Virus record (IMG/VR): IMGVR_UViG_3300012920_000023
Coordinates: 32,001 to 96,000 of that record
Reading direction: 5' to 3' (one strand)
DNA length: 64,000 nucleotides
Source of the DNA: a virus
Part shown: one piece after another, positions 1 to 64,000 of the stretch
Layout: every line of letters starts with the position of its first letter
How positions within the stretch are numbered: position 1 is the stretch's first letter
The notes under the pieces: generated by a model
What the model saw: only the letters and a program-made list of their open reading frames with translations
Database searches by the model: none
Told to the model about the DNA's origin: nothing
Made by a program: the position numbers and the translations under genes

Positions 1-2
1 TG

Positions 3-386
3 AAAGACTCTGCGATTAAGAAAGCGAGTGGCAAAGAGGGTTCAAGGTCTTTTCAGTTCTCCGCACCCAAGGATAATAAAGACCATAAACGCAATCGTCC
101 ACATGCCCACGTTAATCCGGCGAATAATAAACGACAGACCTTTAACAGCCCTCAGTTTAAGTACAATAATCGACAGTATCGTTTGCGTGCAAAACAGGCT
201 TGTGGTCGAAACGCAAGAAACTATTTCCGAGCGAAGATGGGGCGTGCACCGTTAAAGAGCAAAGACCTTTACCGTCGATGCCGTGACGGTAAGATTCCTA
301 CTTGGGCCGAGTCGGTAACAGACGCATATACTGCAACAAAAGAGTATCTTGTTGGAAGACTGCGTCAGAGCAAACAAGGTAAATAA
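3..386 (+). CDS. Partial (5'-truncated) highly basic hypothetical protein
   Basis: The frame of ORF 183..386 is open back to nt 3 (KDSAIKKASGKEGSRSF...); K/R-rich; stop 3 nt before the next start. Confidence 0.7.
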   Translation, partial: KDSAIKKASGKEGSRSFQFSAPKDNKDHKRNRPHAHVNPANNKRQTFNSPQFKYNNRQYRLRAKQACGRNARNYFRAKMGRAPLKSKDLYRRCRDGKIPTWAESVTDAYTATKEYLVGRLRQSKQGK

Positions 387-389
387 TCG

Positions 390-872
390 ATGGCTGTTTA
401 TACTCCCACTCAAGGCGAAGTTGGACTCCACCACTTTTATGAAGATGAACGAATCGGATTGAGTGGACAAGAGGGGGAGTATTATACAGTCAATCGTGCA
501 CGCAATGTTGACCCTCTGTACAATGAACCTACTGCAAATGCCGGTGGGTGGGGTTTTGAACCTGTATTTAAAGCGATATTTGCAGTCGAGTTTGAGACAG
601 CAGATAACGTAGAAATCGAGGTTCAAGACCGGGGTTATCATGAGGACGCAAATGTGAAGATCACGGTCTCCTACCTTGAATGGCAGAGGAAGTCTCCGGA
701 CTTAGCAAAGTATCCTCAACCTAAAGAGGGCGATATCGTTTACGTTATGGGCCGTTATTTTGACATTGTGAAAGCCAAGGATAAAGGGCGTCTTGTTCAT
801 TCAAATACTCCATCGGGCTATGTTATAGAGGGCCGACAGAGAACTAAGCATTTACCGCAGAGAAGAATCTAA
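390..872 (+). CDS. Putative neck / head-closure protein (T4 gp14-like)
   Basis: DPLYNEP motif and C-terminal PKEGDIVY...YFDI typical of head-closure proteins; lies upstream of terminator and sheath. Confidence 0.55.
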   Translation: MAVYTPTQGEVGLHHFYEDERIGLSGQEGEYYTVNRARNVDPLYNEPTANAGGWGFEPVFKAIFAVEFETADNVEIEVQDRGYHEDANVKITVSYLEWQRKSPDLAKYPQPKEGDIVYVMGRYFDIVKAKDKGRLVHSNTPSGYVIEGRQRTKHLPQRRI

Positions 873-1241
873 ATGATACCTGTTGAGTTGGTAAAGAAAG
901 CCACAGACAGTGGGGTGGTTTTTACATGTGCTATGTGCTTAAACTTTTGGCGTGCAAAGGCGAGCAACTTAAATGAGTGTAGGCCATTACTCAGTAGCGA
1001 GTGCTCCGGGCCACTCCGGGGTAAAGGTTATCCTCATTATGACGGGGTTTTAAAAGGGAACTTACACACGGCCTGTTTTGTGTGTGGGTGTAAACCCGAT
1101 GGAGTTTTAAAGACTCACGACGGGGTTATGGTTGGTGTCTGCAACAAGCATCGAGATGCTCTTTTTGATTTCAGTGGGCCGGTAGATGGTCGCCCCGAGA
1201 CTGCCGATTCATTGAAAGTAGAAGAGAAGACAGATGCCTAA
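873..1241 (+). CDS. Cys-rich putative Zn-binding protein
   Basis: CAMC, CFVCGC and CNKH motifs; directly coupled to neighbours. Confidence 0.6.
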   Translation: MIPVELVKKATDSGVVFTCAMCLNFWRAKASNLNECRPLLSSECSGPLRGKGYPHYDGVLKGNLHTACFVCGCKPDGVLKTHDGVMVGVCNKHRDALFDFSGPVDGRPETADSLKVEEKTDA

Positions 1242-2073
1242 CTATAAGTCGTCACGCACAAGTATATCGCCGATGATTCTCCCGGATAGAAAGACAGAGA
1301 GAGCCTACAAGGAAATTGAAGTCATGCCGGAGAGGGTTACTGAGGGGTATAAACTTGTCGCACTTGAAGCGACTACAATCGTTCTTGATTTTATAAAAAG
1401 GAACGCACCGATAATAGATAATGATGATTACTCTGCAAGGCTTGAGCCGGTCTATTCAGTCAGTAGTGATGGGACTGTAAATGTCTCTATCATAGGTAAA
1501 AACTTGGATCGAAAGACGAACGCCGAGGACGCTACTTCAATCGCTTTCCTTTATGCCAAAGGTATGCTTGAACCTAAGACAGCAAAGGCTTATGAGGTGC
1601 TTAGGAAGTATCAACCTTGGCCGGTAGGATTATATCCCTTACCCACGGGTGGCAGTAATGGCATTGGCCTTACGATAAGAAAAGTATCCGGACTTGAGTA
1701 TCAAACCCAAACTCTTAGGATTAATAAGAGTAAGAGTCGTATTGAGGGCACTTTGAGAAGTCTAGGGTTTGATGTAAATATAGCGACGAGTTCAGAGCCG
1801 AAAACTGTGCAGACAGACTTGGCTTTTGCTATCTTGCAGGTTGAGTATGGAATCGGTAGGAAAGCAGATTCTCATTGGAGGACTGCTATCTCCCGGCTAA
1901 AACGAGAGATCGGAGTACTCCAAGGCAAGTTTAAGCGTTTTATTGCCGAGGGACGGGAATCAATTTTTGTTATTGACAACACCATTGTAGAAGTGTCAAA
2001 AATAAAAGACTTAGACTCGCAATTACAAGAGCGTGTTGCTCAAAGTACCGGTTTAAAAGTTGAAAAACAATAA
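1234..2073 (+). CDS. Hypothetical protein, neck/tail-completion region
   Basis: 279-aa ORF overlapping the upstream stop; context only. Confidence 0.6.
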   Translation: MPNYKSSRTSISPMILPDRKTERAYKEIEVMPERVTEGYKLVALEATTIVLDFIKRNAPIIDNDDYSARLEPVYSVSSDGTVNVSIIGKNLDRKTNAEDATSIAFLYAKGMLEPKTAKAYEVLRKYQPWPVGLYPLPTGGSNGIGLTIRKVSGLEYQTQTLRINKSKSRIEGTLRSLGFDVNIATSSEPKTVQTDLAFAILQVEYGIGRKADSHWRTAISRLKREIGVLQGKFKRFIAEGRESIFVIDNTIVEVSKIKDLDSQLQERVAQSTGLKVEKQ

Positions 2074-2094
2074 CAATCAGAGGAGAGAAGTAAG

Positions 2095-2277
2095 ATGAGT
2101 AATGAGAATCTGCAAAAAATGGCCTTGGCTCTTTCAGACGTAGAAGCAGAGTTAAAACGGCGTCGAGAGGCAGAAACGATGGGTGAGCCATCAGAGGAAT
2201 TTCTTGATGCGTTCGATGATCTTGAAGACCTTGAAGATTATTTTGATGATGAGGTGGTCGACAACGACGACGAGTAA
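2095..2277 (+). CDS. Small protein with very acidic C-terminus
   Basis: AGGAG RBS upstream; D/E-rich tail. Confidence 0.6.
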   Translation: MSNENLQKMALALSDVEAELKRRREAETMGEPSEEFLDAFDDLEDLEDYFDDEVVDNDDE

Positions 2278-2321
2278 CGATAAACTCTATTCTACCTATG
2301 GTTTTTCATAAAGGTAGATAG

Positions 2322-3032
2322 ATGGCCACTCTCTATACAATCGATCTGCGTGCTTTTGATAAAGGTGTCTTTGAGACACTAGGGGCTAGTCTCGCCGATT
2401 ATACTGTAGACGGTGAAACCCGTAAGGTATATGGGCGAGAGTTCCCGGGCTTGCAGACCAATATCGATGGCATGGGAGGTAGAGTGCCATATTTTTTCGC
2501 TATGCCGGAGGATGTCTATCAGTCATTCGTTTTGCCTTGTGTCTTAATAAGGCGAACTTCAATGACAACCGCATTTGAGAGATCACCTTATTTCGGGTAT
2601 GAGAGAGTGCCCGATGTAAATGCGAATCCAATAACAGTAACTCGCCCGGATGGGACGGTACTACAAGGGTTCGATAAGTATGCCCAAAAGATAACCTCCA
2701 CGCCGATGAATATCGGATATGATGTTCAGATATTCGCTCGCACGCAGAGAGATTTTCTGATCATCTTCCAAAACTTAATGATGGGCATGAGACCGCCATT
2801 TTTTACATTCGGTGCTGTAGACACGGGCAACTGTAGACGTTTATATGATGCAGGCCCGGTTACGATTGCAGACAGTTCGGAACTTTCCGAGGTTGGAGAT
2901 AGGACAATGTCTGCAACAATCTCATTTGAGGTTCAAGGGGAGATAGATTATCGTTATGAAAACAATAGTCTGCCACCGCTAACTGATTTGCCGAATATTG
3001 AACTATCACCACCAATCTTACGAAGAGGATAA
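2322..3032 (+). CDS. Putative tail terminator / tail completion protein (T4 gp15-like)
   Basis: VLPCVLIRR...PMNIGYDVQIFART pattern; just upstream of the sheath. Confidence 0.55.
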   Translation: MATLYTIDLRAFDKGVFETLGASLADYTVDGETRKVYGREFPGLQTNIDGMGGRVPYFFAMPEDVYQSFVLPCVLIRRTSMTTAFERSPYFGYERVPDVNANPITVTRPDGTVLQGFDKYAQKITSTPMNIGYDVQIFARTQRDFLIIFQNLMMGMRPPFFTFGAVDTGNCRRLYDAGPVTIADSSELSEVGDRTMSATISFEVQGEIDYRYENNSLPPLTDLPNIELSPPILRRG

Positions 3033-3037
3033 AAGTT

Positions 3038-3313
3038 ATGGGCTTTTATAAAAATCAATCGGGACGTCCTATTAGTGTCACACATGGTATCGATGACGCT
3101 TGTGTGGTTCCACCGAATCATTATGTCGAGATAGACCCTAGAGTCGAAAGACAGTATGATACTAAACGACTCGTCCGATTGGGGATACTCGTTCGTTGCG
3201 GAACACCATCAAGTAAAACCAATGTGATTAGGCCACAAGAAGTAGCCCGAAAAGTAGTATCTGTTGCTCCGTCGCACTTTGCAGAGTCATTGATTGAATA
3301 CAAAAAGAACTAG
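3038..3313 (+). CDS. Small hypothetical protein preceding the sheath
   Basis: Operon spacing; RBS-like AGAGG. Confidence 0.6.
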   Translation: MGFYKNQSGRPISVTHGIDDACVVPPNHYVEIDPRVERQYDTKRLVRLGILVRCGTPSSKTNVIRPQEVARKVVSVAPSHFAESLIEYKKN

Positions 3314-3344
3314 ACGTTAATTTTTCACTTAGGAGCATATAACC

Positions 3345-5807
3345 ATGTCTACTTATACTTATCCCGGGGTCTATATTAAAGAAGTACCCAAAGGGCCGGG
3401 GCCGGTGCAGGGCGTTTCAGCAAGCACTTGTGCGATGATCGGCTTTACCGAAGAGGGGGTTGTTGATCAACCAACATTAGTTACAAGTTTCCCCGAGTTT
3501 GTAGCATCTTTCGGTAACTTTACCACTTCAAGTCGTTTACCGACTTCTGCTTTTGCGTTTTTTCAAAACGGAGGACAGAACCTAGTCGTTGTTCGCACTG
3601 TAGGTGATAACGCAGAGGAAGCGAAAGGGATTATCGACGAGCCATACGCTAACTTAACCTCAGATGTAGCACCGGCTCCAAACGGTAATGCAGGAACCTT
3701 TACATTTAACCTTGAGCACACTCCGATTGTTCCCGGTTCATTGACGTTCACCTTTAATGGTAATAACTATACATCAGATGCAAGCGGTGTTCTCACGTTC
3801 CTCAATCAACCGCAAGGGAATAGTGGGTCAGTAAACTATCAAACCGGTGCGGTCTCGCTCACTGTCACTGCCAATGTTCCTCTCCTTGCACAGGTTCAAA
3901 CGATTACCTATAAGAACGCAAACATTACATTCTGTGCGTCATCACCCGGCATTTGGGGGAATGGCTTACAGGTTGTTCTTGAGGGCGATGATAACTCAGT
4001 CGATGCAAACGACGAATACACCTTATTCAATCTGATTGTAGAACGCTTAGATGACGATGGCAATTATGTACCCGTTGAGGTGATTAACGGAATTAATTTT
4101 GATGAGGACTCCGCTTCATTCATTCAAACGCTTGTTAATGACGACCGACGAGGGAGTGATCTCATCACTATTGTCGCAGGAAGTTCTCCAAAGACTCCTG
4201 CCGGATTAAGAGACAGACAGAAGACAGCACTTAAGAACTCTGCTCCTGCTATCGACGGAACTTCTCAGCAGTTGACTTATACACTAGGTGAACCTGTTAA
4301 CTCGAACACACTTCGTGGCGAGATTGTGATCGGTGACACTTTTGTTGATGCGATTAATAACAATCAATCATCCGGGTTTACTATTCCAAACTTTAGAGAT
4401 GTGACCGGTCAAACGAGTATCAATGCTCTGATTACCTACAGCGACAATTCAACAGAGTTGCTCACTTTTAATCAAGCACAGGCCGGAACAGCAATGACGG
4501 CAGGTTTTGAGAAGGACGCAGATGCGAATAATGCCCAAGAGGGTCTTCTTAAGGGTAACATCGTTATTCAAGCAAATGATGGCTCTTATGCTATTAATCT
4601 CTCCAATAATGAAGCGAATGCCCCAACCATCGCAAACATTACTTGGTCGTGGATACGTGCAGACAAACTCATTGTAGAAGATGATGGCACTAATGAGTTA
4701 GTGGTCGTTTCCGCCCCGGTAGGCTTGTCACTCAATCCTAATGGTGAAAACAAGATCGACCTAGCGACGGGTGAGGTTAAGTTACACCCGACCTTTGCAC
4801 AAGTAGGCAGTCTGCCCGAACGTGGCCCTGCTCCTGTCCTTGGTCTTACCGGAGAAATGTCTTTTACATATACCGTTGACACCGTTGCGACTCAGTTGAG
4901 CGTTGCTTTGACCGGTGGTGCCGACGGCGGTGCTTTGACAAGGGGGAATGTTTCAAATCCTACTTTGGCAGGGGATGAAAAGGGCTTATATTCACTAAAC
5001 AAAACCGAGGCTTTGTTGAATGTTTGTATCCCGGACTTTGCATCGAACACGGTTGTCTCTCAAGACCTCATTGATTACTGCGAGACTCGTAAAGATCGAT
5101 TTGCGATCATCTCAGTACCGGAGGGTTTCACTTATAAAGAGGCTATTGAATACAAGCGAAACACTTTACTGCGAAACAGCAATCGTTGTGCGATCTACTA
5201 TCCGCATTTGAAGTTGATTGATCCCATCTCCGAGAACGAGATCAACTTCCCGGCGGTGGGTCACATGGCAGGTATTTATGCACGAACAGACTCAACCCGA
5301 AATGTGTCTAAAGCACCTGCCGGTACTGTGGATGGTCGTTTAGCATTTGCGAGTGGAGTTGAGGTTGAGTTGACTCCGCAACAAGCCGGTTTTGTAAATA
5401 CCGCACACATTAACAACCTCGTCTCTTGGCCATTCACCGGCTTAGTGGCTTGGGGTGCTCGCACCTTAGAAGCAAACGGCGACTTCCCTTACATTCAAAT
5501 GCGACGCCTGTTCATGTTTGTCGAGAAGTCAGTGTTCAACGCTACTCAAGGTTTTGTGTTTGAGTCTAATACAGCAGGTCTGCGTGCAAGCATTAAACTT
5601 CAAATTGAAGCGTTCTTATTGAGTCTTCATCGCAGTGGTCACTTTGCCGGTACATCACCTGCACAGTCATTCTTTGTGATTTGTGACACATCTAACAATC
5701 CTCAGAACTTGATCGATCAAGGTCAACTTACTGTGGATGTTGGTATCGCTCCGACTAAGCCTGCCGAGTTTATCATCTTCCGTTTCCAACAGAAGACCAT
5801 ATCCTAG
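3345..5807 (+). CDS. Contractile tail sheath protein
   Basis: N-terminal YPGVYIKE, FFQNGG, KAPAG, WGARTL, RRLFMFVE and C-terminal VGIAPTKPAEFIIFRFQQ are sheath hallmarks. Confidence 0.97.
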   Translation: MSTYTYPGVYIKEVPKGPGPVQGVSASTCAMIGFTEEGVVDQPTLVTSFPEFVASFGNFTTSSRLPTSAFAFFQNGGQNLVVVRTVGDNAEEAKGIIDEPYANLTSDVAPAPNGNAGTFTFNLEHTPIVPGSLTFTFNGNNYTSDASGVLTFLNQPQGNSGSVNYQTGAVSLTVTANVPLLAQVQTITYKNANITFCASSPGIWGNGLQVVLEGDDNSVDANDEYTLFNLIVERLDDDGNYVPVEVINGINFDEDSASFIQTLVNDDRRGSDLITIVAGSSPKTPAGLRDRQKTALKNSAPAIDGTSQQLTYTLGEPVNSNTLRGEIVIGDTFVDAINNNQSSGFTIPNFRDVTGQTSINALITYSDNSTELLTFNQAQAGTAMTAGFEKDADANNAQEGLLKGNIVIQANDGSYAINLSNNEANAPTIANITWSWIRADKLIVEDDGTNELVVVSAPVGLSLNPNGENKIDLATGEVKLHPTFAQVGSLPERGPAPVLGLTGEMSFTYTVDTVATQLSVALTGGADGGALTRGNVSNPTLAGDEKGLYSLNKTEALLNVCIPDFASNTVVSQDLIDYCETRKDRFAIISVPEGFTYKEAIEYKRNTLLRNSNRCAIYYPHLKLIDPISENEINFPAVGHMAGIYARTDSTRNVSKAPAGTVDGRLAFASGVEVELTPQQAGFVNTAHINNLVSWPFTGLVAWGARTLEANGDFPYIQMRRLFMFVEKSVFNATQGFVFESNTAGLRASIKLQIEAFLLSLHRSGHFAGTSPAQSFFVICDTSNNPQNLIDQGQLTVDVGIAPTKPAEFIIFRFQQKTIS

Positions 5808-5817
5808 GAGAACTTAA

Positions 5818-6300
5818 ATGCCGAATATCATCGTCCATGAGGTGTTAAACGCCACCACTATAAACGGGGAATTGCCCGATGTTACTGCGACCACTCAAGT
5901 TAGCACTAAGCCAACTTATGGTGGGATTACTGAGTTCTTTGCAGGCTGTTCCAAGGCCGGACGTGTTGATGCAGGCATACAAGGAAACAGTCTAGTCGGT
6001 ATAGGTGCAAACTTGTCCGGGATTGCTAGTTTCAAGGTAATCATTAGGGATCGAGACACAGTGTACTCTACCGGTGCAGTTCCTGCGTTTGAGGTACTTG
6101 ATAGCACAGAGAACGAGTTTACAGACCGTGTCAAAGACGTAAACTCATTTTATTATCAGTTCAGAGATCCTGTTATGATACCGCCAAACCATAGCGTTGA
6201 GTTTGTAACGGCTCAAGCATCCGGCGTTGGCAGACTGTTTTTCGTACTTGGCTCCGGGTTTCAACGTGGAGCAGGCTTTGTGAGTGTAATTTCAAATTAA
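5818..6300 (+). CDS. Hypothetical virion-associated protein between sheath and tube
   Basis: AGGAG RBS; context. Confidence 0.6.
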   Translation: MPNIIVHEVLNATTINGELPDVTATTQVSTKPTYGGITEFFAGCSKAGRVDAGIQGNSLVGIGANLSGIASFKVIIRDRDTVYSTGAVPAFEVLDSTENEFTDRVKDVNSFYYQFRDPVMIPPNHSVEFVTAQASGVGRLFFVLGSGFQRGAGFVSVISN

Positions 6301-6314
6301 AAGGAGAGACTATT

Positions 6315-6881
6315 ATGGCTCGTGCAATAACAGAAGATTTTTTACAAAACTTTAGATTCCAAGTAGAGATGGCTAACCAAGCAGGTAGTTTTAACTACTT
6401 TACCGGAGACTCTGCTTCCAATGCAGATCGCCCGGGTGGTGTAGCAGGCTTTCAGTCGTGCACGCTCCCCGAGATTAGTTCGGAAGCGACTGAGTACCGT
6501 GAGGGGACGTTTAAATACACACGCAAATTCAACGGTGTAGCATCGGTCACAGATGTATCGCTTATGCGTGGTTTAGCCCTAAACGACAGTGCATTGTTCT
6601 CGTGGATGATGGATGCTATCGGTGGCGGTGAGTCTCGTGCCGACATTGCAATCAAGCAGTTTAGCCGTGGTGCTTTAACTGTTCTTGAAAACGGTGTAAG
6701 CGTTCCCGGTGAGGGAGACTACGCAGAGGCAGACGGGGCACAGACTCGTATCTATACCTGCTTTAATGCTATTCCGATTCGGTATAAACCGGGAGCAGAT
6801 CTTGACGCTACATCTTCGGAAGTGTCTGTTCAAGAACTTGACCTCGCCATAGAGTTTTTCACGATCTCCGTCGGAACTTAA
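6315..6881 (+). CDS. Tail tube protein (T4 gp19-like)
   Basis: NFRFQVE, AGFQSC, EYREG, LMRG, DLDATSSEVSVQEL motifs. Confidence 0.93.
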   Translation: MARAITEDFLQNFRFQVEMANQAGSFNYFTGDSASNADRPGGVAGFQSCTLPEISSEATEYREGTFKYTRKFNGVASVTDVSLMRGLALNDSALFSWMMDAIGGGESRADIAIKQFSRGALTVLENGVSVPGEGDYAEADGAQTRIYTCFNAIPIRYKPGADLDATSSEVSVQELDLAIEFFTISVGT

Positions 6882-6901
6882 GTGATAGAGGGATTCTCCA
6901 A

Positions 6902-7528
6902 ATGTCTAGAAAACGGTTTTTCGATTATCTACAGAACTATGCTTTTCATGTAGCAGATGTAACGCCTAGTCTTAGGCCACCGTTTTTTACGATGGGGACT
7001 CCCTTTCCGTACTCATTTAACTCCTGCTCTATGCCGGAGATACAACTTGAGATCGAATCATTTCGACAGGTCTGCTCTATGTATCAGACTCATGTCGTTA
7101 ATGGGGCATCAGTCTCCCCGATAAGTATGTCTCGTGGAGTCCTCTCCACAGACAGTAGTCTTTACCGTTGGATGTCTCGTTCTATAACGGGAGAGGACAG
7201 AGTTCACCGGGATTTAGTCCTGTTGCACTCATCAAGTTTCTCACTCTTCCATAACTTAGGTCAAGAGTACAAAGATGGTGAAAAGCCGGCATCCGGCAGT
7301 AATAAGTTAGGCCATGCTCCTGCAACTTTGAGTGCCACGGGGGCAACTTATGGAATGGTCAGAATGATGGGCAAAGGTTATATATTACATAACTGTTTGC
7401 CAACACGTTATAAGGCAGGTGGTGACCTCGATGCATCTGATAGCGAGGTTTCCATTGCCGAACTTGAGGTACAACCGGAGTATGTTACCGAGTTCAGTAC
7501 CGACCCGTTACAACTTACAGACTTTTAA
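6902..7528 (+). CDS. Second tail tube-like protein (gp19 family paralog)
   Basis: FNSCSMPEI, ISMSRG, LPTRYKAGGDLDASDSEVSIAELE; clearly paralogous to 6315..6881. Confidence 0.85.
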   Translation: MSRKRFFDYLQNYAFHVADVTPSLRPPFFTMGTPFPYSFNSCSMPEIQLEIESFRQVCSMYQTHVVNGASVSPISMSRGVLSTDSSLYRWMSRSITGEDRVHRDLVLLHSSSFSLFHNLGQEYKDGEKPASGSNKLGHAPATLSATGATYGMVRMMGKGYILHNCLPTRYKAGGDLDASDSEVSIAELEVQPEYVTEFSTDPLQLTDF

Positions 7529-7536
7529 AAGGTAAG

Positions 7537-7812
7537 ATGATGATTAAAAGCAGAAAAATGGTGGTATTTACGGTATCCTTAGTGATGTTTCTTGGGAACT
7601 ATCTACTTGGTTCTCCGCTTCCGGAGGATCAAGTACAGCAGTTTTTAGTGTTGATCGTAGGTTGGTTAGTTGCACAAGGTGTTGCTGATGCAGGCACGCA
7701 GGGGCAGGTGAATTCTGCCCTCCGGGCCTCTAAGCAAGGACAGCAGATTATAGAAACAGTTAAAAGCCTTAAGAACGAGCAAGAATCTATCGATGCGTCC
7801 AAAGACAAGTGA
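7537..7812 (+). CDS. Holin-like small membrane protein
   Basis: KSRK followed by two hydrophobic segments and a charged tail. Confidence 0.55.
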   Translation: MMIKSRKMVVFTVSLVMFLGNYLLGSPLPEDQVQQFLVLIVGWLVAQGVADAGTQGQVNSALRASKQGQQIIETVKSLKNEQESIDASKDK

Positions 7813-7844
7813 CGCACACATGTGCACACCGACAGGAGTCAACC

Positions 7845-8741
7845 ATGAATCTAGTAGAGCAGTTGGAATTTTTATTAACTGACGTGGGAGGGATTACCTC
7901 CCTTTTAGAAGATCACGTTAGACCACCATATTCATCACCGGCAGGAAAGATGAGGATGGCAAAATCAATCGTGAGTATTATCCCGGATCACAAGATTTAT
8001 GTTGAACCTTTCGCCGGTTCTGCGTCTGTGCTTTTCGCCAAGCCACCGGCAGAAAAAGAAGTGCTTAACGATCTAGATACAGACATTGCCGACGCTCTAA
8101 AGACTCTTAGTAGAATGAGCAAGAGTGATCTTGATCGGCTTATGAATAAAGATTGGCATGGTGACGAGCATAAATACAAGCGTCTTTATTCAATGAGATC
8201 ATCAGATGCAATCGAGCGTCTTTACCGCTTCTTATACCTCGCTAAAATGGCCTTTGGCAGTGTTCGTGGCCCCGGTAATTTCTGCAAGCGAGAAGCAACG
8301 AGGGATCATAGCCCTTACTTTAAGAGAAGATTGCCCCCGGCGGTGGAGCGAATGAGGGGTGTTAAGGTTTATAATAAGGATTATGAGTCTGTCTGCCGTC
8401 AGTATGATAGCCCACAAACATTCTTTTTCCTTGATCCTCCTTATGCCGGATATAGTGCCCTCGATGCGAGTGCTAAAAGCGGTCAAAAGACAGGCGAGAA
8501 AGACTTTGATGAGACTAAGTTTTTCAACATGCTTAGAAGCCTTAAAGGTAAATGGTTTTTAAACTATGGTGAGCGTGGAGAGTTGCCCGGTATGTTAAAG
8601 CAGGCCGGATACACCACAAGGATTGTCCATAAGAATCGTGACTTCCGACACATCTTGAAGAAAGGTGGAGACAAGGATGGGCCGAAAACAGTAGGACACT
8701 TGATCGCCTCCAATTACGGTGCGAACCTGTCGGGGTTTTAA
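7845..8741 (+). CDS. dam: DNA adenine methyltransferase (Dam/D12 class) with N-terminal leader
   Basis: Motif I EPFAGSAS, LNDLD, motif IV DPPY; start moved to ATG 7845 behind AGGAG. Confidence 0.92.
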   Translation: MNLVEQLEFLLTDVGGITSLLEDHVRPPYSSPAGKMRMAKSIVSIIPDHKIYVEPFAGSASVLFAKPPAEKEVLNDLDTDIADALKTLSRMSKSDLDRLMNKDWHGDEHKYKRLYSMRSSDAIERLYRFLYLAKMAFGSVRGPGNFCKREATRDHSPYFKRRLPPAVERMRGVKVYNKDYESVCRQYDSPQTFFFLDPPYAGYSALDASAKSGQKTGEKDFDETKFFNMLRSLKGKWFLNYGERGELPGMLKQAGYTTRIVHKNRDFRHILKKGGDKDGPKTVGHLIASNYGANLSGF

Positions 8742-8742
8742 G

Positions 8743-9576
8743 ATGTTATACGCTAAACTAGAATCTCTTTTGCAGAGCACTTTTCTCAACGAAGAGTTTG
8801 CCGTTATCAGACCGCCGTTTGCATCGCCTGCCGGTAAGATGCGAATGGCAGTGAGTTTAGCGTCGAAAATTCCGACTCATAGCACTTATGTAGAGCCATT
8901 CGCCGGTTCATCGGCGGTGTTTTTTGCGAAGCCAAAGGCAAGTGTTGAGGTGTTGAATGACCTCGATAGTGATGTCAGTAATGCTTTGAAGTCTCTCGCT
9001 ACTCTTTCTCCTGCCGAGTTAAAGCAACTTACCTCTATGGATTTTACCGGTTCGCAGGCGAAGTATCATCAAGTGTTTGATAGCAGTCCGACAAGTAAAG
9101 TGGGCAAACTGTATCGGTTCTTATACTTGACGAGGTTCTCTATGAACTCCGGGCGTGGACGCAGTCAGTTTAATCATTTTCAAGCGATCACCACTCCTTA
9201 TTTAGCGAGGCGTGTACCTCCTGCGGTTGAACGCTTAAAGGGCGTAAAGGTACACAATGAAGATTATGAAAGTGTGTGCCGAAAGTATGACTCACCTCAG
9301 ACTTTTTTCTTTCTTGACCCTCCTTATTCCGGCTTTAGTGCCCTCAAGGGCAAGGCTTCTGAAAAAGGGTTTGATGAGGAACGCTTTTTTGACCTTTTAA
9401 GGTCGCTAAAGGGCAAATGGCTACTCAACTATGGAACCAAGGGCAAACTGCCCGGTATGCTTAAACAGGCCGGCTTCAAGGTGAGACATGACACGAGATC
9501 AAGTACGGCCAATATAATGAAGCATGGTAAGGCCAATGGTAATAAACTCACTCACATTATTGCTTCAAATTATTAA
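8743..9576 (+). CDS. dam: Second tandem DNA adenine methyltransferase (Dam/D12 class) with N-terminal leader
   Basis: EPFAGSSA, LNDLD, DPPY; close paralog of the upstream gene; ATG 1 nt after its stop. Confidence 0.92.
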   Translation: MLYAKLESLLQSTFLNEEFAVIRPPFASPAGKMRMAVSLASKIPTHSTYVEPFAGSSAVFFAKPKASVEVLNDLDSDVSNALKSLATLSPAELKQLTSMDFTGSQAKYHQVFDSSPTSKVGKLYRFLYLTRFSMNSGRGRSQFNHFQAITTPYLARRVPPAVERLKGVKVHNEDYESVCRKYDSPQTFFFLDPPYSGFSALKGKASEKGFDEERFFDLLRSLKGKWLLNYGTKGKLPGMLKQAGFKVRHDTRSSTANIMKHGKANGNKLTHIIASNY

Positions 9577-9587
9577 GGAGTTTAGAT

Positions 9588-9881
9588 ATGCCCGGTAAGA
9601 AATCAATGCACCCCTCTTATATGAGACGATGTGTAGCAAGTGTCGCTAAGTCAAACGATTTGAAGTCGGCTTTTGCTATATGCACATCTGCGATGCAAAA
9701 GGCCGGGTACTTAGAACCCGGAACAAGAACACAGACTAAGGACGGCATTAAGCGTGCTCGTCATTATTCGGCTCGTAAAGATTTTAAAGATAAAGAGTTG
9801 GAATATGAGAAAGCCTTGAGTCAAACTGAAGAAGAACTATTTAGTCAGTATTTTTATGAGCACATCATAAAGGAGAATTAA
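9588..9881 (+). CDS. Small basic hypothetical protein
   Basis: AAGGAG RBS; RRCV...AFAIC motif. Confidence 0.65.
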   Translation: MPGKKSMHPSYMRRCVASVAKSNDLKSAFAICTSAMQKAGYLEPGTRTQTKDGIKRARHYSARKDFKDKELEYEKALSQTEEELFSQYFYEHIIKEN

Positions 9882-9882
9882 G

Positions 9883-10329
9883 ATGAGCCTGTCACAGAAA
9901 ATTGAAAACTTAATCCAAGAGCGTGTTGCGGTACTTCCTATACCTATGGTGGGGATGAATCCTAACTCAGTCTCCATGCCGGTTATTGATCCGAAATCAT
10001 TTAGTGGACAGGCCGGTCTGTCTCCATCTGTTAATAAGGGCTGTTGTGATGATTGCGACCGGGCAGAAACTGTTGAAAATAAGCAACCGACTCTGCGTTA
10101 TCAGTTCGTCGGAAAAATGCCTACAGGTGCAGACAAGGACTTAGCACACGGATATCACCACACCGCCTTTATGAGTAAGTTGCAGAAGATGGTTGCCCCA
10201 CTGCCCATTGTCAATAAACCTAGCGGTATTGAAGTGGTTGCCTCGCCGGCTCTCAAGCGTGGCTTGATGGCTTTAGCCAAGCGGTCGGGCATGAAGTGTA
10301 ATGTTATGAAAGAGGGGCATTGTAACTAA
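9883..10329 (+). CDS. Hypothetical protein with shared N-terminal leader
   Basis: AAGGAG RBS; starts MSLSQKIENLIQE. Confidence 0.65.
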   Translation: MSLSQKIENLIQERVAVLPIPMVGMNPNSVSMPVIDPKSFSGQAGLSPSVNKGCCDDCDRAETVENKQPTLRYQFVGKMPTGADKDLAHGYHHTAFMSKLQKMVAPLPIVNKPSGIEVVASPALKRGLMALAKRSGMKCNVMKEGHCN

Positions 10330-10820
10330 TGAACCTGTCGGAGATCACCACATCGGCTAACATAGCGAAAGTTCCTATGCCGTTCATTATGATTAACAAG
10401 ATGCCGTGGCCCTATGCAGGCAAGGTTCTTCTCCCGACGTACAGAGGTGTGTCTTACGTTCGCTTAAACAAGGCTAACCGGGTACAGGTTTCTGAAAGCA
10501 CGTCTAAGGCTCTCAAGACTAGCCTAGAGAAGAAACACGGAGTGAAACTATCTTACTCCGTATCCGGTGATCTTATGGATCTGTATTCCATAGTTGTTCC
10601 TAAAGACAAGCGTGGGCAGGGCTTAGGTTCTAGGGTTATGAAAGAGATTATCTCTTGGGCCGATCAGAATGACGTTATCATTTCGCTTACTCCGAGTGGC
10701 GATCTTGGCTCGTCAGTCTCACGGCTCAAGAAGTTTTATTCCGGGCTAGGCTTCAAGTTGAACAAAGGCAGGAATAAAGATTTTCGCACACAGAACACGA
10801 TGATTAGATATCCCACTTAA
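10329..10820 (+). CDS. GNAT-family acetyltransferase
   Basis: Acetyl-CoA motif IVVPKDKRGQGLGSRVM and LKKFYSGLGF. Confidence 0.88.
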   Translation: MNLSEITTSANIAKVPMPFIMINKMPWPYAGKVLLPTYRGVSYVRLNKANRVQVSESTSKALKTSLEKKHGVKLSYSVSGDLMDLYSIVVPKDKRGQGLGSRVMKEIISWADQNDVIISLTPSGDLGSSVSRLKKFYSGLGFKLNKGRNKDFRTQNTMIRYPT

Positions 10821-10838
10821 ACTAAAAAGGAATGGATT

Positions 10839-11231
10839 ATGTTTTTACATGAACATTTAGAAGATCTCTTAAATGAAAGAGACTACAAATTAAAGGGCAC
10901 AGAGCGTACGCTAATGAAAGCCTTAACAAACGCCGGACTAAAGGTTAGCGTAACCACTAGACAGAGAGGCAGGGACTCTGAGGAATCGCTCGTTGCAGAC
11001 AAGCCTATTGAGAATCCCTCGATTCTGTATAATGCACTCAAGAAATCCGGGGTCAAAAATCCCATTGTCATGTACAGTACCGTTGGATTCACAGGTAAGC
11101 AGGCCAACCAAGATTATCAGTTCCGTTTCGCAGGGAACACGTTTGAGGTCTACCGTGGGAAAACAATCTACTTTATTGGCCGTGGTGACAAATTGTCCGG
11201 CAAATTAAGCCTTTACGATCCTAACGCATAA
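10839..11231 (+). CDS. Hypothetical protein with shared N-terminal leader
   Basis: Starts MFLHEHLEDLLNE; AAGGA RBS. Confidence 0.65.
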   Translation: MFLHEHLEDLLNERDYKLKGTERTLMKALTNAGLKVSVTTRQRGRDSEESLVADKPIENPSILYNALKKSGVKNPIVMYSTVGFTGKQANQDYQFRFAGNTFEVYRGKTIYFIGRGDKLSGKLSLYDPNA

Positions 11232-11240
11232 AAGGCTCTC

Positions 11241-11260
11241 AACGAGCCTTCGCTCGTTTT
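11241..11260 (+). terminator. Putative intrinsic terminator between convergent genes
   Basis: AACGAGC-CTTC-GCTCGTT hairpin followed by T residues. Confidence 0.5.
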
Positions 11261-11261
11261 G

Positions 11262-12200
11262 TTACCAAATCTGATCCCACCAACAGGCACAATCCCATTT
11301 CTTAGGGCTAATATGATGGTGGCCTATCACGCCGGTGAACTCATTCAAGAGAAAGTTCTTATCAACAACACCATGATAGATATCGCCGGTGTCGGACTCA
11401 CCCTTTGGCCCTCTAGGGCAAACTTTCGGGATGTTCAAAGCCACGCAGAGTGTGTTTATGGCGTGCCGGGTTGCTTTTGCGACGCCCGGGTCAATGCTTA
11501 AGATCTCTCTTGGCCCTCTGTCTGTGGGGTTATCTATCCGACTGACGTCGTATGGTGCTTTAGAGTATCGGCTCTCCCACTTCAAACCGGGTTGTTGGCA
11601 AATATCAATACCCACAGAACTGCCGTTAGCCCATCCTGCATGCCATGACTTGTGATTGAGATCAAGGTATTGATAAATGGTAGGCTCTCCGGTATCAGAT
11701 AGACCGATACCTGCATGGCTTGAAACCTTACGGTTTGGGTCACTGAACACACGATAACAGTGATGAGGATTAAGACCACCCCAATGTACGACGATTAATC
11801 GTATCGGCTTGCCCTTTCGACTTGAAAAGTGTCCGAATCGATGTAGGTCTAGCCCACCGGGTTGGTCAAAATTAACGAACTCAACCTCCGGGTTTGAGAA
11901 GCATGAATGTCTGCGGTCATCTATAGTCCAAAACGAGTCTGAGTCTTCGACCGGTTCATACTGCTTTAAGATTGCAGTCCAAGTACCCCGTCCGAGTTTA
12001 CCATCTGCGGTTAAGCCTAGGTCTTTTTGCACCTTTTTAACCCCTTTAACAAAGTCTTTTGACTCATGAAAGTTGGCTAATCCGGGATAGTCGAGGGTCA
12101 AGTTAGGGACATTAATCAAGTCTCGCCCCCAAATAGATCTAGAGGCTTTCTCGTTGAACCTTTGGGCAGACTTTATACTATGTTGTGTTAAGGTTGACAT
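11262..12200 (-). CDS. Endolysin: peptidoglycan-binding domain plus N-acetylmuramoyl-L-alanine amidase (Amidase_2)
   Basis: VKKVQKDLGLTADGKLGRGTW (PG-binding); IVVHW, SSH, WHAG..N..SVGID, GHHHI..KWDC (Zn amidase). Confidence 0.88.
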   Translation of the reverse strand: MSTLTQHSIKSAQRFNEKASRSIWGRDLINVPNLTLDYPGLANFHESKDFVKGVKKVQKDLGLTADGKLGRGTWTAILKQYEPVEDSDSFWTIDDRRHSCFSNPEVEFVNFDQPGGLDLHRFGHFSSRKGKPIRLIVVHWGGLNPHHCYRVFSDPNRKVSSHAGIGLSDTGEPTIYQYLDLNHKSWHAGWANGSSVGIDICQQPGLKWESRYSKAPYDVSRIDNPTDRGPREILSIDPGVAKATRHAINTLCVALNIPKVCPRGPKGESDTGDIYHGVVDKNFLLNEFTGVIGHHHISPKKWDCACWWDQIW

Positions 12201-12239
12201 GTTAATGGTGCCTTAGAGTGAGTGGGTAGTGTTATTAGA

Positions 12240-13376
12240 TTAATTTTCATCGCTTTGATCTGCAAATGAAAAATGATCGATACGTTCACATGCCGTGTCA
12301 TAGTATTCAGTTGAGATTTCAATACCTTTGAAGTTGAAACCCTCTTTTCCGCAGGCAATCCCGGTGGTTCCCGATCCCATAAAAGGGTCTAGGACTGTGC
12401 CGTTTGCCGGGGTAACTAATCGCACAAGATATTCCATTAATGCTATAGGTTTAACTGTTTTGTGTGTGTTTGGGTCTGATAGCCCGGCCTGCTTTTCTTT
12501 CTTGCTTGCTTTTGGACAGTAGAAAAAGCGTGTTGCTCCACTGCTCTGCCGTTCAAGCGTCTCAAGTGTCTCTGAGTTAGAGAAGATAATGTTTGAGGGA
12601 AACCTGCCTAGCGGATGACTCTCCACAGTTCTTAGTTTAGTTTTAAACGTACCTATTGAGTCATTTGGTTGATGAGTTGATTTCCATGACTCATCGCTCT
12701 CAATCCGGCAGGCATCAATGTTAAGGCCACCGGTTTTATGCTTAAGCACGTTTTTTACCACCGTACCCTCTAAGGGTTTACGCATAACCAAAATAGGCTC
12801 ATAGGCCGGCTTAAGGGTTGTGCCCCATCCCTCAAACTCAGTATGCCCTTTAGTTATGTATGCGGTCTTACCGACTGTGCCGGACTCATACAACGTGTTG
12901 CTCTTATCACATTTTTCCCGGCTATTAGGATTTCGTCCGATAATTTCACGCTCATTTCCGAGTTTTTTGTCTACCATTTTTCCAATATCTTGGCTCTTAG
13001 GGAAGCCACTCCCATAGACCCAATGTAGGCAGTCTCTGCTTTCAAAGTTTGCGATCCTCATAGATAAGCCCATAAGGTCTTGTGTTCTTGAGCCGGCGAA
13101 CACTAGAGCATGACCTCCGGGCTTTAATACTCGATAAACTTCTTTCCATAACGCAGGAGGGGGGACAAATCCGTCCCAAGATTCACCCATGAACCCTTTT
13201 TTATTCGGGGGCACATAGGAATCATCACCATTTGACCATTCAGTCAGTACCTTAATAAACTCTTTAGTTTTTAGTTGCGACAGGCCATAAGGGGGATCGG
13301 TGACAACAGCGTCTATGGTGTTGCTCTGTATCTCTTTAAGAGCCTGCAAGGCTTCTCCGTTGATTAGTTCATTCAT
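12240..13376 (-). CDS. DNA methyltransferase, N4-C/N6-A beta class
   Basis: VTDPPYG precedes VLDPFMGSGTTG; HKTVKP motif. Confidence 0.93.
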   Translation of the reverse strand: MNELINGEALQALKEIQSNTIDAVVTDPPYGLSQLKTKEFIKVLTEWSNGDDSYVPPNKKGFMGESWDGFVPPPALWKEVYRVLKPGGHALVFAGSRTQDLMGLSMRIANFESRDCLHWVYGSGFPKSQDIGKMVDKKLGNEREIIGRNPNSREKCDKSNTLYESGTVGKTAYITKGHTEFEGWGTTLKPAYEPILVMRKPLEGTVVKNVLKHKTGGLNIDACRIESDESWKSTHQPNDSIGTFKTKLRTVESHPLGRFPSNIIFSNSETLETLERQSSGATRFFYCPKASKKEKQAGLSDPNTHKTVKPIALMEYLVRLVTPANGTVLDPFMGSGTTGIACGKEGFNFKGIEISTEYYDTACERIDHFSFADQSDEN

Positions 13377-13382
13377 TTAAAA

Positions 13383-13769
13383 TCAATTCTCCCTTAACAA
13401 TCTCTCATCCCTATAAGCGGATATTTCGGCCTGTAGTTTTTCTTTCTGCTCAGTAGTGAGCATGCCTGCCCATTTTCTTGCCGTGTAAAGGACTGCCGGC
13501 ATATCCTCAGTCTTAGCCCGTTCTTCTAACAATGAGATCATGTTTATCTTTTGTGGTTCGGATAACTCCTGTGCATAGTGATAACCGACAGGACGCTCCG
13601 TATAGTAGCGTCGTCCGCATGCTCTTGTCTTGCGGAGTTCAACCTTGATGATTGACCCCTTAAGGCCATTATCATCGTCTTCTTCTACCCTTAGAAGAGC
13701 GTGAATGATTTCGCTTCCCTCTGAGTGGTCAACTTCATTCTCTCCGTAAATTGCTTTCCATCTTGCCAT
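13383..13769 (-). CDS. Hypothetical protein
   Basis: AAGGA RBS; own upstream promoter motif. Confidence 0.65.
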   Translation of the reverse strand: MARWKAIYGENEVDHSEGSEIIHALLRVEEDDDNGLKGSIIKVELRKTRACGRRYYTERPVGYHYAQELSEPQKINMISLLEERAKTEDMPAVLYTARKWAGMLTTEQKEKLQAEISAYRDERLLREN

Positions 13770-13803
13770 CTTGTTATCCTTTTGATTTTTATCTGAAATT
13801 ACT

Positions 13804-13832
13804 TTGTCACTCTATTTTTAGAGAGTCAAGTC
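13804..13832 (-). promoter_or_regulatory. Variant promoter GACTTGAC-N15-TGACAA
   Basis: Same architecture at 46244..46272(+) and 56842..56870(-). Confidence 0.55.
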
Positions 13833-13841
13833 TAAAATAGA

Positions 13842-14303
13842 TTAACAGTTTTGATCTTTATAGACTTGAATATCGTCTAAACGGTTCTCAAGGTTTTCAC
13901 CCTTGAGCCATTTGTTAAACTGCTCTTCATTACCTCTAAACTTGTGAATCTCTAGCCTGTCACTCTCAAGGGGATAGCCCTCAACTTGCCATTCAATTTG
14001 TGCACTCGTGTGCAGGCGTTTCATAAGATCATTGCGGTACTTAATCTGACCGGCGGTCAACATGGACTTCATGTGGTTGAACGTATATTCGGTCACAGTC
14101 GTTTCGATTCCTCCGTGAGCGTTCTTATAGACTTGCGTCTCTTTAATATCTCCCGTCTTTGAGCAGACGGTGTATCTTGACGAGATATAAACCTCATCCG
14201 GTTCGCAGTTGCAGGCATAGCCCTCGCTTGCATGTGTTCGCTCTCCACATTCATAGCAGAATCTGTAGTAAGAGTTCCAATCGTCGGGTACGTTGTATGG
14301 CAT
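13842..14303 (-). CDS. Hypothetical early protein with CxxC...CxC motif
   Basis: Start moved to ATG at 14303 (MPYNVP) behind AAAGGA; own sigma70-type promoter. Confidence 0.65.
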   Translation of the reverse strand: MPYNVPDDWNSYYRFCYECGERTHASEGYACNCEPDEVYISSRYTVCSKTGDIKETQVYKNAHGGIETTVTEYTFNHMKSMLTAGQIKYRNDLMKRLHTSAQIEWQVEGYPLESDRLEIHKFRGNEEQFNKWLKGENLENRLDDIQVYKDQNC

Positions 14304-14337
14304 CTTTAGTTCCTTTCTGAACCATATTGGTGAATAC

Positions 14338-14366
14338 AACATAACTCTCCCGTTGATGATAGTCAA
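14338..14366 (-). promoter_or_regulatory. Sigma70-type promoter TTGACT-N17-TATGTT
   Basis: Consensus match with upstream AT-rich tract. Confidence 0.75.
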
Positions 14367-14490
14367 GATAAAAATAAAAAAACTTTTAATCACGGGCCTT
14401 TAATGGTGCTCTATATTTTGGAGCACCAATAGGGCTTATATAAGTGTTCTCAAGCCGGTTCGATTATTTGATTCTTATCTTATTTTTTAC

Positions 14491-14519
14491 TTGACTAACA
14501 TGGGGGAAAGAGTTATATT
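14491..14519 (+). promoter_or_regulatory. Sigma70-type promoter TTGACT-N17-TATATT
   Basis: Consensus match with T-rich UP element. Confidence 0.8.
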
Positions 14520-14556
14520 TGATCATCAATCAATATGGTTCAGAAAGGAACCCATC

Positions 14557-14943
14557 ATGACAAAAGAAGCCAACTCTAAAAAGGTAAAAACTGAGGTTGA
14601 ACTCTCTTACTCAGTAACCGCTTTCATCAACCTTGACGAACGAATGAAAGAGGCCGATACAACCTACACCCCTCTTGACGTGGTGGGGCTACACGCTAAA
14701 TATGACTCGCTTTTTCTTGAGATGAGTGACGGTGAACAACTTGAGTTAAATATCGGGGATGAGATTTGTAATATGCAAACATGTACCAAATACCCGTCAA
14801 CTATTGGAGTCTTTGAAGTCAAGGTTGATCCGGCCAATAATATCTATTCAACGGACACTTTGGCCGAGGAAAATAAGTACGGTTACGGCGTAGAGTTTGA
14901 CGCTAGAAATCAAAGCGAGGGTCAATCAGAAACCGATGACTAG
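14557..14943 (+). CDS. Acidic hypothetical early protein
   Basis: Start moved to ATG 14557 behind AAAGGA; the ORF-track TTG start is the -35 box. Confidence 0.65.
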   Translation: MTKEANSKKVKTEVELSYSVTAFINLDERMKEADTTYTPLDVVGLHAKYDSLFLEMSDGEQLELNIGDEICNMQTCTKYPSTIGVFEVKVDPANNIYSTDTLAEENKYGYGVEFDARNQSEGQSETDD

Positions 14944-14946
14944 CCC

Positions 14947-17900
14947 TTAGAGGATCACAAAGTTAAACGTGATATTCGATCCGTCGGCTATCGGTGACCC
15001 GGATTGGTTCGTATAGGTAAACTGAAACGAGCCGTCGGCGACGGTGTGAGGGTGAACATCAACGTGAGCCGAAGCCGTACCCATGATCACGGAGGTGGCT
15101 TTACATAGCGTATTTGAAACGGTGATCGACGTACCCTTTCTAGCACCGTTGCCTAGAGCACCATTAGTAGTCACGGTCACGCTTACACTATGTGTGTTAG
15201 AAGTGAAGTTCCCACTGCTCGTACTCTCATTGGTGCTAGTAGTAGGCTTGCCGAGAATACGCACACCATTACAGTCTAGCGTTGCAAGTGCGGTGTCGGC
15301 AATCGTCGCAGTTGTATCACTATCACTAATGTTAGTTGCATGTCTGTCAAACAACTTGTAAGTGCCGGTATCAGAGCCGTTTGGTTGATATAGGAAGCCG
15401 GCAAACACATCGCTCGATGACGAGTCCTCATACTTGCAGTAAAACCCAATGTTGTTTGTCTGCGGTGAAGTTGCGTTGAGTCCGAGTTGGATCATGGGGT
15501 CTTTGAACTTTACTACAGTCCCTGTTCCCTTAATGGTGCCGGCAACAGTAAGGTCAGCACCTACATCAAGGTCTGTACCGACATCGAGGTCATTACCAAC
15601 CTCAAGGTCTTGAACGATAGAGACATCATCATCAAGTTTAATCGACACGACATTGCTTGAGTTAGTAATATCGATATTGTTATCGGTATTATTAAGCGTA
15701 AGAATCGCAGGACTCGCACCTTGAGTGAAGTTATATTGCCCGGCAGTTCCGGTGGTATCAGTCTTGAGAGTGAACAGTGTGTCGTTCTGCAAGAGGATAT
15801 TCTGTGCACCATTACCGTCGCCACGATCTGCCTGCCAAAGACTACCTGTCTCGTTATAAGCAAGAGTGGCATTAGCACTGTCTCCACGCTCTATAGAGAT
15901 GCCGACAGTATGACTAGGTGTGCCGGTTTGATCACTATTAAGTGTGATAGCAGTAAGCCCCTCGCCGGTAACATTCAATGAAGTCACAGTCGTTACGCCT
16001 GCACCCAAAGTGCCGGTTGTGGACAGATTCTCATCGCCGAATGAAATGGCTCCGGTTGTGTCAGTGATAGACCCGGTGGTGAAAGCCAACGTGCTGTCTA
16101 CAGTCAGATTCCCGAGGATCTTGACATTTCCGACGTCTGCAAACTCCCAATTTGTCTCACTCTCATCCCAAAAGAACTTAGCGTCTGTCGCAGACCCACG
16201 GTTCACGGTCAGACCGAAATCGTCAGTGCTCGCCGGAGCCACACCGCCGGCTAGGTCTGAGTTAAACGTAATCGCTCCTGCGTTCGCAGTTGTGAAGTTA
16301 AGGTTTGAAGTCAGAGTCGTGGCTTGATGGAGTGTAATAGTCTCAGCAAGAGAGTTTATGGTGAGGTAATCTTCGTTTGCGTCCCCTTGTTGAATATGGA
16401 ACGCAGATGCCCGGCCATCGCCTACATTGACGGTAATATCGTTAGTCTTGGGGGAGATCGTAGTAAGTGCAATGTCTGCAACATCTCCAATGTTACCGGC
16501 GTTGTCCATAGAGACACTGCCTGTTACGGTCAGAGATTCAAGGGTTGTCGCTCCTGCGGTTAGAGTACCGGTTGTGGTGATGTTGTCATTGTCAAAACTG
16601 ATCTCTCCTGTGTCGGAGGTGATCTGTAAGTTTGAAGCCCCAAACGTGATGCTTCCACTTGTGCATGAGATTGATCCGTCGGAAATCGTGATGGCATCGG
16701 TTGAACCGCTATCCACAATCAAATCGTTATTAATTTGAACTTTACCGGCGTTATTGAACAACCATGAAAGTTCACCCTCATCCCAATGGAAAATGGCGTT
16801 AGTGCCCGATCCACGGTTGACTGTGATCCCAAAGTCGTCGTTTACATTAGGAGCACTGCCACCGGCGAGGTCAGAGTTGAATACAATCGCCCCTTGTGAA
16901 GCCGTTGGGAAGTTTAAGATACCCTCGGTGGTAATGTTACCGTTTGAAGATGCAATCGTTACTTTCTGTGAGCCAAGAGTAGCACCAATGTGGAGATCGG
17001 CCTGCGAAACTAGTTTAGTGTCAAACGCAAAAGAAGCGTTACTTTGATCCCATTTGAACTTAGCGTTCGTCAGTTCTCCACGCTCCACCTCAATCAAGGT
17101 TGCATCGGCATCTTGACCGCTTCCTGTACGGTCAGAGTTGGCCACAATCAAAGACGCAGTAGCGTCATATTTGAGATTAACGATTCCACCGTGAGTCGTT
17201 GCCTTGGAAAAGGCCACCGGCTCATTGTGTAACACATCCTTTTTAAACTGAATCTCTTCCGAAGAGTCCGTGGTGACGAAAACGAGGTACTCATTAGTGC
17301 TTTCAGTGATTGACAGAGCAGATGGTTGGTTGTCTGCTAGTGAAATCACCATCCCATCACCGGTTTGGTCAGTGATAGAGTCTAGAGCGATGCTTCCTAC
17401 ACCCGAGACATTACCCACTTGAGTAAGACCGCCACTGCTAAAGTCGGCACTTGATACGGTTAGCATACCACCCGTAGTGATCTTTGCGGTTGTAGTGCCG
17501 GCACTCGTTGTGTCTCCGATAGTAAGAGCATTTCCACTTACTCCGGCTTTACCTTGAATGTGCAGACTACCCTGTGGATTGAGGTTAAACTCGCCGGGAT
17601 CTTCATCCCATGAAATGATCGCATTTGTGTCTGTACCACGCTCCACAGTTAGCAGAGTTGCGTCGGCATTATCACCGGCGTTCGTATCATTTGAGTTGAA
17701 CACGATACCGCCACAAGTATCATCTAGGTTAAGAGTGTCGCCTAAAGTTGTAACGCCGGTTACGGCAAGTGTGCTCGTGACTGCGAGAGTACCTGCGATG
17801 GCAGTGTTGCCACTTGAAGCGGTGACATTGAACTTGTTCGCTCCAACAATAAAGTTTCCGGTAGACTTAAGTGCATTAGACAACGCCCAATGGCCATTAG

Positions 17901-20790
17901 TCTCGTCCCACTTGATGCTTGCGTTAGTCTCATCGCCACGCTCTACCTCAATGATTGCGTCTCGCTCTTGGCTTGTGCCTACATCACTGTTGAGCACAAG
18001 CATTGCACTCTGAGAGGCATTACTTAAGTCGCTCGCTTGAATGTTAAGACGGCCTGCCTGCGTAGTCGCACCTGTGGAAGAAACGACAGTGTACTTAGTT
18101 GATCCAACAGCACCTACAGTGAGATTCCCGGTTGAGTTAAGTGCATGACTGAAATCAAACACACCGGGATTAGTGTCCCACTTAATGGTTTTATAAGCCG
18201 GGCCTGCACCGCCGTCATTGACACGGATAAGTGTTGCGTCTCCGGCACTTCCATTTGAAGCGATATCAGAACGGAAGGTGATACCGTCGGATATGCCGTC
18301 CTTGATGTTCAACGCATCTGCAAACGTTGTTGCTCCTGCAATCGAGACAACGCCTGCTGTGCTGACGGTAAACTTGTCGGTGTTGACAGCAAATGTGCCG
18401 TTAGTTGCGATGTTACCGCTAGTGTGTGCGACTGTGAAAGCACCACTGCTCACATTGATTCCACCGTTAGGACTGAGTAGTCCGGAGAAAGACCCGACTC
18501 CAAAACTGCTTGTGGATGTAGATGATGCTGTGAAACCGCCCGATGAACCTGTGCAGGTCATAGAGTCGGCCTTTAACTCATTCCCTCCGAAACTCGTCTC
18601 ACCACTTGCCGAGGTAATCTGTCCGCTTGCGAATGTTAGGTTGGCGATCTTTGACGATGCCGGTAATTCGGTAATCTCATGGAACTGAATCTTGTGTGCA
18701 CTCGTCGTTGTCACAAAAGTGGCGAACCCGTCGGTGTCTGCGGAGGTTCCAATCGTTAAGGCAGAGGGCTTGTTGGCATCTAGGAGAATGTTGAGGTTTG
18801 ACCCATCATCACTCTTCAAAATGTCTGCGGAGAGTGAGCCTACATTAACAATGTTGAAATCACCAACGTCTAGGTTTGCTCCGAGGGTAGTAACTCCCGT
18901 TACTGCTAGTGTACCGGCGATGGCCGTATTACCACTCGCCTGTGCGACTGTAAACTTATTCGTACCGACTGCTGTACCGACTGAGAAGTCTGTGTTTGAG
19001 TGAAGTTTCCCACCGTTTACTGCAAACGTGCTATTGACATCATCCCAAAAAATATAGCCCTCATCGGCATTGCCCGATCCGGCTTCTACAGTGATCAATT
19101 TCACATCGAAGTCAGAACTTTTATTTTGTGCACCACGATCTGAGTTAAAGACGATTCCGAAATCATCGTCCGGTTGGCTTTGAATGAACAGGGTGTCTTT
19201 TACGGTCAACTCTGCGTTTACAAACCCGTTCCTTGTGATGATCAAGTCTTGGCCTACAGTTACATCGGTTGAAACTGAGAGGTTGTGGCTAAACGCCCAA
19301 GTTGTCTCATCATGTTGCCAAGTAATCGTTGAATAAGTATCGCCCATGTCAACGGCAATCACTGCGTTCTGACCCTGCCCTGTGCCTGTATCGGCATTAA
19401 GGATGATCAACTTATCGGATTCAGTAGACTTCTTATTTATACTTAGTGTGGAGTCTGCTCCAAGCGTAGCACCGCCCGTTAGAGTTGACAGTCCGGCTAC
19501 TGAGAGAGTACCGGTTCCTGTCGCACTAATGTTGCCGGAGGTGGTAAGGTTCTCGCTTCCAAAACTAATTTGAGCACCACCGCAGACAATACTTCCATCT
19601 GAGATTGTGATGTCGCCAATGCTTGATCCGGACTTAAAACTAGATACGTCGTTTGTAGCGGTAATCCCACCGTCTGTGTTTACCACGAAGTCATCATTTA
19701 CGTTGATTCCCCCGTCTAGTGAAGCCAAGCCCGTTACGTTGACTTCTCCGGATGCGGTCAAATCTTTAAGAGACAGGTCTGCGTCCGTTGTGTTACCGGT
19801 GGTGAAGTCGGATGCTGTGTGTGCTTCTGTGGTTAGCCCGAATCTAAATGCACTTGCGGAGTCGTCAAAGTACAAGATAGCGTCGTTCCCACTGTTACCA
19901 CGCTCCATCAGAATACCGATATCGTTTGAGTTAGCACCTCCTGCCACCGAGTGGTTCAAGCGAATAACCGGATCTTTAACCTCTAGGGTTGTTGTGTTAA
20001 CCGTTGTGGCAGTTCCGCTAATCAACAGGTCGCCGGTTATTACAACCTTACTGCCTGTACCACCAAGAGTAATGGTGTGTGGGTTATTGCTTCCGTCTTT
20101 AGTAACGGTCGCTCCGATAGAGACATTTCCGTTAGTGAAGTCTAAGCCTGTAAGCCCGGTAAATGCAGTTTCTGTGGCTCCGAGGGCTACAGAAGTCGCC
20201 CCGATAGTCACTGTACTGTTAGTCAGTTTGGCATTTGAGATTGCACTATTATTAATAATGTCGATTTTAGCCGATGTGATAGCACCGCTTTGAAGCGTCG
20301 CCACACCCTCGTTATTGATGTTTAAGTCGCCGGAGATGGGCTTATTTCTAAACTGATTTGCCCCGGTACTCCCGTCGGAGTCAGTATTAAAGATAAGAAA
20401 ATCTGCGTCTGAGAGTGCGTCCTCAGTGCCACCGTCTACTCCTAGGGTGACGTTTGACAGTGAGCCGATCTCAATCGATGAAGCACCACCGGAGTCAACG
20501 TATCCTTTAGTCGCCACGTCGGAGGATTCGGCAGGTTCTTCAACACCTCTTAGCCTAACGGTCGCATTACCTGCACTATCTAGGAACGAAACAACTTGAC
20601 CTGCGGAAAGGACGTTAGAACCGAGGTTGTCCAAGTCGGCTCTGAGTGTCTCACGGCCACCGTTGGTTGTGCCGTCATGGACACGGATAGAACTGTTCGT
20701 AGTGTCTACCGTGATTTCACCGATAGCCCCTGCAAAGGCATCATTTTGCGTGTGTGTACCACGCCTTAGTTTTACTCGTCTTACTGACAT
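14947..20790 (-). CDS. Long tail fibre (1947 aa) with Mtd-like N-terminal domain and about 10 internal repeats
   Basis: N-terminus VKLRRGT...GEITVDTT...RVHDG.T.GG; G/S/T/N-rich; repeated FNSD...VERG...WDE units. Confidence 0.85.
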   Translation of the reverse strand: MSVRRVKLRRGTHTQNDAFAGAIGEITVDTTNSSIRVHDGTTNGGRETLRADLDNLGSNVLSAGQVVSFLDSAGNATVRLRGVEEPAESSDVATKGYVDSGGASSIEIGSLSNVTLGVDGGTEDALSDADFLIFNTDSDGSTGANQFRNKPISGDLNINNEGVATLQSGAITSAKIDIINNSAISNAKLTNSTVTIGATSVALGATETAFTGLTGLDFTNGNVSIGATVTKDGSNNPHTITLGGTGSKVVITGDLLISGTATTVNTTTLEVKDPVIRLNHSVAGGANSNDIGILMERGNSGNDAILYFDDSASAFRFGLTTEAHTASDFTTGNTTDADLSLKDLTASGEVNVTGLASLDGGINVNDDFVVNTDGGITATNDVSSFKSGSSIGDITISDGSIVCGGAQISFGSENLTTSGNISATGTGTLSVAGLSTLTGGATLGADSTLSINKKSTESDKLIILNADTGTGQGQNAVIAVDMGDTYSTITWQHDETTWAFSHNLSVSTDVTVGQDLIITRNGFVNAELTVKDTLFIQSQPDDDFGIVFNSDRGAQNKSSDFDVKLITVEAGSGNADEGYIFWDDVNSTFAVNGGKLHSNTDFSVGTAVGTNKFTVAQASGNTAIAGTLAVTGVTTLGANLDVGDFNIVNVGSLSADILKSDDGSNLNILLDANKPSALTIGTSADTDGFATFVTTTSAHKIQFHEITELPASSKIANLTFASGQITSASGETSFGGNELKADSMTCTGSSGGFTASSTSTSSFGVGSFSGLLSPNGGINVSSGAFTVAHTSGNIATNGTFAVNTDKFTVSTAGVVSIAGATTFADALNIKDGISDGITFRSDIASNGSAGDATLIRVNDGGAGPAYKTIKWDTNPGVFDFSHALNSTGNLTVGAVGSTKYTVVSSTGATTQAGRLNIQASDLSNASQSAMLVLNSDVGTSQERDAIIEVERGDETNASIKWDETNGHWALSNALKSTGNFIVGANKFNVTASSGNTAIAGTLAVTSTLAVTGVTTLGDTLNLDDTCGGIVFNSNDTNAGDNADATLLTVERGTDTNAIISWDEDPGEFNLNPQGSLHIQGKAGVSGNALTIGDTTSAGTTTAKITTGGMLTVSSADFSSGGLTQVGNVSGVGSIALDSITDQTGDGMVISLADNQPSALSITESTNEYLVFVTTDSSEEIQFKKDVLHNEPVAFSKATTHGGIVNLKYDATASLIVANSDRTGSGQDADATLIEVERGELTNAKFKWDQSNASFAFDTKLVSQADLHIGATLGSQKVTIASSNGNITTEGILNFPTASQGAIVFNSDLAGGSAPNVNDDFGITVNRGSGTNAIFHWDEGELSWLFNNAGKVQINNDLIVDSGSTDAITISDGSISCTSGSITFGASNLQITSDTGEISFDNDNITTTGTLTAGATTLESLTVTGSVSMDNAGNIGDVADIALTTISPKTNDITVNVGDGRASAFHIQQGDANEDYLTINSLAETITLHQATTLTSNLNFTTANAGAITFNSDLAGGVAPASTDDFGLTVNRGSATDAKFFWDESETNWEFADVGNVKILGNLTVDSTLAFTTGSITDTTGAISFGDENLSTTGTLGAGVTTVTSLNVTGEGLTAITLNSDQTGTPSHTVGISIERGDSANATLAYNETGSLWQADRGDGNGAQNILLQNDTLFTLKTDTTGTAGQYNFTQGASPAILTLNNTDNNIDITNSSNVVSIKLDDDVSIVQDLEVGNDLDVGTDLDVGADLTVAGTIKGTGTVVKFKDPMIQLGLNATSPQTNNIGFYCKYEDSSSSDVFAGFLYQPNGSDTGTYKLFDRHATNISDSDTTATIADTALATLDCNGVRILGKPTTSTNESTSSGNFTSNTHSVSVTVTTNGALGNGARKGTSITVSNTLCKATSVIMGTASAHVDVHPHTVADGSFQFTYTNQSGSPIADGSNITFNFVIL

Positions 20791-20817
20791 TTAAGTCTCC
20801 TTAAAATTAAATAGAAA

Positions 20818-23196
20818 TTAAACAACTAGGCAACCGTAGTCCTCTTCACAGTATATAAGCGTATCTGTAATAGATCCAAAGTCTACTTCAAAATGAGTAC
20901 CCTCCACAAAGGTTGTGGCCACTGAACCGTAATCTATGGTCTCTAAAACACGTCCAAATATGATGAGATCACCGGACTCAATGGCGACTGTGCTTGATAG
21001 ATAGTGGTCGCTTATAACAGGAACACTTCCGGACGTTGTTCCGGTGTCTTTTGTTGACGCAGTTCCTAGAGAGACAGGCTTATACTTATTAAGACTTGAG
21101 TCTGTAGTAAACTGTAATACCTGCCCGTTAGATGGAGCAGTTGAGTCCACGTCGGTTAGGTTTGCGGTAGAAACGCTTAGAGAGAGACTGATTTCATTAG
21201 CGGTATCATCATGGGCAAATGTAACCGAATCAACCCCTCCACTGCCATCGCTAGTGTTTCCACTTATCAAGGCGTTAGCCACGGCATCTCTAGCCTCTTC
21301 ATCGGTATAACTAGTCACATCTCCGGGTACAAACTTTGAGGTTCCGTCCCACACTAATGACTGCCCCGATGTAGGTGCAACAGAGGTGATGTCAACGTCA
21401 GAGAGTTTATCAATAGAGGGGAGTGCAGTGAGGTTGACTCCGGAAACCGCCGGTAGACCGCTTGAGACCAATTTGACCACGTTGTCTGTGTTTGTGCCGG
21501 TATCGAGTGATGCCGAAGTTCCGAGAGTTGGAAGCCCGGATAAATCACTGTAAGCGAGCGTTGCGTTTACAAAAGCAGACCCACTATACCGGAGGACTTG
21601 CCCTGCATTTGACACGCTAAGTGTTGAAAGCGTTACATCGTTTAACTCGCCGACTGACTCGTTGCCCAAATTGACCTCAGATGGAGCGTTAACCCAAGTG
21701 GCCGTTCCGTTAGAGTTGGCCTGTAGCAGTTGCCCTGCGGAGCCGTTTGAGGATGGGAGTGTCCATGCGTCGCTAATCTTCACAGCCCCGGAGTAAATCT
21801 CAAGTCCGGTTGTTTCTGTGCCATTTACGGGAACTTTAAGTTTGATTGATCCGTCTGTGCTTGAAGCGGTGGTGTCCGATGCACATGACTCAATAACACC
21901 GTATGATACTAACGTGCTCCCTCCGGAGTCCTTTCCGGTGAACTTTATCTGACCTACAACCTCGTCTGTGGAGACAGTTGCGTCTGTCTGTAGATCAAGG
22001 GTTGGCCCCGTTGTGTTTGACGCTTCTGTGCTCTTAAGCGTGAGGGTTGGCTCTGTGTTACCCTCAGAGGACATATTTAAAACTAAGCCCACTCCTGCCA
22101 CGCTATCAAGCGAGATATCGGATGCTCCGAAGTATATTTTCCCTCCGGACTTCAAGTAAAGATCTTGCCAAACTGAACTTGAAGAACCGAGTGTGTTGGT
22201 TCCTGCGTTTGGCAAAAGGTTTCCTGTCGTTAAGGCGTTTGAAGTGCTTGCTCCACGCCCGGTGACAGAGTCAAGGGTGTCTGAAAGTGCAGTTTTATCT
22301 GCCCAAGAAGTTGTGCCACTTCCATTTGTAGTTAATACCTGCCCGTCGCTTCCCGAATCTGTGGGCAGAGTCCATGTATTGCTAATTTTAACGACTGCAT
22401 CCGATGACCCTACTGAATAGACAGACAGGGCAACTAGACTGCCTGCTGTACCTAGGACGTTTAGATCAATTTGACCCGATTCAAGATCTTCACCAACATC
22501 TTTTGCTTTGGCAGTTAGGCTTGCAAATGTCTTGGTTGTGCCTCCGTCATTATCTCCCTTAAAGTTTAAGATACTAACGGAGTCATTGTCGCTTAAAGTA
22601 GCAGAGTTATATATCTCAATCGTATGACCGCTAATTTTTATTCGGCCACTTGTATCTGTGTTTCTAAGCCCTTTATAGAAGTAGACTTCACCGTCACTAA
22701 GAGCCACATCTAAAATATTGGTGATGGTCGCACCGTTGCCGGCTTGCAGAAAGAATGAATCGTTTCTAGGGTTCGCTAGACCGCCCGAAGCGACAGAGTT
22801 TGTGTGTGCACTTACTGCACAGAAGCCTAGCCTAAATCCCTCAATGCCGGATTCGCCTATTTGAGTGTTTGATGTACCGTGATTAAACTGCACGACGCTA
22901 CTTGTAGGGTCATTTCCCCGGAGGGTTAGGCGATTCCATGTAGAACCACCTGTTCTTGAGACTCTGATCTCTTGTCCGTCGATAACTGTTGCACCATCGC
23001 CTCTAGTGGCGGTGATCTTACCGGCATCTCCATCACTGACTCCGTTTGTATGAATAGAGTCTGTAACTTTGAGACCGCCCACCTCAGTTGTGGCCTTAAA
23101 CGTATGTGCAGAGTTCAGAGTATTTACGTCGCCGGAGTTCAAAATGAACCGTCGGCTTTGACTGCCCTGTAACCCCTTGTCTGTATAATTCGCCAT
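20818..23196 (-). CDS. Tail fibre / fibre-adaptor protein
   Basis: LP...GS.GQVL.TNGSG..SW and L..L.DV...P..GQ.L.W fibre repeats; start moved to ATG 23196 behind GGAGG. Confidence 0.8.
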   Translation of the reverse strand: MANYTDKGLQGSQSRRFILNSGDVNTLNSAHTFKATTEVGGLKVTDSIHTNGVSDGDAGKITATRGDGATVIDGQEIRVSRTGGSTWNRLTLRGNDPTSSVVQFNHGTSNTQIGESGIEGFRLGFCAVSAHTNSVASGGLANPRNDSFFLQAGNGATITNILDVALSDGEVYFYKGLRNTDTSGRIKISGHTIEIYNSATLSDNDSVSILNFKGDNDGGTTKTFASLTAKAKDVGEDLESGQIDLNVLGTAGSLVALSVYSVGSSDAVVKISNTWTLPTDSGSDGQVLTTNGSGTTSWADKTALSDTLDSVTGRGASTSNALTTGNLLPNAGTNTLGSSSSVWQDLYLKSGGKIYFGASDISLDSVAGVGLVLNMSSEGNTEPTLTLKSTEASNTTGPTLDLQTDATVSTDEVVGQIKFTGKDSGGSTLVSYGVIESCASDTTASSTDGSIKLKVPVNGTETTGLEIYSGAVKISDAWTLPSSNGSAGQLLQANSNGTATWVNAPSEVNLGNESVGELNDVTLSTLSVSNAGQVLRYSGSAFVNATLAYSDLSGLPTLGTSASLDTGTNTDNVVKLVSSGLPAVSGVNLTALPSIDKLSDVDITSVAPTSGQSLVWDGTSKFVPGDVTSYTDEEARDAVANALISGNTSDGSGGVDSVTFAHDDTANEISLSLSVSTANLTDVDSTAPSNGQVLQFTTDSSLNKYKPVSLGTASTKDTGTTSGSVPVISDHYLSSTVAIESGDLIIFGRVLETIDYGSVATTFVEGTHFEVDFGSITDTLIYCEEDYGCLVV

Positions 23197-23295
23197 GACG
23201 AACTCCTCCAAAAGACAGTTTAATGGTGTTTGGCTAAAGATTGTACCACTCGGCACATTGAAAGTTAAACCTATAAAGTTTTATTTTATTTTTAC

Positions 23296-23324
23296 TTGAC
23301 TATACGAGTGTCTTAATATAGTAT
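23296..23324 (+). promoter_or_regulatory. Sigma70-type promoter TTGACT-N17-TAGTAT
   Basis: Consensus plus T-rich UP element upstream of 23365. Confidence 0.75.
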
Positions 23325-23364
23325 AACCAAAGTTGATTGAGATAAAAAATCCAAGGAGGGTTTT

Positions 23365-24162
23365 ATGAGTAAGAGAAAATCACATAACGACGAATGGTAT
23401 GAAGAGTTTGAGGGCACAGAAGATACCGGATTCGATCCGGATTACTGCTACGAGTGCGACTCATTCCGATGCGAATGTTATGAACTTCTTGACGGTGATT
23501 ACAACCAAAGAGGTCGGCAACAGAACTTGTTTGATGGCCTTTTTGATAGTTATCAAAGTGATGATTACAATCAAGATTATGGCTATGATGAAGATGATGA
23601 ATATGATGAACAGCCGGATAACGACTACAGTCAAGTTGTAGAGTATCAACGCAGACCGTTGAGTCAACCTTTATGGAGTCAGAACTCATTCAGACGCTAT
23701 AGCATCAAGCCTTTAAATAGAGTTGATCCTAATGAACGGGTTTTATACTTCGCATTTGGCTCAAATATGGAAAAGAGCCAAATGTTAAAGCGTTGTCCAT
23801 CGGCTCAAGAGGTTGAGGGCAAGTATACACTTGATGGTTATCGATTGACTTTCTGCGGTCATTCAAACAAGTGGGGTGGTGGAGTAGCCACAATCATAAA
23901 AGAGCGTTTTGATATAGTCCTAGGTCGGTTATTTAGCCTAACTTGGAGCGATGTATATAAACTAGATGGCTTTGAGGGTCATCCATACGTTTATAAGCGT
24001 CAGTATGTCACTCTTACCGACGGTCAAAGGGCATTAACTTACATCAAGCCGGTTAAGAATAATGAGTCTAAACCAAGCCTTTCATATTTCACAACAATCG
24101 CAAGGGGCTATCAACAAGTGGGGTATGAGTTAGATAAACTTGTTGACTCATCTAGCAAGTAA
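23365..24162 (+). CDS. Gamma-glutamylcyclotransferase (AIG2-like) with acidic D/E/Y-rich N-terminal extension
   Basis: LYFAFGSNM, RCPSA, GYRLTF, LDGFEG..YKR. Confidence 0.85.
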   Translation: MSKRKSHNDEWYEEFEGTEDTGFDPDYCYECDSFRCECYELLDGDYNQRGRQQNLFDGLFDSYQSDDYNQDYGYDEDDEYDEQPDNDYSQVVEYQRRPLSQPLWSQNSFRRYSIKPLNRVDPNERVLYFAFGSNMEKSQMLKRCPSAQEVEGKYTLDGYRLTFCGHSNKWGGGVATIIKERFDIVLGRLFSLTWSDVYKLDGFEGHPYVYKRQYVTLTDGQRALTYIKPVKNNESKPSLSYFTTIARGYQQVGYELDKLVDSSSK

Positions 24163-24234
24163 GACGCATACTCTCTTCTGCTTTTAGATAAAATGCAGTC
24201 AATGTTGAAAAGCGAGAGAAAGGTCTAACTTATT

Positions 24235-24501
24235 ATGAGTGCAAGTTTCTACGAAAATGCCGATATAACCGTATTTGGAGTACAATTTTCAAACTCCACA
24301 CCTCTTCAAATAATCCAATACTTTATGGATAAATCGATTTTTAAAAAGTATAACACCATTGAAGAATATATGGTTCATCTTGAGAGGTTTATGGAAGTTC
24401 CGGAGCGAGTAGAGGGCGAATCAGATCGTGATTTTGTGGAGCGACTTTTTGATGAGTTCTACAGACTTGGCATTCTAAAGATAGACGAAGTAATACATTA
24501 A
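24235..24501 (+). CDS. Hypothetical protein
   Basis: 88-aa ORF with AAGG upstream. Confidence 0.55.
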   Translation: MSASFYENADITVFGVQFSNSTPLQIIQYFMDKSIFKKYNTIEEYMVHLERFMEVPERVEGESDRDFVERLFDEFYRLGILKIDEVIH

Positions 24502-24563
24502 TCAGTGCACACGTGTGCACACGTTTAGGGAGTTGGGCAACCACCCATCTCTCCGGAGGCTCT

Positions 24564-26651
24564 ATGATATTTTCCGGCGAAAATGAGGGGCGAAAGGTAC
24601 GTTCTTTTGTCCTGCCTAGTTCATTTATTGATCAATATAAAGAAAGGCAACCCAAGTGGGGGCCATTAGGTTACATAACTTATAAGCGAACTTATGCTCG
24701 GCCTAAGCCGGATGGAAGTTCAGAAGAGTTCTATGAGACTGCTCAAAGAGTAGTTGAGGGTGTGTACAATGTCCAAAAGATACACTGTAGAAGACTCGGA
24801 CTTCCTTGGGATGATCGTAAGGCTCAAAAATCTGCTCAAGAAATGTACCGCCGTATGTGGGAGTTTAAGTTCCTCCCACCGGGGCGTGGTCTATGGATGA
24901 TGGGCACAGAGCAGGTTTACAAGAACGGCAGTGCAAGCCTTAATAACTGTGCGTTTGTATCAACGAAAGACATAGCCACTGATTTTGCATCTCCGTTCAC
25001 CTTTTTGATGGATATGTCTATGCTAGGAGTTGGCGTCGGGGGTGACTGTAAAGGTGCAGGATTAGTACGGATTGTTGAGCCATCCATTGATGAAGAAACT
25101 TATAAAGTAGAGGATAGCCGGGAGGGGTGGGTTGGACTTCTGAGGGTTATTTTAAACGCCTATGTAGGAAAGGGCAGTCTCCCGGCAGAGGTTGATTACA
25201 GTGATGTCCGGCCTTACGGTACACCTATTAAGGGCTTTGGTGGTGTAGCAAGTGGCCCTAAGCCTTTGATTGAACTTACTGATAAAGTTAAAGAAGTCCT
25301 TAATACTCCCGGTGAGTTAATCACGACCTCGCAGATCGTAGACATATTCAACCTTATCGGTGTGTGTGTTGTAGCAGGCAATGTTCGGCGTACTGCCGAG
25401 ATTATGTTCGGTGAGCCGGACGACGAGGTTTTCGCAAAACTAAAAGACCCATCTGAACTCAATGAACTTTATCGCCGGCAACAAGAACTTGAGAGCGATT
25501 ATACGTTTCCCGATGAAAGTGTAGAGTCTAAGATCGAAGAGGTTAAGAGACAAATCTCAAATCACCCTCTGCGAACTCACCGGTGGGCTTCAAATAACTC
25601 AATATTTGCCGAGATAGGAATGGACTACAGCACGATAGCCGAGTCAATAAAGGCGAACGGAGAACCGGGCTTGGTTTGGTTAGACACAATGAGAGATTGG
25701 GGCCGGCTCATTGATCATAAACCTAACGGTAAAGATTATCGTGCGATGGGTTCAAACCCATGTGCAGAGCAGACTCTTGAGTCCTTTGAGTTGTGCTGTT
25801 TAGTAGAGACATTCCCGGCTCATCATGATGATCTAGATGATTATTTAGACACATTAAAATACGCATATCTGTATGCAAAAACCGTGACCCTCATTCCGAC
25901 TCATGACCCCCGGACAAACACTGTTATGAACAGGAATCGTCGTATAGGTTGCAGTCAATCGGGGATTGTACAAGCGATGAACAAGTTAGGCAGAAGAACT
26001 TATCTTAATTGGTGCAACATCGGTTACAATCGCATTAAGACTCTTGATAGGAAATACTCAGAGTGGCTAGGCATCCCGAAGTCGATTAAGACAACCTCAG
26101 TAAAGCCGTCCGGCACTGTCTCACTTCTGTGTGGTGCGACTCCGGGCATCCACTTCCCTCACAGTGAATACTATATACGTCGCATTCGTATCGCCGAGGG
26201 ATCACCTTTAGTCGAAATGTGTGCTAATGCCGGTTACCCCGTTGAAACCGATGTTTATGATCAGACCGGCAAGACTATGGTTGTGTCTTTTCCTGTCAAA
26301 GAGGAGCATTACACTAAAGGGAAGAGTGAAGCCACTATATGGGAGCAGGTTGTCAATGCCGTTGACTTACAGCACTATTGGGCCGATAATCAAGTTAGTG
26401 TGACTGTTACTTTTAGCAAAGATGAGGGAAATCAGATTGTGCCGGTGTTAGAGTCATTTGAGAACCGACTTAAGAGCATATCATTCCTACCAATATCGGA
26501 ACACGGATATGCTCAAGCACCTTATGAGACAATCAGTGAGTCGGATTACAACACGCTTATAGAGAATATAAAGCCCATGTTGTTGACTATTGATGGCCAT
26601 GATGTAGAAGATAAATTCTGCGACGGTGACAGTTGCGAAATAAACTTTTAA
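24564..26651 (+). CDS. nrdJ: Class II (adenosylcobalamin-dependent) ribonucleoside-triphosphate reductase, monomeric type
   Basis: PPGRGLW, LNNCAF, AGNVRRTA, catalytic NPCAEQ, VKPSGTVS, C-terminal CDGDSC; start at ATG 24564 behind GGAGG. Confidence 0.95.
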   Translation: MIFSGENEGRKVRSFVLPSSFIDQYKERQPKWGPLGYITYKRTYARPKPDGSSEEFYETAQRVVEGVYNVQKIHCRRLGLPWDDRKAQKSAQEMYRRMWEFKFLPPGRGLWMMGTEQVYKNGSASLNNCAFVSTKDIATDFASPFTFLMDMSMLGVGVGGDCKGAGLVRIVEPSIDEETYKVEDSREGWVGLLRVILNAYVGKGSLPAEVDYSDVRPYGTPIKGFGGVASGPKPLIELTDKVKEVLNTPGELITTSQIVDIFNLIGVCVVAGNVRRTAEIMFGEPDDEVFAKLKDPSELNELYRRQQELESDYTFPDESVESKIEEVKRQISNHPLRTHRWASNNSIFAEIGMDYSTIAESIKANGEPGLVWLDTMRDWGRLIDHKPNGKDYRAMGSNPCAEQTLESFELCCLVETFPAHHDDLDDYLDTLKYAYLYAKTVTLIPTHDPRTNTVMNRNRRIGCSQSGIVQAMNKLGRRTYLNWCNIGYNRIKTLDRKYSEWLGIPKSIKTTSVKPSGTVSLLCGATPGIHFPHSEYYIRRIRIAEGSPLVEMCANAGYPVETDVYDQTGKTMVVSFPVKEEHYTKGKSEATIWEQVVNAVDLQHYWADNQVSVTVTFSKDEGNQIVPVLESFENRLKSISFLPISEHGYAQAPYETISESDYNTLIENIKPMLLTIDGHDVEDKFCDGDSCEINF

Positions 26652-26663
26652 GGAGATAAAGAG

Positions 26664-27440
26664 ATGTCCCTAGATATAATGGACGCAAGAAGCGGTACTC
26701 TCAGTGGTAACTTGGCAAGTGGAGTTCAACTTGAGGACTCAATGTGCCATGATTATGTTGTTCAAGAGATGACCGGTGTCGAAGAGGACTTATTGGCCGG
26801 AAAAGGCCCGATAATGCCAAGGCTTAATCAAGTGATTCTTAACTGCACAGTTTCTATAGGAGGTGTTGCAGACAAGAAAACTTTAGCCGGCATGATACGG
26901 AAATTAACGTCAGTTGATCGTATGATTATGCTTGTGTCTATTCGGCGAGCATCGCTCGGAGACCACTATCGGGTTAAGTATAACTGCCCATCATGCACTT
27001 CAAGTAATAATGCGAGCGTTGACCTCAGTCAACTTGAAATCACTAGAGCGAGAAGTGAATCCGAAACACATGAAGCCCAATTAAGTAGCGGTTGTGTTAT
27101 CGAATGGCATACTATGACCGGGCTAGACGAAGAGTGGTTGTCCACTCAAACTAAGCGTCAAGAAAAAACCGGACGGGCAGACATGTTGACCTTGGCCATT
27201 TTAACAAGAGTTGACTCGATTGACGGTGAAAAGATTGACCGCCGAAAGGATCTTAACTCTGCTCTTAAAACCGTTAAAGGGCTTAGACTTTCTGAGAGAA
27301 ACGAACTCCGGAGTATATTCAAGGAAGAGGAGGGCTCTTATGATACAGAGATTGAATACGAGTGTGCCCATTGTGGACATGAGTTTAAAGCCGACCTTGA
27401 TGTAGGCCAAGCAACCTTTTTTTTCCCCTCGGGAATATAG
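26664..27440 (+). CDS. Tail assembly chaperone / T4 gp26-like baseplate hub assembly protein
   Basis: EMTGVEEDLL, DR...LVSIRRASLG, two CxxC pairs, ends FFFP on a T8 slippery run; directly upstream of the tape measure gene. Confidence 0.8.
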   Translation: MSLDIMDARSGTLSGNLASGVQLEDSMCHDYVVQEMTGVEEDLLAGKGPIMPRLNQVILNCTVSIGGVADKKTLAGMIRKLTSVDRMIMLVSIRRASLGDHYRVKYNCPSCTSSNNASVDLSQLEITRARSESETHEAQLSSGCVIEWHTMTGLDEEWLSTQTKRQEKTGRADMLTLAILTRVDSIDGEKIDRRKDLNSALKTVKGLRLSERNELRSIFKEEEGSYDTEIEYECAHCGHEFKADLDVGQATFFFPSGI

Positions 27441-27610
27441 TGGCTTATGAGTCTGAGGTTTTCTATTTATCCGAACTGTGGCATACTAGCCCTTGCGAGA
27501 TAAGTAAAATCCCCTATTCCCTGCGAAAGCGACTATGTGATCAGAAAGACGACCTCGAGAGGAGGAGACAGGCACACAATAGAAGCGGAAGCACCCGGAA
27601 AGTTCGCTAA
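27419..27610 (+). CDS. Programmed -1 frameshift extension of the tail chaperone (gpGT / P2 E+E' type)
   Basis: T TTT TTC heptamer 27419..27425; the -1 frame reads ...PLGNIVAYESEVFYLSELWHTSPCEISKIPYSLRKRLCDQK... to TAA 27608..27610. Confidence 0.8.
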   Translation, partial: FFPLGNIVAYESEVFYLSELWHTSPCEISKIPYSLRKRLCDQKDDLERRRQAHNRSGSTRKVR

Positions 27611-27624
27611 ACGGAGAATGCCAA

Positions 27625-30441
27625 ATGTCACTACTAGGTTTTAACTTTTCTTTTGGTGCTAGGGATGATGGTTTTGCGTCGGCCTTAACAAGAGCCGGTT
27701 CCGGCATTCAAAACGTCTCGGCCAAGTTTGATGGTTTAGCCAAGCAGGTGAGCAGTGGAAACTTCTTCAATGCGATGAACACTCTACAACTTGATCGGAT
27801 TGGCGATCAGTTAGCAGGATTGAAAGGTCAAAGCACTCAACTAGAGACAAGTCTAGAGGGTACGTTCAGAGGTATGTCTGCCGAAATAAGGCCGGCATTG
27901 GCTCAAATGAATCTGACTCAAAAAGAGTTCAGTAGAGCCAACTCTCAAATTGTGTCTACAGCAGACGCTTTAAATGTGGGTGCAGGGGAAGTTGCTTCGT
28001 CATTTCGGGCGATAAGTCGTACCGGAGAAAGCACTAAAAAAGTGCTGAAAAGCATGGGCATCGGGATGAAAGAGTTGACCTTAATCCAAAAGGCAACGGG
28101 GATGGAGTCTGAACAGTTCACGGCCTTAGTCACAAACCTTACTGACTCCTATGGCTTCAATACAGAAGAGACCAAGAGTTTCCTAAACAACTTTACAAAC
28201 TTAAGTCAAGGTTTAGGCATTGCAGACATAGCCTTTGGTTCGCTCCAAGAAACAATGGGGACACTAGACGAAACTTTATCTTCAAACACACAGTTTATGG
28301 CGATGAGTCGTGAAGAGCAGGCGAAGCACGTTGAAGAACAGGTCATGGGCGTGCAGAGGCTAACCAAGTCGTTTATGACGCTAGGTAAAACGCCACAAGA
28401 GGCTCAAGCGTCGGCACTCCAATTCTTTAAGACGATTAGTCAAGAACGCAAAAGCATTAATGGTATGACTATTGGTATAGGAGATATGGGGGAGACGTTT
28501 AAGTCATTGGCAGAAGAAGCCGGTTTTCAGAACGTGGATAAACTGTTTAGCAATATATCTTCTGATCCGGTGCAGGCACTCCAACAGATAATGGAGATGC
28601 AGGAGGAATTGGCTAAAGCCGGTGATCCTGCGAAACTAGCCCGTTTCAACTCAAAATTGCAGGACATGATGGGCGGTTTGGCATTTATGAAAGATGCCGG
28701 CAAAGGGTTTAGAGACTCTCTCGGAAAGGTAAATGAAGCCACATCAAAGACGGGCGATGGATTAGTAGGCATGGCCAAAAGGGCACACACCACGAATCGT
28801 GGTCTCGATGAGGTGCTTACTAGGATGGAAGACCGGTTTGAAAGGAACTTGATGAAGTTGACCGGTAACACCCGTACGATGTTTGTTCGGCAACAGAGAG
28901 ACATGTATAAGGTTGTTGGTAAAGAAGCGAAGAACCTTGCCGGTAATGAGACTTGGGGGCCACTCTTCAAGCAGTTTGTGTCTGCAAGAAAGATTGGAGC
29001 ATCGGCATTCTTCTTACCAATGCAACGAGATGCCAAGCAGACAAAAAAGGCTCTTGCCGGAATTGACGAGGCTGTGGGTCAAGGTGGGCTTTTGGGTCGG
29101 TTTAAGGCGATACAGTCGGCAGGTATAGCAGGGTTCTTTATGGACTTAGACGGGGCTTTTAAGTCAAACGCAGACAGGCTTAAGGACGCAGAGGACAAGG
29201 CTTTAAAATACTATGCAAGACTTGAAGCGATTGGGTTGACAACGGAGACATTAAAGCCGGCTCTCATGGCTCTCGGGACAGCGTTTGCAAGTCTGTTTGT
29301 AGTGACTAAGGTTGTCAGTTCTCTTGCTACATTAGTATCTATAGGTGGTTCTGTAGCCGGGGTGCTTACTTCAATCGCCGGGGGAATAGCGTCGGCAATC
29401 GGGGCAATAGCGTCTGCCCCGGCGGTCATTGCGGTGGCACTCGCCGGATTAATATACGGCATCGGTGAGGGGATAAAGTTTCTCGCAAACGCCCCTCAAG
29501 AGTTCTTCGACGGCATAGCAGACACGATTGACAATGCCACAATATATTTAAGTGATGCGTTTGATGCGATCATGGACATAGATGTATTTATGATGGTGAC
29601 AACAATGCTAGATAAACTAGAGGATTGGATATTTTCTGTATTTAAAGGCTTGGCTTCGTTTTTTAGCAACCCGTCTAAGTTTATGGTTGTTATAAATGCG
29701 ATAGGTCGTTTCGGCATAAAACTTGGAATGGTTGCTGTCGCAGTTTTAGGAAAACTAGGTGAAGTGTTCGTTGCTATAGGGCTTAAAGCAGTTTCAAACT
29801 TGCAGAGAGGATTTCAATTCGGCATGAATCTTCTTGACGAATATGTGGGGAAGCCTCTCAGATCGTTAGGCCGTAAGATTAGTAAGGCATGGAACGAAAG
29901 GATAGTCGAGCCGGTAGCCAAGGCAGGCACTTATCTGTACGATGCTTTTACAAAGCCTTTTGAATATATCTCCGAATGGTGGGCAGGCTTCTCGTTAGTT
30001 GATAAGTTTAAGGAGAACGTGTGGTTCCCATTGGCGAGGTTCATAATAACGATTGGAAAATCGATCATGATCTTCTTTAATGATGTACTGATTAAACCGT
30101 TTCAAGGTCTTATCAACATGCTCATTAAAGTGTTCAACAGTGTAAATGACCTCTTACCTAAGAGTCTTCAGTTAGCAAGAAAAGAGTACGTTAATTTCTC
30201 ACTTACTGATGAAAACATGGGTGATGTCCTCATGGGTCGGGTGACTTCTGATTACGGTAAAGAGCCGGCAGGAAAAGATGTAAAAGTTGCTGTTGATCAG
30301 ACTAAGGTCGAGCGTTTACTCGCAGATGGCATCAAGATAAATAAAGAAATGCTTGAAGAGGCGAAACGATCCCGTGGAACCCCCAAAGGTGGCACATCGC
30401 CACATAATACCGGAACCACACAAGTAGCACTTAGGAGATAG
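27625..30441 (+). CDS. Tape measure protein
   Basis: 938 aa, helical, A/G/M-rich with hydrophobic segments and periodic W/F; follows the frameshifted chaperone. Confidence 0.9.
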   Translation: MSLLGFNFSFGARDDGFASALTRAGSGIQNVSAKFDGLAKQVSSGNFFNAMNTLQLDRIGDQLAGLKGQSTQLETSLEGTFRGMSAEIRPALAQMNLTQKEFSRANSQIVSTADALNVGAGEVASSFRAISRTGESTKKVLKSMGIGMKELTLIQKATGMESEQFTALVTNLTDSYGFNTEETKSFLNNFTNLSQGLGIADIAFGSLQETMGTLDETLSSNTQFMAMSREEQAKHVEEQVMGVQRLTKSFMTLGKTPQEAQASALQFFKTISQERKSINGMTIGIGDMGETFKSLAEEAGFQNVDKLFSNISSDPVQALQQIMEMQEELAKAGDPAKLARFNSKLQDMMGGLAFMKDAGKGFRDSLGKVNEATSKTGDGLVGMAKRAHTTNRGLDEVLTRMEDRFERNLMKLTGNTRTMFVRQQRDMYKVVGKEAKNLAGNETWGPLFKQFVSARKIGASAFFLPMQRDAKQTKKALAGIDEAVGQGGLLGRFKAIQSAGIAGFFMDLDGAFKSNADRLKDAEDKALKYYARLEAIGLTTETLKPALMALGTAFASLFVVTKVVSSLATLVSIGGSVAGVLTSIAGGIASAIGAIASAPAVIAVALAGLIYGIGEGIKFLANAPQEFFDGIADTIDNATIYLSDAFDAIMDIDVFMMVTTMLDKLEDWIFSVFKGLASFFSNPSKFMVVINAIGRFGIKLGMVAVAVLGKLGEVFVAIGLKAVSNLQRGFQFGMNLLDEYVGKPLRSLGRKISKAWNERIVEPVAKAGTYLYDAFTKPFEYISEWWAGFSLVDKFKENVWFPLARFIITIGKSIMIFFNDVLIKPFQGLINMLIKVFNSVNDLLPKSLQLARKEYVNFSLTDENMGDVLMGRVTSDYGKEPAGKDVKVAVDQTKVERLLADGIKINKEMLEEAKRSRGTPKGGTSPHNTGTTQVALRR

Positions 30442-30449
30442 GAGTAAGT

Positions 30450-30797
30450 ATGCCTAAAACTATAGGATCAAAACCAAATCGAAACTCTTGGCTAAACTTC
30501 TGTGAACCTACCGAAATAAAGTTAATCAAAGGATCATTCAAAAACCCGGAGAGGACGGGGTATTTTGAGTTGTTCATCCCCCCCACTATCCCAAGTTCTG
30601 AGAATGACATAAGGCATATTGTGTCTGTACATGAACGAGTCGACTTGATTGCACACAAGTATTATGGAACGTCAGAACTTTGGTGGGTCATTGCGGAGCG
30701 TAACAATATTGATCTCCCCATAGCAGAATTAAGAAGAGGGATGGAGTTGATCATTCCTGCAAGAAGTGTCGTTGAACTAGTTATTTCAAAGGTGTAA
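30450..30797 (+). CDS. LysM-like baseplate wedge protein (T4 gp53 / P2 gpX-like)
   Basis: ERVDLIAHKYYG...LWWVIAERN...G..LIIP. Confidence 0.88.
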   Translation: MPKTIGSKPNRNSWLNFCEPTEIKLIKGSFKNPERTGYFELFIPPTIPSSENDIRHIVSVHERVDLIAHKYYGTSELWWVIAERNNIDLPIAELRRGMELIIPARSVVELVISKV

Positions 30798-30802
30798 AAA
30801 TT

Positions 30803-32065
30803 ATGGCCGGAAGTTCTCATTTTAATGCTCTCTGTCAGATCACGATTCATACCGTTAATGGTCAAGATGTCGCTATGGGTGTCGGTACTGACTACCCATT
30901 TGTTACGTCCGTACAGGTCACTCGTGTCTTTGAGAGGTCGTCGGATATTAGCGTCACGATTGAAGCACCGTTCAACGAGGGTCGTGAAATGATGAATAGT
31001 GATCTGTTTCATAGTGGAAATAAGATCACCATAAGAATGAGTTATCCGGACGATTCAAAGGCTCAATTTGAAGTGCAGGGCGTTATTCTCAAGGGGGGAG
31101 TCGGGTTGTCTGTCACCCCAAATGGGATCAGTGGTTCTCTTTCTGTCCGTGGCACAAGTATAACATCGGAGCAGAAGAAGCCTATGGTGCAACCCGGTGA
31201 AAACTATGATGCCTTTGTTTGGCTCAAAGCGGTGGTTGTAGAGGCCGGGTATATTGATCTTATAGCATCTGAGAGAATAAAGAATGATCTCAGTATCATC
31301 GATACGCAGTTTAATGGAGCGAATAGTCTAGAGGGGCATTTAGAGGATTTCTGTATGATGAACGGCTTCCGATGGGTTGAGAACTACGATATGGACAGGG
31401 GAGGCAACATCATTGAAATCCTAGACGATGAAGAGATCGATATAAAGCCGGTGTCTAGAATATTTGTAATGAGAGATTCATTTATGGACACGGCGTATCT
31501 TGCTAACAATGAGTTTATCAAGAACGCAGGAGCAGAAAAGGCCACTGCCTATCCAATTATCTCTTATTCTCCGGAGTTATCCGGGGGATTCTTCGCTAAT
31601 ACAGAGACTATGAAATCAAGTTTAAGAGGTATAGATGGTGATGGTAAAACGGAAGTGAAAGACGAGACCGCCAAGTCTGTAAGGTCGGTTAAGCAGGGGA
31701 TAAAGGGGGGAGACCCGTCAGATGGCACAGAGGATCAACAGGCAGGTGGAACGACAACGGTCAAGGCGGTAGACGAAAAGACCACCGGCGAGGTCATAAG
31801 TCCGCTTTATCCGGAGACTAAAGATAGAGATGTAGACAAAAAGAGACTCGTTAGAGTCATGAGTAGGAATTTGATATCGTACAATGCGAGCCTTACCACT
31901 TTTGGTGTGCCGGATCTCGTACCGTCAGAGAGGATTGCTGTTGTCGGATTAGGTGCTCTCCTTGATGGAATCTTTACAGTCAAAGAGGTTACTCAAGTTT
32001 GGAGTGCCGGCAAAATAGATACGACCATAGGGATATATGGACGAACCAATGGAGTAGATGCATGA
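30803..32065 (+). CDS. Baseplate hub protein (gp27 / late control D-like)
   Basis: C-terminal GVPDLVP...IAVVGLG..LDG.F.VKEVT; position between LysM and spike genes. Confidence 0.75.
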   Translation: MAGSSHFNALCQITIHTVNGQDVAMGVGTDYPFVTSVQVTRVFERSSDISVTIEAPFNEGREMMNSDLFHSGNKITIRMSYPDDSKAQFEVQGVILKGGVGLSVTPNGISGSLSVRGTSITSEQKKPMVQPGENYDAFVWLKAVVVEAGYIDLIASERIKNDLSIIDTQFNGANSLEGHLEDFCMMNGFRWVENYDMDRGGNIIEILDDEEIDIKPVSRIFVMRDSFMDTAYLANNEFIKNAGAEKATAYPIISYSPELSGGFFANTETMKSSLRGIDGDGKTEVKDETAKSVRSVKQGIKGGDPSDGTEDQQAGGTTTVKAVDEKTTGEVISPLYPETKDRDVDKKRLVRVMSRNLISYNASLTTFGVPDLVPSERIAVVGLGALLDGIFTVKEVTQVWSAGKIDTTIGIYGRTNGVDA

Positions 32066-32979
32066 TTGATCAGAAGTTAAGGGTTCTAGACCCGATAGGT
32101 TGGCTAAGAAAATGTATTAAGATGTTCGGTATAGGGAGAGCGTTAGGCAGGTATTATGGGGTTTATAGAGGGCAGGTCATAGATAATGAAGATGAAGAGA
32201 ACCGGGGCAGGATAAGGGTTCTTGTGCCGGCAATCGGACACATCGACGAGGCTGATGTACCAAGCACTATATATGCTCTACCAACCGGCATGACCTCCGG
32301 GCTTAAAACGAATCCACATGGGATCTATTTTACGCCCGATGTGGGAGATTTTGTTTGGGTTATGTTTGAAGACGGATTGACTCACCTGCCTATTTACTTC
32401 ACCGGATGGGTTAATCGCAGTGCGGTTGCGTCGGGCAGTAATGTTAAAGGAACGGCAGTCAAAGGGTTCTTTACCAAGTCGGGGCATGCCGTTGAACTTG
32501 ATGATGAGAGCGGAAATATTCTTATTCAAAGGGGTGGGAGTAGCACGATGATATCCATGTCGACAGATGGGTTTGATGATGAGATTGTGATTTCAAATAA
32601 CAGTGGAACAAATGTATATTTGACCACAGACAAGGCTACTGTCTTCGCTAAAGACGGCTCTCATGTGTCAGTGGGCGGTGATAACGTAAGTATGGTTAAT
32701 TCGAGTGGCTCATATATGAGCATAAAAGGCGGTAACATCACTCTTGGGGCATCGGGCAGTATCGTTATATCCGCAGGGGCAAAGATAAGCCTTAAGGGAT
32801 CTGTGGACTTAGGAAATGGGCCGGTTTATGAACCTGCTGTCTTAGGAACAAAGATGGCGGTCTCATGGCAGGCACATTCACATGTAAGTGCCGGCCCGGG
32901 TAACTTGACCGTTCCCGGAACTAATAATGTTCCTATGACTCCGGGGGCACAGTTAAGCGGTCAAGTGAGGTTATCATGA
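32062..32979 (+). CDS. Baseplate central spike (gp5 / gpV / VgrG-like)
   Basis: YYGVYRGQVIDNED...GRIRVLVP, PDVGD.VWV.FE.G OB-fold, TKSGH, beta repeats, HSH tip motif; start at ATG 32062. Confidence 0.92.
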   Translation: MIDQKLRVLDPIGWLRKCIKMFGIGRALGRYYGVYRGQVIDNEDEENRGRIRVLVPAIGHIDEADVPSTIYALPTGMTSGLKTNPHGIYFTPDVGDFVWVMFEDGLTHLPIYFTGWVNRSAVASGSNVKGTAVKGFFTKSGHAVELDDESGNILIQRGGSSTMISMSTDGFDDEIVISNNSGTNVYLTTDKATVFAKDGSHVSVGGDNVSMVNSSGSYMSIKGGNITLGASGSIVISAGAKISLKGSVDLGNGPVYEPAVLGTKMAVSWQAHSHVSAGPGNLTVPGTNNVPMTPGAQLSGQVRLS

Positions 32980-33326
32980 TTTGTAATGAAGACCATTTCC
33001 CGGCGTTTAGTCTGCCGGGGTTAAGTTTACCGATACCAACTCTCGATTTTAGTATTCCTCTCCCGGAACTCCCGGAACTCCCCGACCTGCCAACGATACC
33101 GGGTATCTCTCTATCATTACCAACCTTGAGTCTGCCTATCCCGACTCTCGATTTTAGCATCCCACTTCCCGAATTGCCGGACTTGCCGGACTTGCCTACA
33201 ATCCCCGGCATATCTCTCTCGCTTCCGACTGTAAGTCTTCCCATACCAACCCTAGATTTTAGTATTCCCCTGCCGGAACTGCCGGAACTGCCAACCATAT
33301 CACTGTGCCCACTAGATCATCGCTAA
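32976..33326 (+). CDS. Pro/Leu-rich protein made of three 35-aa repeats
   Basis: Unit SLPxLSLPIPTLDFSIPLPELPxLPDLPTIPGISL, last copy truncated; ATGA-coupled to the spike gene. Confidence 0.75.
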   Translation: MICNEDHFPAFSLPGLSLPIPTLDFSIPLPELPELPDLPTIPGISLSLPTLSLPIPTLDFSIPLPELPDLPDLPTIPGISLSLPTVSLPIPTLDFSIPLPELPELPTISLCPLDHR

Positions 33327-33335
33327 GGAGAAATC

Positions 33336-33710
33336 ATGGCAAACCGTGAGATAAGAGGAATCGGATTTCCGTTTGATAGAGGATCGACTTCGTTCCCCGA
33401 CACAGCAAATGGAACCAATGCGATAATAGCAAGAGTTAAGTCTCTTCTTACAACCGGGCCGGGTGAAGTGCCCATGCAACCAAATCAAGGCTCCATTGTT
33501 CAAAAGTACGTCTTTGAAAATATGACACCTTTAATGCGTTCCTATCTCTCTGATGAGATTAGAAATCAGATCAACACATTCATACCTCAGATGAATGTAG
33601 TTAGTGTCGCCACTGAGGTGAAAGACAATATAGTAACAACCACGGTTGAGTACGTTCTTGAGGGTGTAGCCGGAAACTTAGAGGTCGAGTTCGGCCCCGA
33701 CGGAGGTTGA
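33336..33710 (+). CDS. Baseplate wedge / sheath initiator (T4 gp25-like)
   Basis: GIGFPF, LLTT.PGE.PM.P..GS....VFE. Confidence 0.92.
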   Translation: MANREIRGIGFPFDRGSTSFPDTANGTNAIIARVKSLLTTGPGEVPMQPNQGSIVQKYVFENMTPLMRSYLSDEIRNQINTFIPQMNVVSVATEVKDNIVTTTVEYVLEGVAGNLEVEFGPDGG

Positions 33711-34007
33711 TTCGGGTAGGATAATGCTCTGCCTAAGTATCTTAGAGACACGGCTTAACGAGAATGCTTCCAATGAGGAGGCGATTTCATCATTGCCCTC
33801 TTTCTTCATACGAATCATCTCGTCTTCAATCTTTATCCCTTTTCGGTAAAGTAGAGTGACAATCTCTAGCATAAAGGCGTTCTCAATTCGTGCACTCGTG
33901 TGCGTTGAACAATCCCTAAGTAATTCTAGGGCAACTTTACGAGCAAGATACAACTCATTCAACATTACATGGAACTTATCTTGTTCCTTATCAACCGCTT
34001 CACTCAT
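33678..34007 (-). CDS. Hypothetical protein
   Basis: Coupled within a minus-strand cluster. Confidence 0.55.
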   Translation of the reverse strand: MSEAVDKEQDKFHVMLNELYLARKVALELLRDCSTHTSARIENAFMLEIVTLLYRKGIKIEDEMIRMKKEGNDEIASSLEAFSLSRVSKILRQSIILPESTSVGAELDL

Positions 34008-34447
34008 AATCTATCTGCTATATCCTTATCGTGGTTCAAGTCTCCCATGTCATGGAGATGCTTCATAATAAAAGCGTAAACTCTGCCCCATCCCCATTGC
34101 TGTGGAGATACCCCGGGACGGCGTCCGGCGGTTTTACTCGCCTTTACACCTCTAGCAAATATCTCTTCAAGGTCTTTTAAGGGAATGCCGGTGGCATCTG
34201 AAACCGATTTTAGTCCACCGTCCAAGTCTCCATAGGTTTTTTTGAATGCCTTGGTGTATTGAGACGGTTTTGTCTTTGCGTCATCTCCGGGCAAGGGCAG
34301 GTCTAAAGTTGGCGAGTCCGGGTCTTTTAAGGCAATCTTTTTACGCCTAGAAATCTCTCGATCTCGCTTCTGTCGCAACTCTTTATCAAGGCCGGACAGG
34401 TATCTTGCAGGATTGTCATCCCCTTTAAACCGATATGCCCTCTTCAT
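34004..34447 (-). CDS. Basic viral protein, DUF5824-like
   Basis: KTKPSQYTKAFKK...ATGIP...RG...RPGVSPQQWGWGRVYAF resembles the RPG.TPQQWG.ARV family of T4-like phages and prasinoviruses. Confidence 0.6.
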   Translation of the reverse strand: MKRAYRFKGDDNPARYLSGLDKELRQKRDREISRRKKIALKDPDSPTLDLPLPGDDAKTKPSQYTKAFKKTYGDLDGGLKSVSDATGIPLKDLEEIFARGVKASKTAGRRPGVSPQQWGWGRVYAFIMKHLHDMGDLNHDKDIADRL

Positions 34448-34452
34448 AATGA

Positions 34453-34803
34453 CTATTCCACGTCTTCTGATTCGTCAGAGACATCAGACTCTTCGGAATC
34501 TTCGACTTCTTCGGAGTCTGCGGAATCTTCTTCAAACGAAATGTCGATGCCATCTTCCTCAGATTCGGCTTGAAGTTCGTCCTCAGAGTTATCGCCGGAG
34601 CCTGTGATTCGTGCGTATTCGGCCTGTAGACCTTGAAGCGAAAGTGCACATGCTTGAATAATGATCTGTCTCTCATAAGGGTTAAGCAGTACACGCTCTG
34701 CCACTGCGGTTACGACTTTTACTGCTTCAAAACGTGCTTCAACAATCTGTTCTTCGGTAGGTTGCTGTTGAGTGTTTGCTTCACTGCTCATAGTTCTCTC
34801 CAT
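34453..34803 (-). CDS. Hypothetical protein with very acidic C-terminus
   Basis: D/E/S-rich tail. Confidence 0.6.
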   Translation of the reverse strand: MERTMSSEANTQQQPTEEQIVEARFEAVKVVTAVAERVLLNPYERQIIIQACALSLQGLQAEYARITGSGDNSEDELQAESEEDGIDISFEEDSADSEEVEDSEESDVSDESEDVE

Positions 34804-35113
34804 TAAGGCGTTTTCTTAGGTCTGAGTTTTCTCTTTCAAGAAACTCGAGTTTAACTTTCATTGCCGACAACTCGGCTGTGAGTTGGCCAATCTGCTGTAG
34901 CAGTGTGACTCTCTCGGAGTTTTGACTATCTATCATTGCCTCTAATTTTGCAACCCTTTCTCTTAGATCATCACGATATTGAACCAACTTGGTTTCGTCG
35001 TTTCTCTCACGCTCAAGTTTGAGTTCGGACTTCTTTTGAAGCCAATCCCAAAGTTTTGATCCTGCAAGAGCGGTCGCAATCGCTCCTATTAATGTGACAT
35101 AATCAGATTTCAT
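34781..35113 (-). CDS. Membrane-anchored coiled-coil protein
   Basis: N-terminal hydrophobic helix then heptad repeats; possible lysis accessory. Confidence 0.6.
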   Translation of the reverse strand: MKSDYVTLIGAIATALAGSKLWDWLQKKSELKLERERNDETKLVQYRDDLRERVAKLEAMIDSQNSERVTLLQQIGQLTAELSAMKVKLEFLERENSDLRKRLNGENYEQ

Positions 35114-35114
35114 A

Positions 35115-35507
35115 CTATTTCTCCCGATATATTTTCTCTCGATAGAGTCGCCATTTTAAGTAAAAAGGTGGCAGTAGAAGTGTTGCAACTAAATAACATA
35201 TTCTGCCGGCAGGGGAGCCAAGATGTTCAGTTTGAGCATAAATATGACTCGCATAGTAAACCGCCATGAGACTAAACGCTCGGTGCCTGTGGTTCAGATC
35301 CCTAGTTATAGTGCTCGCTAGAGAGTAGAGAGCGATGATCATTCCCGAAGCGATCATAAGTAGCGGATAACCCCTAAAAGTTGCTCCATAAGTTGACTTT
35401 GCTAAAAGAGTCAAACCAAGGCACAGTTCAAGCAGGTGCGTATCACTCCACAGGAGTATATTCTTGAGCCGGTTAAAGGCTCCATCTTCTTTATTAGTGT
35501 AACTCAT
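35115..35507 (-). CDS. Multi-pass membrane protein
   Basis: About four hydrophobic segments. Confidence 0.6.
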   Translation of the reverse strand: MSYTNKEDGAFNRLKNILLWSDTHLLELCLGLTLLAKSTYGATFRGYPLLMIASGMIIALYSLASTITRDLNHRHRAFSLMAVYYASHIYAQTEHLGSPAGRICYLVATLLLPPFYLKWRLYREKIYREK

Positions 35508-35615
35508 CTAAACTCTCTACTTTAAGGCTGTTCCAACTTAGGTTATTTTACAATGGTTCAACGGACTACACAATCATCGATTGTTCAAGTAGAATAATAA
35601 CAGTATGAGTTAGGA

Positions 35616-37790
35616 GTGGAAATGAGCACCGAATATTTAGAAGACAAACAACCGTTAAATCAAGTCCAATACTCGGCAAAAGATTACTCAAGTTATTTTG
35701 ATTCTATACTCACTCGCCTGCGAGAAGAGTATGGGGAGGATTATAACGACTTTGCCTCGTCTAGTGTAGGAGTCATGTTTGTCAACCTTATGGCCTATGC
35801 TATGGGGCAGTTAAGTTGGTACTTAGACCGCCGGTCTAGCGAGTCATATTTAGCAACAGCAAGGACACTTGATTCGGTCACTAGATTGGCCTCTCAGATA
35901 GGATACAAGCCTAAACGTGCTAGTGCGTCAAGTGTGGATCTAACGATTACCTTTCCGGCCTTAATCGCAGACACCGTCATGTCTAGCGGATTCAATTTCT
36001 CCGGGCCGGGCGGTACAAACTTCCAACTAATGAATGATGTGCTTTTATCGGTAGGACAGACGACTGCCGTGATCACGGTGTCTGAGGGTGAGCAAAAGAC
36101 ACAGAGTTTCACTTCCGACGGAGAGCCGGCACAACAGTTTATCCTGCCGGGAGTGTTGGATGGGGAATACGTTGCCGATCAATCTGTCAGAGTTTTTGTC
36201 AACGGTTTAGAGTGGACTGAGAAAGACTTCTTAACATACGACAAGACAAACCACTTTAGTGTCTCTTATACTACAGATCCCCCGGTTGTTCTTTTTGGCG
36301 ATGGGAGTGCCGGGAACATTCCCAATCGAGGGGCTGACATTAGAATAGATTATCGGATTATACACGCCGAAGAGGGGAATGTTAGATCAAACACAATAAC
36401 CTCAACAAGTGACACTCTCGTTGTGGCAGGTGATGTGGTCGATCTTCTCACTATAACTAATCTTGAGCCTGCCTCCGGTGGGAGTGGCCCTCAAAGTATT
36501 ACTGAAATCAAGCGTGTAGCACCTATGGCTTTTCAAGCCGGTGGGAGTGCAGTCACTCAACAGGACTATTATGCTTTGGTGAACTCGTTTTCAGATCCTC
36601 TTTATGGCTCTGTCGCTAAAGGTTTTGCCGGTGTAACTCGACAAACATCTGCCGATGAGTTTACTCGATCTCGATTGCAGGCTATTTCTAATGCTTTTGT
36701 AAATATCTTTGATAGGTCAGTGCTCCTAAACACGGAGACAAGAGCACTTGTGGAAGATATCCGGAGTTTAAGCAGTAACTCTGCGACGATTGCAGTTGAT
36801 ACTATCCTCGCAGACAATCTTAACTCGATCATAAGTCCGGCACTCACCAATATCGAAAACCTGTCTGTGCAGGCTAGAAATGAGAGCATACAGGTTCAAT
36901 CAAGGTCACAACGTATAGTCGAGTTAGGGAATGACATACAGAACCTTGAAATAGAGTTGATCGGGGTTGCTGATCTCAATCCCGGCCTCCCTTTACCGCC
37001 TAACTCTACGTTTAACAGTCTCCAAGAAATTGTGACTGCGATCTCTAACCTCCGCAACGAGATTCAACTAATAAGCCAAAACATAGAGACCTCGGCTCAA
37101 ACAATACAGCCCATAAACGGCAGTGAGATACCGACTCAAGTTAATGCAATCAAAGATAGCGTCTCAATAGTCGGAACATCACTGCTTTTAGTTAGGGATA
37201 ATAGCACCGGGGTCGTTAATAACGTAAATGAGATACTGTTGGACTTGACTGAAAACGCCAACTTGGTGGTTGTTAACAAGGATACAGGAGACACTTCTTT
37301 AGTCGAATTGTCTAATCATCTTGATCAACTTTTCGATGATTCTTGTAAAGCGAATGTGGTCACCGTACCGATACTCGTTGAGGGTCGAGAGGGCTTTTAT
37401 CAAGCCCCAAGTCGAGGTCTGATAAGGGCATTGCAGACATATCTTGATGAGGTAAAAGAGGTAACTCATCTAGTCCGGGTTGTGGACGGCTCAACGGCAC
37501 TTGTTCCGGCCAATGTGAACTTAAAGGTAGAGTTTAACACATCTTTTGTTAAGTCTGAGGTTAGAGCCGAGATAGAGTCCGGCATAGATACTCTCTTAAG
37601 ACGGAGGGACTTTTCGATTCCGCTTTACCTATCTGATCTCTATAATGTTGTCGAGTTGGTTGATGGAGTAGATCATGTTAATATACTGATCGACAGCCCT
37701 ATTGAACGTATCGATAACGACGGAAACCTTATTGTAGGCGAGTTAGAGGTCGTTACTAAGGGCACAATAACTATAGAGGAGGTCGTATGA
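35616..37790 (+). CDS. Baseplate wedge protein (T4 gp6 / P2 gpJ-like) with helical insertion
   Basis: KDYSS...NDF..SS.G..F..LMAY, YLATA, IGYKP, FGDG.AG.IP, ASGG....I.EIK, AVT.QDY. Confidence 0.92.
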   Translation: MEMSTEYLEDKQPLNQVQYSAKDYSSYFDSILTRLREEYGEDYNDFASSSVGVMFVNLMAYAMGQLSWYLDRRSSESYLATARTLDSVTRLASQIGYKPKRASASSVDLTITFPALIADTVMSSGFNFSGPGGTNFQLMNDVLLSVGQTTAVITVSEGEQKTQSFTSDGEPAQQFILPGVLDGEYVADQSVRVFVNGLEWTEKDFLTYDKTNHFSVSYTTDPPVVLFGDGSAGNIPNRGADIRIDYRIIHAEEGNVRSNTITSTSDTLVVAGDVVDLLTITNLEPASGGSGPQSITEIKRVAPMAFQAGGSAVTQQDYYALVNSFSDPLYGSVAKGFAGVTRQTSADEFTRSRLQAISNAFVNIFDRSVLLNTETRALVEDIRSLSSNSATIAVDTILADNLNSIISPALTNIENLSVQARNESIQVQSRSQRIVELGNDIQNLEIELIGVADLNPGLPLPPNSTFNSLQEIVTAISNLRNEIQLISQNIETSAQTIQPINGSEIPTQVNAIKDSVSIVGTSLLLVRDNSTGVVNNVNEILLDLTENANLVVVNKDTGDTSLVELSNHLDQLFDDSCKANVVTVPILVEGREGFYQAPSRGLIRALQTYLDEVKEVTHLVRVVDGSTALVPANVNLKVEFNTSFVKSEVRAEIESGIDTLLRRRDFSIPLYLSDLYNVVELVDGVDHVNILIDSPIERIDNDGNLIVGELEVVTKGTITIEEVV

Positions 37791-39154
37791 CTCAAGAGAC
37801 TAGACGCATAAAGATTCCCTATCCATCAGATGGCCAAGACCCCTATTATCCGGCGTTTGAAGCAATGGTGCAAACCATAGATGCATCCGTCTTTGGGTCA
37901 GTAAGCAATCGCAACACGATATTTTTTGGTGGCGGTCGGATCACATGGGTGGGAGGTGTCCTGTCTTTTAGTGAAAACATAGTCTTTGTAGAGCCCACTT
38001 TTGGGCAGAGACAGATTCTCTCTGCTCAAGCAGACATCTTTGTCCCAAAAGGACACTTTGTTTATGTTGAACTTAGTAGAGGCAACACTCAAGAGGTTAG
38101 TCTATTTGCAAAGGTGGGGTCTAGTATACCGGTAAACTCTAATGCATTCGTTCTTTCTTGGAGAAATCCTACAACGGGAGTTCTGTATTGGAAAACCGGG
38201 GCAAAGCAGGTAGACGGACAGGAGATTACCAATATCGGAGAGGTGTCGAGTGGGTCAAACTCTTCGTATATTTTAGCGGAAGCAGATCAGAGCCTGCCTA
38301 ACTCAAGGGTTTTGACTGAGGGAACAACCGGAACAGTGCTCGTTACCGACCAAGGTGCTTTAGGGGGGCTAAATATAGACTTAGCAACAGTTCCCGGTGT
38401 CGCAGGTCAGTACAGTTTGGCTTCACTTACGATTAATGAATACGGTCAAATAACGAGTGCCCAAACCTATGATCCACAGGTTCTGAATGAGAGAGCCATA
38501 GATGTGACAGTGGAGGCAGGTAGCGGTTATTTCAAAGTAATCCAAAATACCACCGGTATTAGATTGGGTGGCCCTTTTGAGGACGGTCAGATTGAAGTTG
38601 AAACGCCCGATCCCGACGATAGTTCTATAACACACCGGTTCATTGGGCAGACTTGGGTATCACTCCCGGTGATGACACAGAAACCCATGAACTTAGCAAT
38701 GGTCTACCCTTTCCGTATTCCAAGTGATGCTAAAGACCTGTCTATGTCTACACATAGTGCAAGGTTCCGACACTATATTAAGGTCTCCGGGGAACAGTCG
38801 CTCACTGTGGTTAAATATACCATTCGTATAGGCTCTAATACTTATACACACAATCGAGCCGTAGGAGTGACAGATGTTGTCCAAGATATACCTTTGACAG
38901 CATTCAACTCTCTGCCGATAGAGGATCATCAAGGTCTGTCTGCGTTCTGTGAGGTTTCGGCTTCTAACACTTTAAACGCCGGTGCTAATTTTGAAGTCAT
39001 TTTCGGGCCTCTGTATCTGACGTTCAAGAATACAGAACCAACCGAAACGACCGGTCAGTTTCAGTTTGTTAGTGCTCAATCTAGTAATCAAAACGTGATA
39101 GAGTCCGGCACAGAGTTATCTCCTAGTGTTTTCTCATCCGCAAACTCTAACTAG
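37787..39154 (+). CDS. Baseplate / fibre-associated structural protein
   Basis: GV.GQY....LTINEYGQITSA fibre motif; baseplate operon. Confidence 0.6.
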   Translation: MTQETRRIKIPYPSDGQDPYYPAFEAMVQTIDASVFGSVSNRNTIFFGGGRITWVGGVLSFSENIVFVEPTFGQRQILSAQADIFVPKGHFVYVELSRGNTQEVSLFAKVGSSIPVNSNAFVLSWRNPTTGVLYWKTGAKQVDGQEITNIGEVSSGSNSSYILAEADQSLPNSRVLTEGTTGTVLVTDQGALGGLNIDLATVPGVAGQYSLASLTINEYGQITSAQTYDPQVLNERAIDVTVEAGSGYFKVIQNTTGIRLGGPFEDGQIEVETPDPDDSSITHRFIGQTWVSLPVMTQKPMNLAMVYPFRIPSDAKDLSMSTHSARFRHYIKVSGEQSLTVVKYTIRIGSNTYTHNRAVGVTDVVQDIPLTAFNSLPIEDHQGLSAFCEVSASNTLNAGANFEVIFGPLYLTFKNTEPTETTGQFQFVSAQSSNQNVIESGTELSPSVFSSANSN

Positions 39155-39165
39155 AGGGAGACCTT

Positions 39166-41316
39166 ATGCCTATCTTTGGATCGAGAGATGCTTTTGGCCG
39201 TAGCAGATTTGGTCAAGCAAATTACGGTGAGTTGGTATTGTACAATCTTCTGCCAAGGATTCATCGTGCCTTAGACGAGGATAGGGGCTTTCCGGTCAAG
39301 AGGTTGTTTAGATCTTTTCAAGAAGAGATGGAAGAACTAAGGCGAGAGATTGACTTACTGCCTTTTCAACGTGACCCATATCTAGCAAATGGACTTGATT
39401 ATCCGTCGATTTTGATCATTACCAATGCTGTTGATGATAACGGAAATGTTCAAGTTAGATTTGATGTAGAACATCGGATTGTGTCTGTCGATCAAATTGA
39501 CATATTAGGTACACAGGCCAATGTGATGGACGGGCGTTTTGAGATTGAAGCAGTTATTGATGATTTTACCCTTACTTTAAAGAGAGAGAGCAACTTTAAC
39601 CTCGCCGACGTTTTGACCGCTAAAGCGGTGCGTGTTACATCAAACTGCTGTCTCGTTGAAATACTAGATGTCACTCCATACACTGAACCTTGGGGAGACT
39701 TAAAGCGACCTTTAGTTAAGTTGACGCTTTCTAATCCCTCAAATGTAGAACTAGGATTGGGCTTTACTGCTGTGATTGAAGCAGATGAGCCTGTTCCCCC
39801 CCCGGAGAACGCATTCCTTGAGCCGGACAGGGCAATCTATAAGGTTGTCTATGTAAGAAAGCGAGAAAAGGCTTTAGGGTACGATATTGAAGTAATCTGT
39901 GATGGAGGGGTGCGTCTTGAGGATTTGACCGGAGACCTCCCCGAGAGGATTATTACTCTTTTTAAAAGGCCATCATCGCTCGCTCTTTTAGCGAATGATT
40001 ACGGGTTGGTTAGTGATGATAACCTGCCCGATATTTTCCAAAGGACTGAGATTGCGAATGTCTTTCAGTTCTTAAAACTCAAGTCTTCTAAAAAAGCGTA
40101 TGAAGCCCGAAGTGCCGGTGGTGGTTTCAACGTAACAGTAACGCAATTGTATCGAGTGTGTGATGAAAGACTCGATGACATACCCGATCACAATCTTTTT
40201 GTTGGAACAACCGGAGCCGGCAATACTGCATATTACACAGACATTACTATAGTTAGACCTCGTTATGATGAGTTAAGTGCGGACGTTGTTCTGCCGTCCG
40301 GACGAGCGATAACTGACATTGTTCTGTTCTCAATTCCGGAAACAACTGCATTAAGTCAAGAGGTCTCAGACTTTTTCGACTGTCTGTTTAATGTACTTAT
40401 AGAGTCAATAACACTCCTTGATGATCCTGCGGATTTTGAACCACTTGGTTATACCACTCCGGTTTACGAGATTGGTGTGAACGTCAATGGTTGGCCTAAT
40501 GAGGGTTGGCAGGTTGCGGATCTAAGCGGAGGGGCGTTCTCTCTCAAAGATGGCGACGAAGAGTATATTATTGATGGCTCCGATGACAATGATCGAATGA
40601 ACCGACCTCAAGTGTTTCTGCGTATACAGGTGGAGAACATCAACTTTGAGGTGGGTGATACTCTGTGTGTGGCTTATAGGCCAACAGCAGATGATTTTGA
40701 CTGCTGTCCATGTCCTAGTGCAGAGATCATGATAACCATTGAAGCCCTGCCGGCATTCATCAATCGAAGCGGTTACTCCGGGGTTGCTCTGTCCGATGCG
40801 GTTAAAAGAATCTTAACTCGGCTTAAACGAGAGCAAGTTCCTATTCATGTTCATACTGCAATCGAAAGGCTTGTTATCAATATCGATGTAGAGGTTCCAA
40901 GATTCGACGTAGAAGATGTCGTCGTGGGTGTAGAGATAGAGCCTATTGTTGTCGATTTTGAGCCGGAGAACAACAGACTGTTTGATTGCCGTTATGATGA
41001 CATCCCTGCCGATGAGATAATTTTAGATGAGTGTGCTTACGTCCTCTCTTATCCGGGAGTAGAGGTTGACATTTCAGAGGGGGCTCCACCTCAATCCGGA
41101 GAGGTGATAGATATCGTCTTGCCTGCCTTGGACGCACCTACTATCACTGTGCAAGTTCTTGAGTTTGTGCAAAGAGACATTGTCGTCGATGGTTCATCCT
41201 ACTATGATGACATTCCTGCCGATGATGAAATCGTAGATAATAGGCGTTCAACCATGATTCCGGAAGTCAGTGTGGAGGTTACCACAACTCTTGTAAGTGG
41301 TGGACAAATACCCTAA
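39166..41316 (+). CDS. Baseplate wedge protein (gp7 / P2 gpI-like), large
   Basis: LYNLLPRIHRALD and L.LLA.DYG...FQR.EI.....KLK tail-I-like motifs; follows the J-like gene. Confidence 0.65.
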   Translation: MPIFGSRDAFGRSRFGQANYGELVLYNLLPRIHRALDEDRGFPVKRLFRSFQEEMEELRREIDLLPFQRDPYLANGLDYPSILIITNAVDDNGNVQVRFDVEHRIVSVDQIDILGTQANVMDGRFEIEAVIDDFTLTLKRESNFNLADVLTAKAVRVTSNCCLVEILDVTPYTEPWGDLKRPLVKLTLSNPSNVELGLGFTAVIEADEPVPPPENAFLEPDRAIYKVVYVRKREKALGYDIEVICDGGVRLEDLTGDLPERIITLFKRPSSLALLANDYGLVSDDNLPDIFQRTEIANVFQFLKLKSSKKAYEARSAGGGFNVTVTQLYRVCDERLDDIPDHNLFVGTTGAGNTAYYTDITIVRPRYDELSADVVLPSGRAITDIVLFSIPETTALSQEVSDFFDCLFNVLIESITLLDDPADFEPLGYTTPVYEIGVNVNGWPNEGWQVADLSGGAFSLKDGDEEYIIDGSDDNDRMNRPQVFLRIQVENINFEVGDTLCVAYRPTADDFDCCPCPSAEIMITIEALPAFINRSGYSGVALSDAVKRILTRLKREQVPIHVHTAIERLVINIDVEVPRFDVEDVVVGVEIEPIVVDFEPENNRLFDCRYDDIPADEIILDECAYVLSYPGVEVDISEGAPPQSGEVIDIVLPALDAPTITVQVLEFVQRDIVVDGSSYYDDIPADDEIVDNRRSTMIPEVSVEVTTTLVSGGQIP

Positions 41317-41345
41317 AATCAGCAATAAAATAAGGAGAAACGATT

Positions 41346-41855
41346 ATGCCTGCAACCGGTGTATATACAGATGTTTATAGAGAAAAATTAGCACAGTTAA
41401 GTGCCGACGCCTTGGCCGATCAAACTAAACTTGACATGCCGATACTCTTCTTCAAAGTCGGAGAGGGGGGGTTTGAAACACAACCTAACGGACAGCAGAC
41501 ACCCAAAGTGCCCGATCCTAGTCGTACTGACTTAGAGGCTCCGTCAGAGATGGGTTCAAATGATCCCCGTAACCCTTTAGGTGGATTTTTTGTAAAACAA
41601 CTGACACCGCAACAGGTTTCAATCCAAGGTCGGGACGTAACAATTTCATGTGTTTTGAGTGCCAACGAGGCTAATCTAGACGGATCAAGTAAACTTCTCG
41701 GTAACGTCCAAGGGACTCCGAAACTTTTTGAAGTCGGAATTTTTGACGGTAACCCGGTCACGAGAGAGGCGACCATGCTTGCGTACTGCACGTTTGATGA
41801 GGTCGTTAAGATCCCCGATATTCAAGTCACTATAAATATAACGATCAAATATTAA
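41346..41855 (+). CDS. Baseplate / tail-collar fibre attachment protein
   Basis: T..YREKLAQ...FKVGEGG...EVGIFD....LAY.TF pattern. Confidence 0.65.
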   Translation: MPATGVYTDVYREKLAQLSADALADQTKLDMPILFFKVGEGGFETQPNGQQTPKVPDPSRTDLEAPSEMGSNDPRNPLGGFFVKQLTPQQVSIQGRDVTISCVLSANEANLDGSSKLLGNVQGTPKLFEVGIFDGNPVTREATMLAYCTFDEVVKIPDIQVTINITIKY

Positions 41856-41866
41856 GGAGGGTTTCA

Positions 41867-44800
41867 ATGCCTACTCAACTCCCAATAAGTGTGGATGAAA
41901 TCACGATTAAATGGAGACAACCTTATGTCTCAGAAGCCCTAAACCGTAAAGCCAAAGCGGATGATGGCGGTATCATTAGAGGGTATGAACTTAAGATCAA
42001 TCCGGACGTTAATGCACCGAATACTGTCATTTTAGATGTTGATGCACAGACCGGTGACTCGGCAATGAACATCATTAATTCGACAGATCCGGAGTATGCT
42101 GTTGCTTGGGTGAGGGATACTGCATTAGTGCTTGCAGTTCCGAATGTGGCCGGTTACCAACACCTGTTCGCTAACCACGGATATACTGAGGGTTCGGACA
42201 CAGTTCCTACTTTAACTTGGTATAGTAACGCAGAGATTACAGTCATTGATCCCCCCCCGGGCATGTATATCGGATCAGTAAACATTCAAATTGGAAATGT
42301 AAAAACTTTTTACTCGATTACCGGTTCGCTCTCCTTTAAGCGATCAACACCTAGTGCTTTCCGGGGAGCCAAGGGACGTGTCGACACTTATTACGACGAG
42401 AATACACTCCTTTACACTGATTTTAGTGACCGCAGATTTGTTCCAATAGACGACAATCCTACGGTATTAAACCGAGTATCGGCCTCGATTGTTTCAAGAG
42501 AAATGTTAGCAGGCAATAACATTACTACCATCTCTCCTTTAACTAACATTCAGACTATCTATCCCGAGACAAACCGCAGTGTTCTGCTTTTTTGGAGAAC
42601 AGATGCCGACGTCACAAATCGACCGGCTGTAGGCAACCACGAAAAGCGGTTCATACTTCCTTATTTCGTACCTTGTGTGTCTCAATGGGATTCGGATGCC
42701 GATCAGAGGATTCTTAGATTCGCAGTAAGGATTGCCGGCTTTAGGAATAGAAACCAACGTCCTGCCAATCAGTCTGAGACAGACAAATGGCGGTTAGCGG
42801 TTAATCTTACGCTCGGGAATGTGCCTTTAGTTACCGGCCCGAACATTGTTCCCGGGCAGACTGTCACTACAGACACATTCCTATCTCATGAGCAGGTGAA
42901 TAACTACACGCTTTCTTCTGACGAAATTGACTTTGAGCCTTTAAACAGCACGACGGATGGCTTTAAGGATTGGGGTTGGCAGACAGGTCAAGTCTACCTC
43001 CCAAATAAAGACTCTCAAAACAACCCTATATCTATTCTAGGGTTCAGTGTTTCTATCATTATCCCGGATATGCGTAACGACGAGTTCTTGGCAATTGATC
43101 GCTTAGTTGTAGAGGGTGAAAATATTGCCTTAGTGGATGCTTTTGACTCGGCTCATCACTTAGGAGGCATGGAGCGTTATGGTTCAATCAGTGCTAGTGA
43201 GATTACTCGTTCAACTGAGTTGACTCCAAGCGTGAGGGCACTAAACCTAGTTCCGTCGAATTGTTGGGGACTAAAGGTTAATGGCAACACGCAGTTCCTC
43301 TCTGAGAGAATCAAGCACAATGTAAATATCGGTCTACCTTTGAGAGATAGAGATCACATTGGTCGATTAGAGGGCTATGCGGACGACACTGTATTCTACG
43401 ACTCCGAGGGCAGTGCACCTATTCAGTTTAAGGAGATCAGAAACCTCTTTAAACAGTCTAACGTGAATATCTATGCTCCCGGTCAATACGAAACACGGAG
43501 TTTGATCTCGGCTTTAACGGCAACTAATGCTTTAGTCCCGGACTCTCTTAAGGCTCCTTTTAGAGCAGGCTTGACCATTCACAACGGAAATCTGTTTGCC
43601 CTTAAAAGCACTTCTAACCTTAGCACTGAATATGAGTCTCAAAATGGCTCACCCTCTAATCTAACAGGTTACCTTGTAGCAGAGGGTGGTATCCTAGCAG
43701 ATGCTCAGTATATTGAGCGTGGTACTTATGACTTTGACACCGGAGTCGCTACACCTGCTCCAAGACTTGAAGTAAAGTCGCTAATGAGTGATAACTTTCA
43801 ATCTCAGATTTCAAACGTATTCGCTTATCTTGCTCGCCATGACACGGTAGGTTATTTTGACGGTACGTTTAGAGATGGAGAGGGCATACTACTTTTCAAA
43901 TCGGAACCACTAACTAGCGGACTCTTAAACTTTTATGTGGATGGTCTTAGGTCTGATGGGGCTACTCAGACAGGCGTGTCTAATCAGTTGTCGTTCTTTA
44001 GATATAACAACATGGTTACTCTTATAGGTGCACCTTTTCAAGCCGACACCGGGCTTGACGAAAACGGGAGTCCGGCTATCGACTTTCCCCTCATTGGGAT
44101 AAGAGTCAATACTCAAAAACAAGTTATCGCTAGTGTGCCAATTGAGAGTTTAACTGCTCAACTTGATCAACATCTTGCTGTAAACAACGGTTTTACCATT
44201 GATTCTAGTGTGAGACACACTGTTAACTTTAGACGGGCGTTAGGCAGTTTATTAAATGGTGCCGATATTGACATACCCGAGACAGGAAATGTTGCTGACG
44301 ATGAGGGGGGTGATTTGACGACCGGCGGTGTTCGACCACGGCTTTATTATGGATTAGAGGGAATCGGCCCTTTCGGTTTCTCGGTTGATCCCGTCTCCGG
44401 GCTACAGAGTTTTGGAAACACGACGAAAGTTTATCGATTCCAAGATGATTCTCTGTCGGGTCAAGCGGACGGTTCTGATGTTCGCAATAAAGTCACGATT
44501 GTAAACACCGTACTGCCCCAAAACTATGGAGACATGACAGTTGAGCCTATGACTGAGAGTAAAATCTCTTATCAAAATCCACTTAGTAATCTTGTTGGCA
44601 GTGCGGATGATCCCGGTCGATATAAGATAACGAAGTTCCTTGGCAGGTTGTATGATAGCCAACTAATAATCCCTGCTAGTGGAGAACTACTAGGGGTTAT
44701 CGGTAATGATAACGATCTTTTTGGTGGCGAGATTTCCGCAACCTTGGATCACCTCCTTTACATGTTTCAACCTCTTGATAAAAATGGTGATGTTGCAGTA

Positions 44801-45493
44801 CATATACAAAACAGGACTGCTGTTGGCTTCCGTTTCCAACAATATTTCCTCGATGCAAATGACTCTAACTATCCATTCACCGGCCTTTCTAATGCAACCA
44901 AGACAAGAGACACTTTGTTTGAAAGAAACTTTGTGCGAGATGTGTTTTTGAAATTGCAGTTATCTGTCCTGCCCAAAGGTAGACTGAGTACCGGAGGGTT
45001 TACCGGTAATCCGAACTCTTTTGAGGCAACGTATGGAGCAATTTGTACAAAGACTTATTTAGTCAATATGTATCAGTATGTTGCGTCGGTGTTCGGCTTG
45101 ATTGACGGTACAAGTACATTTAATTGGCCACAGCAGAATGGTAGTGATCTGAGCGACCTAGGCTTTAGTGCCTATATACGTCAACGACTGATTAGTGGCA
45201 TTCCTTGGGAGTTGGACGTGGACAACCCTCTTTCTACGGATTGGCTTTCTCTTACAAACACGCCACTGAACAATGGTGAAGCAACGGATCGAACCATCGG
45301 TCAAATACAAACTCAGTTGGAAGCCCTTTCATTCAGTCCGAACATTCTTGATCCTTACGAGTATGATCATATATTTAGCATTAGCACTCTATACAGGAGT
45401 TCTTACGGATCTATAAATCGAGAATCTCACCCTATAAATCTGTCTCCCGCATATCGTGAGATATTCTGCCAATACGAAAACAGTTCACTTTAG
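41867..45493 (+). CDS. Large tail fibre / baseplate-associated protein (1208 aa)
   Basis: WRQPYVSEALNRK...GIIRGY N-terminus typical of fibre proteins after tail-collar genes; beta-rich. Confidence 0.65.
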   Translation: MPTQLPISVDEITIKWRQPYVSEALNRKAKADDGGIIRGYELKINPDVNAPNTVILDVDAQTGDSAMNIINSTDPEYAVAWVRDTALVLAVPNVAGYQHLFANHGYTEGSDTVPTLTWYSNAEITVIDPPPGMYIGSVNIQIGNVKTFYSITGSLSFKRSTPSAFRGAKGRVDTYYDENTLLYTDFSDRRFVPIDDNPTVLNRVSASIVSREMLAGNNITTISPLTNIQTIYPETNRSVLLFWRTDADVTNRPAVGNHEKRFILPYFVPCVSQWDSDADQRILRFAVRIAGFRNRNQRPANQSETDKWRLAVNLTLGNVPLVTGPNIVPGQTVTTDTFLSHEQVNNYTLSSDEIDFEPLNSTTDGFKDWGWQTGQVYLPNKDSQNNPISILGFSVSIIIPDMRNDEFLAIDRLVVEGENIALVDAFDSAHHLGGMERYGSISASEITRSTELTPSVRALNLVPSNCWGLKVNGNTQFLSERIKHNVNIGLPLRDRDHIGRLEGYADDTVFYDSEGSAPIQFKEIRNLFKQSNVNIYAPGQYETRSLISALTATNALVPDSLKAPFRAGLTIHNGNLFALKSTSNLSTEYESQNGSPSNLTGYLVAEGGILADAQYIERGTYDFDTGVATPAPRLEVKSLMSDNFQSQISNVFAYLARHDTVGYFDGTFRDGEGILLFKSEPLTSGLLNFYVDGLRSDGATQTGVSNQLSFFRYNNMVTLIGAPFQADTGLDENGSPAIDFPLIGIRVNTQKQVIASVPIESLTAQLDQHLAVNNGFTIDSSVRHTVNFRRALGSLLNGADIDIPETGNVADDEGGDLTTGGVRPRLYYGLEGIGPFGFSVDPVSGLQSFGNTTKVYRFQDDSLSGQADGSDVRNKVTIVNTVLPQNYGDMTVEPMTESKISYQNPLSNLVGSADDPGRYKITKFLGRLYDSQLIIPASGELLGVIGNDNDLFGGEISATLDHLLYMFQPLDKNGDVAVHIQNRTAVGFRFQQYFLDANDSNYPFTGLSNATKTRDTLFERNFVRDVFLKLQLSVLPKGRLSTGGFTGNPNSFEATYGAICTKTYLVNMYQYVASVFGLIDGTSTFNWPQQNGSDLSDLGFSAYIRQRLISGIPWELDVDNPLSTDWLSLTNTPLNNGEATDRTIGQIQTQLEALSFSPNILDPYEYDHIFSISTLYRSSYGSINRESHPINLSPAYREIFCQYENSSL

Positions 45494-45503
45494 GAGATTG
45501 AAC

Positions 45504-45860
45504 ATGAAAGTATTTAACTCACTCTTAATCTTATTGTTTGTTCTGACATTCACCGGTTGCAACCGTGTGATCATTAGAGATTCCAAGGCATATAAATTGG
45601 AGGCATTGTACTTCTCAAAGACAATTGCTGAGACCAACAAGATTGTTCTTCATCGCTTAAAGACTCAATGTTGTGAGGGTGCTGTGTTTAATAGTGGCGA
45701 CGAGTCATGCTCTAAAGATGGTGAGACGTTCGCAGTCACGCACGCACGTGCACAACATCATTATGATCGCTTGATGTTTCTTGCAGGTTTCACTGAACAA
45801 GACCCGGGGAGTGCCCCCGATTTTGAGATTGACGATATCTTGGTGGGGGTGTGCAAATGA
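45504..45860 (+). CDS. Lipoprotein
   Basis: Start at ATG 45504 behind AGGAG; signal peptide with lipobox FTGC. Confidence 0.7.
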   Translation: MKVFNSLLILLFVLTFTGCNRVIIRDSKAYKLEALYFSKTIAETNKIVLHRLKTQCCEGAVFNSGDESCSKDGETFAVTHARAQHHYDRLMFLAGFTEQDPGSAPDFEIDDILVGVCK

Positions 45861-46237
45861 ATGACGCTATTCTAAGCATGGCTAGTAATCTTGCCGGCAA
45901 GGCTCTTGATGATTTGATTAAGAGTCTTAAAGAAGAGGTCGGTGAGTCTTATGCGGATAAGAATGTGCAGAGAGTTGCTGAAATTGGCTTAAGTCTAGCG
46001 TCTACCATTGGTAAATCGGGGCTTGACATCGTGGAAGCGATGATTGAGGGCCGAAACTATGATGAACGTGTTCTTGCAGATAATCTATCTCTTCGTGAAA
46101 TGTCAGACCTCTTGGACATTCTCCAAAACTTGGAAGCCGATCAAAAGGCTTCGATTAACCGGGTTATCTCAGTCACTAAAGACTCTGCAATTCAAGCGTC
46201 ATCGATTTTGATTAAGGCTGTTCTTTCAGTTTCTTAA
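45857..46237 (+). CDS. Hypothetical helical protein
   Basis: ATGA overlap with the lipoprotein gene. Confidence 0.6.
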   Translation: MNDAILSMASNLAGKALDDLIKSLKEEVGESYADKNVQRVAEIGLSLASTIGKSGLDIVEAMIEGRNYDERVLADNLSLREMSDLLDILQNLEADQKASINRVISVTKDSAIQASSILIKAVLSVS

Positions 46238-46243
46238 GTTTTG

Positions 46244-46272
46244 GACTTGACTCTCAGTCAAATAGATGACAA
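46244..46272 (+). promoter_or_regulatory. Variant promoter GACTTGAC-N15-TGACAA
   Basis: Heads the MazG-ThyX cluster; followed by a 10-bp-stem hairpin at 46297..46333. Confidence 0.55.
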
Positions 46273-46353
46273 AAGATATTCTCATACTGATAAACCTCAA
46301 GGAGAGGTAAACATTTAACAGGACTCTCCTTGAACAAAAAATAAGGGGATTAC

Positions 46354-46998
46354 ATGTTAAGAAAAAGAAGAATCCTATCACCCGAGGATCTCAAAGTAAT
46401 GATCGCTCGGCTTGAAGAGCGAGATTGCAATGCGGTGACAATACCGGACGCAGAAGACGCTTTGGTGGGCTTTGTTGTCAATGATTATGAAACCGGTGAA
46501 GCACTTGCCGTTTACGACCTTGATACTCTTACAGAGTCAAAGGCTTATGATTATCAAGTCGATAATTCGATAAGCGATGATGATGCTATTATGATGTCTA
46601 AGGATGACATCAGTTTTAATCTTTTAAACACTTTGGGTTTTGAGGGGAGTCCCCTGCTTATTGATGTATGCGGTGAAAGATCAATCACTCTTGACGAGTA
46701 CCAAGAGAACGCAAAACGTACCGCCCAAGTGTCAGAAGATCCTAATCTTATGGCCAATTGGGCTTTAGGTATGGCCGGTGAGGTTGGCGAGTCGGTTGAA
46801 ATCATTAAAAAACATCTGTTTCATGGTAAACCGCTTGACTTAAAAGAGGTTGAAAATGAACTTGGTGACGTACTTTGGTATTTAAGCATGTTGGCTACTC
46901 AATGCGGTCTTTCCTTAAACGCTATTGCCGACAAGAATCTGAGTAAACTTGAGTCACGCTATCCAAATGGCTTTGTAAAAGGGGGAGGAAATAGGTGA
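46354..46998 (+). CDS. mazG: MazG-like NTP pyrophosphohydrolase with extra N-terminal domain
   Basis: EYQENA.RT, ALGMAGEVGE, ELGDVLWY, N..KL..RYP. Confidence 0.88.
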   Translation: MLRKRRILSPEDLKVMIARLEERDCNAVTIPDAEDALVGFVVNDYETGEALAVYDLDTLTESKAYDYQVDNSISDDDAIMMSKDDISFNLLNTLGFEGSPLLIDVCGERSITLDEYQENAKRTAQVSEDPNLMANWALGMAGEVGESVEIIKKHLFHGKPLDLKEVENELGDVLWYLSMLATQCGLSLNAIADKNLSKLESRYPNGFVKGGGNR

Positions 46999-47453
46999 TA
47001 AATATGAAGTTTGAAGCATTATGTATTATTCTAGCCGGGTGGTCGCACAGTGCCGATCCTGCAAAAAAGCGAGCAACCGAAGTCTGTACTGCGGTCGCAA
47101 TCGAAGCGACTAAACAGCAAGTGCCCGTTGACGAAGCCTTGGCTTTGGCGTGGGCAGAGAGCAGGTTCACGCCTACAGTAAACCGAAGAACGGGAGCGAA
47201 AGGCCCAATGCAGGTTTTACCTAAGTGGTGGTGTCCTAAGCCGGCTACTTCATGCGATTATGTAGAGGCCGGAGTTAGAGCCTTAAAGACTTTTAAGAAG
47301 TTGTTTCCGGGCTTTAAGAACGCCGTATGTCACTATAACAGTGGGGTTGATCCGGAGTGCCCTGCTAGGAGTGAATCTTTTGCAGAGGCGGTTGAAGTGC
47401 AGAGGGTGAAGATTAAAAGGCAACTAATGAGATCGAAAAGTGGAGCGAAGTGA
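46995..47453 (+). CDS. Lytic transglycosylase (SLT) with N-terminal signal segment
   Basis: AWAESRF (catalytic E), GAKGPMQV, HYNSG. Confidence 0.82.
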   Translation: MINMKFEALCIILAGWSHSADPAKKRATEVCTAVAIEATKQQVPVDEALALAWAESRFTPTVNRRTGAKGPMQVLPKWWCPKPATSCDYVEAGVRALKTFKKLFPGFKNAVCHYNSGVDPECPARSESFAEAVEVQRVKIKRQLMRSKSGAK

Positions 47454-47764
47454 TGGGAACTAGAACTGTTTTTATACCTACTAAGGCCAAACGTCAGAAT
47501 CGGGAGTTTGAACCACCTGTTGAGCCGGGAGAGCATACCAAGTATGGTTTCTGTCATTATCTTCAAAGATGGGTTCGCCGAGATACTATGTTAGGCGTTA
47601 ATATACGCTTTTATAACGCCGACAATGAGCAGACAACGATTAAACTAAGGTTATCCCCCGAGGGGTGGCAGGATCTCATCGACAGGGCGACTCCTGCGAA
47701 TTGGGATAATGAGTTAAAAACTAAAGCCGAGTTGGATGCAGAGGGGATAGAGTATGACTCTTGA
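47450..47764 (+). CDS. Hypothetical protein
   Basis: Coupled ORF. Confidence 0.55.
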   Translation: MMGTRTVFIPTKAKRQNREFEPPVEPGEHTKYGFCHYLQRWVRRDTMLGVNIRFYNADNEQTTIKLRLSPEGWQDLIDRATPANWDNELKTKAELDAEGIEYDS

Positions 47765-48440
47765 GCCGGTCTATATAGGCGACGGTTTTGTCAAATTAGT
47801 CGACAAGATGATTAGCCCTGCGGATCTAAAGGTCGTGAACTCTGCTAGAATCTCAATGGGTAAGCAGACCGAGAAAATGAAGCCTAGAGATGATCGGCTT
47901 ATCGAGTATTTGGCTCGTGAGAACCACACCTCACCTTTTAGGCATACTTACATGACCTTTCATATCAAGGCTCCCATCTTTGTACTTAGGCAATGGCAGA
48001 AGCATCAAGTCGGTTGCAGTTTCAACGAGATATCGGGTCGATACGTTGAGTTTAAACTTGAGTATTGGAAGCCGACGGAATGGCGAGAGCAGGCAGATAA
48101 TGTTAAGCAGGGCTCCGGCGGTGATATAGTTGACATGGGCATGAAAAAAATTGTGGAAGACACCTATCGAGAGTGCTGTGATTCTGCGTTTGATGCTTAT
48201 GAGTCTCTCTTAGCATTAGGGGTATGTCGAGAGCAGGCGAGGGCTTGCTTACCCTTAGCCATATACTCTGAGTGTTATTGGACTGTAAGTATGCAGGCCG
48301 TTGCTCACTTCTTAAAATTGAGGGAGGACTCTCATGCTCAAGCGGAGATAAGAGATTATGCTCAAGCGGTACGCTATTTAATCGGTGAGGGTATTTATGG
48401 CGGTGAAAAGGTATTAGGAGCGTTAAATGGCGAGGGGTAA
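47754..48440 (+). CDS. thyX: Flavin-dependent thymidylate synthase
   Basis: H.SPFRH, APIFV.RQW.KH, FNEISGRY, REQAR..LP, LR.DSHAQ.EIR. Confidence 0.95.
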   Translation: MTLEPVYIGDGFVKLVDKMISPADLKVVNSARISMGKQTEKMKPRDDRLIEYLARENHTSPFRHTYMTFHIKAPIFVLRQWQKHQVGCSFNEISGRYVEFKLEYWKPTEWREQADNVKQGSGGDIVDMGMKKIVEDTYRECCDSAFDAYESLLALGVCREQARACLPLAIYSECYWTVSMQAVAHFLKLREDSHAQAEIRDYAQAVRYLIGEGIYGGEKVLGALNGEG

Positions 48441-48792
48441 GAAAGTTTACGGATATCTTAAAAGGGATATTCGCTTGAATAACCCGAGTTATCTTATTTG
48501 GAAAAATAAGCCGGTGGGGGAGAACATATTCCCTCAACACATGAAAGTGGCTCTGTGTAAGCCTACTAGATACGAGGAGGGTCAACTGAGACGCATGGCC
48601 AATCAATATAATGAGCCTTGTTTTGTAGTCAATGTGGAGGGTCACAGAGTATACTTAATGCGTAGCGTTCTATTGACGGAGGACGAATATGATGAAATCA
48701 GACGTGATCAGAATAAGAAACACTCAAAGGCAAAGCAAAAATTGGCTTTACTTAAAAAGCGAGATGGGGGTGTGGGTAAGGGGACTCGTTGA
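48427..48792 (+). CDS. Basic hypothetical protein
   Basis: AGGAG RBS; coupled ORF. Confidence 0.55.
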   Translation: MARGKKVYGYLKRDIRLNNPSYLIWKNKPVGENIFPQHMKVALCKPTRYEEGQLRRMANQYNEPCFVVNVEGHRVYLMRSVLLTEDEYDEIRRDQNKKHSKAKQKLALLKKRDGGVGKGTR

Positions 48793-49324
48793 CTACAAAA
48801 CCGGGGCTATAGTCATTGAGTATCAACCTCAAATAAAGTTCCGGGATAATGGATTTGATGTTCTTGATCTTAACGGAGATGTCTCTGAGAGATTTGTGTA
48901 TGGTCGGAGTTTATCAGACGTATCCAATGAAGCATGGAAAGTCGCCGGAAGACTTGAGTTCTCATTGATTGAGGGTCTTGAGGTTTATGATGTTAAACGA
49001 AAAGTGCGTGCGTTTGATGAGATATTGGACACTAGTTTGATGTTGATCCTCTTAGGGTACGGAGAAAGCCCTCAAGATGTGCTAGATTGGTTCAAGACTC
49101 CCTCTTACGGTCAGTGGGTTCAACCGGGAGTGCCATATATGGTTAGAGTCTCAGAACTAGGGAGCAGTCGAGTTGAGGTGAATAACGCAGAATGTTCTAT
49201 AGACGGGCAGGTTGCATTTTCTGTCTTATTTTTAAGAGAGGAGGTTGACTTAACTATGTCATGGGATAGATTCTTACTAGCATCAAAAATAAATGTTAGG
49301 GAGGACTTTTATGAAAGCATCTAA
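48764..49324 (+). CDS. Hypothetical protein
   Basis: Open frame; start uncertain. Confidence 0.5.
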   Translation: MGVWVRGLVDYKTGAIVIEYQPQIKFRDNGFDVLDLNGDVSERFVYGRSLSDVSNEAWKVAGRLEFSLIEGLEVYDVKRKVRAFDEILDTSLMLILLGYGESPQDVLDWFKTPSYGQWVQPGVPYMVRVSELGSSRVEVNNAECSIDGQVAFSVLFLREEVDLTMSWDRFLLASKINVREDFYESI

Positions 49325-49499
49325 AGAAGTTAAGTCGTGGGAGGGAAGCCGTGGGGAGAGCGAGTTTCGCCTGTTTTATGTTAGCGGTGAACTGTTGAGT
49401 CTGTTGAATGACTTAGCCGATGAGAGAGAGCAGGGCGACTTGCTTTATGAGTTAGTAAAACAGGAGCACGATAAGAGGTTTGGGGGTAGGAATGACTGA
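49311..49499 (+). CDS. Small hypothetical protein
   Basis: GGAGG RBS before ATG 49311. Confidence 0.5.
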   Translation: MKASKEVKSWEGSRGESEFRLFYVSGELLSLLNDLADEREQGDLLYELVKQEHDKRFGGRND

Positions 49500-49848
49500 T
49501 TTTTGGTCGATATCTTATCCTCTAGGATGCGTCGCCAAGTCATTAAAAGAGGGCCGGATATTAGAGGCCATACGAGGCATTGAAGATGTTATCAAAAGTT
49601 ATTCAGACACAGTGGCTTCTTGGGAAAAGTCGGATGCTAAATATCTTGATGGGTTGTTCAAGTTTCAAGTTTATTTGACGCATAGGCAGGGAGTTGTTTT
49701 TCCAACCCCGGAGTGCGTTTACCTATGGGTTGCACACATGTCTGCAAGAGAGTTGCACGGCGGTAAAGTCTTGGGTTACCATGTTCTCAATAAGTTGTTA
49801 ATGGAGTTAAAAGATGAGAGAGTATTACAGAGGAAACACATCGTTTGA
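49492..49848 (+). CDS. Hypothetical protein
   Basis: Coupled ORF. Confidence 0.5.
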   Translation: MTDFWSISYPLGCVAKSLKEGRILEAIRGIEDVIKSYSDTVASWEKSDAKYLDGLFKFQVYLTHRQGVVFPTPECVYLWVAHMSARELHGGKVLGYHVLNKLLMELKDERVLQRKHIV

Positions 49849-50257
49849 AGTTATTGATGTGATCCACACTGAGTCGATTGGTTTTAGTTTAGGGAACGTT
49901 TTAAAGTATATATGTCGGGCAGGTCATAAGCCGGGGAATACGTTAGAGGGTGATCTAAATAAGGCTTTAGCCTATCTTGATTATGAAATTGACAGGCTTG
50001 ATCATCTAAAGAAAGGTTTGGCCACTCGGCCTATTGAAACGCTTGGTCAAGTTTATCCGGAGGGCTTTTCCTGTCAGATTCAAGCCATAGGCGAGGCGTG
50101 GGGCTTAAACTCTTGCTTTGAGTCCATACTTGAATGTGTTGTGATGGCAAACAGACATAACCGATTAGGACTTTACACACAGGCGATCCGTTATCTTGAA
50201 GACGCTAACGTGCTGTTGGTTAGGGTATTAGCCGAGGGAGGTAGAGATCATGCCTAG
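49814..50257 (+). CDS. DUF3310-family protein
   Basis: YY.G...EVIDVI...F.LGNVLKYICRAGHK....DL.KA..YL. Confidence 0.8.
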   Translation: MREYYRGNTSFEVIDVIHTESIGFSLGNVLKYICRAGHKPGNTLEGDLNKALAYLDYEIDRLDHLKKGLATRPIETLGQVYPEGFSCQIQAIGEAWGLNSCFESILECVVMANRHNRLGLYTQAIRYLEDANVLLVRVLAEGGRDHA

Positions 50258-50609
50258 GTTTAAACCGAGTGTGTTTTCAGATCCCGGCGATACTCCGACT
50301 GACCAAGAGAACCGTGTGGCCATGAAGTTAGGTGGACGACGGCAGAGGGGAAGTGGAGCGTCCGATTATGCTAAAGGTGATGTTAAAACAAGTGATTTTT
50401 TGATCGAGTGTAAGCAAACTGAGAAGAAGAGTCTGTCTGTCAAAGGCGAGTGGTTAGGTAAGATCACAAGAGAAGCGATGGCGTCCGGGAAAATACCGGC
50501 ACTATCTATTGAGATCAAAGGTAATCCCGACCGGATTGCAGAGCGAGATTGGATAGCGATCCCTATGTCCGTGTTCCGGCGATTGACTTCCCCCGATGAA
50601 GACTGTTAA
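50250..50609 (+). CDS. PD-(D/E)XK nuclease, Holliday-junction-resolvase-like
   Basis: E..VA..LGG....SGA...KGDV.....IECK. Confidence 0.72.
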   Translation: MPRFKPSVFSDPGDTPTDQENRVAMKLGGRRQRGSGASDYAKGDVKTSDFLIECKQTEKKSLSVKGEWLGKITREAMASGKIPALSIEIKGNPDRIAERDWIAIPMSVFRRLTSPDEDC

Positions 50610-50658
50610 ACTTAATCTTAATTTTAGCCAAAAACATCCCTTAAGAGAGAAGTGTATA

Positions 50659-51009
50659 ATGAGACTAGACGAAGCCATTCAGATCATTGAAAATCATAAC
50701 CATGACTCTTCTCTTGCAGAGTCAACCCCTGCCCGTATAACCACTCATGACCTCGCCATGCTACTAAAGGATGCCGGCAACAAAGTCACTATGGAGCCTT
50801 GGAAAGACGGGACTGTAGGTATCTCAATTCGGCATGGTCAAAGGAAGTTCTTGCAGGGTGTAAAAGCGATTAAAGACCTTAAGAACAACATAACCGGCTT
50901 CACAAATAAGCGTGCTAAAGGTTCATTCTCTTACAAGGGCAATGAGTATCTTTTTCAGCCATACAAGGGCTATATTTTCATTATGCCTCTTACTGAAAGA
51001 AAGTATTGA
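50659..51009 (+). CDS. Hypothetical protein with shared N-terminal leader
   Basis: Start moved to ATG 50659 (MRLDEAIQIIE). Confidence 0.6.
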   Translation: MRLDEAIQIIENHNHDSSLAESTPARITTHDLAMLLKDAGNKVTMEPWKDGTVGISIRHGQRKFLQGVKAIKDLKNNITGFTNKRAKGSFSYKGNEYLFQPYKGYIFIMPLTERKY

Positions 51010-51035
51010 TCTTTATATAGGCTTAAGGAGGACTC

Positions 51036-51608
51036 ATGTTTAAACCACCTAGAGAAGTGCAGAAGCAGGCCCGGCTTGGTCTTGAGTTAAGGCGTAAGTA
51101 CAAGCGTGGAGGGTTGACCAATAAAGAGGCTTCAAAGCATGGCATTGGTTCGGGAGTACAGAGGGCAGTGAACCTTTCTAATGGCGACGAGTTGTCTTTT
51201 GATACAGTAAAGCGTATGAAAGCCTTTTTTGACAGACATCGAATCTACAAGGAGAAAGGCTATCATGACACAGGAAACTCTGCTTCTTATATATCTTGGT
51301 TGTTATGGGGGGGAGATCCCGGATACAAATGGGCAAAAGAAATCGTATCCAAAAATCAGACGGAGGGCATGGGCATGGGGCAGTTGGTGAGAGACCTTGA
51401 GGGGCTTTTAAAGCGTGATCAGAATGATCGGGTGATGATCAAGAACGCATTGAGTACCGGCAAAAGAGCCATTCAGCAAATCGAGACTCTACTAGCAAGC
51501 GGAGATGCGGACTTGGCTTCTTGGATGGAATATAAGGTGTATCAAGCCACGGACGGGCTAAGGTCAGTCCGTGATTCGCTTCTTGCCGACCGTAGAGATG
51601 AAGATTAG
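51036..51608 (+). CDS. Conserved phage protein, probably head-associated
   Basis: PP..V...AR.GL..R...GV.RA..L.....LS.DTVKRM..FF.RH...SWLLWGGD.G..WA, a domain I recall from phage head-region proteins. Confidence 0.6.
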   Translation: MFKPPREVQKQARLGLELRRKYKRGGLTNKEASKHGIGSGVQRAVNLSNGDELSFDTVKRMKAFFDRHRIYKEKGYHDTGNSASYISWLLWGGDPGYKWAKEIVSKNQTEGMGMGQLVRDLEGLLKRDQNDRVMIKNALSTGKRAIQQIETLLASGDADLASWMEYKVYQATDGLRSVRDSLLADRRDED

Positions 51609-51744
51609 AAATATTTCTCTCAAGTTGCTCCGTATTTATGCTCATTTAACCGGTTTTAGATGCTGACAATCATGAAAGCAGACTTGGGTCAATCGCCGGG
51701 CTAATATACTATTGTGTGAACCTTTATTAAGGAGGACTTCATAC

Positions 51745-52626
51745 ATGTTAGAAATACAGGAAATATCTGTAGAACCAAGTTTCATAAACCGTCTATACAA
51801 AAGAAAATCTATTACATCTCAGGAGTTTAGCGAGTCTGAGGGGGTTGAATGGGATTGTCGTGAGAGCAATTTTTACTTACTTAAAGTAGAGTCGACCGGG
51901 CAGAGTGCTTTAGCACTTTGGTGGGGTGAAGACGTACTAGAGTTGGTGGAGACAAAGGGTGTGTCTTTCAAGGGGATTGTACCTAGAGACGCTCCGCAGT
52001 CTTGTATGTTCCACGCACTCCGTAAACGTAGGTTAACTGTGGTTTTAGGTGAAGCCGGAACGGGCAAGACGACGATTGCATTGGCTTATGCGTTAGAGTG
52101 TCTTTTTAAGCGTGAAATGAATGTAGTGCTCTGCAAGCCGACGGTGTTTGTGGGTCAGAGATCAAATGCTATGGCTCCGATACCGGGAGATCACCGTGAG
52201 AAGATGGCCGGTTATATCGATTCCTATTTGACCTCTATGCAACGTATCTTGGGAGACACTTTTGAGCATCACCTGTACGAGTTGGAAGATGAGGGTCGGA
52301 TAAAGTTTCAACCTCTTGAGTTGATCAGAGGTCAACACTTTGAAAAGAGCGTTGTAATCATTGATGAAGCCCAAAACACTTCACCGCATGAACTTATGTC
52401 GGCAATAAGCCGGCTTGATGAAACGAGCGTGTGTATCGTTCTAGGAGATCCATGTCAGATAGATTTGAGCAGTGGGTTTTCAGAGACAGGTTTAGGTGTG
52501 CTTGTAGAGAGCGAGGCATTTGAGTTCTCAGATATATCTGCCGGGGTTCGGCTCACCACCAACTATCGTGGCCCGTTAGCGGTCTTGGCTTCTGAGGTCT
52601 TAAAAGAGTTAAGTGAACGCCGGTAA
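51745..52626 (+). CDS. phoH: PhoH-like ATPase
   Basis: GEAGTGKT, IRG..F, IIDEAQN, GD..QID; start at ATG 51745 behind GGAGG. Confidence 0.9.
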   Translation: MLEIQEISVEPSFINRLYKRKSITSQEFSESEGVEWDCRESNFYLLKVESTGQSALALWWGEDVLELVETKGVSFKGIVPRDAPQSCMFHALRKRRLTVVLGEAGTGKTTIALAYALECLFKREMNVVLCKPTVFVGQRSNAMAPIPGDHREKMAGYIDSYLTSMQRILGDTFEHHLYELEDEGRIKFQPLELIRGQHFEKSVVIIDEAQNTSPHELMSAISRLDETSVCIVLGDPCQIDLSSGFSETGLGVLVESEAFEFSDISAGVRLTTNYRGPLAVLASEVLKELSERR

Positions 52627-52701
52627 GTTGAAGCATCAACAGTGGCCACCTATGGTGCTCGTAAACGCCTGTAAGTAAATGAAAATAAGTGTTATTTGTA
52701 T

Positions 52702-52730
52702 TTGACATTCAAGGCCACTTGATATAGTAT
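52702..52730 (+). promoter_or_regulatory. Sigma70-type promoter TTGACA-N17-TAGTAT
   Basis: Consensus; GGTGCTC 41 nt upstream. Confidence 0.8.
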
Positions 52731-52783
52731 ACTTACAACGGTTGATTAAGGCCGGATTAATACGACTCTAAAGGAGAGTGAAT

Positions 52784-52942
52784 ATGCTTAGGTTTAATGA
52801 TGGCGTGACTATTGATACGAGTGGTGAGTACCGACCGCTTAAACTTAAAGACGGTTGGTACGTTGTTGGTCAAGGCTCATGTATGCCCGTTGAGTCTCGA
52901 CAGGAAGCCCTTGAGTTGATTGCGAGGTTGACCAAAAAGTAA
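52784..52942 (+). CDS. 52-aa cassette protein, not in the ORF track
   Basis: AAGGAG RBS and own promoter; MLRFNDGVTIDTSGEYRPLKLKDGWYVVGQG... Confidence 0.7.
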   Translation: MLRFNDGVTIDTSGEYRPLKLKDGWYVVGQGSCMPVESRQEALELIARLTKK

Positions 52943-52992
52943 ACCGCTCCGGGCCAACCTTGATTACTCGGGGTTGTTGCCCAACCGGCCTA

Positions 52993-53048
52993 GAGCACCT
53001 TATAGGCAATTATGGTGCTCTGCAACTTAGGAGCAACTTAGGAGCACC
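52993..53048. repeat. GAGCACC-N14-GGTGCTC palindrome, short tandem duplication and a further GAGCACC arm
   Basis: Read directly; GCAACTTAGGA occurs twice in tandem. Confidence 0.85.
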
Positions 53049-53110
53049 TTATAGGTAAACCATAACGCTTCTAAGTTGTTAAAATAAATCAAAAAAAGAT
53101 CATTTTTAAC

Positions 53111-53139
53111 TTGACTATAAGGCAGGGCCGAGTTAGTAT
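53111..53139 (+). promoter_or_regulatory. Sigma70-type promoter TTGACT-N17-TAGTAT
   Basis: Consensus with AT-rich UP element. Confidence 0.8.
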
Positions 53140-53178
53140 ATTACATCATTAACGATAAACGCTTAAGGAGAGCGAAAA

Positions 53179-53520
53179 ATGGCAAATATATGTAGTTATG
53201 CATTTAAGTGGGAAGATGGACAAGGTCGGCTGTTTAATGACCCCGAGTCTTACGATCAAGAGATCGCAGGTGATACAACGATCGGATGCCGAAAGTGGCA
53301 TCCACCGATCAGTTTATTAAGGGCGATGAAAGCATCGGGCAGGCTTGATTGGGAGGAGCATGGCTTACTAGGAGTAGGCTATACAATACTCAAAGACGGC
53401 GTTATTACTCAACAGGTGGCGGTTGATACACCCAAGAACATTGAAGAGTGTAGGGAGGTAATGAATACCTATCCAACCCTTGATGTTCAAAACCTTGTTG
53501 ATCAGTATGAGGACGAGTAA
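53179..53520 (+). CDS. Hypothetical cassette protein
   Basis: Own promoter and RBS. Confidence 0.7.
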   Translation: MANICSYAFKWEDGQGRLFNDPESYDQEIAGDTTIGCRKWHPPISLLRAMKASGRLDWEEHGLLGVGYTILKDGVITQQVAVDTPKNIEECREVMNTYPTLDVQNLVDQYEDE

Positions 53521-53588
53521 GCAGGCTACTGATCAAGGGGGGGAGTGCTGGGTGCTTAAGGGATGGCGGTCATTGGTTGCGGTATGGG

Positions 53589-53618
53589 GAGCACCTTATA
53601 TATGTGTTATTGGTGCTC
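53589..53618. repeat. GAGCACC-N16-GGTGCTC palindrome
   Basis: Read directly. Confidence 0.85.
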
Positions 53619-53695
53619 CTTAACCGGCTTACATATATAGAACACCATAGCCGGTAAAAGTGTGACATTTTTTTTAAAGTTTTTTTATTTTTATA

Positions 53696-53724
53696 TTGAC
53701 TATCACCTTAAACAGAGTTAATAT
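53696..53724 (+). promoter_or_regulatory. Sigma70-type promoter TTGACT-N17-TAATAT
   Basis: Consensus with long T tracts. Confidence 0.8.
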
Positions 53725-53763
53725 AGTTACATCATTAACGATAAACGCTTAAGGAGAGCGAAA

Positions 53764-54060
53764 ATGATCGGACAAACAATCATTCAACAATTAGGCGGAG
53801 CCGGTAGGCTTCAAATGTTCATCGGACTAAGACAACTTTTGACCGAGGAGAGCGGAGTGACGCTCGTATTTCCTAAGCCCAAACACGCCGGTGCGGTCAA
53901 TAGAGTTCGTATTACCCTTAACCCCAAAGACCTTTATGATATGGAGTTCATTAGATACTCTAAAAGAGGCGTAAAGGTTGTTAAAGAGTCCAATGACGTT
54001 TATGCCGAGGACTTGAGAGATAGATTTGAAGAGGGAACCGGCCTTTATATCCGGTTCTAA
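53764..54060 (+). CDS. Conserved phage/plasmid hypothetical protein
   Basis: TI.QQLGG...DLYDMEF...DVY...L...FE..TGLY family pattern. Confidence 0.72.
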   Translation: MIGQTIIQQLGGAGRLQMFIGLRQLLTEESGVTLVFPKPKHAGAVNRVRITLNPKDLYDMEFIRYSKRGVKVVKESNDVYAEDLRDRFEEGTGLYIRF

Positions 54061-54140
54061 GTTGAGCCGGAGCGAGGGGTATAGGTTGAGCCGGTAGAGA
54101 GAGGGGTTAGGTTGACTTGGTCTTGCTAACCGGCTCATGA

Positions 54141-54169
54141 CAGCACCTTTATTGACCATAATGGTGCTC
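54141..54169. repeat. CAGCACC-N15-GGTGCTC palindrome
   Basis: Core is the reverse complement of 54602..54626 with one mismatch. Confidence 0.85.
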
Positions 54170-54210
54170 CGTAAGGGCTTAAAACAAATAAACTTTTTTA
54201 TTATTTTTAC

Positions 54211-54239
54211 TTGACTATTGGGTGTGGATATTGTACTCT
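54211..54239 (+). promoter_or_regulatory. Sigma70-type promoter TTGACT-N17-TACTCT
   Basis: Consensus; GGTGCTC 41 nt upstream. Confidence 0.72.
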
Positions 54240-54277
54240 ATATACATGTTAAAGATAAACGCAAAGGAGGCGTTAAC

Positions 54278-54496
54278 ATGAAAGAGCAAAAACCCTTTAA
54301 AGTACTCGTCAAAGATATGGATTCTCATCATGGCGTCGAGTTCAAAATCAAAGAGAAAGGCGTGCCAAGCGTGGACGCCAAAATCTACCGAGCAATTGAG
54401 CAAATCAAACTGCAACGTAAGGAAGCCAATATGTTTGAAGTCCGTATTACTGCATGTAACGGAGGCCATGAAGATTACCAACTAGTCTCGCCCTAA
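54278..54496 (+). CDS. Small cassette protein
   Basis: AAGGAGG RBS before ATG 54278. Confidence 0.68.
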   Translation: MKEQKPFKVLVKDMDSHHGVEFKIKEKGVPSVDAKIYRAIEQIKLQRKEANMFEVRITACNGGHEDYQLVSP

Positions 54497-54560
54497 AAAC
54501 AGGGGCTAGGTCGGGCAGGGTAAGACCTTAGCCCTCGACCTCAACCAAGACACCCGGAAA

Positions 54561-54588
54561 GCCCCCTCGTCAATCGAGGGGCGTTTTA
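54561..54588 (+). terminator. Intrinsic terminator
   Basis: CCCCTCG-TCAAT-CGAGGGG stem-loop followed by CGTTTT. Confidence 0.65.
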
Positions 54589-54600
54589 TCGAAATAAAAA

Positions 54601-54628
54601 TGCACCATTATGATCAATAAAGGTGCTC
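54601..54628. repeat. TGCACC-N15-GGTGCTC palindrome
   Basis: Read directly. Confidence 0.85.
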
Positions 54629-54669
54629 TTAAGTACCTGTAATCAAATGAAAATAATTGTTTCTTTTAC

Positions 54670-54698
54670 TTGACTAACAGTGTCCCTTAGTGTATAAC
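54670..54698 (+). promoter_or_regulatory. Sigma70-type promoter TTGACT-N17-TATAAC
   Basis: Consensus; GGTGCTC 41 nt upstream. Confidence 0.75.
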
Positions 54699-54739
54699 TG
54701 TATACATCATTAACCGCTAATCAGTCAAAGGGATTGAAA

Positions 54740-55201
54740 ATGATTGAACAACTAAACGACTTATTTAATAAGATTCAAGGCCGGCTCGTCGAAGCCTTTG
54801 ACCTAGTAGCCGACGAGGCTCTAGGGTTAACTTTACTCATGATGGTTAACCGAAAAAAGGCTTTAAGCCGGAACGGGTTGACCGCAGAGTGGCGTAAGGA
54901 TGACGCACGCCGAATGGCACAACATTTCTATTGGCTCGCTAAGACTTACGAGCGTATAGGTGAGGATGGGCGAGCGATCTGCTTCAAACGAGCGTCAAGC
55001 GTCATTTATAAGGCGATCAGAAAAAATGAGGGCTTCACCGGTAAGGACTTTTTAACTCATGAGCATGTCGGAAAAAAGGTGAGACTTGAAGCGTACCAAG
55101 TATGGCTTAAGGATGGGTACACAGAGAGAGTACAAGGATTAATCGACGGTGGTATGATCGACCCCGATTATCCGGCTCCAATGACAACTTGGGAGGGATA
55201 A
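54740..55201 (+). CDS. Protein with a PolX/pol-beta N-terminal helix-hairpin-helix (HHH_8)-like domain
   Basis: MAQHF..LA..YE..GE..RA..F.RA...I...L.H.HVGKK....W..DG. Confidence 0.5.
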   Translation: MIEQLNDLFNKIQGRLVEAFDLVADEALGLTLLMMVNRKKALSRNGLTAEWRKDDARRMAQHFYWLAKTYERIGEDGRAICFKRASSVIYKAIRKNEGFTGKDFLTHEHVGKKVRLEAYQVWLKDGYTERVQGLIDGGMIDPDYPAPMTTWEG

Positions 55202-55304
55202 GGGCTAGGTCGGGCAGGGATAGGATGAATGACTTTGACTAAATGACTTTGATATTTTGGCCATTGAGGGTTATGGTGCTTAAACCTTTTTAGTTGCACC
55301 AAGG

Positions 55305-55685
55305 ATGGTTAGAATGAAAGACATTCTCAAGAAGATTATTTTGCTGATTATCGCTGTTGTCGTTATTTATTCAGTAGCGTTTCAAGAGCGTCGGGTTTAT
55401 CCGGTAGATGAATGTTACCGAGTGATTTGGGGCGACCTTAACAGAATGAGAGAGTTAGGGCTTGAAGACTTATCTGCGATGGATGTGTATGAATACTGCC
55501 GTGAGGTCATTATCAATGCCGACCCTATAGTTCACCCTCAAGGTGACGCAAACACTCCTAGACGCTTCATTATGGGTGAGCCGGTGATAGAGGTTGTGGG
55601 CGGTGAAGAGAGCCACAACCTAGACATCAATCAAGACTCTGAACATGAGTTACTTGATACGCCTCCGATACTAGAGTCTCCATGA
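55305..55685 (+). CDS. Membrane-anchored hypothetical protein
   Basis: N-terminal TM segment IILLIIAVVVIYSVAF. Confidence 0.55.
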   Translation: MVRMKDILKKIILLIIAVVVIYSVAFQERRVYPVDECYRVIWGDLNRMRELGLEDLSAMDVYEYCREVIINADPIVHPQGDANTPRRFIMGEPVIEVVGGEESHNLDINQDSEHELLDTPPILESP

Positions 55686-56097
55686 GTTCTTGATAATCGA
55701 CTGTGTCGTATATCACGCCGTCTTTGATCGTGAACACATGCTCCGGCATGACTACTATCCACACACCCTCTTGGAGTCTCCACGCTCTTCGCTTTAACCT
55801 CAAACGACGGCGAAAGTCTGCACGTTTTAGTTTATAACCGGGTACAGGCTGTCTGTTCCAACTTGCCCCATGAAGCCAAGCGAGATCAGTACCCTCGCCG
55901 GGTTTTCGACCCTGCCGGGCTAGAAACTCAAAGGCTTCCTCATACCCCATACCAAAGGCTATCTCGCACGCTCTAACACCGCAGTCGTTTTCATCCCGGG
56001 AGTGTGGGAGTTCAGAGTACCCTAAGTCTTTAAGAATTACTCTCATCTTCGTCCGGGAATAGGGTATCAAGTGTCTCACTGCCATATACAACTTCAT
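55627..56097 (-). CDS. Small papain-like (Cys-His-Asp) peptidase-fold protein
   Basis: NDCGVRA...HVFTIKDGVIYD; true start may be MRVILK near 56046. Confidence 0.55.
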   Translation of the reverse strand: MKLYMAVRHLIPYSRTKMRVILKDLGYSELPHSRDENDCGVRACEIAFGMGYEEAFEFLARQGRKPGEGTDLAWLHGASWNRQPVPGYKLKRADFRRRLRLKRRAWRLQEGVWIVVMPEHVFTIKDGVIYDTVDYQELMETLVSEAYQVTHVQSLD

Positions 56098-56791
56098 TGC
56101 CGGTCATGTCAAAAGCGACAACTTTGAATCCAATAACCTGTTCAATGCGGTCAAGGTATTCATTAAGTGTATTAAGCCCGGAGTTTTGGCTTAAGTATTC
56201 TGTGCAGATGAGGTCAAGGGCATGACCCTCTTTTTCTGTTCCTGCTAAAGTCATGGCTTTCGCCAACGCAGTTGAAACATTAGTCATCTGATCTTCAAAC
56301 AGGGCAAAGTTCTTACGCTTAGGTTTCTCCAAAATTGATGGAGCGTCAGTTTCCATCGACTCCGACTTGGCTTCTTTTACGGCGGTGGTCAGTTCTCTTA
56401 GCGATGAACTTTCTGCCACATCTCGCCATTCCTCTGCATTGGACTCGTCAACGACTCCAACCAATTCTCGGGCTTTAGTCCAACCCAACTCTTTAACCCA
56501 TGCTTGAACACTTTCGCTCTGATCACCAAACCACCCGGCAATAGCGACGAGATATTGGGCTTTGCGTCGTTGCATTGAGAGTTCGTTATCAACATAGTCC
56601 GGGAATGAAGTGTAGCCCCAATCTTCATAAGCGTTTTCATTCCAAACATTAAACAGAGCGGTAGCAAGACGCCAATAGGCACCCTCTACATTATTCTTTG
56701 CTTCGATGACCTCAAGACGTAAGTCATCATGTACGCTCGGCGGTAAGACCTCAATGGTCGCCAAACTTGTTTCATTTGATCGCATTAGCAT
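56030..56791 (-). CDS. Putative helical DNA-binding protein
   Basis: W.L...L......Y..WGY.SF..YV..EL....RKAQYL..I...LGWTKA pattern (DUF3102-like). Confidence 0.5.
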   Translation of the reverse strand: MLMRSNETSLATIEVLPPSVHDDLRLEVIEAKNNVEGAYWRLATALFNVWNENAYEDWGYTSFPDYVDNELSMQRRKAQYLVAIAGWFGDQSESVQAWVKELGWTKARELVGVVDESNAEEWRDVAESSSLRELTTAVKEAKSESMETDAPSILEKPKRKNFALFEDQMTNVSTALAKAMTLAGTEKEGHALDLICTEYLSQNSGLNTLNEYLDRIEQVIGFKVVAFDMTGNEVVYGSETLDTLFPDEDESNS

Positions 56792-56841
56792 CTCCGATAT
56801 TCAACTTAAAATGTTCACTGTGAACATATAACGGATGATGA

Positions 56842-56870
56842 TTGTCACACGCTAGGTTCAATGTCAAGTC
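56842..56870 (-). promoter_or_regulatory. Variant promoter GACTTGAC-N15-TGACAA with downstream palindrome ATGTTCAC-T-GTGAACAT (56811..56827)
   Basis: Read directly. Confidence 0.55.
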
Positions 56871-56940
56871 GAAAAGATTGTGCACACGAGTGCATGATGT
56901 GGCCGGCAGATTATCTTCTCAGAAATACTTTCTTTTTTAC

Positions 56941-56969
56941 TTGACTATACAGGTGGGTGCTGATATGTT
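56941..56969 (+). promoter_or_regulatory. Sigma70-type promoter TTGACT-N17-TATGTT
   Basis: Consensus, extended -10 TG, T-rich UP element. Confidence 0.78.
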
Positions 56970-57007
56970 AAGTCCATCATTCATTACAGACGTTTAAGGA
57001 GAACGAC

Positions 57008-57400
57008 ATGAGCGATAGCACTTTTATTAAACTACTCAAGGCGATCAGAATGCCGACTATTGATGGCAGTGATCTCTCAAACCAAAATCATGCGATACGT
57101 CATATCGCACAGGCGTTCCTAATACATCTCAAGAGTGAAGATGTGGAAGAGATGATCAAGGACATTAAAGAGGTTTATCCGGATATCGTTACTCATGTGA
57201 CGGTCTATAATGCAGGGAGCACTCTTAGTAAACCGTTCATGACCGGCTCCGAGAGAGATTGGCTTGCCACGGCCATGACATGCATATTGAGTGGGTGGGA
57301 GGTTCCTACAGGGTGTAACAATAAAGATAAAGAAAATAATGTAGAAGAGGAAAGTGATGTTGATGGCTTTATGGGCGATTCCCGTATAGGTCGGTGGTAA
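57008..57400 (+). CDS. Hypothetical early protein
   Basis: TAAGGAG RBS; own promoter. Confidence 0.68.
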   Translation: MSDSTFIKLLKAIRMPTIDGSDLSNQNHAIRHIAQAFLIHLKSEDVEEMIKDIKEVYPDIVTHVTVYNAGSTLSKPFMTGSERDWLATAMTCILSGWEVPTGCNNKDKENNVEEESDVDGFMGDSRIGRW

Positions 57401-57485
57401 TCGCCACGGCTAACTTGCATATCTGAGGATATAGTGTAGCCTTTTGGTAAAATTACTTTTACCGTTTACTTGCCGGGAGGTTACT

Positions 57486-57974
57486 TTGATATATATAGGC
57501 TTAGACCTAAGTTTGACCGCATCCGGCATGGTAGCCGTCGAGGATGGCGATGTTATAAAATCCAAGACATTTGGGTACGGGCTTAAACGGAAAAGCAGTG
57601 GAGAAAGAAAAATAAAGCGACTCCTGCATATCGCTTCCGAAGTTTGCTCGTTTATACAGGAGCACGTTAAGGGCAAAGATCAAGGTGGCATCAAAGTTGT
57701 GATTGAGGGCTATGCGTATTCTGCCCGGGGATCGCAGAATGATCTAGCAGAACTCCAAGGTGCGATTAAAACACAGATTTACCTTATGTTTAAGATTGTG
57801 CCGGTGATCATGCCTGCGTCAAAGGCTAGAAAAAATGTCTTTGGACGTGGCCGGATCAGAAAAGATGAGATTCTCCTTGAACTTACTGAGCAGGGGCATC
57901 CGTTTACCGACCATAATCAAGCCGATGCTTTTGTGGTAGCAAGGGCACAGTATAACCTTGATATCTGTTCTTAG
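57486..57974 (+). CDS. ruvC: RuvC-like Holliday junction resolvase
   Basis: IGLDLSLTASG, VVIEGY, L.EL.G.IK, HNQADA; probable TTG start behind GGGAGG. Confidence 0.85.
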   Translation: MIYIGLDLSLTASGMVAVEDGDVIKSKTFGYGLKRKSSGERKIKRLLHIASEVCSFIQEHVKGKDQGGIKVVIEGYAYSARGSQNDLAELQGAIKTQIYLMFKIVPVIMPASKARKNVFGRGRIRKDEILLELTEQGHPFTDHNQADAFVVARAQYNLDICS

Positions 57975-57983
57975 GAGTAAAGC

Positions 57984-58340
57984 ATGAGAGAACATCTCTA
58001 TCACTATAAAGCCCGGGTGGTTTCCGTTTATGATGGAGACACAGTCACGGTCTTGATTGACTTAGGTCTAAACATATTTGCTAAACGTAAGGTGCGACTC
58101 ATCGGGATAAACACCCCGGAGATACGCACCCGGGATGCCGATGAAAAGAAGCGTGGCTTAGAAGCAAGAGACTATCTTAGGGAACGAGTTCTTGAGAAAG
58201 AAATCATCATACACACAGTGGGCAAGGGGAAGTATGGGAGATGGCTTGGAGAGATATGGACACTTGACGATTATGGCGATACAATACTTGAAAGTGTAAA
58301 CGACGAACTTATTCGCACCGGGCATGCTCAAAAGTATTAA
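57984..58340 (+). CDS. Thermonuclease (SNase-like)
   Basis: VYDGDT, VRLIGINTPE, GKYGRWL, VN.EL...GHA. Confidence 0.9.
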   Translation: MREHLYHYKARVVSVYDGDTVTVLIDLGLNIFAKRKVRLIGINTPEIRTRDADEKKRGLEARDYLRERVLEKEIIIHTVGKGKYGRWLGEIWTLDDYGDTILESVNDELIRTGHAQKY

Positions 58341-58352
58341 AAGGATCAAGCG

Positions 58353-59060
58353 ATGTATCTAAATGAAGCGATAACGATATTAGATGGGTTAATGTATGAG
58401 TCAGACCTAGATCGGTTAAAGGCTTTACGCCGGATAAAGCGTGTCAGCAAAGCACCAACTGATAGGCTTATTGCTCTCTTGAAGAAAAAGGCGGAGAGAG
58501 ATAGTGCACGCAAACCCAAGTTTATTGGTCAAATCGGCTATTTGAAGTTAGCGTGGTCTTTTGATGGGAAGAAAGACACTTATATTCACTACACCACAAG
58601 AGAAAACGCTAAAAAGATACTCAAAACCAATATGCTTGACAGCAAGAACAGCGATAACCCTATGTTTCGTGAGTCGAATTTTGCCATATCTATGACTTTT
58701 GGGGGCAACCATCCGGGTGTTCAACGTGGCACTGTCTGCGGTCTTAGGAATGCAAGAGAGTGCGACATTGTGGCTATCGTGTTCAAAAGCGATGTGCAAC
58801 CGAAAGTTGGTTATCAAGATGAAGTTATATTCCGTGGCCGGACTAGGATAAAAAGCCCGGTGATGTATGACATAACAAGCCCAAAGTTTAAGTCAATCAT
58901 ATCTAAACTAAATGGCATGCCGGGAGTTACTCAAGACCATGTGGACTCAATGGTGTTCTATACGGCGAAAGACATTGAGTCTGCTAAAAAGGAAGCGGAG
59001 AACTTTGTCCAAGATCCGGATGATGCTGATATGGATTGGCAGGGCTTCGATAATCAATGA
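58353..59060 (+). CDS. Putative ADP-ribosyltransferase-fold protein with shared N-terminal leader
   Basis: YIHYTTRENAKKILKTNML resembles the ART strand-1 pattern HYT....A..I...G.L; later QDEVIF. Confidence 0.45.
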   Translation: MYLNEAITILDGLMYESDLDRLKALRRIKRVSKAPTDRLIALLKKKAERDSARKPKFIGQIGYLKLAWSFDGKKDTYIHYTTRENAKKILKTNMLDSKNSDNPMFRESNFAISMTFGGNHPGVQRGTVCGLRNARECDIVAIVFKSDVQPKVGYQDEVIFRGRTRIKSPVMYDITSPKFKSIISKLNGMPGVTQDHVDSMVFYTAKDIESAKKEAENFVQDPDDADMDWQGFDNQ

Positions 59061-59175
59061 TTTGGTACTTTTGGCATCTTTAATCTTATGGTGTTATAGT
59101 GCCCCCGTGATTTCTGATAAAATAACTGTATTCGGCATCCCCGGAGCATCAACTTAAGAGTATTGGAGTATAACT

Positions 59176-59565
59176 ATGTTGTTACAAGAAGCGATTTTAA
59201 TTGTGCAGAGTCTGAGTGAAGCACGTCGATTCAGAAAAGGCGATCCGATTAATAACGAACTAAAGGACGCCCTTAAGTCTCTGCGTAAGCACTCAGAGGT
59301 AATATATGACCTAAACCGGGCACGACAGAGTGGCCGTTTAGACAACTATAAACTCAGTGCCAAAGAGAAGTTAAGGCTAATGTCTATTGCGGATGCAGTT
59401 GAGACTATGGGTAAAAATGGTATTAGTTCCGCTAGAATGATAAGGTCTACTGCATTAAAGGGAATGAAGAGTGGCAAGATCTCAAGTGCTTCCGTATTAC
59501 TCATCTCTAATCTCTTGAACCGCCTAGATATGGGAGATTTCGGAGACGAGTTCTCTAGCCTATAA
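59176..59565 (+). CDS. Basic hypothetical protein with shared N-terminal leader
   Basis: Starts MLLQEAILIVQSLSE; GGAG RBS. Confidence 0.65.
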   Translation: MLLQEAILIVQSLSEARRFRKGDPINNELKDALKSLRKHSEVIYDLNRARQSGRLDNYKLSAKEKLRLMSIADAVETMGKNGISSARMIRSTALKGMKSGKISSASVLLISNLLNRLDMGDFGDEFSSL

Positions 59566-59579
59566 GCACTCGAGTGCAG

Positions 59580-60485
59580 TTAAGATTTCTTTGATCTCGA
59601 CTTTCGTGGAAAGCAGTAGTCTCTAACTTTGCAATCTTTCGCCCGGTAGGATGACTTTTTAGGGCATGAGTCGATCCGGTCATAAAGAGGTACTTCTAAG
59701 CCGAGATCAGAAGCGGTGGCACAGTCCTTAAGCATACCTTGAATAAGTTTGATTTGAGCGTCATCTCGCTCAACGATATGCTCACAGATCCCCTCCGGGA
59801 ATAGCATATTCAAGTCTTTATTAATGTAAACAATCCGGGCTCTCTCTAGCCCGGTGAGCCACATATAAGCCTGTACTTGAATGACATGCTCTCCTTTCGG
59901 TCTACCGCCGAGAGCAGGATCAACATTATCATACCCACGGCTTGAGATCGTTTTCAGTTCAAGGGCTTCAATGTCATCTTCACCCCATACTAGGACTCCG
60001 TCCATGTGGCCGGTGAGCCTATACTCTTGATTTACAAACTCTAACTCTTCATAGACCCAATCGTCGCCGTCCGGCTTAGGTATCCACTTATGGCTTAATG
60101 AATACTCACTCAGTTTAGATCCTTTAGCCAATGTCGAAGCCGAGTGTGATCTTGATGATGTTCCTCTCTTCCACCACCCTTGAAAAACATCGCCAAGTGT
60201 AGGCAGGTAATCCTCTTGAAATTGAGTGTGGATTGCAGTGCCCGACCCAAATATCCATCTAAGTTTTGAGTCAACTTCAATAGCGAGGTTAACATTATGT
60301 TCTTTTCCGAGTTGGAGGGATCTTGGGCATAGCCTATACAGACCGCTTGATCTAAACCACATATTCTCATGGGGAGTTTGATCTCTTCTCACCTCCGGCA
60401 TTGATTCCCAAAGAGCCTCTTGCAAACGCCGGCTTTGAGGTACTGCCTTGGGTTTCATTACATCATTGAGGATACTGCCTAACAT
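59580..60485 (-). CDS. Cas4-like / RecB-family PD-(D/E)XK exonuclease
   Basis: CPR, GTAIH, GHMDG, ELKT, QVQAYM, C-terminal Cys cluster. Confidence 0.85.
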   Translation of the reverse strand: MLGSILNDVMKPKAVPQSRRLQEALWESMPEVRRDQTPHENMWFRSSGLYRLCPRSLQLGKEHNVNLAIEVDSKLRWIFGSGTAIHTQFQEDYLPTLGDVFQGWWKRGTSSRSHSASTLAKGSKLSEYSLSHKWIPKPDGDDWVYEELEFVNQEYRLTGHMDGVLVWGEDDIEALELKTISSRGYDNVDPALGGRPKGEHVIQVQAYMWLTGLERARIVYINKDLNMLFPEGICEHIVERDDAQIKLIQGMLKDCATASDLGLEVPLYDRIDSCPKKSSYRAKDCKVRDYCFPRKSRSKKS

Positions 60486-60488
60486 GGG

Positions 60489-60833
60489 TTATCCTTGTGG
60501 TGTGAGTGAGTAGTCGATTGAGATTCTTGTGATCTTGAAGTCCCCATTTTTAAACGACTGCCAAAAACCCTCACCGTAAAGGTTTACGAGGTTTGCTTTG
60601 ACCCCATTCAGTGACTTAAAACCATGACCCTCAAGGAGTTTAGGATTGCTTTCAAAGTCCGATAAGGTGATTGGTCTGACAGACTTAATAACGGCCTTAG
60701 CGATTACTCGGGTTTTAGATCCCTCATGGCATGAAAGTTCATGCGTACTCATGATGTCCGGGGCTTTCATACGAAGTAAATGAGAAAGCCTTGAATCTAG
60801 GATTCGTCCGGCTTCAATGTTAGTAATGATCAT
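60489..60833 (-). CDS. ASCH/PUA-like domain protein
   Basis: A.I.SV....L.D........GF.SL......L..LY pattern. Confidence 0.5.
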   Translation of the reverse strand: MIITNIEAGRILDSRLSHLLRMKAPDIMSTHELSCHEGSKTRVIAKAVIKSVRPITLSDFESNPKLLEGHGFKSLNGVKANLVNLYGEGFWQSFKNGDFKITRISIDYSLTPQG

Positions 60834-60869
60834 ATCTTTTCTCCTTGATATGAGGTTGATAATAAACTC

Positions 60870-60898
60870 AAGTTAAGTGCATACATACTGAAAGTCAA
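60870..60898 (-). promoter_or_regulatory. Sigma70-type promoter TTGACT-N17-TAACTT
   Basis: Consensus, T-rich UP element, upstream GGTGCT arm. Confidence 0.7.
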
Positions 60899-61010
60899 AT
60901 AAAAAAGAAAAAAATAAGTTGCAACTTAAAGCACCTTAAGTCCGGTTGATTGAAGTTCAAGGTGTCTATATGCTATTGTAACGACACACACTTAAGGCAA
61001 GGATATTATT

Positions 61011-61796
61011 ATGGCACAATCGTTACCGGTGGCAATAGACCCACAACTAATAGGCTCGGGAGCGGTTGCAGGAATATATTCAACCTATGCTCTAGCAAAA
61101 CGTCCTAATCTACCAACCATGTCGATCATGGGAGTTTCGACTGAGGATGGAACGATTGTTCTACCGGAGACTGCGTTTCAGTATTGGCCGGAGACGATTC
61201 AAGACACTATGGAGATAGGTTGGGAGTTTACTGCTCTCCCGGCAACATCTCATCCGTTGGCTCATTGGACACAAAACGGTGGTCGCACTATTAGTTTTGA
61301 AGTCACGTTCGCCCGAGATATGCAGTATGACCCTAAAGCGTCGTTTTTAGCACCTCTTATCAAGGCCGATCCGGACACTGAGGGAGTCAAAGAATACAAT
61401 GGCAACCCGGACTATATGATAAAATACCTGCGTGCGTTCGCACACCCGGAGACAATGCTTGATGGTACGGTTTTGTCTCCACCTATCTGTTACGTTCATC
61501 TACAGGGATCTAGTATAGGTGCTGACGGATCAGATGCCTTTGCCGGAGTAATGATAAGTTGTGATGTGACTTACAAACGTTTTGGGGTTGATGGAGACGG
61601 CAAACAGGGATATACACGACTTGCCTCTGTGTCTCTATCGTTCAAAGAGGTCATCCAAAACCCAACAACTCCGGGCGAGTATAAATACCACAGTATGGAC
61701 ACGCTCTTTGCAGATGGAGCAATGGCCGTTGCTAGAAATGTAGAAGCAAATACTTCTCTTAGACAACCAATGAAACCGCCTTTTCCCACTCCCTAG
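61011..61796 (+). CDS. Tail tube initiator (gp48/gp54 / CIS-tube-like), displaced from the tail module
   Basis: FQYWPETI...W...GGRTISFEVTF...PP.C...GV..S.DVTY..F...A.VSLSFKE. Confidence 0.72.
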   Translation: MAQSLPVAIDPQLIGSGAVAGIYSTYALAKRPNLPTMSIMGVSTEDGTIVLPETAFQYWPETIQDTMEIGWEFTALPATSHPLAHWTQNGGRTISFEVTFARDMQYDPKASFLAPLIKADPDTEGVKEYNGNPDYMIKYLRAFAHPETMLDGTVLSPPICYVHLQGSSIGADGSDAFAGVMISCDVTYKRFGVDGDGKQGYTRLASVSLSFKEVIQNPTTPGEYKYHSMDTLFADGAMAVARNVEANTSLRQPMKPPFPTP

Positions 61797-62221
61797 AATG
61801 GTGGGCTAACGCATAAACTCCAAAGTAATGCGACCTCTTTAGTTTCGGCAGGATGGGTTAGTTGACCTTTTATCGGGCTATCGGGTTCACTTGTTTCCGT
61901 GTAGATGATTCGCCAACCCTCTTCATTCCATACCGGGCACTTATAATAATCGAACTTAAAATTCTGTCCCCACACTTCGGTCATAATCATTCTCAAGGTT
62001 GGATCATGATTAAGGTCGGGGAGAAATGTTGGTGAGTCGATATGTTCAAGACTATTTAAATAGTTGACCGGCACATTTGTATCAGTGCCTTTGCCGGGGG
62101 CGACTGCCTTATACAGACCCGGAAACTTAACATCAACAGTGATGAGATTCATGCCCTCTTGATACTTAACAAACCGGTGATAGACAGCGTCTGCTAAAGT
62201 CCTTTTCTCTGCGTCACGCAT
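61793..62221 (-). CDS. Hypothetical protein (possible phage ABA-sandwich-like fold)
   Basis: PDL..DPTL...W.....ET.E.ALL pattern. Confidence 0.5.
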   Translation of the reverse strand: MRDAEKRTLADAVYHRFVKYQEGMNLITVDVKFPGLYKAVAPGKGTDTNVPVNYLNSLEHIDSPTFLPDLNHDPTLRMIMTEVWGQNFKFDYYKCPVWNEEGWRIIYTETSEPDSPIKGQLTHPAETKEVALLWSLCVSPPF

Positions 62222-62233
62222 GATCTGCCTCTC

Positions 62234-62857
62234 TTACCAATCAAGATCAGTATCTTCGACTTCACGATACTCATCTTCCCGACTAGGCTTTATGGTAGGT
62301 TGTACCACCTGCTGTGCACCGAAAAACCGATCTTGGCATGACCATAGAAAATTGATAGTAGGCAGACCGCTTAACCGGCCTCGACTGCTCGTAACCATGC
62401 CCGGCCATTCCTCCACAAAGTTTTTGATCACGATCTCGACCATCTCTCGGGTGTAGTTTTGGCATAGTTTTTTAGCGAGAGTGTTCTCCTTTACTCCCCA
62501 TCGCTTAGTTATGACCTCTTGGCCATACACCACATTAATCTGTGCTTTGAAATACTTTTCAAGCCCGGCAGAGATCGACTTCGTTTTCGCAGGCTTTTTT
62601 TTAGCAGGCTTGGGTTCTACCGGTGGCTCCATTGCTAACGGTGGGTAGGTTGCCGGTCTGCTTTTTCTGTTGTACTGTTCAGAGAGGCTCTGAAATACGG
62701 TTCTCCGGCGTTGCGGTTGCTCATAAAACTCAGAGAGATTTTGATCTAGTTCTTGATCTGCAAATGCATCGTAAATGTCTTTTACTTTTTTAGGCTCAAA
62801 CGAAACGCTCTCTCTGCGTTTTAAGTTTTTAAGCCTTTTCAACTTATTGATACTCAA
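62234..62857 (-). CDS. Hypothetical protein, possible replication-initiation accessory
   Basis: GGAGG RBS; basic linker plus helical C-terminal domain; function is inference only. Confidence 0.5.
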   Translation of the reverse strand: MSINKLKRLKNLKRRESVSFEPKKVKDIYDAFADQELDQNLSEFYEQPQRRRTVFQSLSEQYNRKSRPATYPPLAMEPPVEPKPAKKKPAKTKSISAGLEKYFKAQINVVYGQEVITKRWGVKENTLAKKLCQNYTREMVEIVIKNFVEEWPGMVTSSRGRLSGLPTINFLWSCQDRFFGAQQVVQPTIKPSREDEYREVEDTDLDW

Positions 62858-62873
62858 CTTTTTCCTCCTATCT

Positions 62874-63170
62874 TTAGTCTACAGAGGTATCGAGTTCTAT
62901 TTGGTGGGGTTCGTAAGTCGAAATCAAGTTTTTTATTTGAACAACATAGACGCAATAGTCTTTTGTGTTATCATATTGAGCACTTATGCGAGACAAAAGA
63001 AGTTTCGCTTCTGACGTACTCAAGCCTCCTAGAACCATCTCAAGGCTTCGTCTCTCTAAGATGATTCCTCGTTCGTCTCTTTCTGTGCGAACAGAGTCCC
63101 CGACCCGGAGTCGCCATATTTTGTTATTGAGTAAGTCTTTAAAATGCGTTCTCTTAAACTCTTTAAACAT
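62874..63170 (-). CDS. Hypothetical protein
   Basis: Open frame in the minus-strand operon; start uncertain. Confidence 0.45.
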   Translation of the reverse strand: MFKEFKRTHFKDLLNNKIWRLRVGDSVRTERDERGIILERRSLEMVLGGLSTSEAKLLLSRISAQYDNTKDYCVYVVQIKNLISTYEPHQIELDTSVD

Positions 63171-63469
63171 TTAAGGTACTCCGGAGCACAGTTCCACTTA
63201 AAATCGATGCCATCAAGTAACCAAAAAGGACTGCGAATCCTCGTGTCATCTATTTTCCAACCATCTGCCAAGAGAATGAGATATAAAAAGCATCTTTGTG
63301 CACCATCAAACTTGTTGGCGATGCCTTTAAGTTGGTTGATGCGTTCTCTCGGGTTGATGTTCGGGCGTCTAGGCAAGGAGATCGACATGATCTCGCCATC
63401 AATGATAATCTCATGTCGGTTATTCTTCAACCTATTAACTTGGCTCAGTCGCTTCAACCGGCTATCCAT
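63056..63469 (-). CDS. Hypothetical protein
   Basis: AGGAG RBS; overlaps the downstream ORF by 115 nt. Confidence 0.45.
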   Translation of the reverse strand: MDSRLKRLSQVNRLKNNRHEIIIDGEIMSISLPRRPNINPRERINQLKGIANKFDGAQRCFLYLILLADGWKIDDTRIRSPFWLLDGIDFKWNCAPEYLKCLKSLRERILKTYSITKYGDSGSGTLFAQKETNEESS

Positions 63470-63480
63470 TCACGCTACTC

Positions 63481-63759
63481 CTATCTGTTGCGTTCAGTGA
63501 TGTAATCCATCTCAACTTTGAGTCCCTCTCGACCACCGTGTGCTGTTAAGATACTTCTTATCGCAGAGACTACATGCCCACTCTTACCGATGACTTGACC
63601 CACATCCTTTTTGTCTGTGTGGAGTTCTACTATTAATCTGAACTGCGAGGGGACTATATTCACCTCAACAGTCTCCGGACTATCGACTATCCCTTTTATG
63701 ATAGTAGTGACTAGATTCTTAAGGTTGTCTATATGTTCTCGGGTAATTTGTTTGCTCAT
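63481..63759 (-). CDS. khpA: Single-KH-domain RNA-binding protein (KhpA-like)
   Basis: LV..I...IVD.PE.V.V, D.GQVIGKSG....AIR.IL with GxxG loop. Confidence 0.85.
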   Translation of the reverse strand: MSKQITREHIDNLKNLVTTIIKGIVDSPETVEVNIVPSQFRLIVELHTDKKDVGQVIGKSGHVVSAIRSILTAHGGREGLKVEMDYITERNR

Positions 63760-63762
63760 CTT

Positions 63763-63999
63763 CTACCACCTTATCATTGGAAAATTGTCGCTCATGTACT
63801 CGTCAAACTCTTGACTATTAAGTGCTAAAGTCTCGACTTGATCTATACTGTGTTGAGGTTCATAATACAGGTCTCTTACGATATCTGCACCATATTTTAA
63901 AAAGGCTCCCGGAGTAATCGAGTAATAGTCGTTAAAAGATTGTTCCTTAGAGACATACTTCCATCCACAGTCATTGGATATGGATTCAATAGGAATAAG
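63763..63999 (-). CDS. Partial (5'-truncated) hypothetical protein
   Basis: Frame open from the window end (LIPIESISNDCGWKY...FPMIRW*). Confidence 0.55.
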   Translation of the reverse strand, partial: LIPIESISNDCGWKYVSKEQSFNDYYSITPGAFLKYGADIVRDLYYEPQHSIDQVETLALNSQEFDEYMSDNFPMIRW

Positions 64000-64000
64000 C

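Follow-up and report, generated by a model that had tools for sequence, protein, structure and literature searches.

The window, that is, the whole 64-kb stretch of DNA analysed here, is part of a 113,463-bp phage contig. The source phage is uncultured, tailed and of freshwater type. Among the features of the window (Table 1) are genes for a tail sheath, for NrdJ, for ThyX, for three predicted DNA methyltransferases and for a nuclease. The NrdJ gene probably starts at 24564, given the 695-aa catalogued product. A Pfam scan of about 30 of the 152 ORFs gave, as enzymes that modify DNA, three ordinary DNA methyltransferases; ThyX, NrdJ and MazG were present besides. The 64-kb window was found to contain no tRNA genes.

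Table 1. Features of the window (positions counted within the window; AA, Ala-Ala)
Feature	Position	Strand	Remarks
Purged stretch	1..64000		Positions 32001-96000 of contig G000:C1; 0 GCNGC on either strand
Tail sheath gene, 820 aa	3345..5807	+	AA 0; related sheaths 13-19
Sheath motif RCAIYYP	5184..5204	+	RAA[IL]YYP in 7/7 related sheaths
Two adjoining D12-class N6-adenine DNA methyltransferase genes	7809-8741 and 8719-9576 (7809..9576)	+	PF02086, E 1e-18 and 2e-15
N6/N4 DNA methyltransferase gene	12240..13376	-	PF01555, E 8e-32; adjoins endolysin gene
1947-aa ORF	14947..20790	-	9.2% Ala, AA 0 (16.5 expected); termed fibre by the sequence-only reading, whose label this is
NrdJ, class II ribonucleotide reductase, monomeric ribonucleoside-triphosphate reductase type	24513..26651	+	PDB 1l1l, E 2e-102
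NrdJ motif SASLNNCAF	24930..24956	+	SAALNNC in 67% of homologues
938-aa ORF	27625..30441	+	10.2% Ala, AA 0 (9.8 expected); termed tape measure by the sequence-only reading, whose label this is
ThyX, flavin-dependent thymidylate synthase	47754..48440	+	PDB 6j61, E 1e-45
ThyX motif VNSARIS	47835..47855	+	Weak example; first position variable in phage ThyX
PD-(D/E)XK nuclease gene	59580-60485

Purged and retained words

GCNGC occurs neither in the window nor elsewhere in the contig when both strands are counted, and each of its variants, GCAGC, GCTGC, GCCGC and GCGGC, is absent. The genome-wide expectation was 66+83 sites under a Markov model and 157+128 from mononucleotide composition. When codon order was shuffled within the genes for the 152 ORFs, 270±15 sites were expected (minimum 229 in 200 shuffles), and 104±9 (minimum 71) when synonymous codons were shuffled with the proteins kept fixed. 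All reading frames, both strands and the intergenic DNA are free of the word. The shortfall against the synonymous shuffle means that sites in the other frames were removed as well, so the purge is aimed at the DNA word rather than at Ala-Ala, and the loss of GCNGC operates at the DNA level.

A pressure specific for GCNGC, as the sequence-only reading had proposed, was not found, because at least 20 further restriction-type words are purged just as fully across the whole contig. These include AGCT, CGCG, GCGC, GGWCC, CCCGC, CCTTC, CCTGA and about ten 6-mers; the first four occur 0 times each, and CCAG/CTGG is left with 3 copies in the genome. Four of the purged words are 4-mers with 140-700 expected occurrences each, and some of the 6-mers consist of A/T only and are incapable of carrying 5mC. 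The words retained by the phage are GATC, which stands at its expected frequency (497 vs 451-461), GGCC and CCGG. Most of the co-purged words correspond to known Type II specificities, those of AluI, BstUI/FnuDII, HhaI, AvaII, FauI, HpyAV, PstI and PvuI as well as BamHI, KpnI, NcoI, NdeI, StuI and SnaBI. We know of no restriction enzyme for the asymmetric 4-mer CCAG/CTGG or for CCTGA, so at least part of the pressure may be other than classical Type II. GCNGC is itself handled as a Type II recognition site (PMC6286503), M.Fnu4HI has the specificity G5mCNGC (PMC12707154), and lake Chloroflexi carry GCWGC methylation (PMC6329791).

The predicted pair of D12-class methyltransferases would provide a second, methylation-based route of protection, with GATC retained. 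DNA hypermodification of the T4-like hmC type was also considered as an anti-restriction route and rejected, as the words are purged rather than kept and only ordinary methyltransferases appeared among the ORFs scanned.

Loss of Ala-Ala from the proteome

Ala-Ala is found 0 times in 34,365 residues, of which Ala makes up 6.66%, when 152 copies were expected from composition and 159±12 from the codon-order shuffle. The observed/expected ratio of AA in ORFs of other phages was 1.12. The earlier claim of a proteome devoid of Ala-Ala therefore extends to the ORFs of the whole contig, and it was confirmed for the five proteins named at the time, of 820 (the sheath), 938, 1947, 1208 and 724 aa, in which 6.5, 9.8, 16.5, 4.2 and 2.9 copies were expected, respectively. 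Both the GCNGC and the AA counts are thus far below those of the shuffles.

Each Ala-Ala codon pair (GCN GCN) contains GCNGC, hence no synonymous change can rescue AA. This argument, already made from the letters, holds, and the purged words taken together leave AA, and no other dipeptide, without a possible coding sequence. Measured against 290,000 aa from ORFs of other phages, clear depletion is likewise confined to AA. The fraction of a dipeptide's coding that is forbidden did not predict depletion (Spearman -0.08, p 0.11), and no depletion was seen for the partly constrained dipeptides tested, Gly-Pro (0.46, background 0.63), Pro-Gly and X-Trp. Gly-Pro, Pro-Gly and Trp-Pro can still be encoded because GGSCC, CCSGG and GGCC are retained. 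Trp-Asp-Pro and Met-Asp-Pro are unencodable with the word set and absent, which is uninformative as composition expects just ~1-2 copies of each.

We then looked at the positions where homologues carry AA. At 15 columns with AA in at least 60% of homologues, this phage has AA at none; among 13 ungapped conserved-AA columns, one Ala is retained in nine and AA in none. Kin that keep GCNGC have AA where this phage reads X-A or A-X, and compared with them AA sites are altered in the terminase, portal and capsid too. The residues that substitute for ancestral AA beside the retained Ala are S, C, G, T, I, N, K, L or E, and not mainly V-A or A-T. Three motifs had been singled out as altered AA pairs. 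For the sheath motif the alignment agrees, all seven relatives having the pair (Table 1). It agrees likewise for NrdJ, where this phage has GSASLNNC, whereas all the close kin P0003-P0010, and 67% of 120 homologues, have GSAALNNC. The ThyX motif is a poor example: two solved ThyX (PDB 6j61 and 1kq4) read AARVS, but of seven other phage homologues covering the motif one has AA, and the rest read YCARVS, YTARVS, YIARVS or YCAKVS. Altogether, these alignments indicate that ancestral AA pairs were replaced in this lineage. As for amino-acid changes driven by GCNGC, the replacement of AA at homologous columns and the loss at the DNA level support the idea, and its restriction to GCNGC does not stand.

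Distribution among relatives and comparison with known systems

The genome was compared with 147 other phage contigs having at least 10 expected GCNGC sites, for which the median observed/expected ratio was 1.14. One contig alone was purged, the sister contig L010, and the remaining 146 were not. L010 (41% GC) has a major capsid protein 82% identical to that of this phage and lacks GCNGC, AGCT, CGCG, GCGC and CCAG/CTGG altogether, whereas L011, with a capsid protein likewise 82% identical, has 56 GCNGC and 24 AA. Purge sets differ among kin, and the purge of CCAG/CTGG is common to many of them, of varied GC content. In a quick tree, the AA-free NrdJ of this phage, P0001, P0002 and P0011 formed a subclade with P0003 (support 97). 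P0003 keeps a single AA, the conserved GSAALNNC pair, and proteins of the sister subclade have 2-5 AA each. By a Poisson estimate, a 690-aa protein with 4-5% Ala would be AA-free by chance with a probability of ~13-27%; the presumed membership of P0002 and P0011 (one protein each) in the purged lineage rests mainly on their common GSAS motif. An NrdJ 98% identical to that of this phage is found on three other contigs, again with 0 AA. The trait is confined to one lineage, and avoidance that differs among related phages is as expected of a pressure that follows the enzyme repertoire of the host.

No near match to this phage was found in the phage collection. Its nearest cultured capsid and NrdJ relatives, 29-43% identical, belong to Flavobacterium, Rhodothermus, Microcystis and Actinomycetia phages. 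A metagenome scan gave no NrdJ relative above 65% identity, and its matches served as the background set. Scans of genome collections for a host, with the N6/N4 methyltransferase and endolysin as queries, gave no match.

The closest known likeness is Staphylococcus phage K, also a large virulent myovirus from which, as from other Kayvirus phages, short Type II words, GATC and GGNCC, are entirely lost genome-wide. Its lack of Sau3AI and Sau96I sites has been attributed to staphylococcal restriction enzymes (PMC6532042, PMC7596081). In the first 100 kb of NC_005880 we counted 0 GATC and 0 GGNCC (71 expected), and as a consequence of the latter 0 Gly-Pro (55 expected), with 3 GCNGC and 3 AA (55 expected). 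Purging an N-centred 5-mer thus abolishes the dipeptide that it encodes through two four-fold codon families. The present phage differs from phage K in that many more words are purged and AA is at zero rather than three. The host and enzymes of phage K are known (PMC6532042, PMC7596081); the same papers describe the absent sites and make no mention of absent dipeptides.

Rusinov et al. 2018 surveyed phages and found the words of restriction-modification systems to be under-represented in virulent dsDNA phages, most strongly for non-temperate phages and orthodox Type II systems (PMC6286503). The phage studied here resembles theirs in having such words below the composition expectation. Their survey says nothing of amino acids or codons, and in it GCNGC is usually not avoided, falling below expectation in only 22.5% of the phage genome-site pairs (PMC6286503); in the present phage avoidance is absolute and extends into proteins. 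The literature searched gave no account of dipeptides being lost because restriction sites are avoided.

Explanations and meaning of the purge

Several explanations other than avoidance of a classical restriction enzyme were weighed. A phage without GCNGC would receive no mark from a host M.GCNGC cytosine methylase and would thereby escape modification-dependent (Type IV) enzymes cutting G5mCNGC in the next strain. Such enzymes are documented, as SauUSI prefers S5mCNGS (PMC6532042) and TagI cleaves DNA modified by M.Fnu4HI (PMC12707154), and phage K, whose hosts have SauUSI, carries only 3 GCNGC per 100 kb. Nevertheless we regard this explanation as unlikely, since the co-purged words resemble a classical Type II list and include the A/T-only 6-mers. 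Alternatively, the phage might have to lack these words because its own nucleases destroy host DNA at them. The PD-(D/E)XK nuclease gene would be a candidate, and the purge of CCAG/CTGG across many kin, despite their differing GC and other purged words, could indicate a property of the clade. More than 20 words, however, would need many nucleases, when a single candidate was seen; moreover, the GCNGC purge is not clade-wide but differs between close kin such as L010 and L011, as with host-dependent pressure, and self-avoidance therefore seems quite improbable.

Mutational decay would empty the genome with no selection on individual sites, through 5mC methylation of GCNGC followed by C-to-T deamination, as with vertebrate CpG. 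Enzymes of the M.Fnu4HI type do produce 5mC (PMC12707154), but the deamination products GTNGC/GCNAC are not in excess (ratio 1.04), the range of residues replacing ancestral AA is not the V-A or A-T chiefly expected, and decay would not by itself reach zero at conserved protein motifs; we consider it very improbable. It is harder still to believe in an artefact of sequencing or assembly, in which the word would have vanished from the consensus through systematic miscalling of bases in a modified motif: L010, a different phage from another sample, is equally purged, the 98%-identical NrdJ on three further contigs is also AA-free, the long ORFs are all intact, and the replacements are conservative and common to relatives. 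Finally, selection could have acted at the protein level against Ala-Ala, for instance as a host protease site, leaving the GCNGC loss as a by-product. The absence of AA from every protein is what this would give, but with the proteins fixed 104±9 GCNGC were expected in other frames and 0 were found, and the reverse strand and intergenic DNA lack the word too, which refutes the idea and leaves it a negligible probability.

Restriction-site avoidance carried to completion probably explains the loss of both GCNGC and AA. Selection on the phage lineage would have led to the loss of every GCNGC and of about twenty other short restriction-type words, the selecting agent being, we infer, a host restriction endonuclease. 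Candidate readers are Type II enzymes of the Fnu4HI type, or two enzymes acting jointly, one reading GCWGC and the other GCSGC. As the middle N of GCNGC coincides with the wobble position of one of the Ala codons, every GCN GCN pair holds the word, and its removal requires an amino-acid change. About 160 Ala-Ala pairs have thus been replaced, mostly with one Ala retained, including pairs beside conserved NrdJ and sheath motifs. GATC, GGCC and CCGG may be tolerated since they are uncut by the host or protected by the three phage methyltransferases.

The mechanism itself is classical, and this genome takes a known way of evading the DNA-cutting enzymes of hosts to an extreme. Host restriction can outweigh purifying selection on proteins, with ~160 amino-acid positions changed genome-wide, among them residues beside the NrdJ active-site cysteine motif and in the conserved sheath motif, and these changes set a lower bound on the cost of one cleavable site to the phage. 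Whether dipeptide-erasing purges are a general, so far undescribed constraint of host restriction on proteins appears to us evenly balanced. The predicted pairs of word and dipeptide are GCNGC and Ala-Ala, GGNCC and Gly-Pro, CCNGG and Pro-Gly, ACNGT and Thr-Val, and GTNAC and Val-Thr. If such a constraint is general, a dipeptide missing from a viral proteome would reveal the restriction specificity of the host without the host genome, and the last surviving pairs, such as GSAALNNC in the NrdJ of P0003, would rank the importance of a pair to its protein. For uncultured viruses, a missing dipeptide is a simple proteome-level marker of pressure from one particular defence, and when the methylomes of hosts become known, the differing purge sets of kin could help in matching phages with hosts.

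Absence of GCNGC and Ala-Ala

Neither strand of the contig (113,463 bp, 45% GC) contains GCNGC in any of its four variants, within the window or genome-wide. The null models were built on 152 non-overlapping ORFs, which cover 91% of the DNA and encode 34,365 aa. When the codons of each gene were shuffled in order, 270±15 GCNGC and 159±12 Ala-Ala were predicted, against none of either observed; shuffling synonymous codons with the proteins fixed predicted 104±9 GCNGC, against none. Alanine is not rare (6.66% of residues), and Ala-Ala was the lowest of all 400 dipeptides (0 vs. 152 expected); its observed/expected ratio in background phage ORFs was 1.12. The absence reported by the sequence-only reading is therefore correct and far beyond chance. 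Since GCNGC is also gone from the other reading frames and from the non-coding strand, the target is the DNA word and not the dipeptide.

That reading had taken the avoidance to be specific to GCNGC, which did not hold, since many other words are gone. Genome-wide counts, with expectations from base composition, were 0 for AGCT (431 expected), CGCG (285), GCGC (285) and GGWCC (157), 2 for CCCGC (131), 5 for CCTGA (194), 6 for CCTTC (199) and 3 for CCAG/CTGG (704). The 6-mers AAATTT, AGGCCT, CATATG, CCATGG, CGATCG, CTGCAG, GGATCC, GGTACC, TAATTA and TACGTA occurred 0 or 1 time each. A/T-only words were purged too (in the genome, AAATTT 1, TAATTA 0, AATTTA/TAAATT 5 vs. 99 expected), and AATT stood at about one third of expectation in the window (118 vs. 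367). GATC was not depleted (497 vs. ~455), GGCC was slightly under expectation (247 vs. ~293) and CCGG was doubled in the genome (740 vs. 323-370). The CCGG excess seems to have followed from the purge of CCAG/CTGG: ahead of a codon starting with G, proline was encoded 253 times by CCG and once by CCA, and 379 CCGG sites lay in xCC-GGx phase. The surviving CCAG/CTGG sites all read CTGG and lie at 185, 4619 and 85548 in the genome. This word was also at 0 in seven related contigs (L001-L004, L010, L015, L017; 56% or 41% GC) otherwise unlike in their purged words. We know of no enzyme specific for this asymmetric 4-mer.

When all codon pairs and triplets were enumerated against the purged word set, Ala-Ala was the only dipeptide left unencodable, and the only such tripeptides were Trp-Asp-Pro and Met-Asp-Pro, too rare for a test. 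Dipeptides with partly forbidden codon pairs showed no depletion relative to background phage ORFs (Spearman -0.08, p 0.11). A candidate Gly-Pro depletion was rejected, its low value (0.46) being near background (0.63). Ala-Ala is thus the sole protein-level victim of the purge.

Replaced Ala-Ala pairs and relatives

We compared proteins with their homologues. Sheaths of four related contigs (56% GC, normal GCNGC counts) carry 13-19 Ala-Ala, and all four read RAA[IL]YYP where this phage has RCAIYYP. The NrdJ GSAALNNC pair is AA in 67%, AC in 25% and AS in 5% of 120 homologues; all close kin that keep Ala-Ala (P0003-P0010, 74-80% identical) have GSAALNNC, against GSASLNNC in this phage, P0001 (its twin, 98% identical), P0002 and P0011. 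Both substitutions had been proposed from the sequence and are borne out. A second NrdJ column is AV here and AA in 70% of homologues. The proposed ThyX change is a weak example: two solved structures have AARVS, but AA occurs there in just one of the seven other phage ThyX covering the motif. In the orthologue sets that included five or more relatives, taken together, 15 columns had AA in at least 60% of relatives; this phage lacked it in all, retaining one alanine in 9 of the 13 ungapped columns. Replacements include SSAAT to SSATT, DYAAW to DYANW, HLAAL to HLAIN and GTAAD to RTAID. Judged from these alignments, ancestral Ala-Ala pairs were replaced.

Contig L010 (capsid 82% identical, 41% GC, different sample) likewise has 0 GCNGC, AGCT, CGCG, GCGC, CCAG/CTGG and Ala-Ala; L011, whose capsid is just as similar, has 56 GCNGC sites and 24 Ala-Ala. 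Of 147 further phage contigs in which 10 or more GCNGC sites would be expected, L010 alone was purged (median observed/expected 1.14). A few other NrdJ-bearing phage contigs imply separate half-site readers, L103 having lost GCWGC alone (0, with 5 GCSGC) and L025 nearly only GCSGC (1, with 16 GCWGC). Purged-word sets vary among kin, as expected if the purge tracks the host enzyme repertoire. In a quick NrdJ tree, the Ala-Ala-free proteins and P0003 formed one subclade (support 97), with 2-5 Ala-Ala in its sister subclade. The sole Ala-Ala of P0003 (80% identical) is the conserved GSAALNNC pair; in this lineage the purge may have stopped at the most constrained pair. The two GCNGC-free genomes (45% and 41% GC) are lower in GC than their kin (51-57%), which may come from purging GC-rich words or may be host-driven.

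Judged by protein identity, the phage has no close cultured relative: for its capsid protein, identity to phage records of either kind, cultured or uncultured, does not exceed 33% (nearest cultured phage, 29%), and for NrdJ it does not exceed 43%. Its closest uncultured relatives are from lake metagenomes; one sample number could be traced to Lake Simoncouche, another to the announcement of a Lake Erie metagenome.

Encoded features (window coordinates; the window is bases 32001-96000 of the contig)
Feature	Size	Position	Strand	Remark
Sheath	820 aa			contractile-tail virion component
Capsid protein	527 aa			distant relative of T4 type
NrdJ, ThyX, PhoH, MazG				on contig
RecA-like protein, DnaB-type helicase, primase				on contig
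Two D12-class DNA methyltransferase genes		7809-9576	+	Dam-like
N6/N4 DNA methyltransferase gene		12240-13376	-	

Origin of the purge

Classical restriction-site avoidance is the best explanation, and a probable one. An enzyme cutting unmethylated GCNGC would make every site costly, and a phage without means to protect GCNGC would have its sites removed, by synonymous change where possible and by amino-acid change at Ala-Ala. The kept words GATC, GGCC and CCGG would presumably be either uncut in the host or covered by the two Dam-like and the N6/N4 methyltransferases. Carrying these three genes, the phage adds self-methylation to the loss of sites; among the ~30 of 152 ORFs scanned, none encoded a C5-cytosine methylase. 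The earlier proposal that a GCNGC-specific defence forced amino-acid changes stands in part: the changes are real by homologue comparison, the specificity is not, and the defence is one that we infer.

Mutational decay through deamination is disfavoured, since its products GTNGC/GCNAC are not in excess (ratio 1.04) and Ala-Ala replacements are diverse. The synonymous shuffle refutes protein-level selection against Ala-Ala. Independent contigs that share the property, together with the intact ORFs, make an assembly artefact unlikely. Nothing here speaks specifically for avoidance of the phage's own nucleases or of methylation-dependent restriction, both improbable alternatives.

Restriction-site avoidance is textbook knowledge (PMC6286503, PMC12707154). 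Its standard example is Kayvirus, for which the papers cited here describe missing sites in phage K and not missing dipeptides (PMC6532042, PMC7596081); our literature search found no description of dipeptide loss via site avoidance. In Staphylococcus phage K (NC_005880, bases 1-100000), we counted 0 GATC, 0 GGNCC and 3 GCNGC, with 0 Gly-Pro and 3 Ala-Ala against 55 expected for each. This well-studied phage thus likewise shows dipeptide erasure. The phage described here is an extreme case of already known restriction-site avoidance.

What the first reader, a model, noticed from the sequence alone, without database searches (positions are those of the whole stretch)
1..64000. Broad motif purge including the non-palindromic tetramer CCAG/CTGG
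Seen by eye over many kb: AGCT, GCGC, CGCG, GGWCC and CCAG/CTGG are essentially missing, while GATC, GGCC, TCGA and especially CCGG are common. The Gly-Pro pairs I checked use GGC/GGG-CC, and Pro-Gly pairs use CCC/CCG-GG, which explains the CCGG excess. The only CTGG I noticed is intergenic at 53548..53551. Loss of the whole asymmetric 4-mer, not just CCWGG, is not explained by a common palindromic Type II enzyme. Inference: the host has several R-M systems plus an asymmetric-site defence, and the avoided set is a host fingerprint.
Basis: partly seen in the sequence, partly recalled or inferred. Interest (0 to 1): 0.75.

Follow-up and report, generated by a model that had tools for sequence, protein, structure and literature searches.

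The report
Extreme restriction-site purge in marine phage
An uncultured marine phage has silently rewritten its genes to remove about 25-30 short DNA words, including every copy but one of the asymmetric word CCAG/CTGG in the window; this is an unusually extreme example of the known trick of dodging host restriction enzymes.

Summary
The window is bases 32001-96000 of a 113,463-bp contig of an uncultured marine myovirus.

**Counts over the whole contig**
- AGCT, CGCG, GCGC, GGWCC and GCNGC: 0 sites each.
- CCAG/CTGG: 3 sites against about 427 expected. All sixteen NCCAGN contexts are missing, not only CCWGG.
- CCTTC, CCTGA, CCCGC and about 15 hexamer families are also nearly eliminated.

**How it is done**
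- The purge works through synonymous codon-pair choice. For example, none of 354 Trp codons follows a codon ending in C.
- It also holds in intergenic DNA.

**Relatives**
- It is maintained in a 96%-identical strain sampled 8 years later.
- The avoided set changes between relatives. The closest one (85% amino-acid identity in the sheath) keeps CCAG but lacks CCGG.
- Even so, the CCAG purge recurs across most of this phage clade.

**Precedent**
- CCAG is a documented methylation motif (H. pylori A45, T. phaeum, Sporosarcina).
- CCAG avoidance is published for halovirus Hardycor1.
- Earlier notes of this scan report the CCAG purge in at least 10 other aquatic phage genomes.

**Verdict**
- This is restriction-site avoidance, combined with three phage-encoded methyltransferases. 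It is a new, extreme member of a known kind.
- The host and the CCAG-cutting enzyme remain unidentified.
- The CCGG excess is only about half explained by the purge.

The parts
1..64000 (.). Genome-wide purge of about 25-30 short words. AGCT, CGCG, GCGC, GGWCC, GCNGC and CCAG have 0 sites; CTGG has 1. CCTTC, CCTGA, CCCGC and many hexamers are nearly absent.
   Evidence: Markov-normalised counts on both strands. The same holds over the full 113-kb contig.
53548..53551 (+). The only CTGG in the window. It is intergenic, inside a degenerate copy of the GAGCACC/GGTGCTC cassette palindrome, in the small early-gene cassette array.
53279..53284 (.). The only CGATCG of the whole contig. It lies in the same cassette array as the surviving CTGG.
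   Evidence: contig position 85279
7809..8741 (+). D12-class (Dam-like) N6-adenine DNA methyltransferase, first of a tandem pair. Candidate protector of a site that is not avoided; GATC is the obvious guess but was not shown.
   Evidence: PF02086, E=1e-18. Only remote similarity to solved Dam/DpnM structures.
8719..9576 (+). Second D12-class N6-adenine DNA methyltransferase.
   Evidence: PF02086, E=1.7e-15
12240..13376 (-). N6_N4-type DNA methyltransferase (beta class). Specificity unknown.
   Evidence: PF01555, E=8e-32. The PDB matches cover only the C-terminal motif region: DpnA, MboIIA, CcrM and N4C methyltransferases.
3345..5807 (+). Tail sheath gene. It was used as the marker to find relatives and to compare codon spelling site by site with L117.
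   Evidence: phrog_23, E=7e-63
24001..25900 (.). Stretch in which 40 substitutions against a 96.4%-identical strain (2025 marine run) could be read. None of them creates a purged word.
   Evidence: 4.7 expected, P=0.007

Best explanation
This is restriction-site avoidance carried to an extreme. A virulent marine myovirus is under continuing selection from a host population that carries many restriction systems. It has removed their recognition words by synonymous codon and codon-pair choice and by editing its intergenic DNA. The removed words include orthodox 4-6-bp palindromes and several asymmetric words: CCAG, CCTTC, CCTGA, CCCGC and CTGAAG. The asymmetric words are of the kind recognised by Type IIS, IIG or III enzymes. 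CCAG/CTGG is most likely the target of an R-M system with a 4-bp CCAG specificity, which is a documented methylation motif. Sites that remain frequent (GATC, CCGG, GGCC, TCGA, CTAG) are either not restricted in these hosts or are covered by the phage's three own DNA methyltransferases. Shown here: the depletion, its synonymous implementation, its persistence, and its turnover among relatives. Inferred: that restriction endonucleases are the selective agent, which enzyme class cuts CCAG, and what the phage methyltransferases protect.
For: (1) Size of the effect: CCAG/CTGG 3 vs 427 expected; AGCT, CGCG, GCGC, GGWCC and GCNGC all 0 in 113 kb. (2) Synonymous implementation: 0 of 354 Trp and 0 of 431 CAG codons follow a C-ending codon, while CAA does so 125 times. 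Pro-CCA is 0 of 428 before G against 215 of 811 elsewhere. Leu-CTG is 0 of 927 before G. NCT-GGN is 1 of 2504. NCC-AGN is 0 of 1615. (3) Not a coding artefact: in 14 kb of intergenic DNA, CCAG is 2 vs 40 and AGCT is 0 vs 84, both-strand counts. (4) Ongoing selection: a 122.5-kb contig from a 2025 marine run is 96.4% identical. The 40 readable substitutions create no purged word, although 11.7% of random substitutions with the same spectrum would (P=0.007). (5) Turnover typical of host fingerprints: the closest relative, L117 (85% sheath identity), has normal CCAG (12 vs 11), GCGC and CGCG, but no CCGG or AGCT. At orthologous positions G000 spells CCGG where L117 spells CCAG or CTGG. L005-L008 purge TTAA, TATA, ATAT and ACGT instead of GCGC and CGCG. 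(6) CCAG is a real R-M-type motif: a CCAG-specific methyltransferase was knocked out in H. pylori A45 and CCAG methylation was seen in T. phaeum (PMC10689673); it is also a listed Type II motif in Sporosarcina P32a (PMC5930826). (7) Published precedent: halovirus Hardycor1 has AGCT at 0 and CCAG at O/E 0.11 (PMC7911831), recomputed here as 11 vs 93. (8) Most other purged words are recognition sites of classical Type II enzymes, by my own knowledge of REBASE prototypes: AluI, BstUI, HhaI, AvaII, Fnu4HI, HpyAV, FauI, PstI, KpnI, EagI, NcoI, NdeI, StuI, BamHI, PvuI, AcuI, Bsu36I, BanI, BanII, BsaAI. (9) The phage encodes three DNA methyltransferases.
Against: The host is unknown, so no cognate restriction gene or host methylome could be inspected. 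A survey of about 4000 phages found elimination of non-orthodox (Type I, IIG, III) sites in under 0.5% of cases (PMC6286503), so near-complete loss of five asymmetric words is atypical for classical R-M pressure. The CCAG purge is shared by most members of a deep clade whose other avoided words differ and whose GC spans 41-57%. That requires a CCAG-specific system to be unusually widespread among their hosts. No orientation-only retention, the Type III signature, is seen. The specificities of the phage methyltransferases could not be inferred.
Confidence: 0.78

Rival explanations
1. CCAG/CTGG is the target of a host defence that is not a classical R-M system, and that is widespread in aquatic bacteria. 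Examples would be an unmethylated-word-sensing nuclease or a phosphorothioate-type system. The palindromic purges would still be ordinary R-M avoidance.
For: The CCAG purge recurs across a deep clade while the other avoided words turn over. Unverified scan notes report it in at least 10 unrelated aquatic phages. Avoidance of asymmetric Type IIG/III sites is otherwise very rare (PMC6286503).
Against: CCAG-specific methyltransferases of R-M type are documented (PMC10689673, PMC5930826). No feature of the purge distinguishes it from the neighbouring R-M-type purges. No candidate system has been identified.
Confidence: 0.12
2. The phage lineage encodes its own CCAG-specific nuclease or nickase, used for example to destroy host DNA, and is immune because it lacks the word. 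Relatives that lost the gene (L012, L117) then regained CCAG.
For: The purge is clade-wide across very different GC contents, with two nested exceptions. The three surviving sites are all CTGG on the + strand.
Against: No site-specific endonuclease was found among the roughly 60 larger ORFs scanned. The only hits were a RecB-like PD-(D/E)XK nuclease, helicases, a primase and a RecA-like protein. However, the contig is only about 63% complete. L117 has swapped to a CCGG purge, which looks like a change of external pressure. Unrelated phages, and phages with purges confined to one region, reportedly show the same word loss (not verified here). Three same-strand survivors are expected by chance at P=0.25.
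Confidence: 0.06
3. The depletion is a mutational or compositional artefact, such as hypermutable methylated cytosines or an assembly artefact, and not selection.
For: CCGG is the transition neighbour of both CCAG and CTGG and is enriched.
Against: Mutation bias cannot hold a word at 3 of 427 in all sixteen flanking contexts, on both strands, and in coding and non-coding DNA. Independent assemblies from other studies carry the same sequence. Close relatives have the word at normal frequency.
Confidence: 0.01

Closest known systems
Halovirus Hardycor1 of Halorubrum coriense (Dyall-Smith et al. 2021, PMC7911831)
   Same: It shows a broad purge of tetramers and 22 palindromic hexamers that includes the non-palindromic tetramers CAGC, CATC and CCAG. 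AGCT is absent and CCAG is at O/E 0.11. The virus also carries a Dam-like methyltransferase. I recomputed AGCT as 0 vs 95 and CCAG as 11 vs 93.
   Different: It is an archaeal siphovirus of 45 kb with GC 68%. CCAG is reduced about 9-fold there, against more than 100-fold here. CTAG and TGCA are lost there but are normal here. GCGC, CGCG, GCNGC and GGWCC are not on its list of absent or under-represented motifs (Tables 2 and 3).
Restriction-site avoidance in virulent dsDNA phages (survey: Rusinov et al. 2018, PMC6286503)
   Same: Recognition words are eliminated by silent recoding in a non-temperate dsDNA phage, and most of the lost words are orthodox Type II palindromes.
   Different: In the survey about 7% of Type II site-genome pairs are eliminated, and under 0.5% for other types. 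Here about 25-30 specificities are lost together, including at least five asymmetric words. One ban (GCNGC) reaches the protein level, so that no Ala-Ala dipeptide remains.
CCAG-specific DNA methyltransferases (H. pylori A45 hp0944; CCAG methylation in T. phaeum DSM 12270; Sporosarcina P32a): PMC10689673, PMC5930826
   Same: They show that a 4-bp asymmetric CCAG specificity exists in bacterial modification systems, which is the specificity needed to explain the purge.
   Different: These organisms are not marine plankton. No CCAG-cutting endonuclease was characterised in those papers. No link to this phage's host is known.
Phage T7 and EcoP15I (Type III evasion by keeping all sites in one orientation; own knowledge, not checked in a paper here)
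   Same: An asymmetric restriction word is under selection in a virulent phage.
   Different: T7 keeps its sites in a single orientation. Here both orientations are removed, and no word is retained on one strand only.
Phage T5 first-step-transfer region (regional purge; cited from scan notes and own knowledge)
   Same: The sites are restriction sites lost from phage DNA.
   Different: In T5 the purge is limited to the DNA that enters first. Here it covers all 113 kb evenly, apart from a leaky 1.75-kb patch.

Membership tests
Restriction-site avoidance (anti-restriction by word elimination) | Words are significantly under-represented against a Markov expectation on both strands. | tested here: met
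   p from 1e-6 down to 1e-179 after Bonferroni correction
Restriction-site avoidance (anti-restriction by word elimination) | Depletion is achieved without changing proteins (synonymous or codon-pair recoding) and is also present in non-coding DNA. | tested here: met
   The exception is GCNGC, which also removes the Ala-Ala dipeptide (0 vs 150 expected).
Restriction-site avoidance (anti-restriction by word elimination) | The avoided words are recognition sequences of known R-M systems. | tested here: met
   CCAG was checked in the literature. The palindromes and CCTTC, CCCGC and CTGAAG match REBASE prototypes by my own knowledge. A few words (AAATTT, GCCTCA, CCGTGC, CCCAAC) have no enzyme that I can name.
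Restriction-site avoidance (anti-restriction by word elimination) | The host carries the cognate R-M systems. | not testable with these tools
   Host unknown. The genome-contig scan gave only distant sheath homologues in soil bacteria. The nearest cultured phages are below 38% identity.
Restriction-site avoidance (anti-restriction by word elimination) | The avoided set differs between related phages on different hosts. | tested here: met
   L117, L012, L005 and L006-8 each have a different set
CCWGG (Dcm/EcoRII-type) avoidance | Only CCAGG/CCTGG is lost; CCAG[A/C/T] is retained. | tested here: not met
   CCAG[A/C/T] 3 vs 336 expected. By contrast L012 and Microcystis phage Mel-JY01 do show the CCWGG-only pattern.
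Type III evasion by strand bias (T7/EcoP15I type) | The asymmetric word is kept, but in one orientation only. | tested here: not met
   no k-mer (k=4-6) is confined to one strand. CCTTC 2 / GAAGG 4 and CCTGA 3 / TCAGG 2 are mixed. The 3 CTGG against 0 CCAG are too few to count.
T5-like regional (first-injected DNA) purge | The purge is confined to one terminal block and sites are normal elsewhere. | tested here: not met
   the 54 exceptions are spread over 113 kb and no region has normal frequencies. The contig is only about 63% complete, so the missing part is untested.
Self-methylation by phage orphan methyltransferases | The phage encodes DNA methyltransferases without a partner endonuclease. 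| tested here: met
   two D12-class and one N6_N4 methyltransferase, and no C5 methyltransferase
Self-methylation by phage orphan methyltransferases | The methyltransferase specificities match the sites that are not avoided. | tested here: inconclusive
   only remote similarity to solved methyltransferases, so no specificity can be assigned

The most novel reading that the evidence does not exclude
The recurrent total loss of CCAG/CTGG is not the mark of a classical R-M pair. The loss is seen here, across most of this phage clade and, by unverified scan notes, in many unrelated aquatic phages. On this reading it is the footprint of a widespread, uncharacterised defence of planktonic bacteria that attacks a 4-bp asymmetric word; less likely, it reflects a phage-borne CCAG nuclease.
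Probability: 0.15. Interest if true: 0.75.

Novelty: new member of a known kind. Interest (0 to 1): 0.5.

Why it matters
The contig shows how far passive anti-restriction can go. At least 25 specificities are avoided at once in more than 113 kb. One ban (GCNGC) is strong enough to delete a dipeptide from the proteome, and asymmetric words that surveys say phages almost never avoid are eliminated. The avoided set is a ready-made prediction of the methylome and restriction repertoire of an unknown marine host population. The recurring CCAG purge points to a CCAG-cutting activity that is common in aquatic bacteria but has no characterised endonuclease. Both predictions can be tested with metagenomic methylome binning.

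Tried and rejected
**Host identification failed**
- megablast against cultured phages found nothing.
- Sheath and capsid tblastn gave only hits below 38% identity: Bacillus BCD7, Flavobacterium immuto, Rhodothermus RM378, Microcystis Mel-JY01 and uncultured huge phages.
- The one genome-contig scan returned distant sheath homologues (30-39% identity) in soil-bacterial genomes and MAGs; I did not examine them further.
- The window has no tRNAs.
- The amidoligase search found phage-like relatives only; the best is 92% identical and sits on a 125-kb contig.

**Cultured phages screened for a CCAG purge**
- Ma-LMM01, immuto, S-BM3 and LR756511 are normal.
- Mel-JY01 lacks only CCWGG.

**Other checks that gave nothing usable**
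- The test for words retained in one orientation only was negative.
- Methyltransferase specificity from PDB homology was inconclusive.
- Read laying showed only 40 of about 796 variant rows, so the selection test rests on 1.9 kb.
- A first, sequential version of the constrained resampler hit dead ends and was replaced by an exact forward-backward sampler.

**Readings rejected**
- Mutational bias and VSP repair. VSP repair would raise CCAG, not remove it (PMC4687349).
- CRISPR PAM avoidance, because 4-bp PAMs are not known to me and both strands are cleared.
- LpnPI/MspJI-type methyl-dependent enzymes, which would need the phage DNA to carry m5C; no C5 methyltransferase was found.
Full report
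**What the DNA is.** The window is bases 32001-96000 of a 113,463-bp linear IMG/VR virus contig, estimated to be 63% complete.

It is a contractile-tailed phage distantly related to T4:
- Tail sheath at 3345-5807, baseplate wedge at 35616-37790, baseplate proteins, and an anaerobic/class-II-like ribonucleotide reductase at 24513-26651.
- ThyX, MazG, PhoH, an SLT lysozyme and a RecB-like PD-(D/E)XK nuclease.
- An amidase endolysin with a peptidoglycan-binding domain.
- Terminase, portal, prohead protease and a gp23-like capsid protein upstream of the window.
- DnaB-like helicase, primase, a ResIII/DEAD helicase and a RecA/UvsX-like protein downstream.

The sequence occurs in marine metagenomes from three studies, dated 2014, 2017 and 2025. 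No cultured phage is close: the best matches are 38% (sheath) and 33% (capsid) identity. The window has no tRNA genes.

**The observation.** Counted on both strands against a maximal-order Markov expectation, the window has:
- no AGCT, CGCG, GCGC, GGWCC or CCAG;
- a single CTGG, at 53548.

Over the whole contig the figures are:

| Word | Observed | Expected |
|---|---|---|
| AGCT | 0 | 293 |
| CGCG | 0 | 146 |
| GCGC | 0 | 143 |
| GGWCC | 0 | 99 |
| GCNGC | 0 | 153 |
| CCAG/CTGG | 3 | 427 |

The whole 4-mer is therefore missing, not only CCWGG.

After Bonferroni correction the list of purged words extends much further:
- CCTTC (6/168), CCTGA (5/131), CCCGC (2/65).
- CTGCAG, CATATG, CCATGG, AGGCCT and GGATCC, all at 0.
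- GGTACC, AAATTT and CGATCG, at 1 each; CGGCCG at 2.
- CTGAAG (4/37), AACGTT (5/34), CCTNAGG (0/15).
- The degenerate families GRGCYC (6/57), GGYRCC (11/69) and YACGTR (4/35).

That is about 25-30 specificities in all.

**It is selection, and it is implemented silently.** I made 137 crude gene calls covering 32,964 codons.

| Codon context | Observed |
|---|---|
| Trp preceded by a C-ending codon | 0 of 354 (22.6% of third positions overall are C) |
| CAG preceded by a C-ending codon | 0 of 431 (CAA: 125) |
| Pro-CCA before a G | 0 of 428 (215 of 811 elsewhere) |
| Leu-CTG before a G | 0 of 927 |
| NCT before GGN | 1 of 2504 |
| NCC before AGN | 0 of 1615 |

- The ban also holds in 14 kb of intergenic DNA: CCAG 2 vs 40, AGCT 0 vs 84, GCGC 0 vs 27, both-strand counts.
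- One ban reaches the proteins. GCNGC cannot be avoided in Ala-Ala, and the proteome has no Ala-Ala dipeptide against 150 expected. Another first-stage note on this genome had flagged this, and I confirm it.
- The selection is current. A 122.5-kb contig from a 2025 run is 96.4% identical over 20 kb.
- Of the 40 substitutions the tool displayed, none creates a purged word. By comparison, 11.7% of random substitutions with the same spectrum would, giving 4.7 expected and P=0.007.

**CCGG excess.** Those spellings are as described, but Pro-Gly supplies only 81 of the 712 CCGG in coding DNA.

I resampled synonymous codons exactly, keeping the same proteins and the same codon usage:

| Model | CCGG in coding DNA |
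|---|---|
| No bans | about 320 |
| CCAG/CTGG banned | about 424 |
| All purged words banned | about 509 |
| Observed | 712 |

The purge therefore explains about half of the excess, as an escape-route effect. Examples are CCG-G replacing CCA-G, and NCC-GGN replacing NCT-GGN.

A 1.4-fold residue remains, and CCGG is also 1.6-fold enriched in intergenic DNA. Two contributors are likely, both by inference:
- CCGG is the transition neighbour of both CCAG and CTGG.
- Few G+C-rich words are left for building stems once GCGC, CGCG, GCNGC, CCAG and GGWCC are banned.

**Exceptions.** Only 54 copies of any purged word exist in 113 kb.
- Thirteen lie in the first 6 kb of the contig, which is outside the window.
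- Eight lie within 4081-5829, around an amidoligase gene (P about 3e-6).
- That 2-kb stretch is the second most atypical in trinucleotide composition (z=2.8).
However, the amidoligase is shared with related phage-like contigs and is not obviously host-derived.
- In the window, the only CTGG and the contig's only CGATCG both sit in the array of small early-gene cassettes.

**Relatives.** Sheath-based searches gave 48 viral and 12 metagenomic loci. In a maximum-likelihood tree this contig groups with L005, L012 and L006-L008 (SH-aLRT 94). The tree is the quick version, because the careful search did not finish.

CCAG is absent in:
- L005 (0/158), L006 (0/84), L007 (0/130), L008 (0/71), L049 (0/60);
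- L113 (0/17), L114 (0/12), L115 (0/26), L119 (0/18).

These contigs span GC 42-57%. CCAG is also absent from the two shortest relatives, L120 (0/5) and L121 (0/6; GC 41%), but the expected counts there are too small to count as evidence. All 23 members of the sister clade have normal CCAG.

The rest of the avoided set turns over between relatives:
- L005-L008 lose TTAA, TATA, ATAT and ACGT but keep GCGC and CGCG.
- L012 loses ACGT, AGCT and CCGG, and only the CCWGG subset of CCAG.
- The closest relative, L117 (a Global Ocean Sampling read-contig, 85% sheath identity), has normal CCAG (12/11), GCGC and CGCG but no CCGG or AGCT.
- In 894 aligned nucleotides, 3 of L117's 9 CCAG/CTGG are CCGG in this phage, and none of this phage's 8 CCGG is CCGG in L117.

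This reciprocal respelling between near relatives is what a change of host restriction repertoire predicts. It argues against any intrinsic sequence requirement.

**What cuts CCAG?**
- A 4-bp asymmetric specificity is not exotic.
  - A CCAG-specific methyltransferase was confirmed by knockout in H. pylori A45, and CCAG methylation was detected in Thermacetogenium phaeum (PMC10689673).
  - CCAG is listed as an already-known Type II motif in a Sporosarcina methylome (PMC5930826).
- CCAG under-representation has been published for halovirus Hardycor1 (O/E 0.11, together with zero AGCT; PMC7911831). I reproduced that figure as 11 vs 93.
- I could not tell which enzyme class acts here.
  - The Type III signature, retention in one orientation, is absent.
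  - Complete removal of both orientations fits enzymes that cut at single sites (Type IIS or IIG), but it does not exclude Type III.
- The large survey by Rusinov et al. found elimination of non-orthodox sites in under 0.5% of phage-site pairs (PMC6286503). The joint loss of CCAG, CCTTC, CCTGA, CCCGC and CTGAAG is therefore unusual.
- Earlier notes of this scan report CCAG purges in at least 10 other aquatic phage genomes, some confined to early regions. I did not verify those notes. If they hold, they favour a widespread host activity over a phage-borne one.

**Second arm of the strategy.** The phage encodes two tandem D12-class adenine methyltransferases (7809-8741 and 8719-9576) and an N6_N4 methyltransferase (12240-13376). 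It has no C5 methyltransferase. Their specificities cannot be read from homology. That they protect frequent words such as GATC is an inference.

**Rivals.**
- A phage-borne CCAG nuclease with self-avoidance would explain the clade-wide pattern. No candidate gene was found, and the switch of L117 to a CCGG purge looks externally driven.
- A non-R-M host defence cannot be excluded.
- Mutation bias is excluded by the size of the effect, its independence of context, and the normal frequencies in close relatives.

**Verdict.** This is a new and extreme member of a known kind.

Noticed in passing
whole contig, including window 1-64000: There is no Ala-Ala dipeptide in 32,964 codons, against 150 expected, because GCN-GCN always contains the banned GCNGC. 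Gly-Pro is also halved (42 vs 95).
   Followed up: partly
L105:4081-5829 (contig coordinates, outside the window): Eight of the contig's 54 surviving purged words cluster in 1.75 kb around an amidoligase gene (PF12224 / phrog_2443). This is the second most atypical 2-kb stretch by trinucleotide composition, so it is possibly younger DNA. AGCT, GCGC and CGCG are still absent there.
   Followed up: partly
L117:1-1668 (GOS contig AACY023927182.1): The closest relative found (85% amino-acid identity in the sheath) has the opposite spelling rule. CCGG and AGCT are absent; CCAG, GCGC and CGCG are normal.
   Followed up: yes
L005-L008, L049, L115: Relatives with GC about 56% lack the A+T-only tetramers TTAA, TATA and ATAT, and largely lack ACGT and AATT. 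I know of no classical Type II enzyme for TATA or ATAT (own knowledge).
   Followed up: no
window, intergenic DNA generally; for example 53620-53660: CCGG is 1.6-fold enriched in non-coding DNA as well, and it occurs in both arms of small hairpins. A 1.4-fold CCGG excess in genes stays unexplained after modelling all the bans.
   Followed up: partly
whole contig: AATT is half-depleted (206 vs 434 sites). Loss of AAATTT alone cannot account for this, so it suggests partial pressure on AATT itself.
   Followed up: no
window 34488-34498: Strains in the 2025 marine runs carry an 18-nt in-frame insertion of a TCTTCGG-type repeat unit here. The inserted unit differs between runs, so this is a length-variable repeat.
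   Followed up: no
window 7809-9576: Two adjacent Dam-like methyltransferase genes overlap by 23 nt. Another first-stage note suggests that they share a cleavable leader and may be packaged in the virion. This was not tested here.
   Followed up: no
L108 (Microcystis phage Mel-JY01), L110 (Synechococcus phage S-BM3), L111 (uncultured huge phage LR756511): These cultured or reference phages show their own purges. Mel-JY01: GATC 0/180, CTAG 0/73, GGWCC 0/21, and CCWGG absent. S-BM3: CCGG 0/49, GGCC 6/54, TTAA 40/256. LR756511: CCGG 0/102.
   Followed up: no
window 14947-20790 (minus strand): A 1947-aa tail-associated protein gene is the most compositionally atypical part of the contig (GC 0.49, z up to 2.8), yet it contains almost no purged words.
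   Followed up: no

Follow-up and report, generated by a model that had tools for sequence, protein, structure and literature searches.

A shared N-terminal leader on two Dam methyltransferases and neighbouring proteins of an uncultured T4-like phage: candidates for loading into the capsid

A cluster of six genes in an uncultured, T4-like phage (113-kb genome, 145 ORFs) probably encodes cargo of the phage head, with a probability that we place near 0.55. The proposed cargo comprises two Dam methyltransferases, a 148-aa protein, a 130-aa protein and probably a GNAT acetyltransferase, which would be targeted by a short N-terminal leader and cleaved from it by a protease. The leader is an amphipathic helix of the form M-x-L-x-E-x-[LI]-E-x-L-[LI], followed by [LI]-x-E, and it is found on Dam1, Dam2, the 148-aa protein and the 130-aa protein, that is, on four proteins from three unrelated families. 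Targeting, cleavage, packaging, injection and the timing of methyltransferase action are all read here from sequence, and all are plausible. The precedent is the capsid-targeting sequence of T4 (PMC9026906, PMC3012670); in phage P1, the packaging signal of DarB consists of the N-terminal 30 residues (PMC9024508). The window, which is the whole stretch of DNA that was analysed, covers 64,000 nucleotides (positions 32,001 to 96,000 of IMG/VR record IMGVR_UViG_3300012920_000023).

The six genes are tightly packed on the + strand, their ATGs are preceded by Shine-Dalgarno-like sequences, and adjacent genes are translationally coupled. An ORF check confirmed the gene set and the coordinates (7845-11231) given in an earlier note on this DNA (Table 1). 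That note had placed the cluster directly after the tube genes; it does lie downstream of the sheath gene and two tube genes of gp19 type, with the gene of a 91-aa membrane protein in between. The cluster forms the end of a structural-gene block, with a hairpin at the block's end. Within the block no internal promoter signal was found, a sigma70 scan giving background levels, and the T4 late promoter TATAAATA was not enriched. IMG/VR scans with Dam1, the 130-aa protein, the 148-aa protein and the tube proteins returned no close relative, and a nucleotide search against known phages returned no match. The heavy restriction pressure that had been claimed for this genome was computed here and is real; many sites are absent, whereas GATC shows no avoidance.

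Table 1. Cluster genes, their leaders and flanking or related features (positions in the window)
Feature	Coordinates	Strand	Remarks
91-aa membrane protein	7537..7812	+	between tube genes and Dam1; kept in relative L007; weak holin-like match
Dam1, D12-class N6-adenine DNA methyltransferase, 298 aa	7845..8741	+	DPPY motif present
Dam1 leader, residues 1-22	7845..7910	+	helix 2-13 (MNLVEQLEFLL...), end L-L-E22
Dam2, D12 methyltransferase, 277 aa	8743..9576	+	Dam1 paralogue; Pfam
Dam2 leader, residues 1-17	8743..8793	+	end L-N-E17
97-aa basic protein	9588..9881	+	without leader; conserved in relative L008
148-aa protein	9883..10329	+	leader, disordered stretch, ferredoxin-like domain
148-aa protein leader, residues 1-13	9883..9921	+	end I-Q-E13
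GNAT acetyltransferase, 163 aa	10329..10820	+	Pfam/PHROGs
130-aa basic protein	10839..11231	+	leader-bearing
130-aa protein leader, residues 1-13	10839-10877	+	end L-N-E13
Terminator-like hairpin	11232..11250	+	closes + strand block; faces convergent endolysin gene
Endolysin gene	11262-12200	minus	convergent with cluster
235-aa protein	58353..59060	+	related leader MYLNEAITILDGLMYE; weak ADP-ribosyltransferase match

Both Dam proteins match the Pfam D12 family (PF02086) with scores of 68.6 and 58 bits, where the cut-off is 22, and both contain FFFLDPPY, which includes the DPPY motif, as well as the EPFAGS motif. The D12 domain begins at residue 34 in Dam1 and at residue 31 in Dam2, so each enzyme is extended at its N-terminus by about 30 residues. 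From residue 22 onward Dam2 is 54% identical to Dam1, and the leaders fall outside the BLAST match. AlphaFold models the Dam core with a pLDDT above 93, and it predicts the leader helices with low confidence and detached from the well-modelled cores. Outside the clade, the nearest Dam relatives are fused to the XkdF prohead-protease domain in 80 of 93 cases among the matches listed, and the same fusion is present at 48 of the 59 metagenome loci that could be evaluated. These Dam-XkdF genes are flanked by portal/MuF genes on one side and scaffold/capsid genes on the other, and some form a Dam-Dam tandem.

The 148-aa protein consists of a leader helix (residues 3-13), about 55 disordered Cys/Pro-rich residues, and a ferredoxin-like domain (residues 70-143). 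For the function of this protein and of the 130-aa protein, Pfam, PHROGs, ESM Atlas and Foldseek gave at most a generic ferredoxin-like fold. The GNAT protein matches Pfam Acetyltransf_1 above its cut-off (22.8 vs. 20.7) and Acetyltransf_CG (29.8 vs. 30) and Acetyltransf_7 (26.8 vs. 27) slightly below theirs, and in PHROGs it matches phrog_10691 (E 5.5e-19). Its catalytic domain starts near residue 56, and IAKVPMPF lies in the roughly 55-residue extension ahead of it, which ends in V-S-E56. The motif A..P[MIVT]P[FLM] is shared by the GNAT and 148-aa proteins, at residues 13 and 16, and occurs nowhere else in the proteome. GNAT relatives are found inside polyvalent proteins of 2514-3764 aa with LPD domains, one of them annotated as DarB-like. 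The 97-aa protein has no family match in Pfam or PHROGs, and it has neither the leader helix nor the GNAT/148-aa motif.

A related leader had been claimed for five of the six genes. The count obtained here is four, since the MNLSE start of the GNAT protein reads MTLST in its L008 ortholog and lacks the helix, and the 97-aa protein is leaderless. The start codons ahead of the leaders are supported, their ATGs following Shine-Dalgarno-like sequences. A core motif, [LIVM]E.[LIVM][LIVM], occurs in the first 25 residues of 4 of the 145 genome ORFs, all in the cluster, and in all four carriers it lies at residue 6-7 from the true ATG; the leader motif was defined post hoc, with the data already seen. 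When an HMM was trained on the Dam leaders alone and scanned against 2275 candidate starts, the best non-Dam N-terminus was that of the 130-aa protein (E 0.024), and the 148-aa protein was marginal (E 0.69). Among the scores of all pairs of N-termini, those of the leader proteins stand at the 99.9th percentile, and their bodies are mutually unrelated except for Dam1 vs. Dam2. The [LI]-x-E end by itself is weak evidence, because [LIV]-x-E is present at residues 8-24 in 40 of 145 ORFs.

A scan of relatives found that orthologs and distant homologs keep both the leader and the [LI]-x-E at its end. Among Dam1-type sequences, L-x-E is found at residues 22-23 in 10 of 11, the eleventh having V-C-E, and seven of eight Dam2-type sequences have [LI]-x-E at residues 17-22. 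In the 148-aa family, L-x-E occurs at residues 12-16 in all nine members, including those that are just 34-49% identical, and it is followed by an [IV]A..P.P[FLM] motif. The leader of the 130-aa protein is identical to that of its sole ortholog at 13 of 13 positions, compared with 63% identity for the whole protein. The Dam1 gene of L007 carries a 4-codon indel just 3' of the leader end; an indel right after the site, together with synonymous changes, shows selection at the protein level.

The motif is also unevenly distributed along these proteins. In Dam1, Dam2 and the 148-aa, GNAT, 130-aa and ADP-ribosyltransferase-like proteins, [LI]-x-E is confined to the first 22 residues, and the bodies of these six window proteins contain none, vs. 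about 4.7 expected from composition-keeping shuffles, a depletion that is modest after composition correction (P about 0.01). A naive expectation of about 12 sites was discarded, as the cluster proteins are poor in Glu and it overstates the depletion. The bodies of Dam orthologs, which are not phylogenetically independent, contain 11 sites vs. 33.5 expected, and no clear depletion was found in outgroup Dams (35 observed vs. 44 expected).

The genome also encodes proteins through which such a leader could act. The prohead protease of gp21 type that the earlier note made a point to check is present as a Peptidase_S77 protein (G000:C1:23494-24987, E 1.4e-16), and in its alignment to T4 gp21 (5jbl) the catalytic His and Ser are both kept, within GELDHP and SSRG. 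The same note had proposed to look for the leader-end motif in the capsid and scaffold propeptides. The capsid protein is gp23-like, with a KW.PLLEG motif, and has [LI]-x-E only within its first 125 residues, at residues 9, 33, 60 and 125; a cut near E60 is predicted. The core protein has 14 such sites and the protease tail 13, the genome mean being 1.07 per 100 residues. For three of five leaders, the best proteome-wide match lies either in the core protein or in the tail of the protease; these matches were not used as evidence, since shuffled leaders score equally high in 23-51% of trials, which is chance level.

During prohead assembly, the leader helix (13-23 residues) would dock the protein on the scaffolding core, like the T4 capsid-targeting sequence, and the gp21-type protease would cut after the leader-terminal [LI]-x-E. 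The predicted new N-termini are D23 in Dam1, E18 in Dam2, and R14 in both the 148-aa and the 130-aa protein; for the GNAT protein they would be I6 or S57. The basic mature proteins would then remain with the DNA, enter the next host with it, and may serve there as counter-restriction or host-takeover factors. Loading is favoured by the head-module or injected polyvalent context in which the same Dam and GNAT subfamilies are found elsewhere. Against it, the leader has no sequence likeness to the T4 tag beyond the [LI]-x-E end, and the GNAT and 97-aa proteins are without the helix. DNA can also be methylated before it is packaged, so the need for a packaged methyltransferase is unexplained.

The leader could instead be a cytoplasmic docking or oligomerisation helix that binds the proteins into a complex or to a common partner, with neither loading nor cleavage, and that is ancestral in the Dams. 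The leaders are amphipathic, the adjoining, translationally coupled genes would fit a complex, and related 'EAI' leaders turn up on small genes dispersed through the genome. The 235-aa protein (Table 1) has a related leader too, and in L008 its ortholog is encoded within the cluster, immediately 3' of the GNAT gene. Distant Dam-XkdF relatives also have an N-terminal helix ahead of their SPAGK core, so that the helix may be ancestral to this enzyme subfamily. We nevertheless consider a docking helix unlikely, as it would explain neither why [LI]-x-E is strictly conserved at the leader end and missing from the protein bodies, nor why the stretch that follows it is prone to indels or disordered, nor why the same Dam and GNAT subfamilies are found in a head-module context in other phages.

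Targeting to the virion by another route, with a leader that stays uncleaved or that leads to the tail lumen or baseplate, would suit the position of the cluster right after the sheath and tube genes, and no removal of the DarB packaging signal is known in P1 (PMC9024508). This is distinctly improbable given that every leader ends in a conserved protease-type motif, that the related Dam fusions are located in head and not in tail modules, and that Pfam, PHROGs and further family searches found no tail-assembly signature in the cluster. Likeness through composition or chance is more doubtful again. It is common for N-termini to be Leu/Glu-rich and AT-rich, two of the leaders belong to paralogs, and the post hoc motif, the marginal HMM score of the 148-aa protein and the frequency of [LIV]-x-E near N-termini all speak for it. 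On the other hand, all four motif-bearing N-termini fall within six consecutive genes at equal distance from Met, the HMM match to the 130-aa protein is independent, the leaders persist in homologs down to 34% identity, and one leader is better conserved than any other part of its protein. A tether to the sliding clamp or replisome, suggested only by the motif flavour of Dam1 (Q-L-E-F-L-L), whose L-E-F-L-L we take to resemble both the hydrophobic-acidic tails with which T4 proteins bind the clamp and the clamp-binding box in eukaryotic DNMT1, was rejected as very improbable because the Gln is not conserved, the peptide being moreover predicted helical and N-terminal and present on proteins without a DNA-enzyme signature (a sliding-clamp search of the 113-kb fragment gave no match and is uninformative, as its controls were silent too).

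Under the capsid-loading reading, the leader set is a variant of systems known already, namely the T4 internal proteins and P1 DarB. Like IPI, IPII, IPIII and Alt of T4, the proteins are otherwise unrelated, basic and non-essential-looking and have a short N-terminal peptide in common. The [LI]-x-E end recalls T4 IPII and IPIII (MKTYQEFIAE) and IPI, which ends in I-T-E, and the cargo set differs between relatives of this phage, as among the T4 internal proteins. This phage, like T4, encodes a protease of gp21 type and a capsid protein of gp23 type, and the cluster adjoins the endolysin gene, as T4 ipIII-ipII adjoin e. Unlike the T4 tag, to which they have no sequence similarity, the leaders here span 13-23 residues with an L-E-x-L-L core, and the cargo, in a comparison made from genes alone, includes two DNA methyltransferases. 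To our knowledge, DNA methyltransferases are not among the capsid cargo of T4.

DarB of P1, a methyltransferase-helicase belonging to the Dar antirestriction system, is carried in the head and is believed to protect incoming DNA, and an N-terminal signal of at most 30 residues is sufficient for its capsid loading (PMC9024508, PMC5512222). However, DarB is a multidomain protein of 250 kDa and depends on other Dar proteins as helpers, whereas the Dams described here are small, stand-alone D12 enzymes from another methyltransferase family and belong to a T4-type head system. The polyvalent proteins of phages (Iyer et al. 2017), among them head-module fusions linked to MuF or XkdF, contain the same domain subfamilies. 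Dam relatives sharing about 40% identity are XkdF-fused or lie within head-module proteins of 957 to 1776 aa, GNAT relatives occur in giant proteins with LPD domains, for instance a DarB-like protein of 3764 aa in Serratia phage Parlo, and the position of the L008 ADP-ribosyltransferase-like gene after the GNAT gene echoes the polyvalent GNAT-ART pairing (PMC5512222). In contrast, the domains here are encoded by separate genes for proteins of 97-298 aa, each domain with its own leader, as an "unbundled" version. In the phiKZ-like giant phages (phiKZ, 201phi2-1, SPN3US), an S77-related protease cuts ejection-protein propeptides after Glu, and the N-termini of diverged paralogs remain conserved, as they do here; those propeptides, however, are mostly over 100 residues long and have the motif S/A/G-x-E (PMC5694885).

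A wider proposal can be made only tentatively from these gene sequences. Stand-alone orphan Dams, a GNAT and other proteins may be loaded into a T4-type head by a new capsid-targeting leader, and the same Dam subfamily may enter the proheads of hundreds of other phages through XkdF fusion, which would amount to an undescribed, widespread counter-restriction strategy with two routes. If so, a capsid adenine methyltransferase would act during packaging or immediately after injection. Capsid-targeting tags would not be specific to the T-even phages but would form an address system that is general to T4-type heads and can evolve, and whose tags here would carry DNA-modifying enzymes. The leader with its [LI]-x-E end would be a simple sequence rule by which the injected proteins of uncultured phages could be predicted, and the leaders could tag foreign proteins for loading into such capsids, as has been done in T4 and P1. 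Finally, T4 leader tags and polyvalent fusion proteins would be linked through common cargo domains, which would raise the testable question of why so many phages put a Dam methyltransferase in the prohead.

A shared leader, a short N-terminal amphipathic helix ending in [LI]-x-E, is carried by four genes of a six-gene cluster, those for Dam1, Dam2, a 148-aa protein and a 130-aa protein. Of 145 ORFs, only four have the pattern [LIVM]E.[LIVM][LIVM] in their first 25 residues; all four belong to the cluster and have it at residue 6-7 from the ATG. When all N-termini were compared with one another, these leaders grouped together at the 99.9th percentile. When 2275 candidate starts were scored with a profile built only from the Dam leaders, the 130-aa protein came first among the non-Dam N-termini (E 0.024) and the 148-aa protein reached E 0.69. 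The bodies of these proteins are unrelated, save for Dam1 and Dam2, which share 54% identity starting only at residues 25 and 22. The earlier note had assigned leaders to five of the six genes; four of these stand, but the GNAT does not, as its start (MNLSE) reads MTLST in the ortholog at L008, a relative's locus, and is therefore not conserved. The remaining gene, for a 97-aa protein, has an N-terminus without the leader. A..P[MIVT]P[FLM] occurs just twice in the proteome, in the GNAT and in the 148-aa protein (residues 13 and 16), and both GNAT orthologs have a ~55-residue extension with an [LV]-x-E end directly before the catalytic domain.

The six genes are tightly packed on one strand, with a Shine-Dalgarno-like sequence before every ATG and several ATGs overlapping the preceding stop codon. 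A hairpin closes the block, and a convergent amidase endolysin and an N6/N4 methyltransferase lie opposite. An inverted repeat with GTGCAC (GACGCACACATGTGCACACC) lies between the membrane-protein gene and Dam1, which are 32 nt apart. Elsewhere in the genome, a second leader family, M-x-L-x-E-A-I-x-I-[LI]-E, was observed on six small proteins with no other relationship; in every case it ends in [LIV]-x-E at residue 11-16.

Features of the leader cluster, the phage and related loci (window coordinates unless prefixed; G000:C1, whole 113-kb record; L002, L043, L076 and L081, other phage loci with Dam homologs)
Feature	Location	Strand	Description
Sheath			820 aa; with two gp19-type tube proteins, all upstream of cluster
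91-aa membrane protein gene			separates tube genes from six-gene cluster
Inverted repeat	7811-7830
Dam1	7845-8741	+	D12 methyltransferase with DPPY; Pfam domain from residue 34
Dam2	8743-9576	+	D12 methyltransferase with DPPY; Pfam domain from residue 31
Cluster genes 3-6		+	in order: 97-aa protein, 148-aa protein, GNAT, 130-aa protein
Hairpin	11232-11250
Fibre-like protein	14947-20790	-	1947 aa; N-terminal Mtd_N
Ribonucleotide reductase	24513-26651
Second-family leader gene	50659-51009
Second-family leader gene	58353-59060
Second-family leader gene	59176-59565
Second-family leader gene	G000:C1:5826-6218	-	outside window
Second-family leader gene	G000:C1:7400-7756		outside window
Second-family leader gene	G000:C1:8008-8319		outside window
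Putative core protein	G000:C1:22282-23292		336 aa, acidic; upstream of window
S77 protease-tail protein	G000:C1:23494-24987		497 aa; N-terminal Peptidase_S77; upstream of window
Dam-XkdF, fused or embedded	L043:9902-11254
Dam-XkdF, fused or embedded	L076:9698-12316
Dam-XkdF, fused or embedded	L002:6192-11522
Dam, embedded in large head-module protein	L081:8518-11391

The leader is conserved among relatives. Dam1-type sequences have the form M..L.EQLE.LL.D[IV]GPLEAL.E and keep L-x-E at residue 22-23 in 10 of 11 cases, the eleventh reading V-C-E; of the eight Dam2-type sequences, seven have [LI]-x-E at 17-22. The 148-aa family has nine members, with identities as low as 34%, and in each of them a helix ends in L-x-E at residues 12-16 and is followed by a small residue. 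The 130-aa protein and its one ortholog share an identical 13-residue leader at 63% overall identity. Between the window and L007, another relative's locus, the Dam1 leader shows many synonymous differences, and a four-codon indel lies directly after L-x-E-D. AlphaFold predicts a leader helix at residues 2-13 of Dam1 (pLDDT 56-68, versus >93 in the core) and at residues 3-13 of the 148-aa protein, where ~55 disordered residues lead into a ferredoxin-like domain. The N-terminal helix of the Dams may be ancestral to their subfamily.

The source record, from an uncultured virus (113,463 bp, estimated 63% complete; window, bases 32001-96000), belongs to a distant T4-type myovirus. Its 527-aa capsid protein is alignable to T4 gp23, contains the N-terminal KW.PLLEG motif, and is ~29-33% identical to those of Flavobacterium phage immuto, Rhodothermus phage RM378 and cyanophages. 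The fibre-like protein matches the Major tropism determinant N-terminal domain (E 3.9e-08), and a class II (B12-dependent) ribonucleotide reductase is flanked by fibre and baseplate genes. A gp21-type protease, which the earlier note had proposed to look for, is present: its Peptidase_S77 domain can be aligned with T4 gp21, and the catalytic His and Ser fall in GELDHP and SSRG. The last ~320 residues of the protein are acidic and coiled-coil-like, so that the whole looks like a protease-scaffold fusion.

T4 gp21 cleaves after Glu (PMC9026906, PMC5694885), and the T4 internal protein propeptides compared here end in I-A-E and I-T-E, that is, in the [LI]-x-E form. The same motif was found where the earlier note had suggested searching, in the capsid protein (only at residues 9, 33, 60 and 125) and in the putative core protein (14 sites); the protease tail has 13, and the average over the genome is 1.07 sites per 100 residues. 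Alignment with gp23 suggests that capsid L-N-E60 lies near the propeptide end, and the Dam2 and 130-aa leaders terminate in this same tripeptide. In Dam1, Dam2, the GNAT, the 148-aa, 130-aa and ADP-ribosyltransferase (ART)-like proteins, [LI]-x-E is confined to the first 22 residues, the bodies having 0 sites versus ~4.7 expected from composition-preserving shuffles. Ortholog Dam bodies, which are related to one another, have 11 versus 33.5 expected, and outgroup Dams 35 versus 44. This scarcity is consistent with proteins that need to survive beside the protease, the effect in the window by itself being modest. [LIV]-x-E close to N-termini is frequent in this genome, and similarity between leader and scaffold sequences was not significant.

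Heavy restriction pressure, as the earlier note had described, is evident across the whole genome. Absent altogether are AGCT (293 expected), CGCG (143), GCGC (140), GCNGC (285), CCWGG (157), GGWCC (157) and CTGCAG (27), and likewise CATATG, CCATGG, AGGCCT and GGATCC. GATC is not avoided (527 copies) and CCGG is over-represented (810 copies). The SAM-binding motif, EPFAGSAAV in relatives, reads AGSASV and AGSSAV in the window's Dams; these lack Ala-Ala and therefore avoid GCNGC, in agreement with the genome-wide avoidance.

The closest Dams outside the clade (~40% identical) are mostly fused to an XkdF-like prohead protease domain (PF14550), in 80 of the 93 proteins listed and at 48 of 59 evaluable metagenome loci. 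At L043 and L076 the gene order is portal, MuF, Dam(-Dam)-XkdF, scaffold, capsid; L002 encodes a 1776-aa protein with two Dam domains and a terminal XkdF domain, and L081 a 957-aa protein headed by Dam, between portal and protease-scaffold. Dams fused to XkdF or embedded in large head-module proteins occur in many uncultured phages and Myxococcales prophages, and no description of these fusions was found in the literature searched. Among phages, the closest relatives of the GNAT form parts of giant proteins that carry 'large polyvalent protein' domains, one example being the 3764-aa DarB-like protein of Serratia phage Parlo. At L008, the gene next after the GNAT is an ortholog of window gene 58353, which has a weak ADP-ribosyltransferase match (E 0.013); the leader of this ortholog is intermediate between the genome's two leader families.

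Phage T4 loads its internal proteins and Alt via a tag of 10-19 residues, which is removed by gp21, and T-even phages differ in the cargo that they load (PMC3012670, PMC9026906). In P1 DarB, a methyltransferase-helicase, an N-terminal signal of <=30 residues suffices for loading (PMC9024508). The cluster's leader does not resemble the T4 capsid-targeting sequence. Capsid targeting followed by protease removal of the leader is the best explanation of these sequence patterns, at a probability that we place slightly above one half (roughly 0.55). What is new relative to T4 internal proteins, P1 DarB and polyvalent proteins is the tag sequence and the cargo type, stand-alone D12 Dams. Polyvalent proteins contain methylase, GNAT and ART domains (PMC5512222). 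Given the relatives of the Dams and the GNAT in head-module or polyvalent proteins, and the ART-like gene, the cluster contains the set of domains known from injected polyvalent proteins, here divided among separate genes that have tags of their own.
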